A DNA stretch of 64,000 nt from an uncultured delta proteobacterium. GTDB lineage: Bacteria > Desulfobacterota > Syntrophia > Syntrophales > Smithellaceae. Location of the stretch: contig CAWEQT010000001.1 in the NCBI GenBank assembly GCA_963811325.1, positions 2,410,497 through 2,474,496 on the forward strand, read 5' to 3'. Both the position numbers and the translations under genes were made by a program. The notes under the pieces were generated by a model. The model was not told where the DNA came from. It saw only the letters and a list, made by a program, of their open reading frames with translations, and did not search any database. Of the stretch, positions 1 through 64,000 are shown piece after piece (position 1 is the stretch's first letter; every line of letters starts with the position of its first letter).

Positions 1-1682
1 TTTGTTTTCTTCCCGGCAGGCAGTTTGAGTTTTTCAAACAGAATCGTCTGCATTTGTTTGGGCGAATTTATATTAAATTTTTCACCAGCAAGGCGATGAA
101 TCTTTTCTTCGGATAGAGACAGCAATTGTCTCAACTCCGTCGACATTTGCTTTAAAAGAGAGATGTCCACCAGTACGCCCTTTTTCTCCATATCGGCAAG
201 AACATACAAAAGCGGCATTTCCACATCTCGATAAAGCGAGAGGGCTCCTCCCTCTTCAATTTTTCCCTGTAGAACCGGGGCAAGAGTAAAAATGGCGTCG
301 GCTCGCTGCCCCTCGTGGGCGGCCATCTTATCGACAGGCACTAAAGCCAGAGAATAAGTTTTGCCTTTTCCTCCAGCCACATCGTTTTGCGCTGGAATGC
401 GCTCATGGAGATATTCCCAGGCAATTTCATCGAGTTCATAGGAGTGCCTGGCAGGATTAAGTAGATAGGCAGCCAAGTGCAAGTCTTCACCTGACCGCAC
501 TTCAAGGTTCGCAAGAGCTACAAGCGCTGTTTTGAGATTATAAACATATTTTTTTATTCTGGCACTGCCCAAGACTGGCGCAAGCGTGGCAAATACTTCT
601 TTTGAAGACAACTGCTCTTTGGCGTTGGTATGCCCAAGTGGCAGATAAAACACGTCGTCGCCTGTGCTCAAAGCCACGCCGATTAATTCTGGCGGGGGAG
701 TTTTCTCCCAGACAATTTCGCATGCGATTTTTGCGCTGCCTTGTAGCTTTGCGATCAGTCGAGATAGCGCTATGCTGCCCGAGACAACTTTGCACTCTTT
801 AACCGGCCTGGCGGTGTTTGTTTTAATTTGCTGTAAAAGCGAAGAAAATTCAAATTCGCTGAAGAGCTTGGCAAGACATTCCTTATCTGGCTCTTTGCGC
901 GCAGCGTCTTGCAGATCAAATTCGATATCAATATTTTTGCGAATCAACGCCAGCTGGCGACTAAGCCTGGCCTGTTCGGCGTACTGTTGAAAACTATCGC
1001 GTAATTTCACATTGCGCAGGTTCGCCGCATTTTCAATGACCGATTCCACCGAACCATATTCTTCGATAAGCCTCTGCGCCGTCTTCGGGCCGATTCCCGG
1101 CACTCCAGGAATGTTATCGGATGTATCGCCCATCAATCCCAGAATCTCCACAACCTTGTCCGGTCCCACTCCGAATTTTTCTTTCACAGCCGCCACATCA
1201 TAGGTTTTATCTTTCATCGTATCGACCATCGTAACCTGATCGTTAATCATTTGCATTAAATCCTTGTCGCCGGAGATGATAGCCGTGCGCCATCCTTTTT
1301 CACTCACCTGAAACGTAAGCGTCCCAATCAAATCATCTGCTTCGACACCCTGTTTTTCCATAACGCAAATAGAAAAGCCGCGGACAATATCCTTGATAAA
1401 CGGAATCTGCGGAATCAGGTCGTCCGGCATAGGTTTTCGCGTCGCTTTATAATCTTCGAATTCACCATGACGAGTTGTCGGCCCTCTGAGATCAAACGCC
1501 ACCACAATGTAATCCGGTGTGAGATCGCGCAATAGTTTCATCAGCATGTTAGTAAAGCCGTAAATGGCGTTGGTGGGGAAACCTTTTGAGTTTGTCAAAA
1601 GAGGTATCGCATAGAAAGCCCGATAAATATAATTACTGCCGTCAACAATAGCTACCAGTGGTGTTTTGTTTTTTTCTGTCAT
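1..1682 (-). CDS. polA: DNA polymerase I, 5' part (runs off the left edge)
   Basis: Manual translation from ATG at 1682: MTEKNKTPLVAIVDGSNYIYRAFYAIP... (5'-3' exonuclease), later VEMPLLYVLADMEKKGV and FNINSPKQ (polymerase domain). Absent from the ORF track because it has no stop in the window. Confidence 0.95.
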   Translation of the reverse strand, partial: MTEKNKTPLVAIVDGSNYIYRAFYAIPLLTNSKGFPTNAIYGFTNMLMKLLRDLTPDYIVVAFDLRGPTTRHGEFEDYKATRKPMPDDLIPQIPFIKDIVRGFSICVMEKQGVEADDLIGTLTFQVSEKGWRTAIISGDKDLMQMINDQVTMVDTMKDKTYDVAAVKEKFGVGPDKVVEILGLMGDTSDNIPGVPGIGPKTAQRLIEEYGSVESVIENAANLRNVKLRDSFQQYAEQARLSRQLALIRKNIDIEFDLQDAARKEPDKECLAKLFSEFEFSSLLQQIKTNTARPVKECKVVSGSIALSRLIAKLQGSAKIACEIVWEKTPPPELIGVALSTGDDVFYLPLGHTNAKEQLSSKEVFATLAPVLGSARIKKYVYNLKTALVALANLEVRSGEDLHLAAYLLNPARHSYELDEIAWEYLHERIPAQNDVAGGKGKTYSLALVPVDKMAAHEGQRADAIFTLAPVLQGKIEEGGALSLYRDVEMPLLYVLADMEKKGVLVDISLLKQMSTELRQLLSLSEEKIHRLAGEKFNINSPKQMQTILFEKLKLPAGKKT

Positions 1683-1801
1683 AAGTCATCACTTTTATTA
1701 AATATTAAATGTTTATGTTATAATACGTTGAGGATGCCTACCCAGGCATACGCCGGGATTTGTTGTCGACAAAGGCAGTCAAACAAATACGTGCCGGCCT
1801 C

Positions 1802-3316
1802 TCATAAATCAAAAGACGCGTTAATCTTAAAAGTTCGTAACGTCCGCATGTCCAGGATATCTGTCACGCCGGTTTTTTCTTTTACATCTTTTAGAAACTT
1901 CTCTAACTCTTTGGCATTCGCGGCGCTGACTGTAAACCAGATATTGTATTCATTATCGCGCCGGTAATTATGCGTGACATTTTTATTGGCGTTCACGACC
2001 GCAACGAAGTTATCTATTTTTCCTTCCGACACACGCGCGGCGCAAAGAGTGCTGACCCGGCCCAGTTTTGCTCCGTCAAACACCGCTCCAATGCGGCGTA
2101 TGATGCCTTTGTCTTTCATCTTCCGGATGCGGCGGATAGTCTCATCCTCACTGATTCCGCAGTGCTTGCCGACAATCAAGAAAGGCTCATCTTCCAGCGG
2201 AAATTCCTTTTGTAGAATATTTAATATCTTTTTATCAATTTCGTCCATGATATATATTTTACCATCTTTAGGCTGATATAGACACAACGGTTCTTCAGCG
2301 AGATAATCTCCTGTCGCTTCATACGCACGCGCCCGGCAGCCGCCGCAAACATTGATAAACTCACAGCGGCCGCATTTGCCGCCATACCCGCTGTTATCGC
2401 GCAAAATGTTAAAAACTTCAGAGTTTTCCCATATATCGGCAAAGCTCTGTTTTTGCACATTGCCGCAATTCAGTTCCAGATAGCCGCAGGGTTGCACCTG
2501 GCCAACATGGGAAATAAAACAAAACGTTATGCCGCCCAAGCAACCCCTTGCGGATTCATGAAAGTGGCTTCCCGCTTTTTTATTAGGCTCCACACCCATG
2601 ATCTTATTCTGATGCATAATGCGGAAATAATGCGGCGCGCAGGTGGCTTTGAGTTGAATTTCACAACTCATGCTTTCCTGATGAAACCATAGCAACGTAT
2701 CTTCATAATCAGCGGCTGTTATTGCCTGACTGGCAAGTTCTTTTCCCCGGCCAGTGGGCACAAGCAAAAAAATATGATGTGCCACCGCTCCCAGTTTTTT
2801 AGCTAATTCCAGAATATCTTTAATTTGATTGAGATTGGCTGTTGTGATTGTCGTGTTGATTTGAAATTCCATTCCGGTATCTTTGAGCGCGGCAATTCCA
2901 GCTATCGCTGCGGCAAATGCGCCTTTCTCCTGACGAAACACGTCATGGCTTTGCGCATCCTTGCCGTCAATGCTGATGCTGACTCTTTTAATTCCGCTTT
3001 GAATCATTTTCTTTACGACAGCCGGAGTAACTAAAGTGCCATTAGTCGCCAGGACCATGCGCAACCCTTTGGTTGTTCCATAGGAGGCAATTCCGAAAAT
3101 ATCCGGCCGTAGAAGCGGCTCACCGCCGGTAAGAATAATCACCGGCGAGGATACGGCGGCAATTTCATCAATAAGTTGAAAGCATTTCTTAGTGGAAAGC
3201 TCACCCGGATAAGGTCCGTAACTTGCCGCTGCCCGACAATGAGTGCAGTTTAAATTGCAGCTGCGCGTCACTTCCCATGCGATCATGCGGACTTCATTAT
3301 CAAGGGCAATCGTCAT
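1802..3316 (-). CDS. ahbD: Radical SAM haem synthase AhbD fused in frame to an Lrp/AsnC-like sirohaem decarboxylase subunit (AhbA-like)
   Basis: CNLNCTHC radical SAM motif and SPASM cysteines (CGRCEFINVCGGCRAR). The C-terminal ~148 aa (MDEIDKKILNILQKEFPL...VTHNYRR...YNIWFT) are AhbA/NirD-like. Haem operon context. Confidence 0.85.
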   Translation of the reverse strand: MTIALDNEVRMIAWEVTRSCNLNCTHCRAAASYGPYPGELSTKKCFQLIDEIAAVSSPVIILTGGEPLLRPDIFGIASYGTTKGLRMVLATNGTLVTPAVVKKMIQSGIKRVSISIDGKDAQSHDVFRQEKGAFAAAIAGIAALKDTGMEFQINTTITTANLNQIKDILELAKKLGAVAHHIFLLVPTGRGKELASQAITAADYEDTLLWFHQESMSCEIQLKATCAPHYFRIMHQNKIMGVEPNKKAGSHFHESARGCLGGITFCFISHVGQVQPCGYLELNCGNVQKQSFADIWENSEVFNILRDNSGYGGKCGRCEFINVCGGCRARAYEATGDYLAEEPLCLYQPKDGKIYIMDEIDKKILNILQKEFPLEDEPFLIVGKHCGISEDETIRRIRKMKDKGIIRRIGAVFDGAKLGRVSTLCAARVSEGKIDNFVAVVNANKNVTHNYRRDNEYNIWFTVSAANAKELEKFLKDVKEKTGVTDILDMRTLRTFKINASFDL

Positions 3317-3328
3317 AATAGTTACATT

Positions 3329-4303
3329 TTATTTATTCAGCAGTTTTGCTATCTGTAAAGCGAAATAGGTGATGATAATATCCGCGCCGGCGCGTTTGAT
3401 GGCCGTCAGCGATTCCATCATGGCTTTTTCTTCATCCAGCCAGCCCATCTGAGCAGCGGCTTTAATCATCGAATATTCACCGCTGACATTGTACGCCGCG
3501 ACAGGCAAATCAAATTCCTGTTTCGCGCGGCAAATAATATCCAGATAAGCCAGCGCTGGTTTCACCATGATGATATCCGCGCCTTCACCAACATCCAGCG
3601 ACATTTCCCTTATTGCTTCGTCGGCATTGGCCGGATCCATTTGATAAGCTTTTCTATCGCCGAATTGCGGCGTGCTTTCGGCTGCCTCACGGAAAGGTCC
3701 ATAAAAAGACGAGGCGTATTTTGCCGCGTAAGCCATGATGGGTATATCCTCAAAAACATTTTCGTCAAGCGCCTCGCGGATTGCCGCTACCTGCCCGTCC
3801 ATCATTGCCGACGGCGCCACCATATCGGCTCCGGCGCGCACTTGTGAAACAGCCGTTTCCGCCAGAACTTCCAGCGTCGTGTCGTTTTGCACACTGTCTT
3901 TTTTCAGTATGCCGCAATGTCCGTGGCTGGTGTATTCACACAGACAGACATCGGTAATCACCAGGATATCCGGCGATTCATTTTTAATTCGCTTTACGGT
4001 CTGCTGTACAATGCCGTCTTTGGCAAACGCACCCGTGGCCATCTCATCTTTCTTTGCCGGAATGCCAAAGAGCAAGACAGCAGGTATTCCCAGCTCACGC
4101 GCTTCCCGCACTTCCTTGGCAATATTATCAACGGATAGTTGAAATTGACCGGGCATGGATGAAATCGGTTTTTTGAAATTTTTCCCGGGCACCGCGAAAA
4201 GCGGATAAACCAGATCGTCAACACTTAAACTTGTTTCACGTATCAAACGCCGGAAGTTTTCATTCTTTCTCAACCTGCGAACACGATATTCCGGAAATTG
4301 CAT
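3329..4303 (-). CDS. hemB: Porphobilinogen synthase
   Basis: [30 protein letters not shown] and [12 protein letters not shown] motifs. Confidence 0.97.
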
Positions 4304-4306
4304 TTT

Positions 4307-5494
4307 TTAATCCTCCCTTTTGCTTATTTCTTCATCCGTCAAATAGCAGGCGGGATCAGGCCCCCAGAGATCTCCTGCCGATTCCGCCCGGGCACGAAAA
4401 TTGCCGCCGCAAATGTTCAGCCACACGCATCCAGCGCATCGGCCGTGAACGTGCTTCTTTTTATCTTTTAATTTCATCAATAACTCGTTTTTTTCATCCG
4501 TCCAGATATCTCCGAATGTTTTCTGACGCACATTACCCAGCGGTTGATCGCGCCAGAACTGGTCGGGATAAACTTCTCCGTTCCAGCTAACACAACCGAT
4601 ACCGTGGCCGGAACTGTTACCCTCGTTCATATCCAGAAGTTCCAGAATTTCTTTGGCGCGTTTAGGATTTTCTTTTTTCATTTTCAGATACAGATACGGG
4701 CCGTCGGCGTGATTATCCACCGTAAGAATTTCCGGAAACAGGCCGCCATCAAACATCTTTTTGGTTCGAACGGCTATCAAATCAATCAAACTGCGTGTTT
4801 CTTCATGGGTCAAATCCTCCTCCCGCAGTTTGGAGCCGCGGCCGGTGTAAACAAGATGATAGAAACACAGCCTTTCAATTTTTTCTTTTCGGAGTAAATC
4901 AAACATGGCTGGCACATCGGTGAGATTTTGCTTGTTGACCGTAAAACGGATGCCGACTTTGATTCCCGCATCGCGGCAGTTCCGGATTCCTTCGATGGCT
5001 GCGGCAAAAGCGCCCTTCTTGCCCCGGAAACGGTCATGTGTTTTTTCGAGACCGTCGAGACTCACGCCAACATAGGAAAGGCCGATCTTTTGGAGTTTGG
5101 CCGCAAGCTCTTTGGTGATAAGTGTGCCGTTGGTGGAAATAACCACCCGCATTCCTTTGTCTGTCGCGTATTGCGCTAGTTCCAGCAAATCTTTACGTAG
5201 CAGCGGCTCGCCGCCGGAAAAGAGAATCACCGGAGAACCGAATTGTGCCAGATCATCAATGAGCTTTTTGCCTTCTTTTGTGGTTAATTCGTCGGGATAA
5301 TCAATGTCTGCGGAATTAGAATAGCAGTGAATGCATTTTAAATTGCAGCGGCGCGTCATATTCCAGACGACAACAGGTTTTTTATCCGACGAAAACTGAA
5401 GCAAATGCGAAGGCAATTGTCCGGATTGCCTGTTGTAGCGGAGCACATCGGATGGTTCCACCGCTCCGCAATATAATTTGGAAATGCCAATCAT
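4307..5494 (-). CDS. ahbC: 12,18-didecarboxysirohaem deacetylase (radical SAM)
   Basis: MIGISKLYCG N-terminus, KPVVVWNMTRRCNLKCIHCY, TVDNHADG; position in the Ahb operon. Confidence 0.9.
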   Translation of the reverse strand: MIGISKLYCGAVEPSDVLRYNRQSGQLPSHLLQFSSDKKPVVVWNMTRRCNLKCIHCYSNSADIDYPDELTTKEGKKLIDDLAQFGSPVILFSGGEPLLRKDLLELAQYATDKGMRVVISTNGTLITKELAAKLQKIGLSYVGVSLDGLEKTHDRFRGKKGAFAAAIEGIRNCRDAGIKVGIRFTVNKQNLTDVPAMFDLLRKEKIERLCFYHLVYTGRGSKLREEDLTHEETRSLIDLIAVRTKKMFDGGLFPEILTVDNHADGPYLYLKMKKENPKRAKEILELLDMNEGNSSGHGIGCVSWNGEVYPDQFWRDQPLGNVRQKTFGDIWTDEKNELLMKLKDKKKHVHGRCAGCVWLNICGGNFRARAESAGDLWGPDPACYLTDEEISKRED

Positions 5495-7047
5495 TTGTTT
5501 TTACCTCGTTTTCTTGCCACGGGTTTTTCCCCAAAGTAATCGATTAATGCCTGAACCAGCCCTTCCATTGTATATTCTTCCTGATGGATATGGACTGATA
5601 ATCCGACTTTCTTTGCCGCGGCCGCGGTGACAGGCCCGATGCAGGCAATTTTGACGCCTTTGGGCAATGAAAAATTTCGTCCCATAATTTTCACGAAGTT
5701 ATTCACTATAGAAGAACTGGTAAAGGTAATCACGTCCACCTGATTTTCTTTGAATAGTGCTTTCAAATCGCTTTTCTTCTTCCCCGAATTAACTGTAACG
5801 TAGGCGGTAACAACATCAACCTGAGCGCCAAGTTTTTTCAAACCTTCGGGAAGAACTTCACGCGCCTTGGCCGCTCTGGCGATAAGTATCTTCTTCCCCC
5901 GTAAATTTATACCGGAGAAGGATTCAAGAATCCCTTCGGAAATAAATTTTTCTGGAATAAGATCAACCCTGATTCCTTTGCTCTGCACCTGCTGTTCTGT
6001 TGCCGGACCTATACAGCAAATCTTTATACCTTTCAGATTGCGGATATCTTTGGCTTTCGCAAACAGCCGTTCAAAAAAGAACGAAACGCCATTGGCGCTG
6101 GTGAATATCAGCCAGTCGTAATCTTCCATCTTTTTTATCGCATTATCAAGACAGCGCCAATCCGGCGGAGGAACAATTTTAATTGTGGGAAAATGAATAG
6201 GATTAGCCCCTTCTTTAATCAGCAGTTGCGCCAGATCATCGGCCTGCTTTTCCGGACGTGTGATTACGATATTTTTGCCAAAAAGCGGTTTTACATCAAA
6301 CCAATTTAGCGTTTCACGCAAATCAACTACCTTGCCGACAACAAGAATTGCCGGAGGCGCAAACTTTAACTCTTTTGCGAGCATGGAAATATTGGCCAAA
6401 GTACTTGTAAGAATTTCCTGACGCGTTGTTGTGCCCCAGCGAATCAGCGCGGCAGGTGTTTTCGAAGGCTTGCCATTGTCTGTCAATTCCTTCGCAATTT
6501 TTTCTATATTTTTTACACCCATGAGAAAAACCAGCGTTCCGATACTGGCCAGCGCCGACCAGTCAATATCGCTTTTTTCTTTGGTCGGGTCCTCATGGCC
6601 TGTGACAAACGCAACCGTGGAAGTCAAACCTCGATGAGTGAGCGGAATGCCGGCATAAGCGGGAACAGCGATAGCGGAGGTGATGCCGGGGACAACTTCA
6701 AAGAGAATATCGCTGGCGGCAAGTTTTTCCGCCTCTTCCCCGCCGCGGCCGAAAATAAAAGGATCGCCTCCTTTAAGGCGTGCGACGGTATTACCGGCCT
6801 TTGCTTCTTTTACCAGAAGGTCGTTAATTTGCCACTGCGATAAAGTATGAGCGCCGCCCTGTTTCCCGGCGTAAATAAAGCTAGCGTCATCCCGGGCGTA
6901 TTTTAATAAATCTTTATTGACAAGATAATCATAAATGACGACTTCGGCTATGCCGAGACATTCAATGCCTTTGAGCGTAATCAGTCCCGCATCGCCCGGC
7001 CCGGCACCAATGATATAAACCTTCCCTTTTTTCGTTTTTTTATTCAT
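5491..7047 (-). CDS. cobA: Uroporphyrinogen-III C-methyltransferase/uroporphyrinogen-III synthase fusion (CobA/HemD)
   Basis: GAGPGDAGLIT and RLKGGDPFIFGRGGEE, followed by a HemD domain (IFTSANGV, FTSSS, CIGPVT). Confidence 0.93.
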   Translation of the reverse strand: MNKKTKKGKVYIIGAGPGDAGLITLKGIECLGIAEVVIYDYLVNKDLLKYARDDASFIYAGKQGGAHTLSQWQINDLLVKEAKAGNTVARLKGGDPFIFGRGGEEAEKLAASDILFEVVPGITSAIAVPAYAGIPLTHRGLTSTVAFVTGHEDPTKEKSDIDWSALASIGTLVFLMGVKNIEKIAKELTDNGKPSKTPAALIRWGTTTRQEILTSTLANISMLAKELKFAPPAILVVGKVVDLRETLNWFDVKPLFGKNIVITRPEKQADDLAQLLIKEGANPIHFPTIKIVPPPDWRCLDNAIKKMEDYDWLIFTSANGVSFFFERLFAKAKDIRNLKGIKICCIGPATEQQVQSKGIRVDLIPEKFISEGILESFSGINLRGKKILIARAAKAREVLPEGLKKLGAQVDVVTAYVTVNSGKKKSDLKALFKENQVDVITFTSSSIVNNFVKIMGRNFSLPKGVKIACIGPVTAAAAKKVGLSVHIHQEEYTMEGLVQALIDYFGEKPVARKRGKNK

Positions 7048-7051
7048 ATAA

Positions 7052-7966
7052 TCAGCACATTAGATCCAAAAGTCCTTTGCCACCCTTGTCCAGAATTATT
7101 TCCGCTAGCTTCTCTCCCAATTCTTTGGCCTCTTCTTTAGCGCCGTTTATTTTATCACGAATCACAGTGGTTCCATTCGGCGCGGCAATCATGCCTTCCA
7201 GCGAAAGCCGCTGACCATCGAGTTTGCCCAACGCAGCAATCGGCAGACGGCATCCTCCTCCCAGCGCCTGCAGAAAAAAACGCTCGGCGGTAACTTCCAC
7301 AGCGGTTGTAGCATCATTCAATGCGGCACAAGCCTTTGCCAGATCAATATCCATCTTGCGAGTCTGCAAACCCAGCGCGCCCTGGCCGACTGCCGGAAGC
7401 ATCGTTTCCACCGGCAGAAATTGCGTAATTCTCTCGGCTAATCCCATTCTCTTCATGCCTGCCGCCGCAAGTATTACACCTGTAAGATTTTCCGTTTCTA
7501 TCTTTTTCAATCTAGTATCAATATTACCCCGTAGCGGAACAATATTAACATCGGGCAATATCGCTTTAATCTGCGCACCTCGTCTTTGAGAGCTGGTGCC
7601 GATTTTCGCCCCTTTGGGCATAAACTCCAGTTTAATATTGTCGCGTGATACCAAAACATCGCGAATATCTTCGCGCGGCAGAATCGCTGCGAATATCAGC
7701 TCATCTGGCGTTTCCCCCGGAACATCCTTCATGCTGTGAACTGCCAGATCAATTTTCCCCGAAAGCAGGGCATCTTCGATTTCCTTGACGAAAACTCCCT
7801 GACCGCCGATTTTGAGCAAGGATACGTCCTGCATAATATCGCCACTGGTCTTGATAACACAAATTTCAATGCTTGCTTCCGGCATTATTTTCATAATTAT
7901 TTGGGCGACAAAATTTGTCTGCATCAATGCCAGTTTGCTTCCGCGTGTTCCTATTTTCAAATTCAT
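7052..7966 (-). CDS. hemC: Hydroxymethylbilane synthase
   Basis: IGTRGSKLAL, AVHSMKDVP, LRGNIDTRL, GGGCRLPI. Confidence 0.97.
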   Translation of the reverse strand: MNLKIGTRGSKLALMQTNFVAQIIMKIMPEASIEICVIKTSGDIMQDVSLLKIGGQGVFVKEIEDALLSGKIDLAVHSMKDVPGETPDELIFAAILPREDIRDVLVSRDNIKLEFMPKGAKIGTSSQRRGAQIKAILPDVNIVPLRGNIDTRLKKIETENLTGVILAAAGMKRMGLAERITQFLPVETMLPAVGQGALGLQTRKMDIDLAKACAALNDATTAVEVTAERFFLQALGGGCRLPIAALGKLDGQRLSLEGMIAAPNGTTVIRDKINGAKEEAKELGEKLAEIILDKGGKGLLDLMC

Positions 7967-8142
7967 ACAAATCCTGATTTAATTTTACTTTGTTACTCAC
8001 TAATAAACCCATACCCATCATCTATTAATGAATGGGAAGATTGTTTTTTCCCCCAATATCAATTTGAGCGGCCATTGAAAGCGAAAGGATATTTGGGCAA
8101 CGTTCCTTTGAAATATTATTTTTCATTGACATTTTACCTTTT

Positions 8143-9405
8143 CTATCCATCCAAGCGGAAAAGCCGCCGCACCGCCGCCACAATATCGCGGGAACTGAAT
8201 TCGGAACTTTCTTCTTTTAAAACCGCAACAGGAGAATGCAATATCTTGTTCACGATAGAATTAACCAGATTATCTATTTTCCCCTGATCATCTTTGTTAA
8301 GGTTTTGCATCCAGCCTGCGGCTTTATCCATCTCCGTCCTTACAATTTCTTTAGCCTTGTTGCGCAGGGATACTATTGTCGGCACGGATTCCAGCTCTTT
8401 CTGCCAGTTAATATATCTTTCCACTTCTTCTTCCACAATCATTTCGGCTTTTATAGCTTCCTTCCTGCGAACATTCATATTTTCATCAACAATATCCTGA
8501 AGGTTGTCAATATTGTAAAGATAAACGTTTTCCAGAGAACTTGCCTCCGGTTCAATGTCGCGGGGCACGGCTATATCAATCAGAAACAGCAGACGGTTTT
8601 TACGCTGATGATGAATTCTTTTGAGCATATCCGCAGTAACTATAAAGTCGTGAGCTCCTGTGGAACTGATGACAATATCCGCCTCTATAAGTTTTGCCTC
8701 CAGTGCGTCCAGTGATACCGCTTCTCCATGAAATTTTTCCGCCAGAAGCGAGGCCTGCGCAAGCGATCTGTTGGCGACTATTAACGATTGTGCGCCGTTG
8801 CTGATCAAATGCATTCCTGTCAATTCGGCCATTTCCCCGGCCCCAATTAATAAAATCTTCTTGCCACCCAGCGTTCCGAATATTTTTTTGGCCAGTTCCA
8901 CCCCGGCAAAACTAACAGATACCGGATTGACTGCGATAGCTGTTTCCGTCCGTACGCGTTTGGCCGCGCGAAAGGAACAATGCATCAAACGATTCAAAAC
9001 AACACCGGTCGAGTATTGCGCCAGCGCCTGGCGATAAGCATCTTTCACCTGCCCGAGAATTTGAGTCTCGCCCATGACCATAGAATCAAGGCTTGATGCC
9101 ACGCGAAAAATATGACGCACCGCTTCTTCATCACGATATTCGTAAAAACAGCTTGCCCCTTCCGCCGCAGTCAGAGAGCCGCTACTCGCCAGAAAATCAC
9201 TTAAGTCCTCGATGACCTCCTCATGCTCTTCGACGCTGGCAATAATTTCAATGCGGTTACATGTGGAAAGATACAGAACTTCCCCCACACCGTTTAATGA
9301 CCGCAGGCGGGCAAGCAGGTCTTTTTCGTCTTGACAACCGGCAAATATTTTTTCCCGGACAGCAATGGACGCTGTTTTATGATTTAATCCTACTAATACA
9401 ATCAT
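8143..9405 (-). CDS. hemA: Glutamyl-tRNA reductase
   Basis: GLNHKTA, LSTCNRIE, SLDSMVMGETQILGQVK, IDIAVPRDIE. Confidence 0.97.
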   Translation of the reverse strand: MIVLVGLNHKTASIAVREKIFAGCQDEKDLLARLRSLNGVGEVLYLSTCNRIEIIASVEEHEEVIEDLSDFLASSGSLTAAEGASCFYEYRDEEAVRHIFRVASSLDSMVMGETQILGQVKDAYRQALAQYSTGVVLNRLMHCSFRAAKRVRTETAIAVNPVSVSFAGVELAKKIFGTLGGKKILLIGAGEMAELTGMHLISNGAQSLIVANRSLAQASLLAEKFHGEAVSLDALEAKLIEADIVISSTGAHDFIVTADMLKRIHHQRKNRLLFLIDIAVPRDIEPEASSLENVYLYNIDNLQDIVDENMNVRRKEAIKAEMIVEEEVERYINWQKELESVPTIVSLRNKAKEIVRTEMDKAAGWMQNLNKDDQGKIDNLVNSIVNKILHSPVAVLKEESSEFSSRDIVAAVRRLFRLDG

Positions 9406-9408
9406 ATT

Positions 9409-10239
9409 TTAAATAAAGTTATGCAAAGTTGAAAAACAAAATCTTACACTTCCATAGGATAATAAAAGAAGAATAAAAGCGGCAAAAGAAACTAAAGCCA
9501 TCCGATAACCCCTCCAGCCAATGGCAATACGCTGATGCAGAAGAGATCCATAGATAATCCAACAGGCAAAAGTCCAGATAATTTTCGGATCCGTCAGCCA
9601 TCCTGCTCTCCAGCTGAACTCCGCAAATACCATCCCGGCCAAAACCCCAACTGATAAAACAGGGAAACCCCACAGCAGACAAATGTGATTAATTCTGTCA
9701 AGGTCATCGAGTGACGGCAACAGCCTGCTCATCTTGCTTAATTTTTTATTTTTCAGCAAACCGTTTTGAATTATGAACATGGCTCCGGCACATGATGCAA
9801 GTATAAATAAAGCTTCCCCTGTAATTGTTAAAAACATGTGCACAGCAGTCAGCCAACTTTGCAAATTTGCAGGCAGCAGGATTTTGCCTGTTTCTTGTCC
9901 GGCGGCGGCTATCATGAACAACAGAATAAAAGGAGAAATGAAAGCGCCTAGTGATCTTGTTTTGGTTTTAAATTGCAGGACAAGATAAACTCCGCTTACC
10001 GACCAGGCGCAAAGAGAAAGAAAATCACGCGAACCGAAATTAATAAGCCCCCCAGAATTTATGACCACAAACAATAAATTAATCGTTAAAAAACTGAAGG
10101 CGGCGGCCAGAATCCATGTGGAGATTTTGGCAAACTTTATTTTTTTAATAAGGAGAGAAAGCAAATAACCTGCTATGCTTACAGCGCAGAGGATAAAGGC
10201 AATCTTGAATGAAATTAGTTCCAGATTAATTAAAATCAA
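9409..10239 (-). CDS. ccsA: Cytochrome c biogenesis protein, CcsA/HemX family
   Basis: Polytopic membrane protein with WLTDPKIIW motif, directly upstream of hemA. Confidence 0.8.
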   Translation of the reverse strand: MILINLELISFKIAFILCAVSIAGYLLSLLIKKIKFAKISTWILAAAFSFLTINLLFVVINSGGLINFGSRDFLSLCAWSVSGVYLVLQFKTKTRSLGAFISPFILLFMIAAAGQETGKILLPANLQSWLTAVHMFLTITGEALFILASCAGAMFIIQNGLLKNKKLSKMSRLLPSLDDLDRINHICLLWGFPVLSVGVLAGMVFAEFSWRAGWLTDPKIIWTFACWIIYGSLLHQRIAIGWRGYRMALVSFAAFILLLLSYGSVRFCFSTLHNFI

Positions 10240-10867
10240 TTTCTATTTCCTCTCCGGTAATTTTTTGTACAATCTCTTTCAATTTTTTTGTGTCCTTCTT
10301 CTTAATAAAATCCAGTATGCCGGCCGCTAATAAAGATTTGAACCAATCTTTTCCAACCCCCACGTTTTTTGCCATTTTGACGCGCAAGTTCCCCAGAATG
10401 GTGAGAAGTATTTCATATTCCTCACCATATCTGGATTCCAATTCTTCTCTTAGATGGCGGGCAAGAGCGGGACTTTTCCCACCGGTGCTTATTGCCATCG
10501 CCAGATCGCCTCTTTGCACCACTGAGGGCAAAATAAAATCGCATTTTTGCGGATCGTCAACAATATTTACCGGTATGCCTTTGCTGCGGGCATCAAGAGA
10601 TATCATCGCATTGGTTTTTTCATCATCAGTCGCCCCGATAATCAAAGCGGCTCCGTTAATTAAATCGCCTGAGTATTGGGCGGCAATATGACAAATAACA
10701 TTTTTTTCTTTCAGCGCGGCAAGCTCCTGCGCCAATTGGGGGCTGATTACAAAAACTTTAGCTCCGCAATCAAGGAGCCTGTCGGCCTTTCTAGCGGCAA
10801 CTTCACCGCCGCCGACAATGACACATTTTTTGTCTTTAATATCCAAGAAAACCGGGTAATATTTCAA
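10226..10867 (-). CDS. Precorrin-2 dehydrogenase/sirohydrochlorin ferrochelatase (SirC/CysG N-terminal type)
   Basis: YYPVFLDI, VGGGEVAARK, NIVDDPQKCDFILPS, ISTGGKSPALA. Confidence 0.9.
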   Translation of the reverse strand: MKYYPVFLDIKDKKCVIVGGGEVAARKADRLLDCGAKVFVISPQLAQELAALKEKNVICHIAAQYSGDLINGAALIIGATDDEKTNAMISLDARSKGIPVNIVDDPQKCDFILPSVVQRGDLAMAISTGGKSPALARHLREELESRYGEEYEILLTILGNLRVKMAKNVGVGKDWFKSLLAAGILDFIKKKDTKKLKEIVQKITGEEIEIDFN

Positions 10868-11122
10868 GATTTTCCTTTCTACCGCAATATAATTGCTTTG
10901 ATGAAAACTTATTTATATTGTTGAAAGTTATCACGAAGACAGGCAAAACTCAAGAAAGGTTATTGCTGTCAATAATCATGGGAGTAATTAATTAATAACC
11001 ATTGTGTGTCAAAGTGATCATCAAGTTTGAATGTGATTTGGTATAAGAGCTTAACCCTTTATTATAAACAGATAATTATTACAAATGACAAATCGATTCC
11101 ATGATGACTATTGGATCATTTT

Positions 11123-12226
11123 TCAAAATATGGTTCTTCTGCCGTTGTACCTTTCGGTATCGTAATATTTTTCTATGTCAACCAGTTTTAATTTATGGAT
11201 AATCCCCGCAAGTGGAGCAGTGGCAATTTCTCCCTGCTCCAAACTCACCATGCTACCGAAATCACCTTTGACAATCATATCAACCGCTGCAATGCCAAAC
11301 CATCTGGCCATCAGGCGGTCATGGGCAGACGGTGTTCCACCACGCTGAAGATGACTCAAGATAATATGACGCGATTCCAAACCGGTTTTCTTTTCAATCT
11401 CACTGGCAACATAATTGGCGATCCCGCCTACCGAAACATGTCCGAAATCATCAACATGGCTGTCTTTCAAAAATTCCTGTCGTCCCAAAAGCTTAGCCCC
11501 TTCTGCAACCACGATAATGGAATAATTTATTTCCCTGCCCTTTCTTTCACGCAGAAGCTCACAGACCTTCTCCATATCAAAAGGATACTCAGGTATCAGA
11601 ACTATATAAGCTCCGCTGCATTCGCCGCCGCGCAGAGCAAGCCAGCCGGCGTGACGCCCCATTGTTTCAACAACAAAAATGCGGCTGTGGGAACCGGCGG
11701 TCGTCCTCAAGCGATCAATTTCTTCCATAATAATATTAACCGCCGTGTCAAAACCGAGCGAATATTCTGTTCCCGCGAGATCATTGTCTATCGTTTTGGG
11801 GATGCCTACCGTTTTGATGCCCAGTTTGTGTAATTTATAAGCAACGCCGAGAGTATCTTCCCCGCCGACAGCAACAATAACGTCAATACTGAGTTTTTTG
11901 ATGTTATCAATCAACCGCTCCGAACGATCATTTTTCGGATTAAAGGGATTTGTCCGGGACGTTCCCAGATTTGTGCCGCCATAACGATCCCATGCCCGAA
12001 CGATCTCTTCGTCTAAAGGCTTTATGTGTCGGGCGCAACTCTTCTGATCGCCGGGATCAACGTCTGTTATTCCTTTCCAGCCTTCAACAATACCTATGAC
12101 CTCAAAAGATACAGAACGGTTCGCCGCTATTTTAGAATCAAGAGCGCTTTTTGTAACCCATTTAATCGCTCCGTTCAAACCAGGACAATCTCCTCCACCC
12201 GTCAATATCGCTATTTTCATTTTCAT
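11123..12226 (-). CDS. pfkA: 6-phosphofructokinase, probably PPi-dependent or mixed-substrate type
   Basis: TGGGDCPGLN, GGEDT, PKTIDND, ETMGRHAGW, HLQRGG. Start moved to the ATG at 12226, after a GGAG-like RBS. Confidence 0.9.
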   Translation of the reverse strand: MKMKIAILTGGGDCPGLNGAIKWVTKSALDSKIAANRSVSFEVIGIVEGWKGITDVDPGDQKSCARHIKPLDEEIVRAWDRYGGTNLGTSRTNPFNPKNDRSERLIDNIKKLSIDVIVAVGGEDTLGVAYKLHKLGIKTVGIPKTIDNDLAGTEYSLGFDTAVNIIMEEIDRLRTTAGSHSRIFVVETMGRHAGWLALRGGECSGAYIVLIPEYPFDMEKVCELLRERKGREINYSIIVVAEGAKLLGRQEFLKDSHVDDFGHVSVGGIANYVASEIEKKTGLESRHIILSHLQRGGTPSAHDRLMARWFGIAAVDMIVKGDFGSMVSLEQGEIATAPLAGIIHKLKLVDIEKYYDTERYNGRRTIF

Positions 12227-12489
12227 AATTTTTTCACTCTCCAGAATTTTGAAAACTAAAAATTTTTTTACCACATTTTTTCGTAATATTATACTGAGTT
12301 ACATGGAATCTGCCTCCTGACAGGCGGCAACTTGCTTGCGACATATTATTACTACTAAAAACCACCTTGTGTGTTACATAATATATTACCGCAAAACCGG
12401 CGCGGTTTCTATTTTAATTTTTTTCAGAATACTTGAAATATTACATAAAAGAATATATATTTATTTAAAATATCAGAACAGGATTATTC

Positions 12490-13434
12490 ATGGTTGAAAA
12501 AGAAACGGGGAAATGGCTGAAAATTGAAATATCGGCTCCCCCGGAGCTTATGGACGCGTTGGGGAATTTTCTCATCGAAACCGGCGCTCAGGGCGTATTT
12601 CAGGAATCGCTGGCGCCTCAGAACACTGCTGCGGACTTTCCGGAACCGTCCATTGAAGGAACACTCAAAGTCTATTTTCCGCAGAATAACCGCAGCGAAA
12701 AACGAATAGTTGCTTTGCAAAAATATATAGACAGTCTTGATGAAATATTTCCTGACTTTGAAAAACCATCGTTTACAACTGAAATCATATGCGATCCCAA
12801 CTGGGGAGAACAGTGGAAAAAATATTTTATGCCCGTAAGAGTGAGCAACAATATCATTGTCAAGCCAACATGGGAAAGGTATACGCCTTCCAGCCGAGAT
12901 ATTGTAATTGAAATTGACCCGGGAATGGCCTTTGGCACCGGTCAGCACGCGTCGACAAGAATGTGCATCGAAGCAATTGAAGATATCATAATGAACGATC
13001 GTTCCATCAAGGAATGGAAGGTCTTGGACGTGGGTTGCGGCACTGGCATACTCGGCATCACTGCCGCAAAGATGGGCGCTCAGGATGTTATCTGCGTGGA
13101 TATTGATAAAAAGGCTGTAGAAATTGCCGGTGAAAATGCAGCCATTAACAATGTAAAAACATCCCTGCGCATTCTAAATAAAAATGCCGCATCCATTGAT
13201 AAACCGCGCAACTTGATCATCGCCAATCTTACTTCTAATTTGCTTTTAAACCTTCGCCCGCATCTGGTTCAATTGCTTTTGCCGGAAGGATATATGGTTA
13301 TTTCGGGCATAATTGAACAAGACGCCAAAAATGTCGAGGAACAATTTTCCGCCGATCCCCTGACACTTCACAAAATGATAGCGGAAAAAGAATGGGTCTG
13401 TTACGTGCTCAGGAAAAAATCCGCAAATACTTAA
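12490..13434 (+). CDS. prmA: Ribosomal protein L11 methyltransferase
   Basis: IDPGMAFGTGQHAST, VLDVGCGTGIL. Confidence 0.95.
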   Translation: MVEKETGKWLKIEISAPPELMDALGNFLIETGAQGVFQESLAPQNTAADFPEPSIEGTLKVYFPQNNRSEKRIVALQKYIDSLDEIFPDFEKPSFTTEIICDPNWGEQWKKYFMPVRVSNNIIVKPTWERYTPSSRDIVIEIDPGMAFGTGQHASTRMCIEAIEDIIMNDRSIKEWKVLDVGCGTGILGITAAKMGAQDVICVDIDKKAVEIAGENAAINNVKTSLRILNKNAASIDKPRNLIIANLTSNLLLNLRPHLVQLLLPEGYMVISGIIEQDAKNVEEQFSADPLTLHKMIAEKEWVCYVLRKKSANT

Positions 13435-13697
13435 CGGCAGTGGACTTCATTTGAACCCAAAACAAATACTATTTCTAGGTCAAAAATAATATTGAGGCGG
13501 CAAGAAGAAGGCAATGAGGAGTATGTGAACAACACCACTATAACGTAGCCCACCGGTAAAGAAATGATCTGTTTTTATTGTGACATCTTGTGGGATGCAC
13601 TCCCGAATTTACGTACGTTGAGGAAGCCGGCGACACTGCCAACAAAGATAGAACTTTGATTAAAAATGCAATAAAATATTTTAAGGATAACAAAATC

Positions 13698-14480
13698 TTG
13701 ACGATTCCCCGAATATACAGCCCGGAAGCTTTAGAAAATAAAAAAACCTGTGAACTGGGACCGGACAATTTACGATATTTAAAACAGGTAATGCGTCTGA
13801 AAAATGGTGACAAGATTAATATTTTTGACGGTTTTGGCCGGGAATTTGAAGCCGTAATTAAAAGTTATTCCACAAAAACCGTTTTGATAGAACTGGGGGA
13901 AATAATCCCGACAGCAGGCAAGGACATACGAATTACACTGGCTCAGGCCATACCCAAAGCAAGAAAAATGGATACAATTGTAAAAAGCGCCGCCGAACTG
14001 GGCGCGAATGTAATTATTCCTTTTTATGCCGCACGGTCAGTCAGTCGTATTGCCGATGAAAAGAGTTCTTTAAAAGTCGCTCGCTGGCAAAAAATAGCCA
14101 GGGAAGCGGCGCGATGTTGCCACAGCAATCATATAGCGAAAGTATCAAGAATTTCATCTTTTACGGATATGCTCTCCGCGGCTTCAGATGATGCCCTCCG
14201 ATTGATTTTCTGGGAAGAAGAATCTCAAAAAACCATTAAAGATACATTAACGGATCAAGCCTTTGCTGCCACAAAAGATTTCTTTATTGCCGTCGGGCCT
14301 GAAGGCGGTTTTTCCAAAGACGAGGTTATAAAGACAAAAGAAGCTGGATTTCTTTCGGTAACTTTAGGCAGGCAAATTCTAAAAGTGGAAACGGCGGCGG
14401 CGGCAATAATAGCTATAATCCAATATGAAAAAGGTATCTTTGGCAATAGATCACAGGAGGTGGAAAATGACCGTTTATAA
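13698..14480 (+). CDS. rsmE: 16S rRNA m3U1498 methyltransferase
   Basis: VGPEGGFS, LGRQILKVETAA; follows prmA. Likely TTG start at 13698 after AAGGA. Confidence 0.92.
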   Translation: MTIPRIYSPEALENKKTCELGPDNLRYLKQVMRLKNGDKINIFDGFGREFEAVIKSYSTKTVLIELGEIIPTAGKDIRITLAQAIPKARKMDTIVKSAAELGANVIIPFYAARSVSRIADEKSSLKVARWQKIAREAARCCHSNHIAKVSRISSFTDMLSAASDDALRLIFWEEESQKTIKDTLTDQAFAATKDFFIAVGPEGGFSKDEVIKTKEAGFLSVTLGRQILKVETAAAAIIAIIQYEKGIFGNRSQEVENDRL

Positions 14481-15066
14481 ATATGCCGGTTTCTGGCGGC
14501 GTCTGGTAGCTTTCAGCATTGACAGCACAATCACCTTTTTTATTTTTATTATTCTCTTTACAATCGCGTCGCTTGCATTTTTCTCAGGCGCTATTTCCGG
14601 AAACAGTGAAGACTTTCTTGCCGATTTAACCGATCCCGCAGGTTTTTCTCCTGTCATAATTATTTCATCTATATTTTTTATTTTCACTAACCTTGCTTAT
14701 TATACATATTTTCACGGTGCAACAGGCCGGACACCGGGAAAAATGCTTTTGGGCTTGCAGGTAGTTTCCAACGACGGTGCACATATCTCTTTCGGAATCG
14801 CTTTTTTGAGAGCCGTGGGTTATTTTGTCTCTAATATATTTTATCTTGGTTTTATCTGGGTCGCCTTTGACAAAAAAAAACAGGGATGGCACGACAGAAT
14901 AGCCGGCACTGTCGTTATCATCAAGGAAAGAGAAAACAAAACCGCAGGGATATCCATTCCCGATAGTCCAACGGTTTTACCCGAAACGCAGCAGCAGATG
15001 CAACAAAATGAGGAAATTAAGGAGCAAAATAATCAGATGGATAAGATACTGAAAAACAAGGGCTAA
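14467..15066 (+). CDS. RDD family membrane protein
   Basis: YAGFWRRLVAFSID...TPGKMLLGLQVV...WHDRIAGTVV; AGGAGG RBS before ATG 14467. Confidence 0.9.
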   Translation: MTVYKYAGFWRRLVAFSIDSTITFFIFIILFTIASLAFFSGAISGNSEDFLADLTDPAGFSPVIIISSIFFIFTNLAYYTYFHGATGRTPGKMLLGLQVVSNDGAHISFGIAFLRAVGYFVSNIFYLGFIWVAFDKKKQGWHDRIAGTVVIIKERENKTAGISIPDSPTVLPETQQQMQQNEEIKEQNNQMDKILKNKG

Positions 15067-15166
15067 CAGGGAATAAGAAGGGAACAAGCGGGGAAAAAAC
15101 ACCTTGACAAAAGAAATCTTATTCTATAGACGATGGCCTTGCTTTACAGGATTCAATTAATCCGGT

Positions 15167-15242
15167 GGGCCGGTAGCTCAGTCGGTAGAGCATCGGACTG
15201 AAAATCCGAGTGTCGGCAGTTCAATTCTGCCCTGGCCCACCA
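15167..15242 (+). tRNA. tRNA-Phe (GAA)
   Basis: 76 nt GGGCCGGTAGCTCAGTCGGTAGAGCATCGGACTGAAAATCCGAGTGTCGGCAGTTCAATTCTGCCCTGGCCCACCA; cloverleaf, GAA anticodon, encoded CCA. Confidence 0.97.
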
Positions 15243-15248
15243 TGAAAA

Positions 15249-15552
15249 TCAAGGACTTAACGCAATAATGGTTGAGTCCTTTTTCATTATTTGAGGCTGA
15301 TTGTAACCATTTTGTAACTGTTCCATCTGTTTTTCACAGAATTCATGCCTCTTTCGAGCAGCCTCTTGCAAATCATCCTGCGAAACGATGTTGTAACGGT
15401 CAAATACACTCCTTGTTTTATGTCCTGATATAGACATTGCCACACGCTCAGGAACACCTGCTCTAATCATATTACGAATACCACTTCTTCTTAGATCATG
15501 GAAAATCAGGTCAGGTCTGCCAATTTTAGTACAAGCTGTTATCCAAGTTTTT
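15249..15552 (-). pseudogene. Tyrosine integrase, C-terminal remnant pointing towards tRNA-Phe and cut by IS3
   Basis: The frame extends upstream of the listed ORF: ...PDLIFHDLRRSGIRNMIRAGVPERVAMSISGHKTRSVFDRY (HxxR, H and Y catalytic residues). It ends at the IS3 left IR. Confidence 0.88.
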
Positions 15553-16579
15553 TGACCTGCCCCCCGAAAACCGGTCCAGTAATTAAGTTAGGATTCGGTT
15601 ATAATAAATTAATAAGATAAGGGGGTATTATGAGTCGAAAGCGATACACGTCAGAACAGATTATAGGGATCCTTCGGGAAGCGGAAGTAAAGTTATCAGG
15701 GGGTAAGACAGTTGGGCAGATATGCCGTGAAGCTGGGATATCAGAGTATACCTACTATAGATGGCGTAAGGAATATGGTGGCGTGAAAACATCCCAAGTA
15801 AAACGTATCAAGGAACTGGAAAGAGAGAACTCGCATCTTAAGAAAGCGGTGGCGGAACTTACGTTGGACAAATTGATTTTGAAGGAAGCCTTGGAGGGAA
15901 ACTATTAAGCTCCGATAGGCGCAAGCGCTGCGTGGAGTACGTGATGAAGAAGATTCATGTTTCCGAGCGGCGAGCCTGTCGGGAGATAAATCAACCCCGG
16001 TCAACCCAGAGACATTCCACTGTAGCCAGGTGTGATGAGGGACGTTTGAGGGCAGAGATTATTCAATTAGCCCTCAAGTATGGCCGTTACGGTTATCGAA
16101 GAATAACAGCTCTTTTACAACAGGATGGATGGTGGGTTAATCATAAACGTGTAGAAAGGGTCTGGCGGGAGGAAGGTTTAAAGGTACCCAAGAAACAGCC
16201 GAAACGGGGCCGCTTGTGGTTGAATGATGGTTCTTGCGTTCGTCTTCGGCCGACGCATAGGAACCATGTCTGGTCTTATGATTTTGTTGCCGATCGTACA
16301 CACGATGGCCGATCGATCAAGATGCTCACGGTTATTGATGAATACTGCCGAGAATGTCTGGCTATTGTTACGGAAAGAAGTTTAAAATCCGATGATGTTT
16401 TGGATTGTCTGACAGAGATGTTCATTCGTCATGGAGCGCCGCAATATATTCGTTCGGACAATGGATCTGAATTTACGGCAAAAGTGGTCCGCCGATGGTT
16501 GTCACGCCTTGGCGTTCAGACCCTTTATATTGAACCGGGTAGTCCTTGGGAAAACGGCTATATTGAAAGTTTCAATGGC
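15553..16579 (+). mobile_element. IS3-family element (IS407-like), 3'-truncated
   Basis: Left IR TGACCTGCCCCCCGAAAACCGGTCCA at 15553; orfA/orfB; G GGA AAC -1 frameshift motif at 15896-15902; orfB stops after ESFNG. Confidence 0.9.
15630..15908 (+). CDS. IS3 transposase OrfA
   Basis: HTH (YTSEQIIGILREAE...TYYRWRKEYGG) plus leucine zipper. Confidence 0.9.
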   Translation: MSRKRYTSEQIIGILREAEVKLSGGKTVGQICREAGISEYTYYRWRKEYGGVKTSQVKRIKELERENSHLKKAVAELTLDKLILKEALEGNY

Positions 16580-16582
16580 TGA
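15905..16582 (+). pseudogene. IS3 transposase OrfB, truncated
   Basis: WSYDF, RSDNGSEF, PWENGYIESFNG, then interrupted by a second IS end. Confidence 0.85.
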
Positions 16583-16771
16583 CCTACCCCCGAATCATGT
16601 ACCACATTTAGAGTTAAGATTCTGCAAATTAATGTTCTTCAATTTAGCCAGGTTTCTGGTGCTGGAGGATGGTAATTCAATGAGCTGTGCAGCTTGAAAG
16701 TGTTGTATTCAATGCGCCATTTTTATATAAGCACCTGAGCTTCTTTCAGGGTAAAAAAGATCTCAATATTC
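16580..16771 (-). mobile_element. Right end of a second IS3-family element in the opposite orientation (remnant)
   Basis: IR TGACCTACCCCCGAATCATGTACCA at 16580; minus strand encodes EIFFTLKEAQVLI*KWRIEYNTFKLHSSLNYHPPAPE, an OrfB C-terminus with an internal stop. Confidence 0.8.
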
Positions 16772-16923
16772 ATGTATCCACCGACAAACAGCTATGCGCT
16801 ATTTCTTTTAGTAATGCTCAACATCAAGACTTTTCAAAATTGTTTATTCGTATGTGAAGGCAACGTTTCTGATGATGATTTAGCTTTTCAAAATCAATCA
16901 TAGAATTTTTTATTTTTAACTTC

Positions 16924-18551
16924 CTCTTCTAAGGAAGAAGTCAAGTATTTCTCTCGTAGAGATCTTTAAAGTTGAAAATGGTTGTGGTGGTACTTCGACC
17001 TTTTTTCCTTTTCACCTAACCTCTTTTATTCTACGGGCCCTTGATGCCCAACTTACCTTATACAGGACGAAAAGGGTGGTGGAAGTTGACCAAGCTAAAT
17101 CGCGCAAGCCTTTTAGCCTACGAAGTTACACGGACCTTCCTTCCGCCACAACCATACTTTACTATTTTATGTGTTTATGCTCATGCCGCAACAGGTACTA
17201 AATCTTCAAATTCCCGTTTGTCCCGTAGCAAGGCAAAGATCACTTTGATCAGCTTAATAGCCACCGCACAGAGCATCTCTTTACGTCTAGGCTGCTGACC
17301 AACTCTGTTTTTTGTTTCCAATTTACGAAGATAGTATTCCTGAAAATAGTTACTCAGTACCACCACCCTCATACTCATAAAGAAAAGATATTTCCGTAAG
17401 AGCCATCGCCCCTTCTTGGATATGAACTTCCGGCCAATACGTGAACCTGAATCACTCTCTTGGGGATCATATCCGGCGTACTTTACAATCTGACGGGCAT
17501 TATGAAAATGGGTAGGATCGCCCAGTTCTCCCAAAAACACAGCGGCAGAAAGGGGGCCTATGCCCGGTATGCTCATCAGATAGGATGCTGCGGTTGTCTC
17601 CTTCAGCAGGAGCTTCAACTGTTTATCTATATCCTTGAGCGACAGGACTGTCCGCTTTACTTCTTCCAGACACATTTGAACCCGGTACCGGTCGGCATTG
17701 CCAATCTGTTTTACGCCAATACTTTTTTGAGCCGCTTCAATAAGTTTTTCTACCTTACTGGCAGAACCAGCTTTTTTTCTTGACCTTCGTGCAATCAAGT
17801 CTTGGAGAGTTGACACTTTCATCAACACAACATCCTGAGGGAAAGGACACAGATCAAGAACTGCCCATAGACTACGTGACCCCATTGACCAAAATATCTC
17901 ATGCAGTTCGGGGAAATAGTCGTCCAGGGCGGCATGCAAGGAGTTTTTTGCACTCACACTGTATCGCAGAAGTCGCTCCCGTGCTTTAGAGAGCGTCCGC
18001 AACTGCCTCAGCACTCCATCCTCGATGACCGTGTCAATACATTTACCTTCTCTGGTTATGTTCGCTATGGTTAACGCATCTCTCTGATCACTCTTGGTTG
18101 ATGAACTCTCATCCAGCTCCCGGTGATGTTTCAATGCCGTCGTCCGTACAAAACGAACCTCATAGCCTTGCTCTTTGGCAAAATAGGCCAGCTTTCTCCA
18201 ATAATGTCCTGTCGGTTCCATCCCGATGAGAACATCCCTAAGATGATGCTTCGTTTTTAACCCTTCAATCATATCCACAAACTGCCCAAATCCTTCCCGA
18301 CTGGTATAGAGCTTCGCACAGCTTCCTAAAACCTTGCCTTCCTTGTTCATAAATCCCACTGCATTGAATGCATTGCCTATGTCAACTCCAACGATGAGGG
18401 TTGTTTTCTTAATCCTTTGACGACGTAATACTTGCTTGTTATAATCACTCTTGGACATGGTCTTTTCTCCTTTCTGCTTTGGTTGTTTTGGCTATTCAAC
18501 TTTGTCAGATCGAAAATACCATGTCCGCTACTATCTTCCTTATAGTAAGCT
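16924..18551 (-). mobile_element. IS110-family element A (IS1111-like), inserted in the left box of a module-junction site
   Basis: CT core at both ends (16924-25 and 18550-51); subterminal IRs TAAGGAAGA 16930-38 and TCTTCCTTA 18534-42; ~250-bp non-coding region downstream of the transposase. Removing it restores CTTCCTGTAA. Confidence 0.85.
17181..18458 (-). CDS. IS110-family DEDD transposase
   Basis: VGVDIG, MEPTGHYW, KSDQRDA, SIPGIG, SDSG. Confidence 0.93.
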   Translation of the reverse strand: MSKSDYNKQVLRRQRIKKTTLIVGVDIGNAFNAVGFMNKEGKVLGSCAKLYTSREGFGQFVDMIEGLKTKHHLRDVLIGMEPTGHYWRKLAYFAKEQGYEVRFVRTTALKHHRELDESSSTKSDQRDALTIANITREGKCIDTVIEDGVLRQLRTLSKARERLLRYSVSAKNSLHAALDDYFPELHEIFWSMGSRSLWAVLDLCPFPQDVVLMKVSTLQDLIARRSRKKAGSASKVEKLIEAAQKSIGVKQIGNADRYRVQMCLEEVKRTVLSLKDIDKQLKLLLKETTAASYLMSIPGIGPLSAAVFLGELGDPTHFHNARQIVKYAGYDPQESDSGSRIGRKFISKKGRWLLRKYLFFMSMRVVVLSNYFQEYYLRKLETKNRVGQQPRRKEMLCAVAIKLIKVIFALLRDKREFEDLVPVAA

Positions 18552-18602
18552 GTAATGTTGATTTTCTTACTTTCCCAATTCATGCAACATTTCATCCGTA
18601 AC
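18550..18602 (+). repeat. Module-junction site (its left box at 16920 is split by IS110-A)
   Basis: CTGTAA + 34 bp (TGTTG...CAACA) + TTTCATCCGTAAC. Confidence 0.8.
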
Positions 18603-18897
18603 AAACACTAGTCACGTCCAACAAACATAGACACCACACCCCACATTTTTTAATCAATATTTTCCTTGACATACAAACGTGGTTTCCCTATATTCCTTTT
18701 CCAAAGAAAGCAAGTTTTTATCAATCCGTATTACGGGAATGATTTTTCTATAAGTCCTCAAGGCCGTTTTTATTTTTAGGCTAGGTGGAAGGTAATGAGA
18801 ACAAAAAAACAAAATAGGATTAATCATTATTTTTAAGTTTTTGTAGCCGCTATTATTGAGATGCCGAAAATAAAAAAATGAAAGGACGTGAAATTTA

Positions 18898-19488
18898 ATG
18901 CTAAACAACGTTTACGAAATTAAAGAATCGTCAATTGCCGACCCGGGGCCGCTTGGTCTGGCTTGCTTCGCCCTAACCACCTTTTGCCTTAGCATGATAA
19001 ACGCAGAGTTAGTCGACAAAGCAGCAACCATCGTAGTGATTGCCCTTGCGCTCGTATACGGTGGCGTAACACAAATACTGGCTGGAATGTGGGAATATAA
19101 AAAGAACAATGTTTTTGGCGCTACCGCATTTGCATCATATGGTGCTTTTTGGATATCCCTCGGCATCTTTGATCTTTTAGCCACCCTGAAATTGGTTACA
19201 GTGCCTAGTCAAGGTGTTTGGTTGTTCTTACTAGCGTGGACCATTTTTACCTTTTATATGTGGATCGGCAGTTTTGGTACAAATAAGGCTCTAGTTGTTA
19301 CATTCACTTTGCTGCTTATAGCCTTTATTCTACTTACCATCGGAGCGGCAGGCAGCTCGTTAGCACATACAATGGGCGGTTATGTTGGTATTCTTACAGC
19401 TATTGCAGCCTGGTACACTTCAGCTGCTGGTATATGCAATACTGTGTTTGGGCGGGTTGTCTTGCCAGTAGGTCCCGTCAAAAAATAA
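18898..19488 (+). CDS. satP: Acetate uptake transporter, SatP/GPR1/FUN34/YaaH family
   Basis: ADPGPLGL and SYGAFW signatures; six hydrophobic segments. Confidence 0.88.
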   Translation: MLNNVYEIKESSIADPGPLGLACFALTTFCLSMINAELVDKAATIVVIALALVYGGVTQILAGMWEYKKNNVFGATAFASYGAFWISLGIFDLLATLKLVTVPSQGVWLFLLAWTIFTFYMWIGSFGTNKALVVTFTLLLIAFILLTIGAAGSSLAHTMGGYVGILTAIAAWYTSAAGICNTVFGRVVLPVGPVKK

Positions 19489-19723
19489 TTAATTAGTAAT
19501 CAAGAAAAAAGAGCGTTCCGCCTAACGTATTAAACATTCAGCCAAGAAAGTCATGACCGAGATAAAAATCGATTATGACTTTCTTCCTAATTCATTGATT
19601 CTCAAGTGACCTGCCACTGAAACTTTGTAGGTATTAGGTACAAATATTTTCTTAAAAATAAATTATTGTTTCCATAATGTATGTTTTAGTAAAAATAATT
19701 TTCTTAAAAAAACCAATTTACGC

Positions 19724-19785
19724 ATTACTTCCTGTAGTCAAGCATCAGCCATTTTTGACTTGCATACTCTCTTTCAATCGGTAAT
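19724..19785 (+). repeat. Module-junction site
   Basis: ATTACTTCCTGTAG + 34 bp + TTTCAATCGGTAAT, between convergent gene ends. Confidence 0.85.
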
Positions 19786-20302
19786 GCGCAAATATTACTG
19801 AAGACTTTTATCTAATTGCTGAATACTCCACAAAGCTTTGTCCACGGACAACGAGTTTGACAAAAGTCCAGTGGCGCCTTTTCCCTTATTAGTGCAAGCA
19901 ACACCCTTACCGTTATCTCTTGCCCGTAAGAAATACCAAGCCCTTTTAGTATTTTCGAGTCCCATTTCCGGACAGCGTCTTCATTGCCGATGGGATTCTC
20001 GCAACAGTCATTTTTGCAATCAGGACAGGATTTACAGAGTTGGTCTGGTCCCTCTGTAACGGTAATAATCAAATCGCTCTCTGATTGTGTAAGTTCTTTG
20101 ATTTTACTTAGGGCAAAGGAAAATTCTTCTCCGCGAATTAAGTTATCCAGGGGTAGAAACCTGTCACAAAAAAAGTGATGTGGTCGTAATCTTAATGTTT
20201 CCGGATTTTCACTAGAAGTCATACGCAATCCTAACTTTGAAATGTTTCCAATAATTCATCGCTATTCATCACAGATTGCCTTCTAAGGAAAACTTCTTCT
20301 TC
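19765..20302. repeat. ~540-bp direct repeat, copy 1 (copy 2 at 44905-45442)
   Basis: Near-identical sequence encoding the same 138-aa ORF. Confidence 0.95.
19812..20228 (-). CDS. DUF1284-like Cys/His-rich putative metal-binding protein, copy 1
   Basis: LRLRPHHFFC...GPDQLCKSCP...CQTRCPWTKLC. Confidence 0.75.
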   Translation of the reverse strand: MRMTSSENPETLRLRPHHFFCDRFLPLDNLIRGEEFSFALSKIKELTQSESDLIITVTEGPDQLCKSCPDCKNDCCENPIGNEDAVRKWDSKILKGLGISYGQEITVRVLLALIREKAPLDFCQTRCPWTKLCGVFSN

Positions 20303-20599
20303 TAAGGAAGAGAGCGTCCAGAATTTTCACTGATATGATCTGGAAATAAAGCCATACACAGTTGAGATATGATTAGTACAATCAATCTGGGCAATCGCTA
20401 CGCTTAGGTGAATTCATCGTTGCATCTTTCAATTTGAAAGAAGCCTTTTGCCGTGAATAATAATGGTGCAACATTATGGAGAAAGTCAACGCTGCCGCTG
20501 GTTAAGCGATGTTAAATAATCGGTGATCGGATTTTTTTTCTTGCTTCCTGTAGTCCTCAATTTTCAAAATGTTAATTTTATGCTTCTATGTAAAAAAGC

Positions 20600-20850
20600 A
20601 AGTCTTTTTTTAAAAGAGACATGATCAATATTCTTTTATAAAATATCGGGTGCATAGCAATCTTTAAAATCAATCTTCTATCAGCAGACAGACCGTTAGA
20701 AAGTCGCTGCATTTCCTTGGTCAGGTTTTAAAGGGTGGGCACGCAGTCTAGGTTAATAGCAGACTAAATGGCAAGCTGCAGCATAAAATAAGCGTTGCCC
20801 ACGGATTTATGATTATCAATTTGCCCTAAACACCCCATGATTGTTAATAG
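20600..20850 (-). ncRNA. Putative bridge/seek RNA of IS110-B copy 1 (boundaries approximate)
   Basis: Stem GTGGGCACGC (20735-44)/GCGTTGCCCAC (20792-802) encloses TCTAGGTTA (20747-55) and AGCATAAAAT (20780-89), which match opposite strands of the reconstructed target ATTTTATGCTTCTAGGTTA. Confidence 0.65.
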
Positions 20851-21909
20851 CTAAACAACCGCCGGAATATATTCTTGCCGATTTTTAAGAACGAATCGTA
20901 TACGGTTTAAAAGCTTCCGGGCAACATGCACAATAGCTTTCGTCTTTTTCATTCTCACAGATAGTTTATTGAAAGCCATTATCAATGCAGGGTCTTTGCG
21001 CACGGCGATCCAGGAAGATTCAATCAGTAACGCCCTGAGGGTGGCATTGCGCCGGAATGTGATGCCGGCAGCATATTCTGTTTCGCCGCTTGACCTTATG
21101 TCCGGAACCAAACCCTCGTAACTGGCAAGCTTATCAAGGGAGGAGAACCGGGAGAGATCGGCAAGCTCGGTCAGCAAAATCATGGCCGTCAAAGTGCTGA
21201 TGCCCGGCACGGATTTCAAAAGAAGGACGTCCGCCATATATTCTTCAGTTCTCGATAAACTTAATATGGCCTTGTTGAGGTTGGCGATAATCTGTCGCAG
21301 GTGCTTCAACTCCTCAAGATGTGCCTTGAGGGCAAAATCACCACTGGCCCTTTCCATACGGATAGATTCGATCCAATTGATAAATCGCCTGGACCAACGG
21401 CCCTCTTCAGGAATCACGATGCCGTAGAAAAATAAGATCGACGTGATCTGGTTCTTGCACCGTGTTTGTTTCCTCACCATGCTCTGACGGGTGCGCACCA
21501 AGGTGCGATCTTCCACTTTCACTCTTGGGGGAACGTAGATACCATTGATTTCACCGTTGCGGAGACCGCGGGCCAGTTTCCGGCAGTCTACCCCGTCCCT
21601 TTTGCCGGCTCTTTCCTTGTCTTTTGTCGGAACATCGGCAGGATGGACGACCAGGCAATCGATTCCTTTTGCTCTTAATTTGTCGTGGAGCCAGAAACCG
21701 CTGAAACCGGCTTCATAAACAGTATGATACGTGGCTCCTGGAAATGTTCTTTCCAAATAATACGTCAGTTTCTCAATCTCCGGGGGCTGGGTGAAGGTCT
21801 TATGCTCAAACTGTTCGGTATGTATACTCACGCTCCAGCTCTTCTTGTGGACATCCATGCCCACGTAAATGTGTTGACCTCCAAAGTCAAGTCTGTTATT
21901 CTTTTCCAT
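20851..21909 (-). CDS. IS110-family DEDD transposase, copy 1
   Basis: YVGMDVHKK, YEAG, KRDGVDC, SVPGIS, RSSGE. Confidence 0.93.
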   Translation of the reverse strand: MEKNNRLDFGGQHIYVGMDVHKKSWSVSIHTEQFEHKTFTQPPEIEKLTYYLERTFPGATYHTVYEAGFSGFWLHDKLRAKGIDCLVVHPADVPTKDKERAGKRDGVDCRKLARGLRNGEINGIYVPPRVKVEDRTLVRTRQSMVRKQTRCKNQITSILFFYGIVIPEEGRWSRRFINWIESIRMERASGDFALKAHLEELKHLRQIIANLNKAILSLSRTEEYMADVLLLKSVPGISTLTAMILLTELADLSRFSSLDKLASYEGLVPDIRSSGETEYAAGITFRRNATLRALLIESSWIAVRKDPALIMAFNKLSVRMKKTKAIVHVARKLLNRIRFVLKNRQEYIPAVV

Positions 21910-22073
21910 GGCGAGCCTCCTTTGCGTATTTATGTTTTAGCGGACTAAATATACCATCACAAAGTTGAGACTTGCCCTTGTATTTTTTAACATAAGGTCT
22001 AGGTTATTAACAGTAATCGTTAAAAAATCCCTCTTCGTTAAAATTATCCTACTAGGATTGCCTCGGGGGGCAA

Positions 22074-22409
22074 ATGAGGGAACATAACTACCTTTTCTCG
22101 AAGGTCGATTGGCATTCTGTAGACCGACACCAGCGCGATCAACTCTGCAATGAGGTCGCTGTCCTCGACGGTGATCGTCCCCTCAACACATCAATCGATG
22201 ATCTTTGCAAATACTTTGAAAATAAGTATTGTGTTAATGTTCCTACCCTTTACAGGGATGACATTGTGGCTGACCAGCGCGAGACACAGATTGACGTAAG
22301 CCGTGATCAAATGCGATACATCAGTGACCGGAGCCAGGCATTTCACGTGCCCGAAACTATGGTGGACGTTACGGTTCCATTTGATTTCGATTCATTGTTA
22401 ATATCTTGA
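22074..22409 (+). pseudogene. Hypothetical protein, probably an N-terminal fragment
   Basis: Coding-like ORF that runs abruptly into AT-rich sequence after VTVPF. Confidence 0.45.
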
Positions 22410-22712
22410 GAAAAATATTGACACATTATCAATATTTGTGCTTTTATTACCCACACTTTTCTTAAAGTATTTCAGTTTCACGTTCATTTTGGTAAATGTT
22501 GTTGAAGGAATTAGGTATGATTCAATCTAAAACTCATCAATCAGCGTCTTTTAAGAATGCAGCAGTATCCATCGCCGCGAATAGTATTATTCCTTTATCC
22601 TCAGTAACTGATAAAATCTCCCTTACAAAACATTTAAACAATATTGAAAGAATTCATGATGCCGATATTTCGTGAATCATGTATTGGTGGTAGATTGTAG
22701 GAAGGGCGAATC

Positions 22713-23699
22713 GTGAAAACACTGGTAACCGGAGCAGGGGGATTTATTGGGTCGATCCTCGTCAGGGAGTTGATCGCGCGGGGAGATCGGGTTAGAGCGC
22801 TGGCGTTATCCGGCGAAGATGTCGATGTTCTGGAGAAGCAGGGAGCAGAGATCGTTCGCGGTGACTTAATCGCCCCTGAAAGCCTTCGAGGAATATGTAA
22901 CGGCATCGACATGGTTTACCACTTGGCGGGGCGCGTCACCGACTGGGGCACGAAAAGTCAGTTTTACAGCGCAATCTATGATGCGACTGAAAACTTAATT
23001 AAAGAAGCTACGGGAAGGGTATCGCGCTTCGTTTACGTAAGCTCAATCGCCGCCATGGGGGTGGGGCGACACCTTAAAGGTGTGAAAGAGACCGATCCCA
23101 CCCATAAGTCAGGCGTTCCCTATAATGATGCAAAAGCCGACGCAGAAGCGCTGGTGCGAACCTACTATAACGAGGGGAAAATCGCCTGTGTCATTATTAT
23201 ACGGCCCGCGAACGTGACCGGCCCCGGAAGCGTATGGGTAAAGGATATTGTCGAACGGATGATTAGCATGCCGGTTCCCCTCTTCGGCGGGGGTCGTTAC
23301 AGTTCCAGCTTTGTATATGTGGACAACCTTGTAGACGGCATTGTTCGCGCCGGCACCATGGACATCGGCAAAGGCAAAGCTTATCACTTCCGGGACGATT
23401 GGAGTGTGACATGGAAAGAGTATATCACTGATCTCGGTTCTTTTATCGGCAAGCACCCGTTCGGCAGTATTCCCTTTGGGGTTGCGTGGGTGCTGGGAAC
23501 AATTTTTGATTTTGTTTTTAATCCAATCCACATCCGTCCGCCATTGACGCGCCTGGCGGTCTCTGTGATGGGAAGGGTTAATGATGTGGACACCACCCTA
23601 GCGCGCACTGAGCTCGGCTGGCGCACAAAGGTCTCCTACCAGGAGGCCAAAGAAAAGATCGGCACTTGGATCAAGGATAATTATACCCGCAAGGCATGA
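22713..23699 (+). CDS. NAD-dependent epimerase/dehydratase (extended SDR)
   Basis: TGAGGFIG, YNDAK. Confidence 0.88.
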   Translation: MKTLVTGAGGFIGSILVRELIARGDRVRALALSGEDVDVLEKQGAEIVRGDLIAPESLRGICNGIDMVYHLAGRVTDWGTKSQFYSAIYDATENLIKEATGRVSRFVYVSSIAAMGVGRHLKGVKETDPTHKSGVPYNDAKADAEALVRTYYNEGKIACVIIIRPANVTGPGSVWVKDIVERMISMPVPLFGGGRYSSSFVYVDNLVDGIVRAGTMDIGKGKAYHFRDDWSVTWKEYITDLGSFIGKHPFGSIPFGVAWVLGTIFDFVFNPIHIRPPLTRLAVSVMGRVNDVDTTLARTELGWRTKVSYQEAKEKIGTWIKDNYTRKA

Positions 23700-23753
23700 C
23701 GGCGTGCGGAGATTATCCGCCGCGCAGGACAAACATATTTAAGGAGATTCTCT

Positions 23754-24113
23754 ATGAGGTTCACATCGCTTTTATTCATTTTGTCTCAAATCCTGAAATG
23801 GGCGTCAAAATTTAAACCGGCCTATCGGAGTTACATCGGCTCCATTCATCAGGTAAAAATCATGATCAAAACTGCTGACGGAAAGCGAGGCAGACTTTTC
23901 ATCTTCGACGAGGGGACGGTCAGCTCCAAGAGCGGTGCCAATCATCCGTATGACGCGGCCATTGTTTGGTCGGACGCAAGTACGGGCTTTAAGGTAATGG
24001 CTTCAAAAAGCGATGAAGAGCAGTTCAAGGCTGCTGCTGCCGGAAAGATGAAGCTCGACGGTATGGCATTTTTTGCGCAATGGTTCAACGACGGCGTGAA
24101 ACTGGTGATGTAG
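23754..24113 (+). CDS. Small hypothetical protein, SCP2-like lipid-binding fold suspected
   Basis: AAGGAG RBS; C-terminal AAAAGKMKLDG resembles SCP2 domains. Confidence 0.6.
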   Translation: MRFTSLLFILSQILKWASKFKPAYRSYIGSIHQVKIMIKTADGKRGRLFIFDEGTVSSKSGANHPYDAAIVWSDASTGFKVMASKSDEEQFKAAAAGKMKLDGMAFFAQWFNDGVKLVM

Positions 24114-24172
24114 AGCTTACAAAGTCTCTGCCCGCGTATATTGATTGTAAATTCATTCTGAGGAGGAATAAT

Positions 24173-25837
24173 ATGGCTTTAATAAATGGCGGTCATCTGG
24201 TTGGCAAATATTTAAAGGAAGTTGAAAAGATTGACACGGTGTTCGGTATTTCCGGCGGGCACATCGAAGCGATGCTGGACGGTTTTACGGAATACAAGAT
24301 TAGAACCATAGATGTGCGGCATGAACAGGCTGCGGCGATGATGGCGCATGCCACGTCTATTTATACGGGGAAACCCGGTGTATGCTTTTTAACTGCCGGT
24401 CCGGGGTTTGCCAATGCCCTCACGGGAATAGCCAACGCTTATCTTGACAATGCACCGATGGTGATCCTGTGCGGCAGGCATCCACTCCGCGATGACCTGA
24501 AGGGAGCGCTACAGGAAATAAAGCAGATGGATATCGTTAAACCGATTACGAAGTGGTCGGCCACATGCTTTGATATCAAACGTATTCCGGAATACCTGTC
24601 AATTGCCTTCCGCCAGGCAGTGGAAGGCAGGCCCGGTCCCGCGTTTCTTGAACTGCCGCCCGATATTCTAAGTATAAAAGTTGAAGAATCACTTGTACCC
24701 ATGCCGATACGCACGACTCGGAAATACACCATGCACCCGGATGATGATGATCTGAAAAGCGCTGCGGAGATAATCAATAACGCAAAGAAGCCCCTGTTTC
24801 TCGGAGGCAGCGGCGTGGGTTTAAGCGCCTGTTCTGACAGGCTCAGACAATTCATAGAGAAGATAGGCATTCCCTTCGTACTCATGAATTATGGTAGGGG
24901 TGAGCTTCCGGACGATCATCCCAGCTCGGTTATGGATATAGGCAGCATAGGCCTGATGTTCGGGATCGGACAGACGGATGTAATCATAGCCGCCGGCATT
25001 CGCTTTAACTGGATCCTTCAGGCTATAGTCATTCCACCGACGGTGAAAGTTGTCAGGATGGATATCGACCCGCACGAAATAGACAGGAACCGCATGGCCG
25101 ATGCCGGCTTGGTGGGCGACATTGGCTCGATTCTTGAACAGCTGACTCCTTTTGTCCAGAAAAAGGACCACAGCGAGTGGATAAAAACGCTGAAAGCAGC
25201 CGGCCATTCAGTGATGGATTATGAAATCAGGATGCGGGAAACGCCGTCAGATCCCATTCATCCGATACGTTTGGTTTCCCAAATACAAAAGTTCGTAGGT
25301 GAAGACGCGATGTATGTAGTAGATGGCGGCGATACCAGTTATTTCGGTCTGGGATTTTCAACGAATCAGAAGGCTGGCGTCATGGCCACGTCTTCGGGTC
25401 TTTTCGGTTGCCTAGGCACGGGGATTCCCTTTGGCATTGCCGCGAAGCTTGCTCGGCCCTATAAAAAGGTCGTGGTATTGAACGGCGACGGAGCGTTCGG
25501 GTTCAACGCGATGGAATTCGACACCATGGTGCGCCATAATATCCCTGTGGTATGCGTGATCAATAATGACTGTGCTTGGGGCATGATAAAGCACAGCCAG
25601 GAACTTTCCATCGGCAATGACCGGCTCCAGTGTTCAGAGCTCGGCACGCGACACTATGAGAAAATGGTTGAGGGTCTGGGCGGCCACGGCGAGTTTGTTA
25701 CGAAAGACGAGGAAATCATCCCGGCGCTCAAGCGGGCCTTTGATTCAGGCAAGCCTGCCTGCATCAATGTGATGACGGACCCGTCGGTAACAAGTCCGGC
25801 GACGCCGCTGTTCTACCAATCTCTAAAAATGGAATGA
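24173..25837 (+). CDS. Thiamine-diphosphate enzyme (2-hydroxyacyl-CoA lyase/acetolactate synthase-like)
   Basis: RHEQAA, TAGPG, GDGAFGFNAME...NN; AGGAGG RBS before ATG 24173. Confidence 0.88.
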   Translation: MALINGGHLVGKYLKEVEKIDTVFGISGGHIEAMLDGFTEYKIRTIDVRHEQAAAMMAHATSIYTGKPGVCFLTAGPGFANALTGIANAYLDNAPMVILCGRHPLRDDLKGALQEIKQMDIVKPITKWSATCFDIKRIPEYLSIAFRQAVEGRPGPAFLELPPDILSIKVEESLVPMPIRTTRKYTMHPDDDDLKSAAEIINNAKKPLFLGGSGVGLSACSDRLRQFIEKIGIPFVLMNYGRGELPDDHPSSVMDIGSIGLMFGIGQTDVIIAAGIRFNWILQAIVIPPTVKVVRMDIDPHEIDRNRMADAGLVGDIGSILEQLTPFVQKKDHSEWIKTLKAAGHSVMDYEIRMRETPSDPIHPIRLVSQIQKFVGEDAMYVVDGGDTSYFGLGFSTNQKAGVMATSSGLFGCLGTGIPFGIAAKLARPYKKVVVLNGDGAFGFNAMEFDTMVRHNIPVVCVINNDCAWGMIKHSQELSIGNDRLQCSELGTRHYEKMVEGLGGHGEFVTKDEEIIPALKRAFDSGKPACINVMTDPSVTSPATPLFYQSLKME

Positions 25838-25903
25838 TTTTCTGATAGCAGCAACCAACCCTGGTGCTGCGCATCAGAGTTATAAATGGAAGAAACAAAG
25901 CCC

Positions 25904-25971
25904 TTCATTGTGAGCAGACCCTTGGTCTGTGTGGCAATTTAAATGTATGAGATTGCTTCGCTCGCAATGAC
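25904..25971. repeat. Intergenic palindromic (REP-like) element
   Basis: TCATTGTGAGC...GCTCGCAATGA outer stem with inner GCAAT/ATTGC pairing. Confidence 0.5.
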
Positions 25972-26026
25972 CCATTCATGTTTCTCAGGAGAGATTAAAA
26001 CCCCTTGCTATCAAAAGGAAGAAATT

Positions 26027-27241
26027 ATGAAAGCATTAATGTTGAATCTCAATCCCCTGCGCTTCGTGGCTCTTCAGTTGCTACGGCCCATCAGCGGAAA
26101 ATTTTGTTATACAGGGCCTTTTTCCACAATATGGCTAACGGACATCCCGGAGCCGAAGCTCCCATCCCCGGAATGGGTGAAGATTAAAACGCGGCTCTGT
26201 GGTTTTTGCGGCAGCGATCTCAACCTTCTCATGATGAAAGATTCCCCCACTGCGATGCCCTTCACTTCGTTCCCCTGCGTGCCGGGGCATGAGTTCTGCG
26301 GCGATATCGTTGAGACGGGTACGGACGTTACGTCTGTAAAAAACGGCGACCTGGTGACTGTGTTTCCGGCCCTCAATTGCGATACTCGCAGTATCCGACC
26401 GGTATGCCGGAGCTGTGCCGCTGGAATTCCGGGCAACTGCGAAAATTTTGCCGAGGGTGCGTTCGCGCCTGGTATGTTTATAGGAATCTGTAAAGACATT
26501 AATGGCGGGTTTGCCGAGTATGTGGTAGCGCATAAAAGCCATATATGCCGCGTACCCCTAGGCGTTTCAGCCGAATCGGCGGCGCTGACGGAGCCGCTGG
26601 CCGTGGGCCTACAGGCGGTGCTGGACAACATGTCGGGTGACAGCGATAAAGTCCTTGTCATTGGCGGAGGCGTAATCGGAGCAATGGTGGTCAAGTCCAT
26701 ACGTGCATTGGGCAGAAGCTGCGACATCACAGTGGTTGAGCCATCGCCATTCGCTGCCGAGTACGCAAAGAAGTCCGGCGCAGACCGGACGATCGGGGGT
26801 GGGATCATCGAAGCCGCTGTCGATATCGCCGGAGGTCGTGCCTACAAGCCGGAGCTGGGAGAAAGGATCGTTATGGGAGGATTCGACCGGGTTTATGACA
26901 CCGTGGGACACAGGAACACGCTGAACAAATCTCTCCGCGTCCTAGCCACGCATGGCACATTGTCCGTCATTGGCATCGGTAAGGAGGTCAAGCTGGACCT
27001 CACGCCTCTGTGGCTCAAACTCCAGACCGTCAAGGGTTGTTATGGATATCGTTATAATACCGTGAAGGACGGACGAAAACAGGCCTTTGAGATGGCACTG
27101 GATATTATTGCGGAAAAGAAGGTCCGCGTGGATGACATGCTCACGCACAAATTCAGGATTGAGGATTACCGTAATATGATTGATGTGAACATGCACAAGA
27201 CGACGAATAAAGCGATAAAAACAGCGGTAACTTTTGAATAA
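26027..27241 (+). CDS. Zn-dependent alcohol dehydrogenase (MDR family)
   Basis: CGSD, GHE, structural Cys cluster, GGGVIG; start moved to ATG 26027. Confidence 0.88.
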   Translation: MKALMLNLNPLRFVALQLLRPISGKFCYTGPFSTIWLTDIPEPKLPSPEWVKIKTRLCGFCGSDLNLLMMKDSPTAMPFTSFPCVPGHEFCGDIVETGTDVTSVKNGDLVTVFPALNCDTRSIRPVCRSCAAGIPGNCENFAEGAFAPGMFIGICKDINGGFAEYVVAHKSHICRVPLGVSAESAALTEPLAVGLQAVLDNMSGDSDKVLVIGGGVIGAMVVKSIRALGRSCDITVVEPSPFAAEYAKKSGADRTIGGGIIEAAVDIAGGRAYKPELGERIVMGGFDRVYDTVGHRNTLNKSLRVLATHGTLSVIGIGKEVKLDLTPLWLKLQTVKGCYGYRYNTVKDGRKQAFEMALDIIAEKKVRVDDMLTHKFRIEDYRNMIDVNMHKTTNKAIKTAVTFE

Positions 27242-27297
27242 TCAGGCAAACATCTTACCAATTTAAAGTATGATAACCAGTTGAACGGGAGGTAGTT

Positions 27298-27912
27298 ATG
27301 CTGCTAGCTGATATTTTATTCGACTCCGATTTTAATACAAGGGTCCAGGAAGTGGCCGGAGAGTTCAGAAAAAAAGCCGGAATTCCTTTCAAGGTGCACC
27401 AGGCTGGCATCACTGTACCCAATGTGGAGGCAGCTGTGGCAGATCTTGAAGCGAAAGGGTTCGGACCTTTTATGATGGCGGCAGCTTCGCTTCCCCGCTG
27501 GACTGAACGAGGCACGAATGGGCAGTTCCGCGGCAAGCTCGGAATGGCTTATCACGACGGAATCGAACTAGAACTTCTGGAACCGGGGGAAGGTTCTGAT
27601 TTTTATCGGTGCGCCCTCGACTCTCAGTGCAGGCCGGTTATCCAGCACATCGGTTTTCTGACGCACAAGGTCGATGAATGGGCGGAGAAAATGTCCAAAA
27701 TGGGTTGCCCCACCTGGGTCAGGGGAAAAATTGCGGTGGGACCGTTGCGCATCGAGTTTGTGTACATGGATTCCGTGCACGAAGCTGGGACTATACTCGA
27801 GTTTATCGGGTACTGGTTTGCAGGCATCCCGGTCAATCCGATCCCTGGGTTAATCGGCGTAGCCGCCTGGCTGCAGAAGAAGACAGGGAAGCGTTGCATA
27901 GATTTCGGATGA
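27298..27912 (+). CDS. VOC-superfamily protein (methylmalonyl-CoA epimerase/glyoxalase-like)
   Basis: HQAGITV...ELELLEP...QHIGF...ILEFI. Confidence 0.78.
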   Translation: MLLADILFDSDFNTRVQEVAGEFRKKAGIPFKVHQAGITVPNVEAAVADLEAKGFGPFMMAAASLPRWTERGTNGQFRGKLGMAYHDGIELELLEPGEGSDFYRCALDSQCRPVIQHIGFLTHKVDEWAEKMSKMGCPTWVRGKIAVGPLRIEFVYMDSVHEAGTILEFIGYWFAGIPVNPIPGLIGVAAWLQKKTGKRCIDFG

Positions 27913-27999
27913 TTTCATCGCGAAGACATTCAACTGATCCTCGTGGTCATTGAAAGCGGTCTAGAATTTATACCAGTCTGTGTCTCCTTATTAGTTTGT

Positions 28000-28061
28000 G
28001 TTTCTTCCCGTACGGTTGTTTTTTGATTTTTGCCTGCTTATGCAACCTTTCAATCCGTAAT
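28000..28061 (+). repeat. Module-junction site
   Basis: CTTCCCGTAC + 34 bp (GGTTG...CAACC) + TTTCAATCCGTAAT. Confidence 0.85.
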
Positions 28062-28224
28062 AAACAAAAAATGGCTGAACTCTAACTTAATATATGGTAC
28101 GAGCATTTTGGGTCGGTAAAAGGTTAATTTATCTACTAGGCATTGTGCATCAACCCTGAGTAAGGTGCTGCTCATTTTATAACAACCATTTTAGCAGGTA
28201 CAGGTAGTAATACGGAGAGAAGTT

Positions 28225-29256
28225 ATGAAAATTTATTTCAACAAAAATAATGGCCCCATTGATGAGATTATCGAGCAATTGATGAAGACAGCTGATGGAA
28301 TCAAAAGGCCAAAATATGTTCGCGAAATGATCATCGCCTCTCTTAAAGCCGGGCAAGAGGATGACAAGAGCGCTGATCTCAAGCTAATGAACACGACGCT
28401 TAAAGAGATGCGATTTACTTCCAAGGTTTTCGGCCCCTACCAGAATATTCGAAAGGTTACGGTCTTCGGCTCGGCGCGTACCCAGCCGGGCGATCAGTTA
28501 TATGAGATGGCAAAGCTCTTCGGGAGAAAGCTCGCGGAAACGGGTTACATGGTCATCACCGGTGGTGGGGAAGGCATTATGCAGGCCGTCAACGAGGGAG
28601 CCGGTTCTGAGCATTCCTTTGGCGTGAACATCCGATTGCCGTTCGAGGAGAAACCTAATTCCATAATCGAGGGCAATCCACGGTTTATAATGTATAAATA
28701 TTTCTTCAACCGCAAAGTTGCCTTCCTTAAAGAATCTGATGCTGTGGCGCTCTTCCCGGGCGGTTTCGGCACGCTCGATGAGGCGATGGAAACGCTCACC
28801 CTCCTGCAGACCGGCAAACGCAATCCCATGCCGCTAGTACTAGTGGATGATCCTGAATGTTCATATTGGTCCCAGATGATCAAGCTCTTCGAGGAAGAGC
28901 TACTGGCTCGCAACTATATCCACCCGTCGGATTTTGCGCTCTTTGAAAGAGTATGTTCCGTGGCTGATGCGGTAGAGAAGATTCATCGTTTCTATCGCCG
29001 CTATCACAGCATTCGGTATCTACATGGCCAAATCGTGATCCGGATCACTTCTCGGCTGACCCCAGATGAAATCGGGAAGCTGATAGATCAATTTCATGAC
29101 ATTCTCTCGCCTGGAGGAAGTATCACGGCGTCAGGAGCTTTGGAAGCTGAAATGGATGATGTTGATCTTATCCATCTACCGCGACTTGTGATAGACTTTA
29201 ACCGCAGATCTTTCGGGAGGCTCAGAAATCTTATTGATTCGATCAATAATTTTTAA
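28225..29256 (+). CDS. LOG-family nucleotide monophosphate nucleosidase-like protein
   Basis: VFGSAR, TGGG, PGGFGTLDE. Confidence 0.88.
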   Translation: MKIYFNKNNGPIDEIIEQLMKTADGIKRPKYVREMIIASLKAGQEDDKSADLKLMNTTLKEMRFTSKVFGPYQNIRKVTVFGSARTQPGDQLYEMAKLFGRKLAETGYMVITGGGEGIMQAVNEGAGSEHSFGVNIRLPFEEKPNSIIEGNPRFIMYKYFFNRKVAFLKESDAVALFPGGFGTLDEAMETLTLLQTGKRNPMPLVLVDDPECSYWSQMIKLFEEELLARNYIHPSDFALFERVCSVADAVEKIHRFYRRYHSIRYLHGQIVIRITSRLTPDEIGKLIDQFHDILSPGGSITASGALEAEMDDVDLIHLPRLVIDFNRRSFGRLRNLIDSINNF

Positions 29257-29448
29257 CCTTGTTTCATTACCTCAAGAACAGATGCAATGTCTCAACATCG
29301 TAGTTTAATTTGTTTCAGCAGAAACGCTATCAGCTTACATAAGACAGAGAAACCAATCCCGAAAAAAACATGATTACAAATGGTAATCATCAATCATTTT
29401 AAATCTGACAATTGTTGATTGGTAGGTGCAAGAAATAAAATCGGATAG

Positions 29449-29497
29449 CTGAAAACTCAGTTGTTGGCAGTTCAATTCTTTTCTTGCCCACCATGAA
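29449..29497 (+). repeat. Degenerate copy of the 3' half of tRNA-Phe (att-like scar)
   Basis: CTGAAAACTCAGTTGTTGGCAGTTCAATTCTTTTCTTGCCCACCATGAA matches 15198-15246 at 39/49 positions by manual alignment. Confidence 0.75.
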
Positions 29498-29647
29498 TTT
29501 CCCCACAAGAGATATTCTGCGGTCTATGCCCCCTAATGGGCGCAGTTGGCGCGACTCGGCTTAAGGTGTTGACCGGAGAAACTCGCCTCAAGCATGTCAA
29601 TACCTCAATATCCGCTATTTTCTCTGTTCGTGCATTTCGTCGTCAAC
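29489..29647 (+). repeat. Element-end repeat, copy 1 (also at ~43917-44076 and ~51137-51297)
   Basis: CACCATGAATTTCCCCACAAGAGATATT...TTTTCTCTGTTCG shared by three loci. Confidence 0.85.
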
Positions 29648-30049
29648 TTATGGGATCAGGATCTGACACTGTCGCGCCCATTCCAGAGGCAGATCAGTCC
29701 TTTTGGTGAGCTTTTCAACATTGAGATCAGCAGGCTGATGCCCCTCTATGATAGTTTCAATAATGTCAGGGGCGAGGAAAGCAAGATTAACCACTCGGGA
29801 AACATAGCTTCTATCCACATCTTCTCTTGATGCAATTTCAGCCATATTTTTCATTTTTCCGGTTGCCAGATCATTGAACCATTTATGAGCGCGAACAATA
29901 GTTTTCAGCAAGGTTTGGTCTACTCTGATAGGTCCAGTACCATTAATTACAAGTCGCATCTCTATTCCCCGCCGTTTCATTCTCATGGGTATGGATTGAA
30001 CATTACAAACAGCTTGCTTCGGGGGAATTTGATCGGCTGTACCATCCAA
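29648..30049 (-). pseudogene. C-terminal remnant of a large serine recombinase
   Basis: SYVSRVVNLAFLAPDIIETIIEGHQP...LPLEWARQ tail resembling that of large resolvase-family recombinases; catalytic N-terminus absent. Confidence 0.7.
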
Positions 30050-30303
30050 ATGGGTGGCCGCCTCCGAGATGGTAAGCCGGATTGCTTTGTGAAAAATAAT
30101 TATCTGAATTGTTCAAGACTATATCTACAAGTCCGCAATTTGGTAAAATAAAATCGAAGATTCCTGGTTGAAAGCGATAAGAAACGACCGTTATATTAAC
30201 TAAAATTAGTTTGAAATAGAATTAATATCTATTACTATCTATACAATTTCTTTTAAACGAAGGAACTTTCAAAAATTCAGACGAGGCAGAAGAAAGGTTC
30301 TTC

Positions 30304-31008
30304 ATGAAAAAAATGAATTTCGAAACCACAATAGAACATATTAATATTTTGTTGTCACGAAAACACCCAGAAACGTTTAATAGTTCTTGGATTTTAAAGC
30401 ATGCACCATCATGTTACTATTTCATTCGGAAATATGTCAGGAACGAAACAGGTAATATTGATTGGGACAGAGTGACCCACGCATTACAAAAAAAGCATCA
30501 ATGGCGCTGGGTTCCAAAACATAAGCCAGCAAAAAGCTTTGCATATCAGAACCAAGACGAGGTTGATGCCATTTTAAATTCTTATCGGAACAAGTTACAT
30601 GTGTTTGTCGTTTCTGTTAGTCGAACAGATAGGCGCCTATGGGACATTATTAGCATACACTTAGTACGCCTTGCCCAACATGGTAATCTTTCTGCAAAGC
30701 AAGAAGTTATGAAACTTGTAGGATATACTATCGACGAATGGATGGAACGTTCATCATATCTCTCTCGTTGGAAGGGATACGGTTATGAGATTCAGGAACA
30801 AGTTGAAGGATGTATCCGTCGCTATCGATATACTGGATCGTTTTTTAATTACGTTTATCGAACGCTCGAATATGCTGCCAGAGGTATCCCGCCATTCTAT
30901 GCATATTCCCTAGACGAACCGCTAGCGATTGATTCTGGCAAACTCAAGATAGAAAACATAATCAAAGATTCTAAAACTGGTGAAATTGGTTTCTTTAAGA
31001 TGCCATAA
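30304..31008 (+). CDS. Hypothetical protein; C-terminal half resembles sigma-70 region 2
   Basis: LAQHGNLSAKQEVM...SFFNYVYRTL...YSLDEPL. Confidence 0.6.
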   Translation: MKKMNFETTIEHINILLSRKHPETFNSSWILKHAPSCYYFIRKYVRNETGNIDWDRVTHALQKKHQWRWVPKHKPAKSFAYQNQDEVDAILNSYRNKLHVFVVSVSRTDRRLWDIISIHLVRLAQHGNLSAKQEVMKLVGYTIDEWMERSSYLSRWKGYGYEIQEQVEGCIRRYRYTGSFFNYVYRTLEYAARGIPPFYAYSLDEPLAIDSGKLKIENIIKDSKTGEIGFFKMP

Positions 31009-31045
31009 ACAGAACTTGACCTTACAATGATTGTCAAGGCAATTG

Positions 31046-31107
31046 ATAACTTCCTGTAAGTGAGTATTTATGATTTTTTACATATATACTTTCTTTCAAT
31101 CCGTAAT
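31046..31107 (+). repeat. Module-junction site
   Basis: CTTCCTGTAA + GTGAGTATTTATG-ATTTTTTA-CATATATACTTTC + TTTCAATCCGTAAT. Confidence 0.88.
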
Positions 31108-31497
31108 AAACACAATTCGAGCTTCTTGAAAGATGGAAGGATATGAGTCGCCATCTCGCCCGTGAACTTTGAACCCTGCACCTTGACCTCCAACCTATCG
31201 CCTCTTGTCCATTACCAATTTTTTCTATTTTCCCTTGCAATGTTTCTTCAAAGTTGTAGGATAGCGCCAGTTAAAAGACAAATGTTTGCGAGGATAAGAA
31301 AAACCTAGGCACTGTTCCTCATTTTCAAAAGAACTTTTAAAATAGAATAGTATCTGCTCCTGCACGATAAACCCAACCCCTTTTTTACGTATGATAGCCT
31401 GTTGATTTTGAAAAGCATGCCATGCGATCAGAATCATAAGGCGCAGGAAATGAGCATGACCAATGATTTACGATTGGAGATATGAAGGAAGAATACG

Positions 31498-32922
31498 ATG
31501 AATCTCGATCTGTTATTTTATCCCGAAAGTGTGGCCGTCATCGGTGCGTCTGACAATCTTGGCGGAGGGAAGCTGCCCTATTTCCAGATCCTGCAGGCAA
31601 ACGGTTTTGCCGGCGCTCTCTATCCCGTTAACCCGCGTCGCGCTGAAGTTTGCGGTGTCAAGACCTATGCGTCTATCGATGATCTCCTGGGACCCGTCGA
31701 TTTTGCCCTGGTTGCCGCGCCTGTCGAGCAGTCTATTGACATTGTCAAAGCGGCCGTCCGCAAAGGGATCAAATTCATTCATTTCTTCACTTCCGGTTTT
31801 GGAGAAACGGGAAATCTGAAGTTGGAGAAGGATCTGGTCCGGGAAGCCCGGAAAGGTCATCTCCGGATCGTCGGCCCCAATTGCATCGGCGTTCAATGTT
31901 TCGAGTCGAAACTTTCTTTCAGGCTCACCAAGGCGCAAGAGCAGCCGGGCACGATCGCTTTCTTAGGACAATCAGGGGGAATTACATCCAGTTTTGTAGC
32001 CATGGCGACAACAAGAGGAATCTGGCTGAACAAAGTCGTCTCCTTTGGAAACCAGATTGATCTTCGGCTGGAAGATTATCTGGAGTATCTGGCGGACGAC
32101 GACAAGATCCGTCTCGTCGCCTGTTACGTAGAAGATATCAAGGATGCGCATAAATTTCTCAAGACGCTCAGGAGGGCGACGGCCAAAAAGCCCGTGATTA
32201 TTCTTAAAGGCGGCAAAACAGAACTGGGATCAAAGGCGGCGGCAAGTCACACGGGCGCCATGGCGAGCAATTATACGATCTGGGCCGCAGCTGTGCGGCA
32301 GTATGGGGGCCTTCTGGTAGACACTTTTGAAGAGTTGATGGATCTGGCGATGCTGGGCACGGCTAAAAAGTTCCCGCGTGGGAGGCGCGTGGGTTTTCTT
32401 GGCGCCGGAGGCGGCATTTCGGTTCTGTTCAGCGACCTGGCCGTTGCCTCGGGGGTCGAGCTTCCCGAATTGAACGCGCGCACGCAGCAAATGATCGGTG
32501 AAAAGATCATGGGGGTCAACACCTCGACCACAAATCCTGTTGATCTCGGGGCATTCGGCTTCGACCTCAACGTTATGTTGCACACCATGAAAGCCCTCAA
32601 CGAAGACGACGGCATTGATGTGATCGTTCCCTATTTTTCCGTTGAATACATTATGCATGCGGAGATATTTCTTAATGTAAAAAACAGCGCCGACACTATC
32701 CTGCAAATGGCCGAACAGATCAAGAAACCGGTGATCCCCATCCTGTCATGCTTTTTGGAAAATGATCTCGAGGCAGAGCGCGTCAGAATTTCGACCTTTA
32801 ATGCGCTGCGCAAGGCTGGATTCCCCGTTTATTCCAAAATACAGGAAGCCCTTTACGTCATCGAGACGTATTTCGAATGGGCGGAAAAGCGCATGCGTAT
32901 GGGATTGGACTTACCGGGCTAA
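31498..32922 (+). CDS. Acyl-CoA synthetase (ADP-forming), alpha/CoA-binding subunit
   Basis: SVAVIGAS, VGPNCIG, QSGG, ASHTGAMA phospho-His motif, NPVDL. Confidence 0.88.
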   Translation: MNLDLLFYPESVAVIGASDNLGGGKLPYFQILQANGFAGALYPVNPRRAEVCGVKTYASIDDLLGPVDFALVAAPVEQSIDIVKAAVRKGIKFIHFFTSGFGETGNLKLEKDLVREARKGHLRIVGPNCIGVQCFESKLSFRLTKAQEQPGTIAFLGQSGGITSSFVAMATTRGIWLNKVVSFGNQIDLRLEDYLEYLADDDKIRLVACYVEDIKDAHKFLKTLRRATAKKPVIILKGGKTELGSKAAASHTGAMASNYTIWAAAVRQYGGLLVDTFEELMDLAMLGTAKKFPRGRRVGFLGAGGGISVLFSDLAVASGVELPELNARTQQMIGEKIMGVNTSTTNPVDLGAFGFDLNVMLHTMKALNEDDGIDVIVPYFSVEYIMHAEIFLNVKNSADTILQMAEQIKKPVIPILSCFLENDLEAERVRISTFNALRKAGFPVYSKIQEALYVIETYFEWAEKRMRMGLDLPG

Positions 32923-32973
32923 TATTAACTATCTAATAAAAGTTAATATTGATATAGGTTGGTTAAATAATTT

Positions 32974-33035
32974 CTTCCTTCCTGTAAGCCTTGAGCCAAC
33001 ACATTCCTCTTATGTGGTAGATTTCTAACGAAAAT
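32974..33035 (+). repeat. Module-junction site (variant right box)
   Basis: CTTCCTGTAA + 34 bp + TTTCTAACGAAAAT. Confidence 0.7.
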
Positions 33036-33159
33036 CGTGATAAATAAATACAAAATCTGTTAGCGTTTTATCAGCAAGTTTACGGTATTTAGGCTTTTAT
33101 AAAAATACATAAAAACATTGTTAGACCTCAGTTCACAACCGGAAGGGAGCTTCCACACA

Positions 33160-33993
33160 TTGTTCGATTATAAAGCAAGTCTCACGTCCCTAGGAGCCGC
33201 ATACCAGCGGGCTGCGCATCAGGTGTTTGAAGCACAACCGCTGCTCCTTGATGATCCGGTTGCATTGCCCTTGCTTGGACCAGAGGCATTAAAATTAATC
33301 CAGGACACAGCGGACAACTATCGAACTCCTGAAATGCTTGCATTGCGCTCTCATATGGTTCTGCGCTCACGGTTTACTGAGGACCGGCTAGCTGCCGCTG
33401 TTTTCCGCGGAATCAAGCAGTATGTCATCCTCGGAGCAGGCTTTGATACCTTTGCTCTCAGGCAACCTTCATGGGCGCAGGCATTAAAGATTATTGAAGT
33501 TGACCATTCAAAGACACAAACCATGAAACGCTCCTATATTGCCGCGGCAGGCCTTATAATTCTGGACAACACCATCTTTGCCAACATCAACTTTGAATAC
33601 GAATCCTTACATGATGGCCTGCTCAGATATCATATCTCACCGCACGAGCCGACCTTCTTCTCCTGGCTGGGCGTGACGATGTATCTAAAAGAAGACGCCA
33701 TCGATGCTGTGCTCCGCTCTATCGCCATGTTTCCGGCGGGCAGCGAGATTGTGCTTACATTCCGGACGCGGTCAGGCGACTCTCCTTCGCCACTTGCTCA
33801 GATCGTAGCAAACCTTGGCGAACCCTGGGTAAGCTACTTCGACCCGGATGAGTTAAAAGCAAAACTGCTTAGCGCCGGCTTTTCCAAAGCAGAATTCCTT
33901 TCACCCGCCGAAGCTGATGAACGGTACTTTCGGCAGCGCCCGAAAGATCTGCCCGTACCGAAGCAAATCAACATTCTATGTGCGGTGCTGTAA
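33160..33993 (+). CDS. SAM-dependent methyltransferase (LCM/TIGR00027-like)
   Basis: QYVILGAGFDTFA, EVDH, WLGVTMYL; start uncertain (TTG at 33160 or 33118). Confidence 0.85.
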   Translation: MFDYKASLTSLGAAYQRAAHQVFEAQPLLLDDPVALPLLGPEALKLIQDTADNYRTPEMLALRSHMVLRSRFTEDRLAAAVFRGIKQYVILGAGFDTFALRQPSWAQALKIIEVDHSKTQTMKRSYIAAAGLIILDNTIFANINFEYESLHDGLLRYHISPHEPTFFSWLGVTMYLKEDAIDAVLRSIAMFPAGSEIVLTFRTRSGDSPSPLAQIVANLGEPWVSYFDPDELKAKLLSAGFSKAEFLSPAEADERYFRQRPKDLPVPKQINILCAVL

Positions 33994-34200
33994 TGTTTCT
34001 GAGAGATTTTTTTTGTAAAGCCTCATGGTTGTGTCTGAAAATGAGAAATCGAAGACCTTCTTCAGAGTTTCCGATATCTAACTGCTGAAGTCGATCGCCC
34101 CAAAACGGTCTCCGGCTTAGTAGTTCATTGCGCCTTTCATCCAGTAAGCCTTCATTCTGAAAACCGTTCACTACTGAAACTAAGGTGAAACAAACAATCG

Positions 34201-34260
34201 ATTTCTTCCTTGTAAGAAGTATTTCCTTGATTTTTTTCAGAGTAGATTTCTAATGTGAAT
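34201..34260 (+). repeat. Module-junction site (variant, 31-bp core)
   Basis: CTTCCTTGTAA + 31 bp + TTTCTAATGTGAAT. Confidence 0.6.
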
Positions 34261-34489
34261 AGTGATAATTTAAAAACTATGTAAAGTCGGGGAATAAATT
34301 TACTGAACCATTCAACCTTACACGAGGGAAGCATGGACTGATTACCGAAACCCCGTTTCCTAATAGAGTGCGGAGTTTTGTGTTTGAGGAGGAAATTATG
34401 AAAAGCACTGAGAAGATTTTGGGATTTATCTGCCTGTTCCTTCTAACCTCTTGTGTGGCCAACCTATTCTTACAGTAAAGAGTGCTGAT

Positions 34490-35056
34490 ATGATACAAGC
34501 TAATCACTCGGCGCTGTTAGTGATGGACGTTCAAAATGGAATTGTTCAGCGTTTCGCTGAAAAGCCAGAGGTCATGATTCCATTTCAACGTGCCGTGAGC
34601 GCCGCCCGTCATGTGGGAATTCCGGTTATTTTTGTTCGTGTCGCATTCCGTGACGGCTATCCGGAAGTAAGCAAAAAGAACAAAATGTTTTCGGTCATCA
34701 CAGAACATGGAAACATGACAATTTCTGATAGTTCGACGCAAATTCATCATTCGGTAGCGCCGCTTCCAGATGAACCTGTCGTGACGAAATTACGCGTGAG
34801 CGCTTTTGCCGGTAGTGATCTCGATGTTATTCTCCGCGCCCGTGGGATCGACAAGCTGATTCTAACTGGTGTTGCAACAAGCGGCGTTGTCCTTTCAACT
34901 CTGCGGGAAGCTGCGGATAAGGATTACCGGCTTGTCGTTCTTTCTGATGCGTGTTTAGATGCCGATCCAGAAGTCCATCGCGTTTTGGTTGAGAAGGTGT
35001 TCCCCCGTCAGGCGGATGTTTTAACCGTTAGTGAGTGGACTGCTACCTTGCCGTAA
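34490..35056 (+). CDS. Isochorismatase/cysteine hydrolase family protein
   Basis: ALLVMDVQ, KLRVSAF, GVATSGVVLST. Confidence 0.88.
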   Translation: MIQANHSALLVMDVQNGIVQRFAEKPEVMIPFQRAVSAARHVGIPVIFVRVAFRDGYPEVSKKNKMFSVITEHGNMTISDSSTQIHHSVAPLPDEPVVTKLRVSAFAGSDLDVILRARGIDKLILTGVATSGVVLSTLREAADKDYRLVVLSDACLDADPEVHRVLVEKVFPRQADVLTVSEWTATLP

Positions 35057-35119
35057 ATGAAGCTGAAACGGGTCGCCCTATGTAACTCCTATCCCGATCT
35101 GGAAATCGGATTTTTATTT

Positions 35120-35182
35120 CTTTCTTCCTTGTAAGAAACAGATCGTCAACCGTGACTAAAATGCAAGATTTCAATCCGTAAT
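35120..35182 (+). repeat. Module-junction site
   Basis: CTTCCTTGTAA + 34 bp + TTTCAATCCGTAAT. Confidence 0.88.
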
Positions 35183-35283
35183 AAACACAATTAAATCCTG
35201 ATGACAATGGTGGGTCGTGTATGATTTAAACTAGCAATAACTAATTACTTCCTTGTCAGTAAAACCCTTGTTTTGAAAAAATC

Positions 35284-35335
35284 TTGACAAATGCTCTATG
35301 AGTAATGATAATTATCATTACTCATAGAGCATTTG
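35284..35335 (+). promoter_or_regulatory. Sigma70-type promoter overlapped by a 48-bp perfect palindrome (probable TetR operator)
   Basis: TTGACA (35284)-17 bp-GATAAT (35307); CAAATGCTCTATGAGTAATGATAATTATCATTACTCATAGAGCATTTG (35288-35335) is self-complementary. Confidence 0.75.
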
Positions 35336-35350
35336 AGTTTTGGGGGTGTT

Positions 35351-36202
35351 ATGAAAAAAAGAGATCTTCACGGGAGCAATGTGGTTATCACCGGGGCCGC
35401 ATCGGGCATAGGGAGAGGGATTGCGCTTGCCTTTGCAAAAGAGCAATGCACCATACTACTCGCTGATATCAATGAGGCAGGGCTGAAGCAGACAAGTGAA
35501 ATGGTTCGGAAGGCAGGAGGCAATCCGGAGGTCTTCCTCTGTGATGTGTCGAAACTGGATGACGTCATGAGGATGGCGGACTATTGCTTCAGTACTTGGG
35601 GCAAAGTGGATATTCTCGTCAACAATGCCGGTGTCGCTTCAATCGGATTCATGGGCGATATGCCGATAAAGAACTGGGAATGGATTGTTTCCATAAATTT
35701 CTGGGGTGTCGTATACGGTTGTCATGCCTTTGTGCCCAGGATGAAAAAGCAGGGAAGCGGTTATATCGTGAATGTGGCATCGGCTGCCGGAATTCTGTCC
35801 TCTGCGGAAATGTCCCCCTATAATGCAACGAAGGCTGCAACAATCTCAATTTCGGAAACGCTCAAAAGCGAACTTGCTCCGTATAATATCGGTGTGACGG
35901 TGCTCTGCCCGACATTCATCAAGACAAATCTTATGGAGTCGATGAGATTCACAGACGAGTTTCAGAAACAGTGTTCTGTGACCGGGGTGGAAAATGCGAG
36001 ATGGACGCCGGATATGGTAGCAGCTTTGGTTGTTCATGCCGTGCGCAAGAAAAAATTATATGTGGTACCGCAGATGGCAGCCAAGCTGATGTGGATATCC
36101 AAACGTATTTCCCCATCCTCTTTTTTTGGCTTATTTGCATATCTCATGCGCAAGGGATGGGCGAGGAAATTAATGTTCCATATGGCCCAGAAAGGATTTT
36201 AA
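35351..36202 (+). CDS. Short-chain dehydrogenase/reductase
   Basis: TGAASGIG, NNAG, YNATK. Confidence 0.9.
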   Translation: MKKRDLHGSNVVITGAASGIGRGIALAFAKEQCTILLADINEAGLKQTSEMVRKAGGNPEVFLCDVSKLDDVMRMADYCFSTWGKVDILVNNAGVASIGFMGDMPIKNWEWIVSINFWGVVYGCHAFVPRMKKQGSGYIVNVASAAGILSSAEMSPYNATKAATISISETLKSELAPYNIGVTVLCPTFIKTNLMESMRFTDEFQKQCSVTGVENARWTPDMVAALVVHAVRKKKLYVVPQMAAKLMWISKRISPSSFFGLFAYLMRKGWARKLMFHMAQKGF

Positions 36203-36227
36203 AATATTATCTTGAAAGGTCAATTCC

Positions 36228-36872
36228 ATGGAAAGAAGACAGAAAAGAAGAACTGCGATTAGAGAGGAGATTATTGAAACAGCCAAAGAACTTTTCAGCA
36301 AAAAGGGTTACCATAATACTCAGGTAGCGGATCTCATCCGGTCCGTAGGCATGTCGGCAAACACTTTCTACGCCCATTTCAAAGATAAGAAAGAACTCTT
36401 TGAAGAGGTGGCCATGAGCAGCATGGAGGATCTTCGGGTAACCGTGAAGAAAAAGAGGGAAACAAAAGTCTATGATGATGTGGCAGAGCGACTGGAAAGA
36501 ATGAAGGATACCTATAATACCCTTTTTGATTTTGTAGAAAAGAACCCTCATCAAATGCTGCTCATTATCAGAGGCGGATTTGGCATTGATGAAAAGTTCG
36601 ATGAAGATCTGTGGCGCTATTTCAGCTATTTCGTGAAAGACCTTGCCGAAGATTTTAAAAAATGGAAGCGCCTCGGCTTTGTAGAAGGATTTGACCCGCT
36701 TATTCTGGGACATATTGTGCAGGGCATGACCATACAGGTTGCCCACAGTTACCTCATTGAAAAGAAATTTTCCCGGAAAAAAGCAATAGAACATCTCATT
36801 CAGGTAAACAGGGCCATCCTGTCCGCATACCTGACGGAGAAAGGTAAGAAGAAACTTGGATTAATTAATTAA
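36228..36872 (+). CDS. TetR/AcrR-family regulator
   Basis: N-terminal HTH: AKELFSKKGYHNT...FYAHFKDKKELF. Confidence 0.9.
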   Translation: MERRQKRRTAIREEIIETAKELFSKKGYHNTQVADLIRSVGMSANTFYAHFKDKKELFEEVAMSSMEDLRVTVKKKRETKVYDDVAERLERMKDTYNTLFDFVEKNPHQMLLIIRGGFGIDEKFDEDLWRYFSYFVKDLAEDFKKWKRLGFVEGFDPLILGHIVQGMTIQVAHSYLIEKKFSRKKAIEHLIQVNRAILSAYLTEKGKKKLGLIN

Positions 36873-36885
36873 TGGAGGGGTGTTT

Positions 36886-38388
36886 ATGATTCCAAAAACA
36901 CAGCTAGAATCTCTACTTGGCAGGTTTCCGAAATTCGAAGATTCTTTCAACGGACTTGAATATGCACCAGGGCTTCCCAAGGTTATGGTCAAGGAGACCA
37001 GGGAACTGGTGGCGTATGCACGGAAATTCAATGATGAAGTGGTAAGGCCCAGAGCGCTGGCCTTGGACCGGCAAACTCACGAAGATCCGGATTATCTCCC
37101 TCTTGATCTCATAAAAACGGTAAATGACTGGGGGTTCTATACCATGTGGGTCCCGAAAATGTTTGGAGGCAAAGGCATGGGCTTGCCCTCGGTCTCTCCT
37201 GTAATGGAAGAGATATCATCGGCTTGTGTGGGCATTGCCAATGTCATGGGGGTGATGTATCTAGGCCTTACAAGCATGATATCATCGTTTAACATGAGGA
37301 TTACCAACAGAGTACTCAAGGATCTGATTGAAGGCGTGAAGAAAGGAGATCCCAAGCTGATTGCCTTTGCCATTACCGAACCGGCTGCTGGAACTGATGC
37401 GGATGATCTGGAACTTGTGGACCGAGGTAGGGTGATAACTTATGCCAAACGTGTGGACGGGGGGTATGTGGTCAATGGGCGCAAAGTGTTTATATCCATG
37501 GGTCATGTTTCCGAGTGGACAGTCTTCTATGCGTATACCGACCTGAAAAAGCCATCGCAGACCATGACCGCCTTTGTGGTAAAAAAAGGAACCAGGGGCT
37601 TTTCCATGGGCAGGCATGAAGACAAGATGGGACAGCGCGTGTGCCCTGCCAGTGAAATCATATTCGAAGACTGTTTCATTCCGGATGATCAGGTTCTTAT
37701 CGATTCGAACAGCATGAAGAAGTTTACCAGTAAGTCGCCTGCAGAGGTCATGATGAGGCATTTCGACTTTTTAGCTTCCTCGAGTAAGGCTGGTGTCTGC
37801 TCAATGGGTACAGGAGTGGCGCGTGGAGCTCTGGAAGATGCGCTGAAATTTGCATCCAAGACCGAAATCAAAGGCAAGCTTCTCATTAATCATCAATGGG
37901 CACAGGGCATACTGGCCGAGATGTACAAGAATGTGGTCTTAGGGAGACTTGCCTATCAAGAAGCAAATTATGCAAACTGCAACAAGGGAACATATGACCT
38001 GCTACAAATGAAACCCATATACTACTACCTGAAATTTATGCCCCCGTTATATTTCAAGATGCTCGAACCCATGATGAACATGGACTCCACGACATGGGCC
38101 ATGAGCAAGATATATTTCGATCTGAAGAAACAGGAAAATATTGACTGCTGCTCAGGAATGTCCTCGCTGGCAAAGGTTGCCGGCACGGACATCGGCATAA
38201 GGAATTGCCAGTTAGCCATGGATCTTATGGGCGAAGCCAGCCTACGCCATGATAACGGAATGGAAAAACGCCTGCGGGATGCCAAGCTTCTGCAAATCTA
38301 TGAAAGTACAAACCAGATGAATAGGCTCATTATATTTAAGGGTCTCATCGCCCCGTTCTGTCCCCAGGCACGGGTCTTTGAACAGTGA
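36886..38388 (+). CDS. Acyl-CoA dehydrogenase
   Basis: FAITEPAAGTD, NGRKVFIS, DKMGQR, RDAKLLQIYEST. Confidence 0.9.
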   Translation: MIPKTQLESLLGRFPKFEDSFNGLEYAPGLPKVMVKETRELVAYARKFNDEVVRPRALALDRQTHEDPDYLPLDLIKTVNDWGFYTMWVPKMFGGKGMGLPSVSPVMEEISSACVGIANVMGVMYLGLTSMISSFNMRITNRVLKDLIEGVKKGDPKLIAFAITEPAAGTDADDLELVDRGRVITYAKRVDGGYVVNGRKVFISMGHVSEWTVFYAYTDLKKPSQTMTAFVVKKGTRGFSMGRHEDKMGQRVCPASEIIFEDCFIPDDQVLIDSNSMKKFTSKSPAEVMMRHFDFLASSSKAGVCSMGTGVARGALEDALKFASKTEIKGKLLINHQWAQGILAEMYKNVVLGRLAYQEANYANCNKGTYDLLQMKPIYYYLKFMPPLYFKMLEPMMNMDSTTWAMSKIYFDLKKQENIDCCSGMSSLAKVAGTDIGIRNCQLAMDLMGEASLRHDNGMEKRLRDAKLLQIYESTNQMNRLIIFKGLIAPFCPQARVFEQ

Positions 38389-38402
38389 GAGGAGGTGACG
38401 AA

Positions 38403-39512
38403 ATGATTATTTCTTTATTAAATGACGAACTGAAGTCCTTTGAGGATCTGGCCCTTAATTTCGCAGGCAAGGAACTGATCCATCGCCGGGAAGCAAGTGA
38501 CCGATATCCGTTCAGTCCCTTTGATAATACGGTGTTGGCCAAGGTTCAAGAGCTCGGATTTTTTGGCATAACGCTGCCCGAAAATCTTGGCGGTATAGGA
38601 CAGGGAATAAGCACATTATGTGTGGTCTTGGAAAGCATATGCCGTACGGATGCCAGCTTGGGCGCCATCATATTTACAAATACACTTGCCCAAGAAATCG
38701 TTATGAAGTCTGGATCGGTGGAAATACTCAGTGGACCTTTATCCAATGCCACAATAGCCTTTCCTGCATATAGCGACCCGCAGGAGCATAAGAATCTCAC
38801 CTTGGGGGTAAAAGGAAAGAACGGGTATACATTATCGGGTTCAGTAAATTATGTCGTTCTTGCCCCAATTGCATCACACGCCCTGATCCCGGCAACGATA
38901 TCCAATCAGGAAGGGTATTCCTTCTTCTTAGTAAAATTGTCTGATCCAAAATTGAAAAAGAGCGAACCTGTCTTCAGCCTCGGAGTCCATGCATGTCCGG
39001 TGGCAGATCTTGTTTTGGATGAGGCCGAAGCAGAATTGATAGGTCAGGAGGGTAAAGGTGCAACATACTTTAGGGAGGCGGCGGACATGATGTATGTTGC
39101 AGCGGCAGCAATATCCTTGGGAATTATGGGAGGCTCTTTTGACTATGCGCTTGTCTACAGCAACGAAAGAGAACAGGGAGGATGGCCCATCGTCAACTGG
39201 TCGATGATTAAAACCATATTGGCGGATATGGCCATTCAGGTGAAGATAGGAGACATGGCCGTAAGCGGTGCCTGCAGCGCCATAGAAAAGAAAATAGCAG
39301 GATGGGACCTGTACACCAAGTCGGCAGCCCTTCATATTCAGGATGTTGCCTGTCATGTGACTTCGGATGGTATACAGGTTCTAGGAGGATACGGTTACAT
39401 GAAGGATTATAGTCAGGAAAAGAGGTTCCGTGACGCCCAGCAGATGAAGACACTGCTCGGTATGGCGCCGTTGAGAAAGGTTGAGATCCTGAATCAGATT
39501 AACACAAAGTGA
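38403..39512 (+). CDS. Acyl-CoA dehydrogenase-like protein (divergent, possible beta subunit)
   Basis: REQGG and IQVLGGYGYMKDY present, but TEP and the C-terminal YEG motifs are missing. Confidence 0.85.
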   Translation: MIISLLNDELKSFEDLALNFAGKELIHRREASDRYPFSPFDNTVLAKVQELGFFGITLPENLGGIGQGISTLCVVLESICRTDASLGAIIFTNTLAQEIVMKSGSVEILSGPLSNATIAFPAYSDPQEHKNLTLGVKGKNGYTLSGSVNYVVLAPIASHALIPATISNQEGYSFFLVKLSDPKLKKSEPVFSLGVHACPVADLVLDEAEAELIGQEGKGATYFREAADMMYVAAAAISLGIMGGSFDYALVYSNEREQGGWPIVNWSMIKTILADMAIQVKIGDMAVSGACSAIEKKIAGWDLYTKSAALHIQDVACHVTSDGIQVLGGYGYMKDYSQEKRFRDAQQMKTLLGMAPLRKVEILNQINTK

Positions 39513-39534
39513 TGAGAAAAAGGGATATAAGTAT

Positions 39535-40785
39535 ATGGCACAAGATGTATATATAATAGGAACAGCGATGACCAAGTTCGGTAAGCATCTTGAAAAAGGA
39601 ATCAAAACGCTAACTGGCGAAGCACTGGAATTGGTGCTTAAGGACTGCGAACTCGAGCGAAAGGATATGGAAGCGGCATGGTTTTCGAACGGGGGGTGGG
39701 GATACCACTCTTTCCAGCATGCTGTCCGGGGCCAGGTCGCTTTGTCCGCCAACGGGCTTGAAGGGATTCCCATTGTCAATGTGGAGAATGCCTGTGCCTG
39801 CGGCTCCACCGCCCTCCACTCGGCGTGGATAGCGGTCAAAGCAGGACTCTACGACTGCGTACTGGCCATGGGTGCTGAGAAGATGTACTGTGAAGACCGA
39901 GCCAAGACCATAATGTTCTTCATGTCCGGTGCGGATGTCGAAGAGTTACCGGTCTTCTTGGCAAAGTTCCAAGAAGAGGAGAAATTGCGAAAAGAGAAAG
40001 AGGCTAATGAAAAAGGTCTGGAAATACCCAAAGAAAGTCCCGGCGACCATTCGGCATTTATGGATCTCTACTCCATCGGCGCCCGCATGCATATGGATAA
40101 GTATGGCACCACCCAACGGCAGCTCGCCTGCATAGCAGCAAAAGCTCACAACAACTCCGTAAATAATCCTCTGGCTCAGTTCACATTTCCCATGACCATG
40201 GAAGAGGTCCTTGCGGATAGGGAGGTCTCTTATCCGCTCACCAGAGCCATGTGTGCGCCCGTGGGTGATGGTGCAGCCGCGGCAGTGCTCTGCAGCGAGA
40301 GTTTCCTGAAGAAGCTGGGACTGCGCCGAGCCATCCGGGTACGTGCTTCAGTGCTCAGGTCCGGGACGAGAGGGGGGGAGAGCGACATCTGCGCAAGGTC
40401 ATCAAAGGCTGCCTATGAAATGGCCGGCCTCGGACCCGAAGATATTGATGTGGTTGAAGTTCATGATGCGACAGCCTTTGGTGAATTGTATCAGACCGAG
40501 CAGATGGGTTTCTGTGCCATAGGAGAAGGAGGACCTTTCGCCGAAAGCGGAGCGACCGCCATCGGAGGAAAAATTCCGGTCAATCCGAGTGGAGGATTGA
40601 TCGCCCGGGGACATCCTCTCGGCGCATCAGGTCTTGCTCAGATTTATGAACTGGCAAGTCAGCTGTATGGTGAAGCAGGACCACGTCAGGTCCAAGGAGC
40701 GCGGGTTGCCTTGGCGGAAAACGGGGGAGGTTTCTTAGGCCGAGGTGAGGCTGCCATGGGCATTCATATCCTGGAAACAATTTAA
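39535..40785 (+). CDS. Thiolase, SCP-x/nsL-TP type
   Basis: ENACACGS, EVHDA, NPSGGLIARGHPLGASG. Confidence 0.9.
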   Translation: MAQDVYIIGTAMTKFGKHLEKGIKTLTGEALELVLKDCELERKDMEAAWFSNGGWGYHSFQHAVRGQVALSANGLEGIPIVNVENACACGSTALHSAWIAVKAGLYDCVLAMGAEKMYCEDRAKTIMFFMSGADVEELPVFLAKFQEEEKLRKEKEANEKGLEIPKESPGDHSAFMDLYSIGARMHMDKYGTTQRQLACIAAKAHNNSVNNPLAQFTFPMTMEEVLADREVSYPLTRAMCAPVGDGAAAAVLCSESFLKKLGLRRAIRVRASVLRSGTRGGESDICARSSKAAYEMAGLGPEDIDVVEVHDATAFGELYQTEQMGFCAIGEGGPFAESGATAIGGKIPVNPSGGLIARGHPLGASGLAQIYELASQLYGEAGPRQVQGARVALAENGGGFLGRGEAAMGIHILETI

Positions 40786-40804
40786 GAAGGATAAGGAGAT
40801 AAAC

Positions 40805-41527
40805 ATGGTTGAAAAAAATAAAGAAGATTTTCTGGAAAAGCTGAAGAAAGATTTCACAGAGACAGAAAAGGTAATCCTGAGTCGTAGAAGCGTGCGCCTG
40901 TATAAGAAAGAACAGGTGCCAGAATTCATGATAAAAAGGATTCTCGAAGCGGGTCGTTTTGCGCCTTCAGCGGCAAATTATCAGCCGTGGAAGTTCATCG
41001 TGCTACGCGATGATGAAATTATCAGGGACATAACAGAAACCGTGGTCAATTCATGTAAAGTTATCAGAGCAATGATTGACTACCGAAGGAAAGGATACAC
41101 TTGGATGAGGCCGTTGATAAAATTCACCACAAGGTTCAGGTATAACGACCTTCATCCAATGCCGTTTACGGCAATTCCACAGGTCGCTGATAGAAAGTTG
41201 GGGCTTTGGCATGGAGCACCTTCAGTCATTATCATTTTGAAAGATGTTAGGGCAGCTGGAAGTCCTGACCTCGATTGCGGAATTGCTGGCCAAAACATGG
41301 TACTTGCTGCCCACAGCATGGGGTTGGGGACTTGCTGGGTAGGCTTTGCTAAAATGGCCCTGGATATGAACCCTCAATGGAAAAAACGTCTCGGCATCTC
41401 GTTCCCATACAGATTTGCAAGCAGTCTGGCTATTGGATGGCCCTTGGGCAATCCAGATGGAATGGTCACTAGGCAAACTCACGCTACGGAGTGGTATGAG
41501 AATGGTACCGTAAAAACTATTCGATGA
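40805..41527 (+). CDS. Nitroreductase-family flavoprotein
   Basis: RRSVRLY, APSAANYQPW, LAAHSMGLGTCW. Confidence 0.9.
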   Translation: MVEKNKEDFLEKLKKDFTETEKVILSRRSVRLYKKEQVPEFMIKRILEAGRFAPSAANYQPWKFIVLRDDEIIRDITETVVNSCKVIRAMIDYRRKGYTWMRPLIKFTTRFRYNDLHPMPFTAIPQVADRKLGLWHGAPSVIIILKDVRAAGSPDLDCGIAGQNMVLAAHSMGLGTCWVGFAKMALDMNPQWKKRLGISFPYRFASSLAIGWPLGNPDGMVTRQTHATEWYENGTVKTIR

Positions 41528-41539
41528 GGAGGACCTATT

Positions 41540-41857
41540 ATGGGGAATTTTGGTTTTATTGATAGATTTCGTATTCCCACTTATAACGATCCGATGCAAA
41601 TGGAATTCGCTATCGTGGAAATTGATGTGAAAAAATGTACAGGGTGCACTCTTTGCGTGGGAGCCTGTCCGGCAAGAACTCTCGTAATGATTGACAAGAA
41701 GGCACAACCCAAAAAATCTCCGGAAAATGAATGCGCTTTCTGCGGTGATTGTACCGCTATTTGCAGTGCCGGGGCAGTAACTCTGAAGAAGCCATTTCGT
41801 TTTACAGGATTTTACAAAACATTCGATGACGGGGAATCAAGCCCTCCACGCCTCTGA
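41540..41857 (+). CDS. 2x[4Fe-4S] ferredoxin-like protein
   Basis: CTGCTLCVGACP and CAFCGDCTAICS. Confidence 0.88.
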   Translation: MGNFGFIDRFRIPTYNDPMQMEFAIVEIDVKKCTGCTLCVGACPARTLVMIDKKAQPKKSPENECAFCGDCTAICSAGAVTLKKPFRFTGFYKTFDDGESSPPRL

Positions 41858-41924
41858 ATCAGTTTTCATTGATTTCGCAATAAATATAAAAAAATAATAT
41901 AAATTTGGCAATAAGGAGAAAACA

Positions 41925-43508
41925 ATGGCACAGGAACCATCATATTGGGCTCTCGAACTGGAAAGACAGGCGGAATCGATAGGAGACAAAACTTTTGTTT
42001 ATCTTGTATACGACGATCGCTCCATAACATATAGGGAAATGGATCTGAACGCGAACCGTTTTGCTAACTATCTTCTTGAGATCGGTGCAAAACCTGGCGA
42101 TGGTCTTGCGACGCTTATGGGGAACTCGCCGCAATTTCTTGATGTGTTTTTTGGCATCCAGAAGATCGGGATGTACATTAACACCGTCAATACAGGGCTT
42201 CGTGGAGAAGGCCTTGCCTTCATCATCGACAACAGCGATGCGAAATTCCTCGTAGTAGATTATGACAAGATCGATCTGTATCGAAGCGTAGATAAGAAAA
42301 CGCCTCAGCTTAAGTACATCATCGTAAATACTTTTGAGGCACCGAAAGATTTTGTAGTTCCTGAGGGGATGCTGGACTTAAAAGATGACTATAAGAGTGA
42401 CGTGTCCACGGCGAAACCAAAGGTGAGTTTTAGCCCGAATTTTCCTCTTCTTATCATGTATACCTCCGGTACCACCGGTTTACCTAAAGGGGTTCTTTTT
42501 AGATACAATAAAAACCTAGTGGACAAGGTCAAATTACTATCCCAGCTTGCTATGAAGCCGGACTCCGTATATTATACACCACTTGCACTGTTCCATGGAA
42601 ATGCGCTGTTTGTCACTACGACACAGGTGCTTGTATCCGGCGCCAAACTTGCTTTGAGCAAAAAGTTCAGCGCGAGCCGGTTCTTGAATGAGATATATGA
42701 ATCTGGTGCAACAATTTTCAACACCATCGGAGCGATGATTCCCATACTGCTCAAGCAGCCTGTTCATCCCCATGAAAAGGATCACAAAGTGCAACTCGTA
42801 ATCTCCGCGGGATGCCTGGCGGACATGTGGGTGCCTTTTGAAACCAGGTTTGGCGTTACACTTTGGGAGGCTTATGGTGCCATCGACGGTTCCGGAACGA
42901 TCATGAACTTGGGAAATGCTCCCAAAGGCTCCATAGGATCATCCATGATTTCGGAGATCAGACTTGTGGATGAAAATGGCAATGATGTGTCCAACGGAGA
43001 GCCTGGTGAACTTCTATTTAAGGTAAACCCGGACAAGAAAAACACAGTGGAATACTATAAGAACGTCGAAGCGACGGAAACGAAAACCAAAGGTGAATGG
43101 GAGCACACCGGGGACTATTTGTACAAGGACGACAAGGGTTTCCTCTATTTCGTTGGCCGAAAGACGGACTCCATGAGAAGACGTGGCGAAAATGTGTCGG
43201 CTTATGAAGTGGAAAAAATTATTCTCAAAAATCCTAAGGTCCAGGAGTGTGCGGTATATGGTGTGCCCTCCGAACTAACGGAGGACGAGATTATGGCTTC
43301 GGTGACCATAGTGGATGGCGAGCAATTGTCACCTACTAAGCTTTGGGAATTCCTGCAAGACAAGCTGGCCAAATATGCAATCCCCCGATACATCAGGATT
43401 GTCGATGACTTCCCGAGAACAGAGACCTTCCGAATCAAGAAAAATGAGATCAAGGCACAGGGAGTCACTCCAGATACATTTGATGCGGAAAAGATAAAAG
43501 CTCTCTAA
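41925..43508 (+). CDS. ATP-dependent acyl-CoA ligase (CaiC-like)
   Basis: YTSGTTGLPKG, HTGD, RRRGENVS. Confidence 0.9.
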   Translation: MAQEPSYWALELERQAESIGDKTFVYLVYDDRSITYREMDLNANRFANYLLEIGAKPGDGLATLMGNSPQFLDVFFGIQKIGMYINTVNTGLRGEGLAFIIDNSDAKFLVVDYDKIDLYRSVDKKTPQLKYIIVNTFEAPKDFVVPEGMLDLKDDYKSDVSTAKPKVSFSPNFPLLIMYTSGTTGLPKGVLFRYNKNLVDKVKLLSQLAMKPDSVYYTPLALFHGNALFVTTTQVLVSGAKLALSKKFSASRFLNEIYESGATIFNTIGAMIPILLKQPVHPHEKDHKVQLVISAGCLADMWVPFETRFGVTLWEAYGAIDGSGTIMNLGNAPKGSIGSSMISEIRLVDENGNDVSNGEPGELLFKVNPDKKNTVEYYKNVEATETKTKGEWEHTGDYLYKDDKGFLYFVGRKTDSMRRRGENVSAYEVEKIILKNPKVQECAVYGVPSELTEDEIMASVTIVDGEQLSPTKLWEFLQDKLAKYAIPRYIRIVDDFPRTETFRIKKNEIKAQGVTPDTFDAEKIKAL

Positions 43509-43700
43509 GATTAACGTGAAACAGGAAATGCTACAAAACAGTTATTCTTATCAACATTCAAGAGGAAACATTGAGTATCTGTGCCATCCCAAGTCCATAG
43601 CCAGAAATATAAAGTGCCTGTGTGCTTCACATATCATATAAATGCAAATGGCCAGGTTGACTTTATATTGGAAGCGTCATGGCTCAGTTCACTTTGGAGG

Positions 43701-44110
43701 AGAGAGGCTCCCTGATCTCGTCTGATAATTCCCTGTTCCGTGATTTAAATTCCCTGCTGTGTTGAGTAGGGAATTTTCTCTTTAACCCACTGGAATGATG
43801 CATCATATTGTCGTCACTTTTTCCATTTTGGCACCAGAAACGATAACATTCCCTGTAAATTCCCTGATAAACAGGGAATTTGGTATAGAGACTGGTTCGC
43901 AGTAGACTGCCAGCACCACCATGAATTTCCCCACAAGAGATATTCTGCGGTCTATGCCCCCTAATGGGCGCAGTTGGCGCGACTCGGCTTAAGGTGTTTA
44001 CCGGAGAAACTCGCCTCAAGCATGTCAAAACCTCAATATCCGCTATTTTCTCTGTTCGGTATTTTCGTCGGTCAACATATTTTATTAGAAATTGAGGCTG
44101 CTTTGCCAAT
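43701..44110 (+). repeat. Element end-to-end junction repeat (attP-like), with multiple TTCCCTG motifs
   Basis: Homologous to 50901-51340; several TTCCCTG/CAGGGAA motifs, then GGTTCG...CACCACCA joined to the repeat seen at 29489. Confidence 0.8.
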
Positions 44111-44126
44111 CAAGTGGTGATTATTT

Positions 44127-44188
44127 CTTCCTTCCTGTACGAGAGCCTCAGGCAATTTTGACTTGTCTGATTCCTTTCAATTAGTAAT
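44127..44188 (+). repeat. Module-junction site
   Basis: CTTCCTGTAC + 34 bp + TTTCAATTAGTAAT. Confidence 0.85.
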
Positions 44189-44233
44189 CAATATTTAATT
44201 GACATACCAGATTATCCTTCATATATTCCCCTC

Positions 44234-44698
44234 GTGAAAAAACAATGCCTCATTATTCTCTTTGCCTTTTCTATTCTGCTCGTGTCTTGCCTAAGTTGGG
44301 TCATGGAAAAGCCTTCCTTTGTCCTTCGCGAGATAACCATCAGACCCCGCTCCTTTACAGAGATGAATCTTCTCCTAGGTGTTGATATAAAAAATCCGAA
44401 TCGTTTTGACCTTACGCTAAAGTCTGTTGAATATATAATTTACCTTAACAATAAAAAAATCGGAAAAGGGTGTTTGGAAAAGGAACTCCTGATTCCCTCA
44501 TCATCAATAATACGGGTACAGATGCCCGTCCCTACAAAGTTCAAAGACTGGGGCAGAAACCTGAAGAGCATTATTACCGGTGATGAATTGCCCTATAAGA
44601 TAGAGGGAAAGATCGACATCAAAACGGTCTTCGGACTCCTCAATTTCCCTTTTTCAAAAGAAGGGCATATTAATCTAAAGAATTTAATCACCCTATAA
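44234..44698 (+). CDS. LEA type 2 (WHy-domain) lipoprotein
   Basis: Lipobox-like LVSC, IKNPNRFDL motif, LPYKIEG. Confidence 0.8.
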   Translation: MKKQCLIILFAFSILLVSCLSWVMEKPSFVLREITIRPRSFTEMNLLLGVDIKNPNRFDLTLKSVEYIIYLNNKKIGKGCLEKELLIPSSSIIRVQMPVPTKFKDWGRNLKSIITGDELPYKIEGKIDIKTVFGLLNFPFSKEGHINLKNLITL

Positions 44699-44904
44699 TC
44701 CGCACTTTTACAACATCGCTATGTTAATAATAAGTTGGTGAACTCAACAAGGACTTCTTCCTGTACTGTTGGAAATACGTTTCAAATACTCTATCCAAGA
44801 TTTAGTTAAAATTCTGCCATTTTTTATTTCTCATTTCAGGGAATCCTCTTGTGCTGGAGGACGGTAATGCAAGGAACGGTGTGGCATAACATGGGCATAG
44901 TCAT

Positions 44905-45442
44905 TACTCTCTTTCAATCGGTAATGCACAAATATTACTGAAGACTTTTATCTAATTGCTGAATACTCCACAAAGCTTTGTCCACGGACAACGAGTTTGA
45001 CAAAAGTCCAGTGGCGCCTTTTCCCTTATTAGTGCAAGCAACACCCTTACCGTTATCTCTTGCCCGTAAGAAATACCAAGCCCTTTTAGTATTTTCGAGT
45101 CCCATTTCCGGACAGCGTCTTCATTGCCGATGGGATTCTCGCAACAGTCATTTTTGCAATCAGGACAGGATTTACAGAGTTGGTCTGGTCCCTCTGTAAC
45201 GGTAATAATCAAATCGCTCTCTGATTGTGTAAGTTCTTTGATTTTACTTAGGGCAAAGGAAAATTCTTCTCCGCGAATTAAGTTATCCAGGGGTAGAAAC
45301 CTGTCACAAAAAAAGTGATGTGGTCGTAATCTTAATGTTTCCGGATTTTCACTAGAAGTCATACGCAATCCTAACTTTGAAATGTTTCCAATAATTCATC
45401 GCTATTTATCACAGATTGCCTTCTAAGGAAAACTTCTTCTTC
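44905..45442. repeat. ~540-bp direct repeat, copy 2
   Basis: Matches 19765-20302. Confidence 0.95.
44952..45368 (-). CDS. DUF1284-like protein, copy 2
   Basis: Translation identical to 19812-20228. Confidence 0.75.
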   Translation of the reverse strand: MRMTSSENPETLRLRPHHFFCDRFLPLDNLIRGEEFSFALSKIKELTQSESDLIITVTEGPDQLCKSCPDCKNDCCENPIGNEDAVRKWDSKILKGLGISYGQEITVRVLLALIREKAPLDFCQTRCPWTKLCGVFSN

Positions 45443-45622
45443 CGGATAAAAAAATACCTGTAACTGCCAATTACCCTTCATTGCACATTCCAAAATATCA
45501 AGAACAAAAGCTTTATACAGCAAGGCTGCAAAATCACTATCATAATCTTTTGCCAGCCGTGATTTTACCTGCCCCGGCTGAGGGTATTTGATGAAGACTA
45601 TCAGGCATCTATCCAACATCAT
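45443..45622 (-). pseudogene. DUF2064/TIGR04282-like glycosyltransferase, N-terminal fragment
   Basis: LIVFIKYPQPGQVKSRLA N-terminus; family resemblance ends at the duplication boundary (FFYP|EEE). Confidence 0.7.
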
Positions 45623-46440
45623 TTACTCTTTTGATAAGAAAAAGGCATTGCCAACAAAGCCGATAATTTTAGAGACCGATCGTCATGATAGCCATTCAGA
45701 CCTATTTTCATTTTATCATGACCCTCTCGGGGTTGCGCTATATAAGTACCAAAAAGCCTGTCCCACCAGGAAAAACTAAAACCATAGTTGCTGTTTGTTT
45801 CCCGCGCAATCACGGAATGATGCACCCGATGCATATCCGGTGTTACCAAAACCATCCTGATGACGCGATCAATGTATAAGGGGATTTTGATATTACCGTG
45901 GTTGAACATTGATGCGCCATTGAGCAGAACTTCGAAAATCAGGACAGATAAAGGTGGTGCGCCGATTGCTGCCACAGCAGCAAACTTAATCAGCAGTGAT
46001 AAAATTATCTCCAGAGGATGAAAACGCAATGCCGTGGTCACGTCAATATCTTCGTCAGTGTGGTGCACCATATGCACACGCCAGAATATAGGGATAAAGT
46101 GGAATATCCTATGTTGAAGGTAAATAACGAAATCAAGCACCAATATGCCGATGAACAACGCCAGTGGTTGTATTGTATGGCAGTAATTCAATAATCCCCA
46201 GCCTCTTTGCGCACAAATAACAGCTAATCCAACAGGAAATATCGGAAAAATCAAACGCAATACAACGACATCAATTATCTGCATACCAAGATTGCTGATC
46301 CAACGTTTAAACTTGGATTTTAAGAGATTTCGTCGCGGCGCAACCTTTTCACTTTGCACCACAACCATAAATATTGCGGTAAAAAACCCCAGACGCACTA
46401 ATGTTTCGGGTGAAATAAACGTCGTAGATGCATTCATCAT
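45619..46440 (-). CDS. Sterol desaturase/fatty-acid hydroxylase family protein
   Basis: His boxes HRIFH, HMVHH, HRVHH; SNYG...WDRLFGT. Confidence 0.88.
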   Translation of the reverse strand: MMNASTTFISPETLVRLGFFTAIFMVVVQSEKVAPRRNLLKSKFKRWISNLGMQIIDVVVLRLIFPIFPVGLAVICAQRGWGLLNYCHTIQPLALFIGILVLDFVIYLQHRIFHFIPIFWRVHMVHHTDEDIDVTTALRFHPLEIILSLLIKFAAVAAIGAPPLSVLIFEVLLNGASMFNHGNIKIPLYIDRVIRMVLVTPDMHRVHHSVIARETNSNYGFSFSWWDRLFGTYIAQPREGHDKMKIGLNGYHDDRSLKLSALLAMPFSYQKSK

Positions 46441-46453
46441 TAAAGAATATCTT

Positions 46454-47563
46454 CTACCGTTTTTTCTTAGATGAAAATAATTTCAAATACTTTCCGTAAC
46501 CTTCCTTTTCGAGATCCTCTTTAGGGATAAAACGCATGGCAGCGGAATTCATGCAATAGCGTAAGCCAGTCGGTGGCGGTCCATCCGAAAAAACATGACC
46601 CAGATGAGAATTAGCGTGTTTGCTCCTCACCTCTGTACGTGGAATAACCAGAAGAAGATCCTTCGCCTTCACGATATTCTCCGGCTCCAGGGGCTTGGTG
46701 AAACTTGGCCAGCCAGTGCCGGAATCGAATTTATCTAAAGAACTGAAAAGCGGCTCACCGGAAACAATATCCACATAGATGCCCTCTCTCTTGTTATTCC
46801 AATACTCATTATGAAACGCCTCTTCAGTGCCGTTTTTTTGAGTTACTTCATATTGGATTTTGGAAAGCCTCTTCTTCAAAGTCGCATCGTCTGGTTTATT
46901 GAATTTTTCCTGACCGGAAGATTCCAGGCCTGTCTCATTTCCCCATAATTTCTTTACGGTTTTATCACGGCCAGACCCGTAACGGTAGTAATTATAACGC
47001 ACGGGATTTTTAGTATGGTAATTCTGATGATATTCCTCCGCAGGATAAAAGTTAGTGAACTTAATTAAATCCGTAGCAATAGGTTTCACAAGTTTGCCGG
47101 ATTTTTCCAGCGCCTGTTTTGATTTTTCGGCAATCTGCCTCTGCTCTTCATCCTGATAAAATATGGCACTTCGATATTGAGGACCGCGGTCGACAAACTG
47201 TCCACCTCCATCCGTAGGATCAATATGGTGCCAGAAGTAATTTAAAAGTTTTTCATAGCTGATCTTTTGGGGGTTATAATAAACCTGCACGGCTTCAATA
47301 TAACCCATTCCAGCATATGATTCATATGTAGGATTTTCCCCCTTCCCCCCGGCATAACCGGATACTACTTTTATGACACCGGGAACCTTTTCAAAATCTG
47401 ATTCCGCGCACCAGAAGCAACCGGCTGCCAGTGTGGCGATATTCTCAGATGCTATTGCATTTGTTTTCGCCATTTTTGATTTTCCCTCCCCCTGATCGGT
47501 GTTACCGTTTTGACAACCTAAAGCGAAGCTTAATATTACTATGTACATTAATATTTTTTTCAT
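46454..47563 (-). CDS. msrAB: Bifunctional peptide-methionine sulfoxide reductase MsrA/MsrB, lipoprotein
   Basis: [32 protein letters not shown]; N-terminal lipobox LGC. Confidence 0.93.
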
Positions 47564-47823
47564 TATGCGCCTCCCTCTTTTTTATAAAATATATGATATT
47601 ATTGAATTTACCATATGGGTTGCTCTATAGGTTAATAGTAGGATAAACCTACTCTTGTCAAGTCAAATAGAATATATAAAACTGATCGTATCAGAGAAAA
47701 AAACTTAACTGTGAGATAAATTTAATCACTTGACACCAAGAGTAAGCTCAAGTATTTTTTAAATAACATGTCGAATCTTGTTTTGTCTCAATTGTTTCAC
47801 CGAAATTTTGCGGGAAAGATTAT

Positions 47824-48240
47824 ATGCCTGTAAACTATTTTAAAAATGATAAGTCATTGCGGCCACTGTTATTTCTTATATTTTTGTTGACTGTCATTAT
47901 CCTGCTGAAATTTTCCGGAGAGGCGGATAAATTAATAGACGTGCGTGAATGGATCAAAGGGCTCGGTTTCTGGGGTCCACTGGTTTTTATTCTAATTTAT
48001 ATACTGGCTGTCATTCTGGCACTGCCCGGATCGGCGGTAACGATTGCCGTAGCCACTCTTTTCGGTTCAGTTTGGGGAGTAGTGCTGGTAAGTATCGCTT
48101 CCACAATCGGAGCAAGCATCTGTTTTCTGATATCCCGTTATTTTGCCCGGGACTTCATTTTACGCAAATTCGCGCAAAACGAAAAATTCCTCAAATTGAG
48201 ATGTGCGATATCTGTGGCTCTCACAACGCAGCCCAATTGA
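47824..48240 (+). pseudogene. TVP38/TMEM64 (VTT-domain) membrane protein, 3'-truncated
   Basis: ALPGSAVTI...FG...STIGASICFLISRYFAR; ends before the conserved RLxP motif. Confidence 0.7.
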
Positions 48241-48381
48241 CAGATCTTTGAACCCACATCTTTTTTGATTATTAATGCAGGCAACGTTTCTAATGATGAT
48301 TTTGTTTTTTAAAATCGATCATTAAATTATTTATTAATAATTTCCTGAAGTCTGCATTTTCTAAATTTATAATTTTATGCT

Positions 48382-49798
48382 TCTATGTAAAAAAGCAAGT
48401 CTTTTTTTAAAAGAGACATGATCAATATTCTTTTATAAAATATCGGGTGCATAGCAATCTTTAAAATCAATCTTCTATCAGCAGACAGACCGTTAGAAAG
48501 TCGCTGCATTTCCTTGGTCAGGTTTTAAAGGGTGGGCACGCAGTCTAGGTTAATAGCAGACTAAATGGCAAGCTGCAGCATAAAATAAGCGTTGCCCACG
48601 GATTTATGATTATCAATTTGCCCTAAACACCCCATGATTGTTAATAGCTAAACAACCGCCGGAATATATTCTTGCCGATTTTTAAGAACGAATCGTATAC
48701 GGTTTAAAAGCTTCCGGGCAACATGCACAATAGCTTTCGTCTTTTTCATTCTCACAGATAGTTTATTGAAAGCCATTATCAATGCAGGGTCTTTGCGCAC
48801 GGCGATCCAGGAAGATTCAATCAGTAACGCCCTGAGGGTGGCATTGCGCCGGAATGTGATGCCGGCAGCATATTCTGTTTCGCCGCTTGACCTTATGTCC
48901 GGAACCAAACCCTCGTAACTGGCAAGCTTATCAAGGGAGGAGAACCGGGAGAGATCGGCAAGCTCGGTCAGCAAAATCATGGCCGTCAAAGTGCTGATGC
49001 CCGGCACGGATTTCAAAAGAAGGACGTCCGCCATATATTCTTCAGTTCTCGATAAACTTAATATGGCCTTGTTGAGGTTGGCGATAATCTGTCGCAGGTG
49101 CTTCAACTCCTCAAGATGTGCCTTGAGGGCAAAATCACCACTGGCCCTTTCCATACGGATAGATTCGATCCAATTGATAAATCGCCTGGACCAACGGCCC
49201 TCTTCAGGAATCACGATGCCGTAGAAAAATAAGATCGACGTGATCTGGTTCTTGCACCGTGTTTGTTTCCTCACCATGCTCTGACGGGTGCGCACCAAGG
49301 TGCGATCTTCCACTTTCACTCTTGGGGGAACGTAGATACCATTGATTTCACCGTTGCGGAGACCGCGGGCCAGTTTCCGGCAGTCTACCCCGTCCCTTTT
49401 GCCGGCTCTTTCCTTGTCTTTTGTCGGAACATCGGCAGGATGGACGACCAGGCAATCGATTCCTTTTGCTCTTAATTTGTCGTGGAGCCAGAAACCGCTG
49501 AAACCGGCTTCATAAACAGTATGATACGTGGCTCCTGGAAATGTTCTTTCCAAATAATACGTCAGTTTCTCAATCTCCGGGGGCTGGGTGAAGGTCTTAT
49601 GCTCAAACTGTTCGGTATGTATACTCACGCTCCAGCTCTTCTTGTGGACATCCATGCCCACGTAAATGTGTTGACCTCCAAAGTCAAGTCTGTTATTCTT
49701 TTCCATGGCGAGCCTCCTTTGCGTATTTATGTTTTAGCGGACTAAATATACCATCACAAAGTTGAGACTTGCCCTTGTATTTTTTAACATAAGGTCTA
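48382..49798 (-). mobile_element. IS110-family element B, copy 2, inserted in a module-junction site
   Basis: Matches 20585-22001; left box TTTCCTGAAG at 48341, right-box variant at 49801. Confidence 0.88.
48648..49706 (-). CDS. IS110-family DEDD transposase, copy 2
   Basis: Translation identical to 20851-21909. Confidence 0.93.
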   Translation of the reverse strand: MEKNNRLDFGGQHIYVGMDVHKKSWSVSIHTEQFEHKTFTQPPEIEKLTYYLERTFPGATYHTVYEAGFSGFWLHDKLRAKGIDCLVVHPADVPTKDKERAGKRDGVDCRKLARGLRNGEINGIYVPPRVKVEDRTLVRTRQSMVRKQTRCKNQITSILFFYGIVIPEEGRWSRRFINWIESIRMERASGDFALKAHLEELKHLRQIIANLNKAILSLSRTEEYMADVLLLKSVPGISTLTAMILLTELADLSRFSSLDKLASYEGLVPDIRSSGETEYAAGITFRRNATLRALLIESSWIAVRKDPALIMAFNKLSVRMKKTKAIVHVARKLLNRIRFVLKNRQEYIPAVV

Positions 49799-49963
49799 GG
49801 TTATTAACAGTAATCGTTAAAAAACGGCTGAACCTTAGCTTAAAATGTGTTACACGTTTCCGGGCATATCAACTATTAAGAACACAAAAAGATAAAATCT
49901 ATTAAAAAGAAAAAGTCATATTAGAGGATACATAAAAAAGCGAAACAAAAAAGGAAATAAGTC

Positions 49964-50317
49964 ATGAAAAAAATCACTGCAGCAACTATCGCTATCATGT
50001 TTATTTTTATCACGGCCGGTTTCAGTTTTGCCGCAAAGGAGTTTCAAATAAATGGAATAGTCACTAAGATCAATGGTAACAAGATAACAATTAAAGGTCA
50101 TAAAGGTAAAAAGACGACCATTGACGTTCGTTTGATTGGCATCAAGGTAGGTGATTCCCTTCTGTTGGCAGATAAGTTTCAGATAAAGGGAATAGTCACT
50201 AAGATCAATGGTAACAAGATAACAATTAAAGGTAATAAAGGTAAAGAGACGACCATTGACGTTCGTTTGATTGGCATCAAGGTAGGTGATTCCCTTCTGT
50301 TGAGTAGAGTACTGTAA
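49964..50317 (+). CDS. Small exported protein with a 45-aa internal tandem duplication
   Basis: Signal peptide; 135-bp DNA period (units start at 50041 and 50176). Confidence 0.7.
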   Translation: MKKITAATIAIMFIFITAGFSFAAKEFQINGIVTKINGNKITIKGHKGKKTTIDVRLIGIKVGDSLLLADKFQIKGIVTKINGNKITIKGNKGKETTIDVRLIGIKVGDSLLLSRVL

Positions 50318-50481
50318 AAATTTCTGCAGAAGTCATGTTTTTCCATGATGAAGATGAAGATAATATTCCAGAATGATTTAATTATTAATCATCGGGTGTC
50401 TTTTCGGATAATGAGTCTTTATTGTTGTATTTAATGCCGAATTTTACAGAGGAAGGAAACATCTCTGCGGAGAAAGGAAAA

Positions 50482-50838
50482 ATGACAATGTTGTATCGAA
50501 CAATGAAGAAAAATGGTGATTCTCTTTCGATTCTGGGATTCGGAGCCATGCGTCTTGCCCAGAAAGGTCAAAAGATTGATGAAGCGAGGGCGACCAGGCA
50601 GATAAGAGATGCAATTGACCTGGGAGTAAATTATGTTGACACCGCCTGGCTTTATCATGGGGGAGAGAGCGAATTGTTTCTGGGGCGAGCCCTGGCTGGA
50701 GGATATAGGGGAAAAGTCCGTTTGGCCACAAAACTACCTTCCTGGCTAATAAAAGCAAGAAAAGATATGGATCGGTATCTGGATGCCCAGTTAAAATGGC
50801 GGATAATTATATGCTCGCTTTCAAATGGTTATCAATAA
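50482..50838 (+). pseudogene. Aldo/keto reductase, N-terminal fragment
   Basis: LSILGFGAMRL, GVNYVDTAWLY, LATKLP, then loses family resemblance. Confidence 0.8.
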
Positions 50839-50900
50839 ATTTTGCCGGACTAAATTTTGTTGATAAGTAGGTGTAACAAATAATCGACTTCTTCCTAAAG

Positions 50901-51340
50901 AGAGGGGATCCCTGATTTCATCTGATAATTCCCTGCACCGTGATTTAAATTCCCTGCTATGCTAAAATAATTCCCTGCTCTGTTGAGTAGGGAATTTTCT
51001 TTGTAACCCACTGGAATGATGCATCATATCATCGTCACTTTTTCCATTTCGGTAGCAAAAACAACAATATTCCCTGTAAATTCCCTGATAAACAGGGAAT
51101 TTTGTATGGAGAGTGGTTCGAGCTAGACTACTAGCACCACCATGAATTCCCCTGCAAGAGATATTTTGCAGTTTATGCGCCCGGATGGGTGCAATTGGCG
51201 GGCTTCAGCTAAATGAGTTGACCGGAGAAACCCGCCTCAAGCACGTTAATGCCATAATATCCGCCCTTTTCTCTGTTCGGTGTTTTCGTCGGTCAACATA
51301 TTTGATCAGAAATCAAGGTTGCTGTGTCCCATTGAGTGGC
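50901..51340 (+). repeat. Element end-to-end junction repeat (attP-like), second copy
   Basis: Diverged homologue of 43701-44110; directly preceded by a left half-site CTTCCTAAAG (50891). Confidence 0.8.
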
Positions 51341-51353
51341 ATGTCTTATGTTA

Positions 51354-51415
51354 ACTATTTCCTGTAACAAATAAATCGCCAACCTGCACAAATATGCAAT
51401 ATTTCAATCCGTAAT
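51354..51415 (+). repeat. Module-junction site
   Basis: TTTCCTGTAA + 34 bp + TTTCAATCCGTAAT. Confidence 0.85.
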
Positions 51416-51466
51416 CAATACTATTCACGCCCGACAATAATCGACACTGCACATTATATTTTGTGG

Positions 51467-52027
51467 TCAAGATTCCTTTAATTCAAGCTGGAAATAAATA
51501 TCATCATCGCCCGCGGCAATACTCCTGACCTTTTTCACAACAGATTTTTCCCCGAACGTTTTGAGGGCCTGCTGATTGTAACCCATAACAAGTTGCTCAA
51601 AGTACAAATTTTTTATATTAATCCCTGTGACTTTGAGATGAACGATGTTGTTCTCAAACTTTGTGATAACTGTACCTCCGTCAAAAAACGCCGTCCAGAG
51701 CTTAGGCATGTAAACCTCGACGAACTGCTTTATATCCTTTGTGAGCATAAAAGATTTGTACGGACCTTCCGGCGACAGGGCATATTTAGCGCCTACTTTC
51801 CCAAACATCAAGTACGACATTCTGTCGTTGTTGAAGAATTCCCTGCACATCTCATCAAAAAGAATGATTAATTTTTCCACTGGAATAAGAGTAATGGACA
51901 TAATCATATTTTTGAAATATTTGTCCTTCTCTGTCAGCTTGGTCATAAAGGAATTCCAGCGTTCCTCGCCGAAAGCTGTGATCATAGCAGTCTTTGTCAA
52001 AACATAAAAAGTGCCTTTTACGTTCAT
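51467..52027 (-). CDS. Hypothetical protein
   Basis: AGGAGG RBS, 186-aa ORF; family not recognised. Confidence 0.7.
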   Translation of the reverse strand: MNVKGTFYVLTKTAMITAFGEERWNSFMTKLTEKDKYFKNMIMSITLIPVEKLIILFDEMCREFFNNDRMSYLMFGKVGAKYALSPEGPYKSFMLTKDIKQFVEVYMPKLWTAFFDGGTVITKFENNIVHLKVTGINIKNLYFEQLVMGYNQQALKTFGEKSVVKKVRSIAAGDDDIYFQLELKES

Positions 52028-52430
52028 ACGGAAACCTCCTAAGAATGCCTATGTGGATTTAATACTTTATAATATATATTTACGGTGCATTAATATGCAA
52101 GTGTATTTTTTATTTTATTAAAATGGAGAAAATCTACAACTTCCATGTAATAAAAATAACATGATTACAAGTAGCGATCCTCCTACCATGAATTAGCGTA
52201 AAATAATGTATAATAAGTATTAGAGTTGTAGCTAACGTTAATATAGTAATAAAACATGGAAAGGCAGGAGGACTTCGGTAATCCTGGGCGATAGAGCCCT
52301 TAATTGAGTTTGTCCCAAGCCTCTTTGAGCCATAATAGGTTGGTTGGATCATAGAATCCTTGTCACGATGGAGGATTGGTCAGGAGGCAATAATACCTGT
52401 TTTTTCCCACATGAGTCAGGAGGTTAAGTT

Positions 52431-53630
52431 ATGTTGGAAACAAGAGGTGATTTTGATTATTTTGTTGGTATAGATATTTCTAAAGATAAATTTGATGCCT
52501 GTGGGACAAGGAAAGATGAGACCAGGCATTTTCAGATTTCCATGGCGATGGACCGCAAAGGTTTTGAGAAACTGAAGAAGCATCTTGTCGGTTTGAATTC
52601 ATCTATTTTAATCGGGATGGAATCGACGGCGACTTATCATGTTAATCTTTTTTCTTATCTGGTTTCTGAAGGTTTTGATGTTATTCTCATCAATCCATTG
52701 CTGATATCCAATTATGTAAAGATGCCGTTGAGGAAGACCAAAACAGACAAGAAGGATGCTGCCTTAATTGCCCTATTTTTGCTTGCTAATGGGCATTCAC
52801 TGATGCAACGGATAAGTTCATCTTCCCTTGCCGATCTTTGCGATCTTTCCCGTCAGCGGGAGAGTCTGATTGCCGAGATGACGGCATTGAAGATAAACAT
52901 CAAAAGGCTCCTGAATATCATTTTTCCGGAACTGGAACATATGACGCCGGTATTTGCGAAGTCCATGTTGAAGTTAATACGTCAATATCCTTCAGCTGCC
53001 GCACTCAGAGATGCGGACATTGGCCGGATATCTGAGATGTTGATTTCCGATTCCTATGGACATAAAGGGGAAGCCTTTGCTGCGGGGTTAGTCAAGGCAG
53101 CACAGAAATCCATCGGCACAAGCAGTTCTGTCAAGGAAATGATTCTAAAGCAGAAGGCAGATTTGCTTCTCCATATGGAGGATTCCCTTCAGGAGATAAC
53201 GGGCATGCTGATAGAGATAAGCCGTAAACTGATGGAAGATGACATCAATATCATGACCTCTATAAAAGGGATTGGAGACACGACGGCCGTGAATTTTCTC
53301 ATGGAGATGGGTGGTGACCTCCATCAGTTTGAACGTTCCGGTAAAATCATTGCCCTGGCCGGATTGGATCCGGCTGTTTACCAATCCGGCAAACATGAAG
53401 GCAGGGGCAGAATAACAAAACGCGGGAATCGTCATTTACGAAAGATCATCTGGACGATGACAACCCGCGTAATCCAATACACCGATATTTTTAAAACCTA
53501 TTATCAAAAGCGAAGAAAGGAGGGATTGCCCCATAAGAAGGCTGTGCTTGCTACGGCTCATAAGTTAATTCGTGTCATCTATGCTATGCTGACACATCGA
53601 ACTACTTTTTGCCCAGAGGTAAATTCATGA
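52431..53630 (+). CDS. IS110-family DEDD transposase (element C; ends not resolved)
   Basis: VGIDISKD, MESTATY, KTDKKDA, SIKGIG, YQSG; long upstream non-coding region. Confidence 0.92.
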   Translation: MLETRGDFDYFVGIDISKDKFDACGTRKDETRHFQISMAMDRKGFEKLKKHLVGLNSSILIGMESTATYHVNLFSYLVSEGFDVILINPLLISNYVKMPLRKTKTDKKDAALIALFLLANGHSLMQRISSSSLADLCDLSRQRESLIAEMTALKINIKRLLNIIFPELEHMTPVFAKSMLKLIRQYPSAAALRDADIGRISEMLISDSYGHKGEAFAAGLVKAAQKSIGTSSSVKEMILKQKADLLLHMEDSLQEITGMLIEISRKLMEDDINIMTSIKGIGDTTAVNFLMEMGGDLHQFERSGKIIALAGLDPAVYQSGKHEGRGRITKRGNRHLRKIIWTMTTRVIQYTDIFKTYYQKRRKEGLPHKKAVLATAHKLIRVIYAMLTHRTTFCPEVNS

Positions 53631-53707
53631 TAGTTGACTCAACTCTGATAACTGTCCGGTACTCAAACTAAGTAGTAAAGTTTCTTAAGAGATGAAACAA
53701 ATAATAG

Positions 53708-53768
53708 ACTTCTTCCTTAATGTTGTTTTTTTTGTTTGCTCAATTCATTCAACTTTTCAATCGGTAAT
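53708..53768 (+). repeat. Module-junction site
   Basis: CTTCCTTAA + 34 bp (TGTTG...CAACT) + TTTCAATCGGTAAT. Confidence 0.82.
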
Positions 53769-53891
53769 AAGCAAAAAGTGGCTGAACTCTAAATTAACTT
53801 GTGGTACAAGTATTCGGGGCAGGTCGTTGTAACTGCTGTAAATGTAAATGGTGTTATAACTGTATCATTTATTTAAGCAGAGGAGGATGAA

Positions 53892-54401
53892 ATGGACAAT
53901 GTACCATTGGAAAAGAAGGAACTTAAAGAACTCCTTAACAAATGCTGGATGACACACGATGCCATGTGGTTCTACAATTGCTTACAAGAATGTGGTATTG
54001 AGAAGACGAACAAGATCAATCGTGCTGCTGTTAAGGCCGTGGCAGCAGTAGAGATCAAGCGGCTAAAGAAGGCTGTAGGCGTTGATAATCTTGAAACATT
54101 CGATGAGTTTTGGGACTTCTTCCAAATTGCCATGGCAACACTCACGGGTGACTTTATGAAGTACTCTTTCGTGTCAAAGGACACAAACAGTATCCGTGGC
54201 ACTTGGCATCAATGTTTTGCCCATGACGGAATCAAGGCGCTTGGTGTCATCGACAAATACGAGTGCGGCATCATGGATCGGGTGGAGAGCTGGTTCGACA
54301 GCCTAGGCATCAAGTATAAAGTGGAACCGAAAGTGATTGGATGTATGATGCACACTGAGGGTGAATGCTACCGTGACTATACCTTCTTTTTTAATAAGTG
54401 A
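53892..54401 (+). CDS. DUF6125-like protein
   Basis: KCWMTHDAMWF N-terminal motif, conserved Cys residues; GAGGA RBS. Confidence 0.65.
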   Translation: MDNVPLEKKELKELLNKCWMTHDAMWFYNCLQECGIEKTNKINRAAVKAVAAVEIKRLKKAVGVDNLETFDEFWDFFQIAMATLTGDFMKYSFVSKDTNSIRGTWHQCFAHDGIKALGVIDKYECGIMDRVESWFDSLGIKYKVEPKVIGCMMHTEGECYRDYTFFFNK

Positions 54402-54429
54402 AGATTGGCTTAGCAATGACCATTTAATA

Positions 54430-54491
54430 AATGCTTCCTGTTATCCTCAAATCGGCAATCTCGAAAATAATACTAGATTTCAATCCGTTAT
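54430..54491 (+). repeat. Module-junction site
   Basis: CTTCCTGTTA + 34 bp + TTTCAATCCGTTAT. Confidence 0.85.
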
Positions 54492-54902
54492 CAATAAGGC
54501 AATGGATTGTCTGTGTGGCGTGATGTTAAGGTGTTAATCGGAAAAATGGGAATTACGATACTATCCTGCTTAACATAGGGTTTTTCAAGGTGAAATGAGA
54601 GGATTCCTGTCTCTCGTTGACGTTTTTCATTGCGATAAATGTATTTTCTCATTAAAACTTCGACTCTATTGAAAGAAAACATTAAGAAAAACTTGTTTCA
54701 AGTGATTAAATACGTTAATTATGAAATGAACAGTGTAAATTATGGAGGGATATTCACCCTAATGATTTTGATATGGGGAATGTCAGATAAATAATATTGT
54801 ACCCTAAGTATCGAAGATTCTCCACGGCTTTCCGCGGAGAGCTTCAATTTTCCGGAAAATTAAAAGGTAGATAATTTAAGATAAAGTACAAAGGAGGACG
54901 TT

Positions 54903-55361
54903 ATGTCATTTACCATTCTACCCGTATCTAAATTAAAAGAAGCCATCGGCGACGAAAAAAAGAGCGATTGGATCGAAATCTCCCAGGAGCGGATCAACCA
55001 GTTCGCTGACTGCACCGATGATCATCAATTCATTCATGTCGACCCTGAGAAAGCGAAAACAGATCCTTTCGGACACACCATCGCGCATGGGTTCCTTACG
55101 CTGTCAATGTTGACCCGCCTCGCAACAGACTGCACCTGGATGCCTGAAGGAATCAAAGCAGCCATCAACTATGGATTCAACAAGGTCAGATTTATCAGTC
55201 CTGTCTATTCGGGGTCAAAGATCCAGAGCATCATGAAACTGACCGGTGTTGAAGAGAGAGAAGGAGGAAAGGTGCTCGTCACCGTGACGCACACGGTAAG
55301 TTCAGAGGGTGCGGAGAAACCGTCCCTGGTAGCGGAATGGCTTACGATGTTTTTCATTTAA
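54903..55361 (+). CDS. MaoC-family dehydratase
   Basis: FADCTDDHQFIHVD...IAHGFLTLS. Confidence 0.9.
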   Translation: MSFTILPVSKLKEAIGDEKKSDWIEISQERINQFADCTDDHQFIHVDPEKAKTDPFGHTIAHGFLTLSMLTRLATDCTWMPEGIKAAINYGFNKVRFISPVYSGSKIQSIMKLTGVEEREGGKVLVTVTHTVSSEGAEKPSLVAEWLTMFFI

Positions 55362-55513
55362 AAGACTATTACCGTGCCAGGGTGCTCCCCTGATAGCATC
55401 GGGGTCAGACCGGGCGCTGTTGAAAATTATTCTTGGAAATGTTATTATCCTGCGTAAATATTGATCTTTGAAGACATCCTTATAATGTTCAACACTTATT
55501 TAAGGAGGCATAG

Positions 55514-57214
55514 ATGAAGCTTACTGAAAAAATTCGATTGCTGGTTCAAATTGGACGGTTCCTTCTATTTCAGGGCAAAAATAATTTCCTTCTTTCTCCC
55601 CCCGCTAATTTAAATAATCTAAAATTTATGACCGGCAGGCAAGCCGCGGAAATGATTCCCGACGGCGCATGCGTTTTGTCCAATGGGATTGCCGCGAATG
55701 CGCGATGCAGTGTTTTTTATTACGCGATAAAAGACCGGTTTCTTAAATCCGGCCATCCCAAAAACCTGACGTGGATAGCTGTGCCCGGCCAGGGAGCAAG
55801 AGGCAGGATGTTCGGTTCGCTGGAAGAGTTGGGCATTGAAGGCTTAATCAAGGTATGGATTGGCGGACATCATGAAACCATGAAGAGCTTCCTTAAACTG
55901 GCCCAAAAAGGGAAAATGGAAGTGCATAGAATATCCCAGGGCGTATTGGATTTTTTGATCGAGGCGCAAACCAAAGGTGAAGACAGCCTCGTGTCCAAAA
56001 CCGGCGTGGGAACAATGATTGACCCCAGAGCAGGGAACGGTACGCCTCTTATTAAGGGTGTTGGCGAAAGTCTTTCAGTTGCCGAAGGTGATCATTTACG
56101 ATACCGGTTGCCGAAAATCACAATTGCAATGATGAATGCGTCGTCTGCCGACGCTGAGGGGAATATTTATTTCAAACACGCTTCCGTCATTACCGAAAAT
56201 ATTGAATCCGCATTGGCTGTCAGACACAATGGCGGCAAGGTTCTGGTAACGGTTGCGGATATAATTCCCAAAAACGAAAAAGAAATATCGTTGCCGGCGG
56301 ATAAAGTTGACGCGATAGTCGTGAATCCGAATAATGAACAATGCGGCATGGCACTTCAAAGAAAATATTGGGAGATGTTTACCGAAGGAGCGAAGGTTGA
56401 CACGGAGGATGCTCTTTCTAGACTTTTGTTCGTTAATAATCTTTTACGCATCACTCCTCACCGGGGACCGACGGAAGAAGCGCTGGCCCGTCTCGCGGCC
56501 GATTTTTTCATGCGTGTGGCTAAAAAAGGTCAGTATGTGAATGTGGGCGTGGGCATGCCGGAAGAAGTATGCATGCTGATATATGAAGGCGGCATTCATG
56601 AGGACGTAACTTATCTTCTGGAATCCGGGCCTTTGGGAGGGATGCCCGCAATGGGAATCTTCTTTGGCGCGTCCATTAATCCGGAAAAACTTCTCAGTTC
56701 GGCTCAAATGTTCCATTTAATCTATGAAAAGCTTGATATTACTTTGCTGGGTCTGCTGCAGGTTGATTTCAAAGGCAATGTCAATGTGTCCAAGCGGGGC
56801 GAAGGGCCGATTAATTACGTAGGCCCCGGCGGATTTACGGACATGACAGTTGCCGCGAAGACAATAATCTTCATCGGTTCATGGATGCTCGGAGCTCATA
56901 TGGAGATTCATGACGGCAAAATCATGATGGTCAAACCCGGCATACCGAAATTCGTTGACGAGGTTGACGAAATAACTTTCAGCGGCCCGGAGGCGCTCAA
57001 GCACGGGAAAAAAGTTTACTACTGCACCAGTGTCGGGGTTTTTCAGCTTACTGAGCGCGGCATGGAGCTAATCGAGGTCATGCCGGGTATTGATATCCAG
57101 AAGGACATCATCAACGGCTGCAGCATGAAAATAGTTCCGCCCGAACAGGGCAAGTTCTCAGTGGTGTCTGAAAACATCGTAACAGGAAAGGGATTCGAAC
57201 TGCATTGGCGATAG
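55514..57214 (+). CDS. Family I CoA transferase (propionate/acetate CoA-transferase, YdiF-like)
   Basis: GVGTMIDPR, NVGVGMP, ESG, GNVNVSK, GPGGF. Confidence 0.88.
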   Translation: MKLTEKIRLLVQIGRFLLFQGKNNFLLSPPANLNNLKFMTGRQAAEMIPDGACVLSNGIAANARCSVFYYAIKDRFLKSGHPKNLTWIAVPGQGARGRMFGSLEELGIEGLIKVWIGGHHETMKSFLKLAQKGKMEVHRISQGVLDFLIEAQTKGEDSLVSKTGVGTMIDPRAGNGTPLIKGVGESLSVAEGDHLRYRLPKITIAMMNASSADAEGNIYFKHASVITENIESALAVRHNGGKVLVTVADIIPKNEKEISLPADKVDAIVVNPNNEQCGMALQRKYWEMFTEGAKVDTEDALSRLLFVNNLLRITPHRGPTEEALARLAADFFMRVAKKGQYVNVGVGMPEEVCMLIYEGGIHEDVTYLLESGPLGGMPAMGIFFGASINPEKLLSSAQMFHLIYEKLDITLLGLLQVDFKGNVNVSKRGEGPINYVGPGGFTDMTVAAKTIIFIGSWMLGAHMEIHDGKIMMVKPGIPKFVDEVDEITFSGPEALKHGKKVYYCTSVGVFQLTERGMELIEVMPGIDIQKDIINGCSMKIVPPEQGKFSVVSENIVTGKGFELHWR

Positions 57215-57610
57215 AGAATTTCAAATAAATACACTTCCTATTAGCGCAAGATTAAATGCACAGAGAAAATTCCGCAATTGGTATTGGGCCTCTGTTTTTA
57301 CAAATCGATATTCAGGTTCTGTCGAATCAAAAAGTGCTCGTGATTACCTTGATATGAAAGACTAGCTGGAAAATGAAAATGAGGAACCTTCGGTCTTAAT
57401 GGAATTCAAAAGTGGTTTTCGTAATCTTAATTTGCGCAAAGAAATTAAGCGTGGCACTTCTGTCTATAATGGCATATTTAACCATAAATATTATTATTCA
57501 TCAAAAAGACTAAGACTACTGTTAGGGTATTTAGGAATATTTTCATCTGAATGGATTTCAAAAACTGATCATGGGAAACTGAGTCTATAAAGGAAAATAA
57601 AGAGAAATCA

Positions 57611-58252
57611 ATGGGCATGAATACAAAGAGAATCATATACGTCATAGTTTTGGCAGCTAGTCTTTCACTTATTGGTTGTGCGGCAAACAAAACTCTAAGG
57701 ATTAATGAGGAATATCGGCAGTTCAAAGCGCAAGAATATGTAATACCTGTGGATAATGGCTCCGTGAATCCTTTGCATATAACACTTCGGGTCGCCAACC
57801 TGCGGATGAATGGTAAGGAAATTCCGGTTTCATCACGATCTCTTCGTGCAAAGGAGATCCGCGATAGTCTCACAACTTTTGGTACGGCAATTGCCCATGA
57901 GATGAGCCACGCCCATAGTTCAGCGTTAGCCGGTCAGCCGCTCCAAATTGCTGTTTCCTTCGATGGTATGGAGGATCTTCACCTTGGCAGCGCTATTACC
58001 AAGGGATTTTTAACCGGCTTTTTTACCATAGGGCTGGTTCCGGGAGTTTATTCGTATCAATCCAAGGTGAGCGTGGATTTACTCGGCGGAAAGGGCACTT
58101 ATTCGGCCGAATCGCAAGAGGTAACGGTAAAGTATGACATAAATGACAAAAACGCAGGCGGAAAAGCAGGAAGTACAGCCAGAAGGCAAGCTGACAACGA
58201 AAGTCTGCAAAAAATCGTTAATAAAATAGCCAACCAAGGATTCTTTCAATGA
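57611..58252 (+). CDS. Hypothetical lipoprotein
   Basis: Lipobox LIGC. Confidence 0.7.
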   Translation: MGMNTKRIIYVIVLAASLSLIGCAANKTLRINEEYRQFKAQEYVIPVDNGSVNPLHITLRVANLRMNGKEIPVSSRSLRAKEIRDSLTTFGTAIAHEMSHAHSSALAGQPLQIAVSFDGMEDLHLGSAITKGFLTGFFTIGLVPGVYSYQSKVSVDLLGGKGTYSAESQEVTVKYDINDKNAGGKAGSTARRQADNESLQKIVNKIANQGFFQ

Positions 58253-58359
58253 TCTCTACCGATAAAATAAAGCGTACTTTTCGGGGGGCACCGATCCATA
58301 TAAACAATGTTAGACAGCATCAGAAATTTGGTGCAAACTTGTTTCTCAGGAAATAGACT

Positions 58360-58818
58360 ATGAAACGAATCATCTTCACGACACTTCTCCTAACCGCATT
58401 CATTTTTTTTATTGGTTGTGCCTCGTCCGGTCAGCTTATCTCCATGGCTCCAGATTACCGCGCCCTTAGGGGCATCGGGTCCATCTACTTAGGTGATTTC
58501 GGTGACGGAGAAGGCGCGGACATAGTCCGAGAAAAACTAAGAATTCGCCTGCTTAATTCGGCCAGATTCACGCTTGTCGAGAGTCCAGATCGAGCTGATG
58601 CATTTCTGACTAGATCTGCCGGAGTTGAGAAGTGGCTCTATGAGGGCACAACGCACCACCGAGGCACGGGCCTGCTTCGGCTTGTCGATACGAAAACGCA
58701 GAAGACCATCTGGGTTCACGAGTATAAGCGGGGGTTTATGCTCGGGGGTAGCGTAAGCACAAGAGTTGCTAACCAGATGGCCGATCAACTTCCGGAAGAC
58801 GCTGGCGCAGGGAAGTGA
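58360..58818 (+). CDS. Hypothetical lipoprotein
   Basis: Lipobox FIGC. Confidence 0.7.
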   Translation: MKRIIFTTLLLTAFIFFIGCASSGQLISMAPDYRALRGIGSIYLGDFGDGEGADIVREKLRIRLLNSARFTLVESPDRADAFLTRSAGVEKWLYEGTTHHRGTGLLRLVDTKTQKTIWVHEYKRGFMLGGSVSTRVANQMADQLPEDAGAGK

Positions 58819-58959
58819 GTTCATTGTGCTGCCTAAGTCGCAGCTGAATTCGCCGTTGCACCTCACAACTGATAATTCTCAATTTTTTCAACTGCTCACT
58901 AATGAAACTTCGTAGGTGTAACAAACAATTTTGACGATTCGGAAATCGGGATTTTATTT

Positions 58960-59022
58960 CTTTCTTCCTCTAAGTGTTGTCTTTCTTATTTTAGCAATTC
59001 ACACAACATTTCAATCGGAAAT
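58960..59022 (+). repeat. Module-junction site
   Basis: CTTCCTCTAA + 35 bp (GTGTTG...CAACA) + TTTCAATCGGAAAT, between convergent gene ends. Confidence 0.8.
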
Positions 59023-59121
59023 AATTATGTTAAAAAAAATTGTATACAAAGGGTATTTACTCTGATTATATTTTCAAATATCATTAAAAATTCGAGTAAA
59101 AATTAAGTTATTCAATGATTG

Positions 59122-59156
59122 AAAAAAGGCCACCGGTAAACCCAGTGGCCTTTTTT
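59122..59156. terminator. Intrinsic (bidirectional) terminator
   Basis: AAAAAAGGCCAC-loop-GTGGCCTTTTTT just past the stop of the 59166 ORF. Confidence 0.8.
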
Positions 59157-59165
59157 ATTTAGCCT

Positions 59166-60956
59166 TTACAAATACAGCGCATCAATCATGTCCGAATATT
59201 TCTTTAAAACTTCACGGCGCTTAAGTTTCAGTGTCGGGGTAAGCATACCATTTTCAGTTGTGAATCCTTCACTTAGAAGTAACATTCTTTTCGGAAGCTC
59301 ATAACTGGCAAAGGTTTTTTTCAGATGATCGCGGATCTCATCTTCATACATCTTAATGACAGCCGGATGTTGAACAAACTCATTTTTATCTATAGGCAGG
59401 CCCTTTTCTTTAGCGACCTTTTCCATAACAATGAAATCAGGAACGATGAGACAAACGGTATAAGGTTTGTTCAGCCCGAAGATCAGTGCCTGCTCAACAC
59501 TGGGCAGTAATTTAACATGTTCCTCGATGGCTGAGGGGTAAACAAATTTTCCGTTTTCAAGTTTGAACTGCTCCTTGATGCGACCGGTGATAAAAAGGAA
59601 TCCATCTTTGTCAACAAATGCCCTGTCGCCGGTTCTCAATCCGCCGTCATTAGTCATTGATGCCTTCGTTTCTTCCGGTTTGTTGTGGTAACCCTGCATG
59701 ACATTCGGACCATAAATGATAAGCTCTCCCTCGGCCGAATCATCATTCATACCGGTTCTGTCAATTACAAGCCTGACCTTATCAATCGCTTTACCGCAGC
59801 TCCCGATCTTGTATTCGGCAGGGGTATTGACTGTGCCAGCAGGTGAAATTTCGGTCATTCCCCACGCCTCATAGACAGGGGCGCCTATATCAAACATGAA
59901 TTGGGCTATATGTGCGCTTAGTGCCGCGCTTGAGCTGATTGAAAGCTGGAGATTTCCACCGAAGAGCGCCCTCAATTTGCTGTAAACAATTTTATCGACA
60001 AGGGCAAGTTTAATAAAGTTCATCAGGCTTGATTTGCCCTGCTTCGCCAGTTCACATTTCTTCTTGTTTTCCTCTGTCCCCATGTCAAACAGCTTCTGTG
60101 CGAGGCCTCCCTTATCGTGGATTTTCATCAGAATACCATCATATACCCGGTTGAATACACGCGGTACAGCAACAAGCATGGTCGGTTTAACCAGCTGAAG
60201 GTCGTCAACTATTGTTGTAGGCCCCTCTGCAAAGCCCGTGCTTCCGCCAAGCTTCAAGAGAGTGTTAAGCTCGGCTGTCTGCCCGTATGAATGTGCCCAG
60301 GGAAGGAACGACAGTGATCTCGTTTTTTCATCAAGCATGTAAAATGATTTCTTCAGGGCATGTACCTGGCTGGTGAAGTTTCCATGTGAAAGTAATACAC
60401 CTTTGGGATCGCCCGTTGTCCCTGACGTGTAGATCAATCCGGCAATATCGCTTGCTGTTGGTCTTATTGCCGGAAGAATTTTCTTAAAGCCGATATTCAT
60501 GAGTTCCTGGTAGCTCTTTGGACCTTTTTCATCGATGATGAAGATGTGCTTTAAAGAATCAATTTCGTTCATCCAGGTCAGTGCTTTTTCATAAAATTCT
60601 TTTTTAGAGACAAACAGCACTTTCACTCCGCTGTCCTTGATTATATACTTCTGAACCTTTTCCAGCTCTGCTTCGTACATGGGTACAAACAGCGCCCCTA
60701 CGCCATATGATGCATAACAGCAAACAGCCCATTCGGTACGGTTGCCTGCGATTATGCCCACCGCATCGCCCTTTTCAATTCCGAGACCTACAAGCCCGCT
60801 TCTTACACCGTCAACCATATGGCTGACATCGGAATAGGTTACCCATTCATAAGTACCACTGCTGTTCTTTGTTCCGAAAAGGGGGTTGTTTGCATATTTA
60901 TTTACACTGTCTTCAAAAATCTCAACAAGATTATCCGGTTTATCAAATTTGTACAT
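59166..60956 (-). CDS. Long-chain fatty acid-CoA ligase (AMP-forming)
   Basis: YTSGTTGDPKG, WGMTE, RTGD, LTPTLKLKR. Confidence 0.9.
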   Translation of the reverse strand: MYKFDKPDNLVEIFEDSVNKYANNPLFGTKNSSGTYEWVTYSDVSHMVDGVRSGLVGLGIEKGDAVGIIAGNRTEWAVCCYASYGVGALFVPMYEAELEKVQKYIIKDSGVKVLFVSKKEFYEKALTWMNEIDSLKHIFIIDEKGPKSYQELMNIGFKKILPAIRPTASDIAGLIYTSGTTGDPKGVLLSHGNFTSQVHALKKSFYMLDEKTRSLSFLPWAHSYGQTAELNTLLKLGGSTGFAEGPTTIVDDLQLVKPTMLVAVPRVFNRVYDGILMKIHDKGGLAQKLFDMGTEENKKKCELAKQGKSSLMNFIKLALVDKIVYSKLRALFGGNLQLSISSSAALSAHIAQFMFDIGAPVYEAWGMTEISPAGTVNTPAEYKIGSCGKAIDKVRLVIDRTGMNDDSAEGELIIYGPNVMQGYHNKPEETKASMTNDGGLRTGDRAFVDKDGFLFITGRIKEQFKLENGKFVYPSAIEEHVKLLPSVEQALIFGLNKPYTVCLIVPDFIVMEKVAKEKGLPIDKNEFVQHPAVIKMYEDEIRDHLKKTFASYELPKRMLLLSEGFTTENGMLTPTLKLKRREVLKKYSDMIDALYL

Positions 60957-61110
60957 ATTCCTTCCTTCATTTATTGGTACTATCAGTTGAAACTTGTCTA
61001 CTCAAAGTAAAGTGAACGCTACACCACCTATAAGGGTGATGGCTGCTGATTGCGGCTAAATATGGCCACGTCGGCATCGCTTACTAGTAACCCTTTTAAA
61101 GTGACCATCA

Positions 61111-62811
61111 TCAAACCTCCTTTCTCAGAACCTTCTTGTCAATCTTACCTACATTGGTGAGGGGAAGTTCTTTTCTGATCTCCAGACTTTTAGGTACCTC
61201 ATAAGGTGCCAGTTTCTCCTTGGCAAAATCAATGATGGCCTTTTTCAGGACTTCCATATCCCCTGTAACAGGGTAGCCGGGATTTAGGATCACATAGGCC
61301 TTCACGAGCTCCGAACCGGACCGCTCGGGATTGTTGCTTCCAATGATGGCAGATATATTGACTGCCGGGTGTCGATTCAAAACATCTTCCACTTTTCGGG
61401 AAAACACTTTGAACCCACCGATGTTAATCATGTCTTTTGTGCGATCCACGAGGCGCAGGTATCCGTCTTCATCTTGAATGGCCACGTCACCAGTGTGCAT
61501 ATACCCATCTGCATCAATGGCTTGTCTGGTCTCTTCGGACCTGTTGAAATAACCCACCATTACATGAGGTCCCTTGATGCAGATCTCTCCCGGTTGCCCC
61601 ACTTCGACTTCTTTTCCAGTTGTCGGTTCAATGAGCCGTACGTCTGTATTCAGAAGCGGCAATCCGATGGTGCCGGTCTTTCGCGGCCCTTTCATGGGAT
61701 TGAAAATCGTTAAAGGTGATGTCTCGGTCATACCGTAACCTTCCAGGATTTTCCCGGTTCCTACGATGGCCTCGAATTCCCGTTGCGCCTCTTCCGGATA
61801 TGGAGCGGCAGCTGAGACACAGACTTCCAATTTTGAATGGTCCAGCGTCTTGAACCTGGGATTCGCCGCAAGCAGCATATAAAATGGCGGGACATTTGCC
61901 ATCATTGCAGGTTTGTACCTGTATAATTCTTTACAGATATGATCCGTATCCCGCGGGTTCGGAATCAGAATCTGGGTCCAGCCCAAAAAAATGAAATTAG
62001 CATTGGTGAACACGCCGGCGATATGGAAAAAAGGAAAGCCTGTAAGTCCGACACCTTTGCCCTCCTCCAAGCCAAGCCATGCCTGGAAGATCAGGAGGTC
62101 GGCAACGGCATTTCGATGGCTTAGCATTGCGCCCTTTGGTACCCCGGTAGTGCCACCTGTATACTGAAGATAAGCGATATCATCGGGAGTGAGACCCACT
62201 TTCGGATATTCAGTGGAAAAAAGCCCGGGCTCAATCACCTTATTAAAGAGGTAGACGGTTTTGCCGTCCAAAGGGGTTACTTTCCCCTTGGGGATCTTGC
62301 CCAGCAGTTTACCGAGAATCCTCTTAATTCCCGGAAGAAATCCGCCTACGCTGGTAACGATGACAGCCTTTAGATTAGGCAGGCGCGAGGCAACGGGCGC
62401 AAGCTTTGCTTCAAACAAAGCATCGAGGGTTACCAGCACTTTGGCTTGAGAGTCTTTAAGCTGGTATTCCAGTTCCTCAGATGAAAGGAGCGGCGAAACG
62501 CCGGAAACAACACAGCCCGCCCGCAATGTTCCCAACCATGCGATAACATATTCCGGGATATTGGGGAGATTGATTCCTACGACGGCCCCTTTTTTCAATC
62601 CGAGAGACAAGAGCATATTGGCGAATTGGTTTGCGTATCGATCCAACTGGGCATAGGTGATGTGGACTCCCATGAAGGCCAGGGCTATTTTGTCCGGATA
62701 GTTGAGAAATATGCACCGGCATATCTCCGGACAGGTGTTTTCCCAATTGGCAGGATTGATATCCCTAAGGTTTGAATCATATGATTTTTTCCAGAATAAA
62801 TCTCCTCCCAT
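61111..62811 (-). CDS. Long-chain fatty acid-CoA ligase (FadD-like)
   Basis: QYTGGTTGVPKG, EGYGMTE, HTGD, VGKIDK. Confidence 0.9.
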   Translation of the reverse strand: MGGDLFWKKSYDSNLRDINPANWENTCPEICRCIFLNYPDKIALAFMGVHITYAQLDRYANQFANMLLSLGLKKGAVVGINLPNIPEYVIAWLGTLRAGCVVSGVSPLLSSEELEYQLKDSQAKVLVTLDALFEAKLAPVASRLPNLKAVIVTSVGGFLPGIKRILGKLLGKIPKGKVTPLDGKTVYLFNKVIEPGLFSTEYPKVGLTPDDIAYLQYTGGTTGVPKGAMLSHRNAVADLLIFQAWLGLEEGKGVGLTGFPFFHIAGVFTNANFIFLGWTQILIPNPRDTDHICKELYRYKPAMMANVPPFYMLLAANPRFKTLDHSKLEVCVSAAAPYPEEAQREFEAIVGTGKILEGYGMTETSPLTIFNPMKGPRKTGTIGLPLLNTDVRLIEPTTGKEVEVGQPGEICIKGPHVMVGYFNRSEETRQAIDADGYMHTGDVAIQDEDGYLRLVDRTKDMINIGGFKVFSRKVEDVLNRHPAVNISAIIGSNNPERSGSELVKAYVILNPGYPVTGDMEVLKKAIIDFAKEKLAPYEVPKSLEIRKELPLTNVGKIDKKVLRKEV

Positions 62812-62852
62812 AATGCCTCCTCCTCATTATAAGGATAGGTACCAGGGGTACC

Positions 62853-63524
62853 TTATTTCAGAACAAGTGCATCGATAAGAAGCGTTTCTGCAATACGCAG
62901 CGTGGATTTTAAATATTTGTTGGATTGTGATTGTTTTGTGGATTTCATATCCATCACCTGAGTGAGGCCGAGAAAGAGCGCCCAGATAATGTCGGAAAGG
63001 GCATAGCTGTCAATATTCTTAATCAGCCCTTGTGCTTTTGCTGATTCAAACACCTCTCTTGCCAGTTCGAAGTCGTATTTACCTTTACGGCTGATGACCG
63101 AACGGGTTTCGGGGCTGAGCTCATTGATAAGATCCTGCTGCTGGAAAAAGATGTTGGCGACCCGGAGAGAGTCCGGCGCCTTTTCATAACTGCGGACAAA
63201 TATTTTAATTAAGTCTTTCACCAGATCATTGCCGGACACATATTTTTTGTTGACTAGTTTTTTTTCTATCCGTCCCATCTGAGCGCCGAATTCTTCCAGA
63301 AACGGCAGCATGAGCGAAGAGTAGAGCTCTTCCTTTGCGTTGAAGTACTGATAAATGGTCGGTTTGCTGATCTGGGCTTCGAAGGCGATCTCGTCCATCG
63401 TTGTCTTCAGATAGCCCTTAGAAAAAAAGACTTTCTTGGCCGCCTCCAGAATGCTCTGAATGCGCTGATCCTTCTCCCTCGATTTTCTTTCGCGTATGAC
63501 TTGCTGGTGCTTTAACATAATCAC
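62853..63524 (-). CDS. TetR/AcrR-family regulator
   Basis: ILEAAKKVFFSKGY...TIYQYFNAKEEL. Confidence 0.9.
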   Translation of the reverse strand: MIMLKHQQVIRERKSREKDQRIQSILEAAKKVFFSKGYLKTTMDEIAFEAQISKPTIYQYFNAKEELYSSLMLPFLEEFGAQMGRIEKKLVNKKYVSGNDLVKDLIKIFVRSYEKAPDSLRVANIFFQQQDLINELSPETRSVISRKGKYDFELAREVFESAKAQGLIKNIDSYALSDIIWALFLGLTQVMDMKSTKQSQSNKYLKSTLRIAETLLIDALVLK

Positions 63525-63832
63525 CCTTTATTGTGCGGAAAATATTGTATAAAACTGAACGTAAAATTTAATACTATGGGTAATTCTTATACCATTGGTA
63601 AAAAAATAGTCAAGAGAAAGGTGTTTTTTATTGACAAAATATTTAACTGGTGTTTAAAATATACTAATAGTAGCATATTTAACTCTTGGTTAATCCGGTT
63701 CGTCTGAAATAACATCAGGCGGGTATGACGGCAAGAGGAGTTTGTGTGACGATCGTTCCATAACAGGAACGAAACATCACAATGACAAATTATTAATGAC
63801 AGGTGATGCGCAAATACGCACAGGAGGTGTCT

Positions 63833-64000
63833 ATGGATTTTTCCCTCTCGCAAGAGCAACGCATGTTCAGGGAAACCGTGTACCGCTATGGCAGAGATGA
63901 GATTGCGCCTCTCTGCGAAGATGCGGATCTCAAAGGTGAGTTCAGCTTTGAGATCTGGCGAAAGCTTGCTTCCTTCGGGATACTGGGTTTGCCCTTACCA
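63833..64000 (+). CDS. Acyl-CoA dehydrogenase, N-terminus (runs off the right edge)
   Basis: AGGAGG RBS; MDFSLSQEQRMFRETVYRYGRDEIAP...IWRKLASFGILGLPLP. Confidence 0.85.
   Translation, partial: MDFSLSQEQRMFRETVYRYGRDEIAPLCEDADLKGEFSFEIWRKLASFGILGLPLP

Follow-up and report, generated by a model that had tools for sequence, protein, structure and literature searches.

A dispersed two-box intergenic repeat at module borders and IS110-family insertion sites in a Smithella-lineage genome

The accessory region of the 64,000-nucleotide stretch of DNA analysed here (the window) carries a recurring pair of short boxes in its intergenic DNA. A first-pass annotation took these boxes for the recombination sites of a cassette-accumulating system arrayed downstream of tRNA-Phe. 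Are they such sites, or do they belong to another kind of repeat? The motif is a two-box DNA repeat of 58 bases, situated between gene units throughout the Smithella genome from which the window comes (G000), and in appearance it is unlike an integron-style cassette site.

Architecture, distribution and orientation

The two 15-bp boxes are partial dyads of the form ATTTC-N5-GTAAT, with the consensus ATTTCTTCCTGTAAT for the left box and ATTTCAATCCGTAAT for the right box. Originally described as inverted repeats of each other, they are direct repeats at least as much: the profile consensuses are identical at 11 of 15 positions in direct order and match at 9 of 15, compared by eye, in inverted order. 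The direct-order boxes are 47 bp apart. The spacer, or filler, is 34 bp long in 58 of 89 copies in G000; in a pool that also takes in its relatives, 244 of 294 copies have precisely this length, confirming the near-fixed spacing noted at first.

The profile built from the genome finds 10 copies in the window at E<=1e-3, all on the + strand and none in the first 15 kb. The matches start at 18550, 19718, 27998, 31042, 35113, 44121, 51349, 53703, 54425 and 58954, that at 18550 covering the right part of an IS-split copy. Thus the recurring motif is real, and the ten matches are the full copies of the first-pass annotation together with its restored copy 16920/18551. The right box TTTCAATCCGTAAT, allowing up to two mismatches, has 12 matches in the window, all +, where shuffled sequences lead one to expect 1.0. 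The weaker copies fared unevenly. The copy at 32978, listed as full, is full in its counterpart in another genome, and its own right box is degenerate; the copy at 34205 also has a degenerate right box and is not recovered. The left-box-only "half copies" at 35248, 44757, 50891 and 52140 are individually not significant, but 52140 is a copy cut by an IS element and 44912 is a right box, opening a duplicated module. A recurrent left-arm family is present at 44757 and 50891.

Table 1. Copies of the repeat and associated features in the window
Feature	Position	Strand	Basis and remarks
tRNA-Phe, left anchor of accessory region	15167..15242	+	ARAGORN, Rfam
Tyrosine integrase, C-terminal fragment	15384..15551	-	PF00589, G000:C1:2425880-2426047, E 1.3e-5, under Pfam cut-off
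Left-box remnant CTTCCT of copy split by IS110-family element	16920..16925	+	Junction sequences
ISA, IS110-family element	16926..18551, ends approximate	-	Pfam PF01548, PF02371; junctions
Rest of ISA-split copy (GTAA, filler, right box)	18552..18608	+	Profile 18550-18608, E 4e-4
Full copy between convergent gene ends	19728..19785	+	Profile E 6.7e-12; sequence
DUF1284 gene module	19765..20302	.	Alignment; Pfam
Left box and most of filler, copy split by ISB	20544..20584	+	Junction sequences
ISB copy 1, IS110-family	20585..22000, ends approximate	-	Pfam
Full copy	28004..28061	+	Profile E 2.5e-10
Degenerate tRNA-Phe 3'-half copy, then repeat family	29449..29497	+	Context only
Full copy, sole exact match to first-pass consensus	31050..31107	+	Profile
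Copy with degenerate right box	32978..33035	+	Profile E 3.8; G049 counterpart is a full copy
Degenerate copy	34205..34259	+	No profile match; kept with its module in G016
Full copy	35124..35182	+	Profile E 2.4e-13
Full copy	44131..44188	+	Profile; TTGACA -35 hexamer ~12 nt past right box
Left part of copy split by ISB copy 2	48341..48381	+	Junction sequences
ISB copy 2, IS110-family (transposase 48648-49706)	48382..49797, ends approximate	-	
Full copy	51358..51415	+	Profile
Short copy, right box cut by ISC	52140..52176	+	Junction sequence
ISC, IS110-family element	52177..53680, right end approximate	+	Pfam
Full copy	53712..53768	+	Profile E 5.5e-5
Full copy	54434..54491	+	Profile E 3e-13
Full copy, 35-bp spacer, between convergent gene ends	58964..59022	+	Profile E 4.2e-6

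A broader profile detects 104 copies in G000, 63 on the + and 41 on the - strand, so that the single orientation reported for the window does not extend to the genome and the sites are dispersed rather than arrayed downstream of tRNA-Phe. Near-full copies (E<1e-3) number 80, on both strands, and 78 of these are intergenic. Over 24 congeneric genomes the count of right boxes with at most one mismatch runs from 0 to 84 (reversed control, 0-3), an up to ~80-fold range among genomes of similar size; one genome from another family of the order has 36. The matches of a pattern scan of species genomes are mostly to Smithella, Smithellaceae and Syntrophales MAGs.

The sites are located after a T-rich gene end and before a sigma70-like promoter. 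Of 271 copies, 105 have a T-rich tail ahead of the left box (32 in the control), and 94 are followed within 160 nt by a sigma70-like promoter on the same strand, a 3.4-fold enrichment just 3' of the motif over three control placements, which gave 26-29 of 271. The downstream gene is co-oriented with the copy in 61 of the 80 copies in G000. Orientation with transcription, which the first-pass annotation had named among the outcomes that would refute its reading, is therefore observed. A sigma70 promoter within the motif itself, with -35 and -10 hexamers 16-18 bp apart, is not found in the consensus; the promoters lie downstream, the -35 hexamer being ~9 to ~100 nt from the right box. The downstream flank is kept with the motif in 12 of 25 cases and the upstream flank in 6 of 34. 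At least three window copies (19728, 51358 and 58964) face gene 3' ends only, the first and last between convergent ends as originally noted. Right arms that recur, together with a promoter, stand ahead of genes as different as those for PilZ, acyl-CoA dehydrogenase and nitrilase-like proteins. In most of its occurrences the promoter arm is not accompanied by the motif, which is missing upstream of 47 of 57 leader matches and 41 of 51 extended -35 matches. Genes for IHF/HU-like paralogues adjoin eight copies.

Mosaic copies and breaks of synteny

The left arm, the 34-bp filler and the right arm reassort freely among copies. Each site has one box pair, and the fillers belong to ~8-10 families common to several genomes. 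These are discrete, conserved families without drift, an indication of copying and reassortment and not of convergent binding sites. Among 289 unique copies, homologies extend into the left flank only in 155 instances, into the right flank only in 180 and through both flanks in 4; such HSP counts overstate the number of events, because copy pairs grouped in families are not independent. On the left, 86 of the 155 homologies stop at positions 4-11; on the right, 53 of the 180 begin at -16 to 7 and 87 at 32-47, all with a blur of ~10-15 nt caused by BLAST extending through the conserved boxes. The breakpoints are thus scattered across both boxes and the filler, and the single crossover point expected of the site-specific recombination proposed earlier is not apparent.

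When motif sites in other Smithella genomes were compared with G000, the two flanks proved adjacent in G000 at only 2 of 34 sites, as opposed to 29 of 52 control gaps; synteny is broken at 32 of 34 sites compared with 23 of 52 controls (Fisher p ~1e-6). The loci were chosen by exact match to the box pattern, a selection biased towards young copies. Modules of the window are found singly in other species with 92-96% identity, and core genes are 74-87% (~80%) identical to those of other species. By a hand tally, ~10 of 14 informative ends of shared window modules fall within ~25 nt of a box, the left ends being variously ahead of the left box, at the right box and past it. The DUF1284 module is duplicated at 44905-45442 with two mismatches in 538 aligned nucleotides, starts 7 nt ahead of a right box and ends in the left-box-like sequence CTTCTTCTTC. 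The copy at 51358 and a 186-aa gene of unknown family (51467-52027, - strand) move as one unit in many genomes. In one Smithella MAG, a 1.3-kb insert consists of two tandem units, each a motif-led promoter and gene; the matching gap in G000 is empty and has no motif. At this single occupied/empty pair there is no sign of the terminal inverted repeats or target site duplication of a MITE, and none of 190 motif sites of other genomes, screened for adjacent flanks, is a motif-only indel.

The sites are borders of independently assorting gene modules, as had been claimed. That module ends coincide with the motif could merely reflect the gap between terminator and promoter, where selection tolerates breaks.

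IS110-family insertions and the search for a recombinase

The 15 IS110-family genes of G000 represent at least six types, and at least 14 of the 15 copies are in or beside a box. The three IS-interrupted copies reported for the window are genuine, the interrupting elements encoding IS110-family DEDD transposases. ISA (transposase 17181-18458, 425 aa) is inserted in the left box between CTTCCT and GTAAT. All three G000 copies of ISB are situated in the fillers of motif copies of one filler family, copy 1 (transposase 20851-21909, 352 aa) in the 3' part of the filler. All four copies of ISC abut right-box-like sequence ending in ..GTA or ..GCG; the window copy (transposase 52431-53630, 399 aa) occupies the position of a module, with a right box on one side and the left box at 53712 on the other. 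Two ISC-like copies lie at left boxes, and the four copies of ISE are 30-60 nt from a box. Genomes G002 and G017 have 30 and 14 right boxes, respectively, and no IS110 gene, and therefore IS110 elements cannot be the maintainer of the repeat.

A cognate recombinase co-located with arrays, as envisaged in the first-pass annotation, was not found. The 19 tyrosine recombinases (PF00589 matches, not typed as IntI) have no visible tie to motif clusters beyond that of ordinary island integrases, no Y1/RAYT gene is detected in G000 (PF01797, 0 matches in this 98% complete genome) and the only recombinases among the genes recurrently adjoining copies are IS110 transposases. No array next to an intI gene was seen, and no box-binding or box-cutting protein emerged from the searches. 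The broken integrase once suggested as one of two options for the recombinase is context, belonging to the integration of the tRNA-Phe island outside the repeat system. The degenerate tRNA-Phe half copy and the repeat family that follows it, which recurs at 43916-44070 and 51137-51291, suggest serial integrations at tRNA-Phe. A dRS3-like inverted repeat at ~43900 and ~51120 is part of another repeat. Contigs from four metagenome runs match the window structure and contain no excision joint or circular form of the kind predicted for modules with hybrid sites, a weak null since contigs drop rare variants.

Known systems and possible explanations

Integron attC sites are imperfect palindromes (R''-L''...L'-R') with the cores RYYYAAC and GTTRRRY, fold as single strands and are targeted by IS110/IS1111-type elements. 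Like integron cassettes, the Smithella sites stand between gene units that are shuffled between genomes, and are co-oriented within the island. Unlike attC, they have different box sequences, without R/L core sites or folded-strand symmetry, and their units have their own promoters and carry the site on the 5' rather than the 3' side. A co-oriented array beside intI, attI and Pc, made up of cassettes that mostly lack promoters, is rejected likewise, as copies occur on both strands genome-wide and promoters follow 94 of 271 of them. XerC/XerD sites (dif, pdif) have an 11-6-11 layout and alternate in orientation round modules; here the boxes are 5-5-5 dyads in a single orientation within the island. 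A CRISPR array consists of tandem direct repeats at least 21 nt long with unique spacers; here each site has a single pair of boxes, and the fillers are not unique. The original statement that no attC, dif or CRISPR layout is present is therefore correct.

Neisseria provides a closer parallel. The enzyme that targets dRS3 there is of the IS110/Piv kind. In the published description, short dRS3 boxes flank many interchangeable families of intergenic spacers in NIME arrays, serve as integration targets of an element-encoded transposase or recombinase, and are linked to exchange and divergence of adjacent genes, with IS elements as opportunistic inserts (PMC1797815). The Smithella repeat resembles this portrayal in its boxes flanking ~10 filler families, its synteny breaks with exchange of neighbouring genes and its targeting by IS110. 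It differs in its box (Neisseria dRS3, ATTCCC-N8-GGGAAT), in consisting of solitary sites, each with two boxes round a filler of constant 34-bp length, instead of long tandem arrays of dRS3-RS-dRS3 units with 50-150-bp RS elements, in being polar relative to the downstream promoter, and in its host, an anaerobic syntroph. To our knowledge, natural transformation is not known in this host.

Bridge-RNA-guided IS110 elements such as IS621 and ISPpu10 are described as landing in the high-copy extragenic repeats REP/BIME and REPIN. The Smithella repeat is likewise a high-copy, extragenic IS110 landing site, but is bipartite with a fixed spacer and has neither a conserved palindromic hairpin nor a RAYT/Y1 gene, so that a REP/REPIN assignment was rejected. 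Putative mobile promoters are homologous upstream regions found ahead of unrelated genes (PMC3575422). As in these and in Correia-type repeats, the same right arms and promoter precede differing genes; here, unlike there, the bipartite motif itself is not a promoter, the promoter arm is mostly motif-free, and the Smithella repeat showed neither terminal inverted repeats nor target duplications.

A true cassette system, in which the boxes are substrates of a dedicated recombinase whose gene lies elsewhere and promoter-equipped units excise as circles with one hybrid site to insert at any other, would account for the site-bounded units in new contexts in other species, the loss of flank adjacency, the duplicated module with a right box at one end and a left-box-like sequence at the other, and the tandem motif-led units absent from G000; a protein-DNA complex also fits the strict spacing and dyad boxes. 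It is nevertheless unlikely, given that breakpoints and module left ends occupy several positions rather than one, that the empty G000 site has no motif, that copies are single and dispersed instead of arrayed beside a recombinase, and that the searches for tyrosine, Y1/RAYT or other neighbouring recombinases and for excision joints gave the results described above. The dyads and fixed spacing could also belong to an operator-like site for a dimeric DNA-binding protein (a global regulator, nucleoid-associated protein or insulator), placed upstream of promoters and spread by the copying of promoter regions with no recombination role of its own. Co-orientation with the downstream gene, promoter enrichment, the better retention of the downstream flank and the IHF/HU-like neighbours favour such a site, but the variable distance to the -35 hexamer, the copies facing only 3' ends, the copy-number range among congeners, the discrete filler families and the near-absence of copies that keep both neighbours between species make it improbable. 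A structured RNA or single-strand DNA element (a small RNA, leader or attC/REP-like hairpin) is suggested by complementary ends in some filler families, such as TGTTGT...ACAACA and GAGCAT...ATGCTC. Across 237 aligned copies, though, no conserved hairpin is found, no column pair is more than 0.69 paired and the best pairs are not in register; the largest filler family after the first lacks the stem, and the motif has no Rfam match at gathering or at E<=10. There is very little room for this explanation.

The reading preferred here, with a probability of about 0.5, is a dispersed NIME/REP-like intergenic mosaic repeat of the Smithella lineage that acts as a hotspot for recombination and IS landing. 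Exchange would then take place at the boxes themselves and not just next to them. As 10-15 bp of box identity is short for RecA-type exchange, it would depend on an enzyme or on some rare illegitimate route; the exact spacing of 34 bp, together with the dyad within each box, suggests that both boxes are held by a sequence-specific DNA-binding protein. Several lineages of the RNA-guided IS110 family may have become adapted to target the repeat at different positions. Each site marks the border of a transcription unit, usually pointing with, and more often staying with, the downstream unit. The conserved boxes would serve as short recombination and landing sequences, and Smithella species may acquire, lose and exchange the DNA units that they bound, homology breaking off within or next to either box.

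Structure and distribution of the repeat

The repeat consists of a left box, a filler and a right box. The filler is exactly 34 bp long in 58 of the 89 copies in G000, the Smithella-lineage genome that holds the window, and in 244 of 294 copies when G000 and its relatives are pooled. With their flanks, the boxes have the consensuses ATTTCTTCCTGTAAT and ATTTCAATCCGTAAT, whose 15 box positions agree at 11 as direct repeats and, by reading, at 9 as inverted repeats. Within single copies, the mean identity of the boxes (out of 15) is 7.7 direct, 7.5 inverted and 4.2 in shifted registers. The boxes had been described as imperfect inverted repeats of each other; the inverted likeness is present, but the direct likeness is equal or higher. 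The two kinds of likeness coexist because each box is a partial dyad, ATTTC-N5-GTAAT.

The 34-bp fillers form about 8-10 discrete families, each common to many contigs of several genomes; the two largest account for 45 and 43 of 240 copies. Complementary ends occur in some of the families. Column pairs from 237 copies gave no in-register helix, the best pair being 0.69 paired. Rfam, applied at its gathering threshold and at E<=10 over window 27900-35400, returned tRNA-Phe and chance microRNA-like matches only, and no family for the repeat. Readings of the motif as a promoter of sigma70, sigma54 or ECF type were rejected on both strands for want of fitting hexamers. In the filler family labelled TCCACAAATCG... 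(for example at window 54434 and contig C1 of G000 at 208374 and 440582), the junction of left box and filler is TGTTATCCACA or TGTAATCCACA and therefore contains, or nearly so, the DnaA-box consensus TTATCCACA.

In the window the right box TTTCAATCCGTAAT has 12 matches with at most two mismatches, all on the + strand, where shuffles predict 1.0; the left box is likewise enriched. A profile built from genome-wide copies finds 10 window copies at E<=1e-3, every one on the + strand, and leaves the first 15 kb empty. It confirms the full copies proposed in the first-pass annotation (see the table) and also detects the split copy at 18551 by its right part. At 32978 and 34205 the copies are present with degenerate right boxes; the counterpart of 32978 in the related genome G049 is a full copy. 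The half copies proposed from left boxes only are each weak when taken alone.

G000 has 3.16 Mb in two contigs. A profile of nine window copies detects 80 near-full copies in it at E<1e-3, on both strands, and a broader profile detects 104, 63 on + and 41 on -. The densest regions are C1 0.6-0.8 Mb (30 copies), C1 0.1-0.3 Mb (14) and the 100-kb bin of the window (11). The motif is thus spread across the whole genome on both strands and is not, as had been supposed, a property of the tRNA-Phe island. Right-box counts range from 0 to 84 per genome among 24 congeneric genomes (0-3 for reversed-pattern controls). Elsewhere in the order, 36 right boxes occur in one genome of another family and none in five other families. 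An exact-pattern scan in which each prokaryotic species was represented by one genome matched mainly Smithella, Smithellaceae and Syntrophales MAGs, together with a few scattered unrelated taxa at about chance level (estimate ~13). Because of this restriction and the varying copy counts, the repeat belongs to the Smithella lineage, and it is expanded to a very unequal extent in different species. A literature search on Smithella intergenic repeats, with supplementary material outside its reach, found no description of it.

Other repeats are present in the window. Two copies of a ~58-bp repeat unrelated to the motif lie between core genes at 13460-13690. With dozens of matches in each of five related genomes (77-95% identity), it represents a second repeat family of Smithella, much more abundant than the motif. 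A degenerate copy of the tRNA-Phe 3' half at 29449-29497 is followed by a repeat family with three island copies, each of which comes after ...CACCA|TGAATTTCCCC and AATTCCCTG motifs; the latter include an inverted pair, AAATTCCCTG-N5-CAGGGAATTT. The tRNA-Phe remnant and this family appear to be left over from serial integrations at tRNA-Phe, and copies of the tRNA-Phe 3' part (~55 nt) are found also in G049 contig C3. A 135-bp unit occurs twice in tandem (50033-50302, 95% identity) within ORF 49964-50317, which has sub-threshold KOW/SH3-like Pfam matches only.

Features of the window and IS110-family element types of G000 at the repeat
Feature	Window position	Occurrence or position at the motif
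Full motif copies	19728, 28004, 31050, 35124, 44131, 51358, 53712, 54434, 58964	confirmed by profile
Recurring unit	28067-29313	in G047
Recurring unit	30195-32991	in G049
Recurring unit	31064-32988	in G016
Recurring unit	34183-35192	in G016
Recurring unit	44199-44701	several genomes, 85-91% identity
Recurring unit	45434-48198	several genomes, 85-91% identity
Repeat family after tRNA-Phe remnant	29488-29642, 43727-44070, 50948-51291	
ISA		inside left box, between CTTCCT and GTAAT
ISB		three copies; split 3' part of fillers of one family
ISC		four copies; abut right-box-like sequence ending ..GTA or ..GCG; element starts AT
ISC-like		two copies, 77%-related to ISC; abut left boxes likewise
ISD		single copy; right-box-like match just beyond gene
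ISE		four copies; 30-35 nt past right box or 45-60 nt ahead of left box

Gene context and promoters

According to crude ORF calls, 78 of 80 copies in G000 are intergenic and the downstream gene is co-oriented with the copy in 61 of 80; 17 intergenic copies lie between divergent genes, 11 between convergent genes, and 6 oppose both neighbours. Downstream of many copies, at a distance of 9 to ~100 nt, is a canonical TTGACA-N17-TATAnT promoter. When same-strand promoters of this kind were counted within 160 nt downstream, 94 of 271 copies had one; three control placements gave 29, 26 and 28 of 271. In 105 of the 271 copies (32 in a control), the left box comes immediately after a T-rich tail. Placed between such a tail and a promoter, the motif is therefore a polar border element, which separates the end of one transcription unit from the next unit's promoter and is not itself a promoter.

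Two further elements, a 17-nt leader AAGCAAGTTCTTATCAA (57 occurrences in G000 with at most 3 changes against 20 in the control, including window ~18680-18700) and an extended -35 TTGACATACAAG (51 against 12), look like a shared promoter/leader design ahead of unrelated genes. They were rejected as parts of the motif, which lies upstream of only 10/57 and 10/51 of them, respectively; since 47 of the 57 leader matches are without the motif, promoter arm and leader are separate building blocks.

The neighbours that recur most often beside the motif in G000 and related loci are small PilZ-like proteins, with 21 ORFs at 21 copies, and IHF/HU-like paralogues, with 8 ORFs at 8 copies; both names are readings of the sequence rather than Pfam calls. 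PAS sensors also recur beside copies, and the window units encode acyl-CoA dehydrogenases, thiolase, CoA ligases and transferases. An element AAAAATGGCTGAACTCTAACTTAAYATRTGGTAC directly follows some copies (window 28062-28110 and 53769-53820; G000 C1 ~444.8 kb). It is found also without the motif in the related genome G047 and just past the C-terminal end of an IS3-family transposase, and may represent the terminal repeat of an IS3-type element or a miniature element derived from one.

Mosaicism of the repeat and exchange of units

In a gapped comparison of 289 unique copies, whose pairs are not independent of one another, 155 homologies extend through the left flank only, 180 through the right flank only and 4 through both. 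Left homology stops at motif positions 4-11 in 86 of the 155; right homology begins at -16 to 7 in 53 of the 180 and at 32-47 in 87. The dominance of one-flank homologies means that three parts reassort: the left arm plus its box, the filler, and the right box plus its arm. Since every copy has the boxes in conserved form, the breaks can be placed no finer than in or at a box. The gapped analysis replaced an ungapped maximum-likelihood one of few pairs (10 left-only, 8 right-only), whose breakpoints were scattered from -31 to 35; a single crossover position was found in neither. Among G000 pairs, filler identity is 0.66 for right-flank-only sharers, 0.41 for left-flank-only sharers and 0.44 in the background.

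For motif sites of other genomes, at loci chosen by exact box matches and with G000 homologues of both 1.2-kb flanks, the flank homologues are adjacent in G000 in only 2 of 34 cases, compared with 29 of 52 control intergenic gaps of the same loci (Fisher p about 1e-6). The motif is kept at the same place beside the G000 homologue of the downstream flank in 12 of 25 cases and of the upstream flank in 6 of 34.

Units of the window are found singly in other species with 92-96% identity, and two further units in several genomes with 85-91% (see the table); the core genes beside tRNA-Phe are 74-87% identical to those of the same genomes. Of 14 informative unit ends, by our own count, about 10 are no more than ~25 nt away from a box. 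A DUF1284 unit (19765-20302), which starts 7 nt ahead of a right box and ends within left-box-like sequence, is duplicated in the window at 44905-45442. In one Smithella MAG, a conserved intergenic gap contains a 1.3-kb insert of two small units, one for a 120-aa protein that resembles PilZ proteins on inspection, the other with a 54-aa ORF. A motif stands at the head of each, together with a promoter of the unit's own, and a lone left box closes the insert; G000 has at this position an 80-bp gap and no motif.

The array had been taken to end at 59022. Right of the last site, window 59100-64000 is 93-98% identical to G049 contig C8, whereas core genes are 81-84% identical to those of G049; the recently exchanged region therefore runs past that end.

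Insertion sequences, candidate machinery and interpretation

The three IS-interrupted copies of the first-pass annotation were borne out. The interrupting genes encode DEDD transposases of the IS110 family: one has 425 aa, and another, of 352 aa, is present twice among these sites. The short copy at 52140 is followed by a fourth gene of this family (399 aa). The IS110-family transposase genes of G000 number 15 and belong to at least six types. As boxes with 60-nt margins make up less than 1% of the genome, the targeting is strong, in agreement with the targeting of REP-type repeats described for IS110 elements. The IS110 elements do not explain the repeat. Two related genomes have boxes without any IS110 gene, G002 (5 contigs) with 30 right boxes and G017 with 14, and IS110 copy number follows box number only loosely (Spearman 0.42 over 25 genomes that are related and not independent).

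No Y1/RAYT gene was found in G000. Its tyrosine recombinases number 19, counting a sub-threshold fragment beside tRNA-Phe (15384-15551), and none is linked to the motif beyond ordinary island integrases. The gene families recurring beside copies include no recombinases apart from the IS110 transposases. A 186-aa gene on the minus strand beside 51358 (51467-52027) has no Pfam family, and its DNA has many matches per genome across the genus (70-91% identity). It was dropped as a recombinase candidate, having no Pfam match and only four loci in G000, two of them adjoining the motif.

Eight metagenome DNA runs contain at least half of the sampled words of window 27001-37000, and RNA runs contain 6-9%. 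Contigs of four independent soil metagenome runs have the arrangement of the window; their loose ends are confined to repeat edges, and their single joint is explained by second copies of the window repeats D1 and D3. These contigs yielded no excision form or joint and bridged no uncovered part of the window.

The results agree with a reading of the repeat as a dispersed intergenic mosaic element that delimits promoter-carrying gene units and serves as a hotspot both for exchange and for RNA-guided IS insertion. The sites had been proposed to form a gene-cassette array; that they delimit mobile units is upheld, and a mechanism that is attC-like, specific to the island and driven by an integrase is not supported. 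Among described systems, the neisserial dRS3/RS (NIME) system comes closest: its short boxes surround numerous families of spacers, genes nearby are exchanged, and the dRS3 boxes are integration targets of an element-encoded transposase or recombinase (PMC1797815).

The fixed spacing and the dyad boxes suggest that a protein may be bound at the repeat. A purely regulatory, operator-type role seems unlikely to us. We also consider it doubtful that a dedicated recombinase acts on the repeat; if one exists, this would be a new cassette system. In its most specific form, to which we give about one chance in five, the boxes would be sites of an undescribed Smithella cassette exchange. A recombinase yet to be recognised, possibly a domesticated DEDD/IS110-type RNA-guided one, would use either of two equivalent 15-bp dyad boxes to excise and insert promoter-equipped units. 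If so, the species would have in common a genome-wide gene-shuffling network, integron-like yet promoter-autonomous.

At least five IS110-family lineages converge on the repeat, each type at its own position in this one target, a natural example that is useful in work on the evolution of bridge-RNA targeting. Smithella are uncultured or hard-to-grow syntrophs that are important in methanogenic alkane and propionate degradation. A conserved border element of exchangeable, promoter-carrying units would account for their mosaic accessory genome and would offer a handle on recently moved genes in metagenomes.

Follow-up and report, generated by a model that had tools for sequence, protein, structure and literature searches.

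IS110-family insertion sequences with matching predicted guide RNAs at fixed points of a dispersed 58-bp intergenic repeat in an uncultured Smithellaceae bacterium

Why should distinct insertion sequences (IS) interrupt one and the same bipartite sequence, each at a fixed point? The question arises from a 64,000-nucleotide stretch of the genome of an uncultured member of the Smithellaceae (the window), in which an earlier note described two unrelated IS1111-like elements inserted into what it took for functional junction sites. The sequence comparisons reported here make it highly probable that these sites represent a repeat dispersed between genes, hit by RNA-guided IS110-family elements by way of matching guides. 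This reading is carried by the element boundaries, the restored sites, guide-target complementarity and its covariation, and the abundance and spread of the repeat. The features are collected in Table 1.

Table 1. Insertion sequences, predicted guide RNA parts and repeat copies in the window
Feature	Position	Strand	Remarks
Repeat copy split by IS-A, left part	16910..16925	+	...TTTTTAACTTC-CT
IS-A	16926..18549	-	IS1111-type, 1624 bp; CT at 16924-25 and 18550-51; subterminal inverted repeats TAAGGAAGA / TCTTCCTTA
IS-A right non-coding end	16926..17180	-	255 nt; candidate seek/bridge RNA
IS-A variable 5' guide (candidate)	17120-17132	-	CGUGUAACUUCGU
IS-A transposase gene	17181..18458	-	425 aa; PF01548 and PF02371; NF033542 207 bits, cut-off 140
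Repeat copy split by IS-A, right part	18550..18607	+	CT-GTAA + 34 nt + TTTCATCCGTAAC; nhmmer model positions 13-71, E 3.9e-6
Intact 58-bp repeat copy	19728..19785	+	repeat model search of the window
Repeat copy split by IS-B1, left part	20544..20584	+	left box CTTCCTGTAG + 29 nt + CT; nhmmer model positions 4-49, E 0.0013
IS-B copy 1 (IS-B1)	20585..21998	-	1414 bp; CT at 20583-84 and 21999-22000; subterminal inverted repeats TATGTTAAAAAA / TTTTTTACATA
IS-B target-binding loop of candidate seek/bridge RNA	20735-20803	-	closing stem GUGGGCAACGC / GCGUGCCCAC; apical stem GCAGC...GUCUGC
IS-B 3' guide (predicted)	20748-20758	-	UAUUAACCUAG
IS-B 5' guide (predicted)	20780-20791	-	UUAUUUUAUGCU
IS-B1 transposase gene	20851..21909	-	352 aa; Pfam and NF033542
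Repeat copy split by IS-B1, right part	22001..22017	+	AGG + TTATTAACAGTAAT
Further intact repeat copies	28004-28061, 31050-31107, 35116-35187, 44131-44188	+	repeat model search
Repeat copy split by IS-B2, left part	48341..48381	+	TTTCCTGAAG...ATG-CT; nhmmer model positions 4-49, E 0.047
IS-B copy 2 (IS-B2)	48382..49795	-	CT at 48380-81 and 49796-97; transposase gene 48648-49706; 99.5% identical to copy 1
Repeat copy split by IS-B2, right part	49798..49814	+	right-box variant at 49801-49814
Further intact repeat copies	51358-51415, 53707-53773, 54434-54491, 58964-59022	+	repeat model search
IS-C	52179..53637	+	IS110-type; long left end; transposase gene 52431-53630; inserted after ...GCGAT, the end of a right-box-like sequence

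The repeat consists of a left box, (TTT)CTTCCTGTAA, a semi-variable core of 34 nt and a right box, TTTCAATCCGTAAT, about 58 bp in all. An nhmmer census of the genome returned 120 matches, 119 of them intergenic, which together cover 0.25% of the sequence, and pairwise homology between copies stops at the element borders. Within the window, the 10-mer left box with at most one mismatch occurs 14 times against 5.2 expected, a count reached by none of 100 shuffles. A strict form of the pattern is present in 74 of the 201 genomes of the order, with up to 62 matches in one congener and a constant length of 58 bp, whereas the reversed-pattern control gave zero in every genome. The earlier description of the sites as abundant and conserved is thus borne out. 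Among 96 copies, RNAalifold found no consensus structure on either strand and no significant fold (mean shuffle z of −0.37 and −0.23). A search of the genome, which is 98% complete, found no RAYT (PF01797), and its best hit to the integron integrase model TIGR02249 reached 83 bits against a cut-off of 265. Lacking a hairpin fold and a RAYT, the repeat does not qualify as a REP element or REPtron, the likeness to REP being limited to an intergenic, multi-copy sequence that serves as an IS target. Nor does it qualify as an integron attC site, there being no integrase over the cut-off, no fold and a spacing of up to 11 kb. The literature searched yielded no description of the repeat, the available text of PMC13685792 mentions neither such a repeat nor IS110, and the 58-bp element itself seems to be undescribed.

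Deletion of the IS together with one CT regains the target site for IS-A, IS-B1, IS-B2 and a third full copy, IS-B3 (C1:821483-822946, restored site exact); all four have CT at both junctions and no long target duplication. For IS-A, removal of 16926-18551 yields CTTCCTGTAA + 34 nt (18556-18589) + TTTCATCCGTAAC, a 58-bp site that fits the repeat model with an E-value of 2.4e-12, so that IS-A does lie within the left box, which it splits at CTTC-CT|GTAA. Its left-end-side boundary was set by nine relatives and a diverged fragment, C1:563393-563615, a relic located at the same point of another repeat copy. Both IS-B copies of the window begin 41 nt after the start of a left box, and the right-box variant TTATTAACAGTAAT comes directly after the element in either case (22004-22017 and 49801-49814), as had been noted. 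The restored core, previously given as about 37 bp, was a counting slip: with one CT kept the spacer measures exactly 34 nt (29 + CT + AGG), that of the canonical site. A near-identical empty counterpart is found in a paralogue at C1:677192, and an IS-B relic (C1:709902-710183) occupies the same point of yet another repeat copy. Since the repeat covers only 0.25% of the genome, the presence of all four full IS-A and IS-B copies within it (0.0025^4, about 4e-11), at lineage- and orientation-specific points, is not due to chance. The claim that insertion into the bipartite motif is specific in site and orientation is supported by the restored sites.

The transposases of IS-A, both IS-B copies and IS-C contain PF01548 (DEDD_Tnp_IS110) and PF02371 (Transposase_20) and exceed the cut-off of 140 bits for NF033542, the IS110 family RNA-guided transposase (207, 206 and 236 bits for IS-A, IS-B and IS-C, respectively). 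None of the elements tested has terminal inverted repeats, as in the IS110 family. The IS1111 group is defined by subterminal inverted repeats of 7-17 bp (PMC11208160), and IS-A (9 bp) and IS-B (11 of 12) both possess them. In addition, both have the short left and long right end of this group (91 and 255 nt in IS-A, 89 and 266 nt in IS-B), the non-coding region lying 3' of the transposase gene. A candidate IS1111-like guide RNA can be recognised in the sequence of IS-B; in IS-A only the 5' guide is convincing. IS-C shows the opposite layout, a left end of about 252 nt and a right end of 7 nt. On these features we assign IS-A and IS-B to the IS1111 type and IS-C to the IS110 type. The transposases of IS-A and IS-B share 31% identity over 84 aa (E 3e-7), by which we classify them as very distant members of one family and distinct lineages; the label IS1111-like given to them in the earlier note stands, while 'unrelated' does not. 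IS-C, a third lineage, was absent from that note.

How, then, is the repeat recognised? The right end of IS-B has a predicted fold of a conserved stem, an internal loop and a second stem. Two matches to the target, one antisense over 10 nt (AUUUUAUGCU) and one sense over 8 nt (UAACCUAG), lie in this end and are anchored at the core; they form opposite sides of the predicted internal loop, and over 11 nt each of them matches at 10 positions. The occupied IS-B sites are the best guide-target matches in the genome, with 2 mismatches in 21 positions compared to at least 3 at the best empty sites. Across 80 loci from relatives the stems are kept and the loop strands vary. Stem pairing holds in 93% of cells, as against 29-48% when the partners are slid, and seven pairs are changed on both sides. 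Among 26 non-redundant loci, the IS-B-type 3' guide matches its own left flank at 5.04 of 7 positions on average and those of other loci at 2.32; for the 5' guide and the right flank the values are 8.29 and 5.5 of 10 (21 loci). In neither comparison was the observed sum attained in any of 10,000 permutations, although these counts overstate independence because the loci are related sequences. The donor-binding loop of IS-B is half convincing, a putative assignment being possible on one strand: its 3' strand, AUAGAAG, agrees with the terminus of the right end together with the core and, on visual inspection, covaries, and no good match was found for the 5' strand. The 5' guide of IS-A, which carries G in core position 2, matches 9 of 11 positions of its own right-flank target and varies with the flank in relatives (10 of 11 in one of them, L099). 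Its 3' loop strand (GGUCAACUUCCACC) is invariant and fits the left flank of this copy poorly. Rfam searches at gathering and E-value thresholds returned only a tRNA and no family matching the candidate RNA. The contigs available from an RNA library derive from relatives at 90-95% and can show neither RNA ends nor levels; we therefore make no claim on expression.

Taken together with published work on the family, these observations suggest that IS110-family elements insert at fixed points because each carries a guide RNA matching the repeat. The element would express the seek/bridge RNA and its transposase would bind it; the DEDD recombinase would then insert the circularised IS at CT in a single orientation, RNA production and binding as well as strand-exchange chemistry being assumed by analogy with that work. 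IS-A would be programmed for the left box at CTTC-CT-GWAR, and IS-B for the ATG-CT-AGGTTA point just 5' of the right box in one subfamily of the repeat (in full ATTTTATG-CT-AGGTTA). IS-C would have the right-box end as its programmed target, and all four of its copies are located there.

Collecting homologous elements from other genomes and restoring their sites, as the earlier note had proposed, supported the motif for IS-A but mostly not for IS-B. The flanks of IS-A relatives fit the repeat model at E ≤ 0.001 in 7 of 12 loci (seven other genomes), and the junction is always at model position 12/13. By contrast, 52 of the 54 reconstructed sites of IS-B relatives are without a match at this threshold. 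Most elements at these 52 sites carry other guides, and other targets where looked at. The closest relative of IS-B, L001 (96% aa identity, same 5' guide), resides in a site without recognisable repeat. L008 and L069, two further relatives whose guides differ, each interrupt a left box belonging to this repeat family (E 6e-13 and 3e-11), and sequences resembling the repeat are found where IS-B relatives have inserted in Nitrospirota MAGs. One genome, G035, has 62 pattern matches and no match to IS-A. In contigs of samples X3, X8, X9 and X15, searched for empty alleles, no joint skips IS-A or IS-B; the loose ends at IS borders represent paralogous copies elsewhere in the genome or insertions of other strains.

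A more far-reaching reading, possible but on balance doubtful, gives the 58-bp element a function of its own. It would be an undescribed, non-palindromic and transcription-oriented element, of fixed length and with conserved ends throughout the order, serving for example as a landing pad for a two-site protein or as a recombination junction; no fewer than three lineages of the IS110 family, belonging to the IS1111 type as well as the IS110 type, would independently have re-programmed their guides to its three fixed points. We consider it improbable that the bipartite sites are cassette-junction recombination sites of another mobile system, exploited as attC is by the IS1111-attC group. Such sites might be expected from the co-orientation of the copies in clusters (10 of 10 window matches are on the + strand) and from the many copies shortly 3' of gene ends. 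Co-orientation, however, tracks gene direction (68 sense versus 8 antisense copies between co-directional genes), and selection at the transcript level explains it equally well. The breakpoints of a 538-bp DUF1284 duplication, 7 nt before a right box and at a left-box-like sequence, also fit mobile cassettes, as does the stretch 53880-59100 (5.2 kb), which is poorly syntenic within the genus and shares a single gene with the congener compared. Yet the copies are about 0.6 to 11 kb apart, at intervals that can span whole operons, and the homologue of gene 55514-57214 in genome G207 is not bounded by repeat elements, a comparison of one block with poor synteny. The repeat also lacks what we take to be the R''/R' motifs of attC. 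Members of the IS1111 group are described as targeting attC and Tn21 ends (PMC11208160, PMC11187229), but an RNA guide needs only a repeated, conserved sequence. The step from IS targeting to functional junction sites, taken in the earlier note, is not supported by these results, with no integron integrase over the cut-off, no RAYT and no significant fold.

Segmental duplication or homologous recombination as the origin of the two IS-B copies and their site specificity is very improbable. IS-B1 and IS-B2 do stay identical for a further 27 nt on the right-box side of the core, and the window holds other duplications. Nevertheless, the two left flanks, compared beyond the left box, differ at about 11 of 39 positions (only about 70% identity), in agreement with the difference noted previously, both flanks are unrelated outside the repeat, IS-B3 and the relic sit in other repeat copies elsewhere, and the predicted guides match the target. 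Judged from these flanks, the IS-B copies are independent insertions and the segmental duplication named beforehand as a counter-test is excluded. That the boxes are ends or footprints of IS110-family elements rather than host repeats, as the likeness of the IS-A terminus CTTCTAAGGAAGA to the left box and a relic-like junction at 20290-20312 might suggest, is hardly credible given more than 100 intact 58-bp copies with no IS sequence inside or adjoining, homology between copies that ends at the element borders, the scarless excision reported for the family (PMC11208160) and the repeat-rich G035 without IS-A.

Matching guides directed at a dispersed repeat, the reading we prefer, are in line with known behaviour of the family, since targeting of such repeats by IS110/IS1111 elements via seek or bridge RNA has already been published. 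ISPa11, an IS1111-group element, is reported to target REP of Pseudomonas aeruginosa via a seekRNA (Siddiquee et al. 2024, PMC11187229), and ISPpu9 to target REP of P. putida (PMC12288879). Our elements share with both the DEDD transposase, subterminal inverted repeats, an extended non-coding end on the 3' side of the transposase gene, a predicted RNA with the top-strand before the bottom-strand target complement, and position- and orientation-specific insertion into a multi-copy intergenic repeat. They differ in the Smithella-like Syntrophales host, in a non-palindromic, bipartite 58-bp target instead of a REP hairpin, in the absence of RAYT and in the several lineages using three different points of one repeat. 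IS621 of E. coli belongs to the IS110 group (Choi et al. 2003; Durrant et al. 2024, PMC11208160) and resembles them in its CT core at both junctions, a multi-copy, REP-type target and a bridge RNA in which the strands of two internal loops, one binding the target and one the donor, covary with the flanks, as predicted for the elements here. Unlike in IS621, where the RNA lies in the left end, the candidate RNAs of IS-A and IS-B lie in the right end. The top-strand complement comes first in IS-B, in agreement with Siddiquee et al. 2024 (PMC11187229), and the order is reversed in IS-C, the only one of IS621 type. The analogy drawn by the earlier note was to ISKpn4, ISPst6 and ISPa25 of the IS1111-attC group (Post & Hall 2009, via PMC11208160 and PMC11187229), IS1111 members homing to a recombination site of another mobile system; here, neither integron integrase nor attC features were found.

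The locus offers a clear case from nature of re-programmed guides among the IS1111-type elements of an uncultured syntroph lineage: close relatives use one scaffold with different loop strands for different targets, and one host repeat is the common target of several unrelated scaffolds. It may be of use for cataloguing natural bridge and seek RNA diversity and for annotating Smithellaceae genomes, whose assemblies are broken by these IS and repeats; the repeat may prove more interesting than the IS themselves. Two further lineages also occur near repeat copies. The loop of IS-D (two copies, 250-aa frames) resembles that of IS-C and has no match to the CT|GTAA-side flank; in both copies the right-end side adjoins CT|GTAA of a repeat. 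In two of the four IS-F copies a left box follows at a distance of 42-62 nt, which is not the case in the other two.

The bipartite motif, 58 bp long with a left box and a right box separated by a 34-nt core, occurs far beyond the insertion sites. In the window, the left box is found 14 times at no more than one mismatch (5.2 expected), and the right box lies 34 nt downstream of most of its + strand matches. By regular expression, 47 copies of the bipartite site were detected in the 3.16-Mb genome; an iterated nhmmer model detected 120, which make up 7.8 kb or 0.25% of the genome. Of 201 genomes sampled from the order, 74 contain the strict pattern, with up to 62 copies in a congener, and the reversed-pattern control gave 0 matches in each of the 201. 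The motif is thus a genuine dispersed repeat, both abundant and conserved. Homology between copies stops at the element borders (median start 2 nt before the left box, median end 8 nt after the right box), and the core sorts into about four subfamilies. According to a crude ORF map, 119 of the 120 copies are intergenic, and between co-directional genes 68 are in sense and 8 in antisense orientation. The repeat is like REP elements in distribution but unlike them in structure. A consensus fold of the copies was not found, and their folding energies were indistinguishable from those of shuffled sequences (mean z -0.37 and -0.23). Searches of the genome revealed neither a RAYT gene nor an integron integrase that reached the cut-off. 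A description of the repeat was found neither by full-text search of the literature nor in passages of a 2026 comparative paper on Smithellaceae.

IS-A is bordered by CT at 16924-25 and 18550-51. Deletion of the element together with one CT, the junction core, restores CTTCCTGTAA + 34 nt + TTTCATCCGTAAC, a site that matches the repeat model with E 2.4e-12. A diverged IS-A fragment at C1:563393-563615 (C1 denotes positions on the genome contig outside the window numbering) has the same end, ...ATAGTAAG-CT, followed by 38 nt and a right box. The sequence AACTTCTTCTTCTAAGGAAGAG at 20290-20312 closely resembles the junction of left box and IS-A right end at 16918-16940 and may be the relic of another IS-A insertion. 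Flank alignment and a near-identical empty site (C1:677192) place IS-B between ...TTTTATG-CT and CT-AGGTTA.... On the left side of all three full copies the repeat runs up to model position 49, and the copies share a single orientation relative to the repeat. The restored core of about 37 bp proposed earlier for this element has to be corrected, the spacer being 34 nt with one CT kept. Segmental duplication does not account for the pair in the window: the left flanks of the two copies are only about 70% alike (about 11 differences in 39 positions), and outside the repeat neither flank is related to its counterpart, showing that the insertions are independent. On the right-box side, the flanks are identical for 27 nt past the core (22001-22027, 49798-49824), possibly as a result of gene conversion or of insertion into sister repeat copies.

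Insertion sequences and their transposase genes
Feature	Position	Strand	Remarks
IS-A	16926-18549		
IS-A transposase ORF	17181-18458	-	PF01548 + PF02371; passes NF033542
IS-B, copy 1	20585-21998		
IS-B copy 1 transposase ORF	20851-21909	-	PF01548 + PF02371; passes NF033542
IS-B, copy 2	48382-49795		
IS-B copy 2 transposase ORF	48648-49706	-	PF01548 + PF02371; passes NF033542
IS-B, copy 3	C1:821483-822946		full copy
IS-B relic	C1:709902-710183		282 bp
IS-C	52179-53637	+	IS110 type, long left end; 4 near-identical genome copies
IS-C transposase ORF	52431-53630	+	IS110 family; absent from the earlier note

The right end of IS-B contains AUUUUAUGCU, antisense to the core and right flank (10 nt), and thirty nt beyond it UAACCUAG, which has the sense of the left flank and core (8 nt). 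Scored over 11 nt each, both match the target at 10 of 11 positions. In the minimum-free-energy fold they lie opposite each other in a single internal loop between a closing stem and an apical stem, and are taken as the 5′ and 3′ guides of a candidate seek or bridge RNA. Relatives of IS-B were collected at 80 loci (55-97% amino acid identity, the closest in Smithella MAGs), and alignment of their right ends revealed conserved stems and variable loop strands. With the second flank read from the left-end alignment, the 3′ strand fitted its own left flank at 5.04 of 7 positions and those of other loci at 2.32 (26 non-redundant loci), and the 5′ strand its own right flank at 8.29 of 10 and others at 5.5 (21 loci); in both cases, 0 of 10,000 permutations reached the observed sum. 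Across 30 sequences, 93% of cells in the proposed stems pair, versus 29-48% with partners slid, and seven stem pairs have changed on both sides; these figures are biased in favour of the structure, which was derived from one member, and the sequences are related. The occupied IS-B sites, with 2 mismatches, are the genome's best matches to the guide-defined 21-mer; the best empty site differs from it at 3 positions, including one in the core.

Two IS-B relatives with different loop strands (L008 and L069, 74-78% amino acid identity) occupy left boxes of this repeat family (E 6e-13 and 3e-11). At a threshold of E <= 0.001, the repeat model recognises none of the other 52 of 54 reconstructed sites. 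Several are located in different repeats, e.g. GTCATTCC...GGAATCC (by eye), and the closest relative, which carries the same 5′ guide, is located outside any recognisable repeat. Weak look-alikes (E 0.04-0.26) occur where IS-B relatives have inserted in Nitrospirota MAGs; there, the reconstructed sites of L047, L049 and L053 consist of CTTCCTGWAG, about 34 nt and a right-box-like sequence, suggesting that a similar bipartite repeat may exist outside the order.

Both tests named in the earlier note turned out in favour of its observation: other IS copies and relatives lie mostly within the motif, and the two IS-B insertions are independent. IS-A relatives were present at 12 loci in 7 other genomes, one a congener with 4 copies and six from another family of the order. 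Their flanks correspond to the left box on the opposite strand: left-end flanks end in TTCAG in 8 of 9 readable cases (TACAG in the other), and right-end flanks start with AG-GAAG in 7 of 10. The repeat model is matched by the flanks of seven loci at E <= 0.001 and weakly by three (E 0.02-0.5, one of these having a left flank of just 5 nt); the remaining two, one with a short right flank only, gave no match. In an alignment judged by eye, the variable IS-A stretch CGUGUAACUUCGU (17120-17132) tracks the right flank (10/11 in L099, 8/11 in L093 and L095, 8/9 in the congener). Because the loop strand facing it does not vary and is a poor fit to the left flank of the window copy, the predicted IS-A loop is only half established.

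The genome harbours 15 IS110-family transposase genes grouped into six lineages. All four IS-C copies are inserted at the 3′ end of a right box, after ...GTAAT or ...GCGAT, with restored sites GTAAT^CAA(C/T)T. The right end of IS-D adjoins CT|GTAA of a repeat in both copies, a match that its guides do not account for. Two of four IS-F copies are near a repeat, neither of them inside; the sequence adjoining the right end of copy F1 (C1, about 156800) recurs as its reverse complement at 16740-16850. IS-A and IS-B had been called unrelated. They are distinct and very distant lineages, but both transposases pass NF033542 ('IS110 family RNA-guided transposase') and, over 84 aa, are 31% identical (E 3e-7); those of IS-A and IS-C are 28% identical over 404 aa. 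Given this distant but detectable similarity, they are better described as distant lineages of one family. According to Durrant et al. (2024, PMC11208160), the IS1111 group is defined by a short left end, a long right end holding the bridge RNA, and subterminal inverted repeats of 7-17 bp, a description that IS-A and IS-B fit. In IS-A the inverted repeats comprise 9 bp and the ends 91 and 255 nt (left and right); in IS-B the repeats match at 11 of 12 positions and the ends measure 89 and 266 nt. IS-C has the opposite layout, that of the IS110 type. In IS1111 seekRNAs the top-strand complement is reported to come first, an order reversed in IS110-type elements (PMC11187229). IS-B follows the former order and IS-C the latter, with GGUAAUC (sense) preceding AAUUGA (antisense) around a GGGC...GCCC stem.

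The family is reported to use REP elements, attC sites and transposon ends (PMC11208160; PMC11187229; PMC12288879). The insertion mechanism and the repeat-targeting habit are already published; new as instances are these IS with their guides, and a non-palindromic repeat on which several lineages have converged at three points. In the earlier note, the insertions were taken to support an abundant, conserved class of functional sites. Abundance and conservation stand and were also measured directly; recombination function does not follow. For an RNA-guided IS, any conserved multi-copy sequence is the best target for spreading, so the insertions confirm the former two and not the latter. Evidence on a junction role of the repeat is thin and mixed. 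A 538-bp segment that includes a DUF1284 gene is present twice (19765-20302, 44905-45442; 99.6% identity) with breakpoints at box sequences, one of them 7 nt short of a right box and the other at the left-box-like AACTTCTTCTTC, whereas one gene common to a congener is not bounded by elements.

The stretches 16855-16925 and 48276-48346 are 83% identical, so that the similarity of some repeat copies extends about 60 nt beyond the left box on its upstream side. A repeat of about 420 bp (43700-44117 and 50900-51339, 80% identity; a 165-bp piece at 29488-29651, 95%) lies directly upstream of the 58-bp element in two cases and overlaps a 141-aa ORF without Pfam family. Another dispersed repeat of about 60 nt, at about 54790-54850, has >20 copies in the genome and more in congeners. 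A tRNA gene (15167-15239) stands at the start of the + strand block rich in repeats and IS; over 53880-59100, the stretch tested, there is little synteny with congeners. An ORF without Pfam family (49964-50317) includes a tandemly duplicated 135-nt unit (50033-50302, 95% identity), and a perfect 48-nt palindrome (35288-35335) ends at the first bases of a short-chain dehydrogenase ORF (35333-36202).
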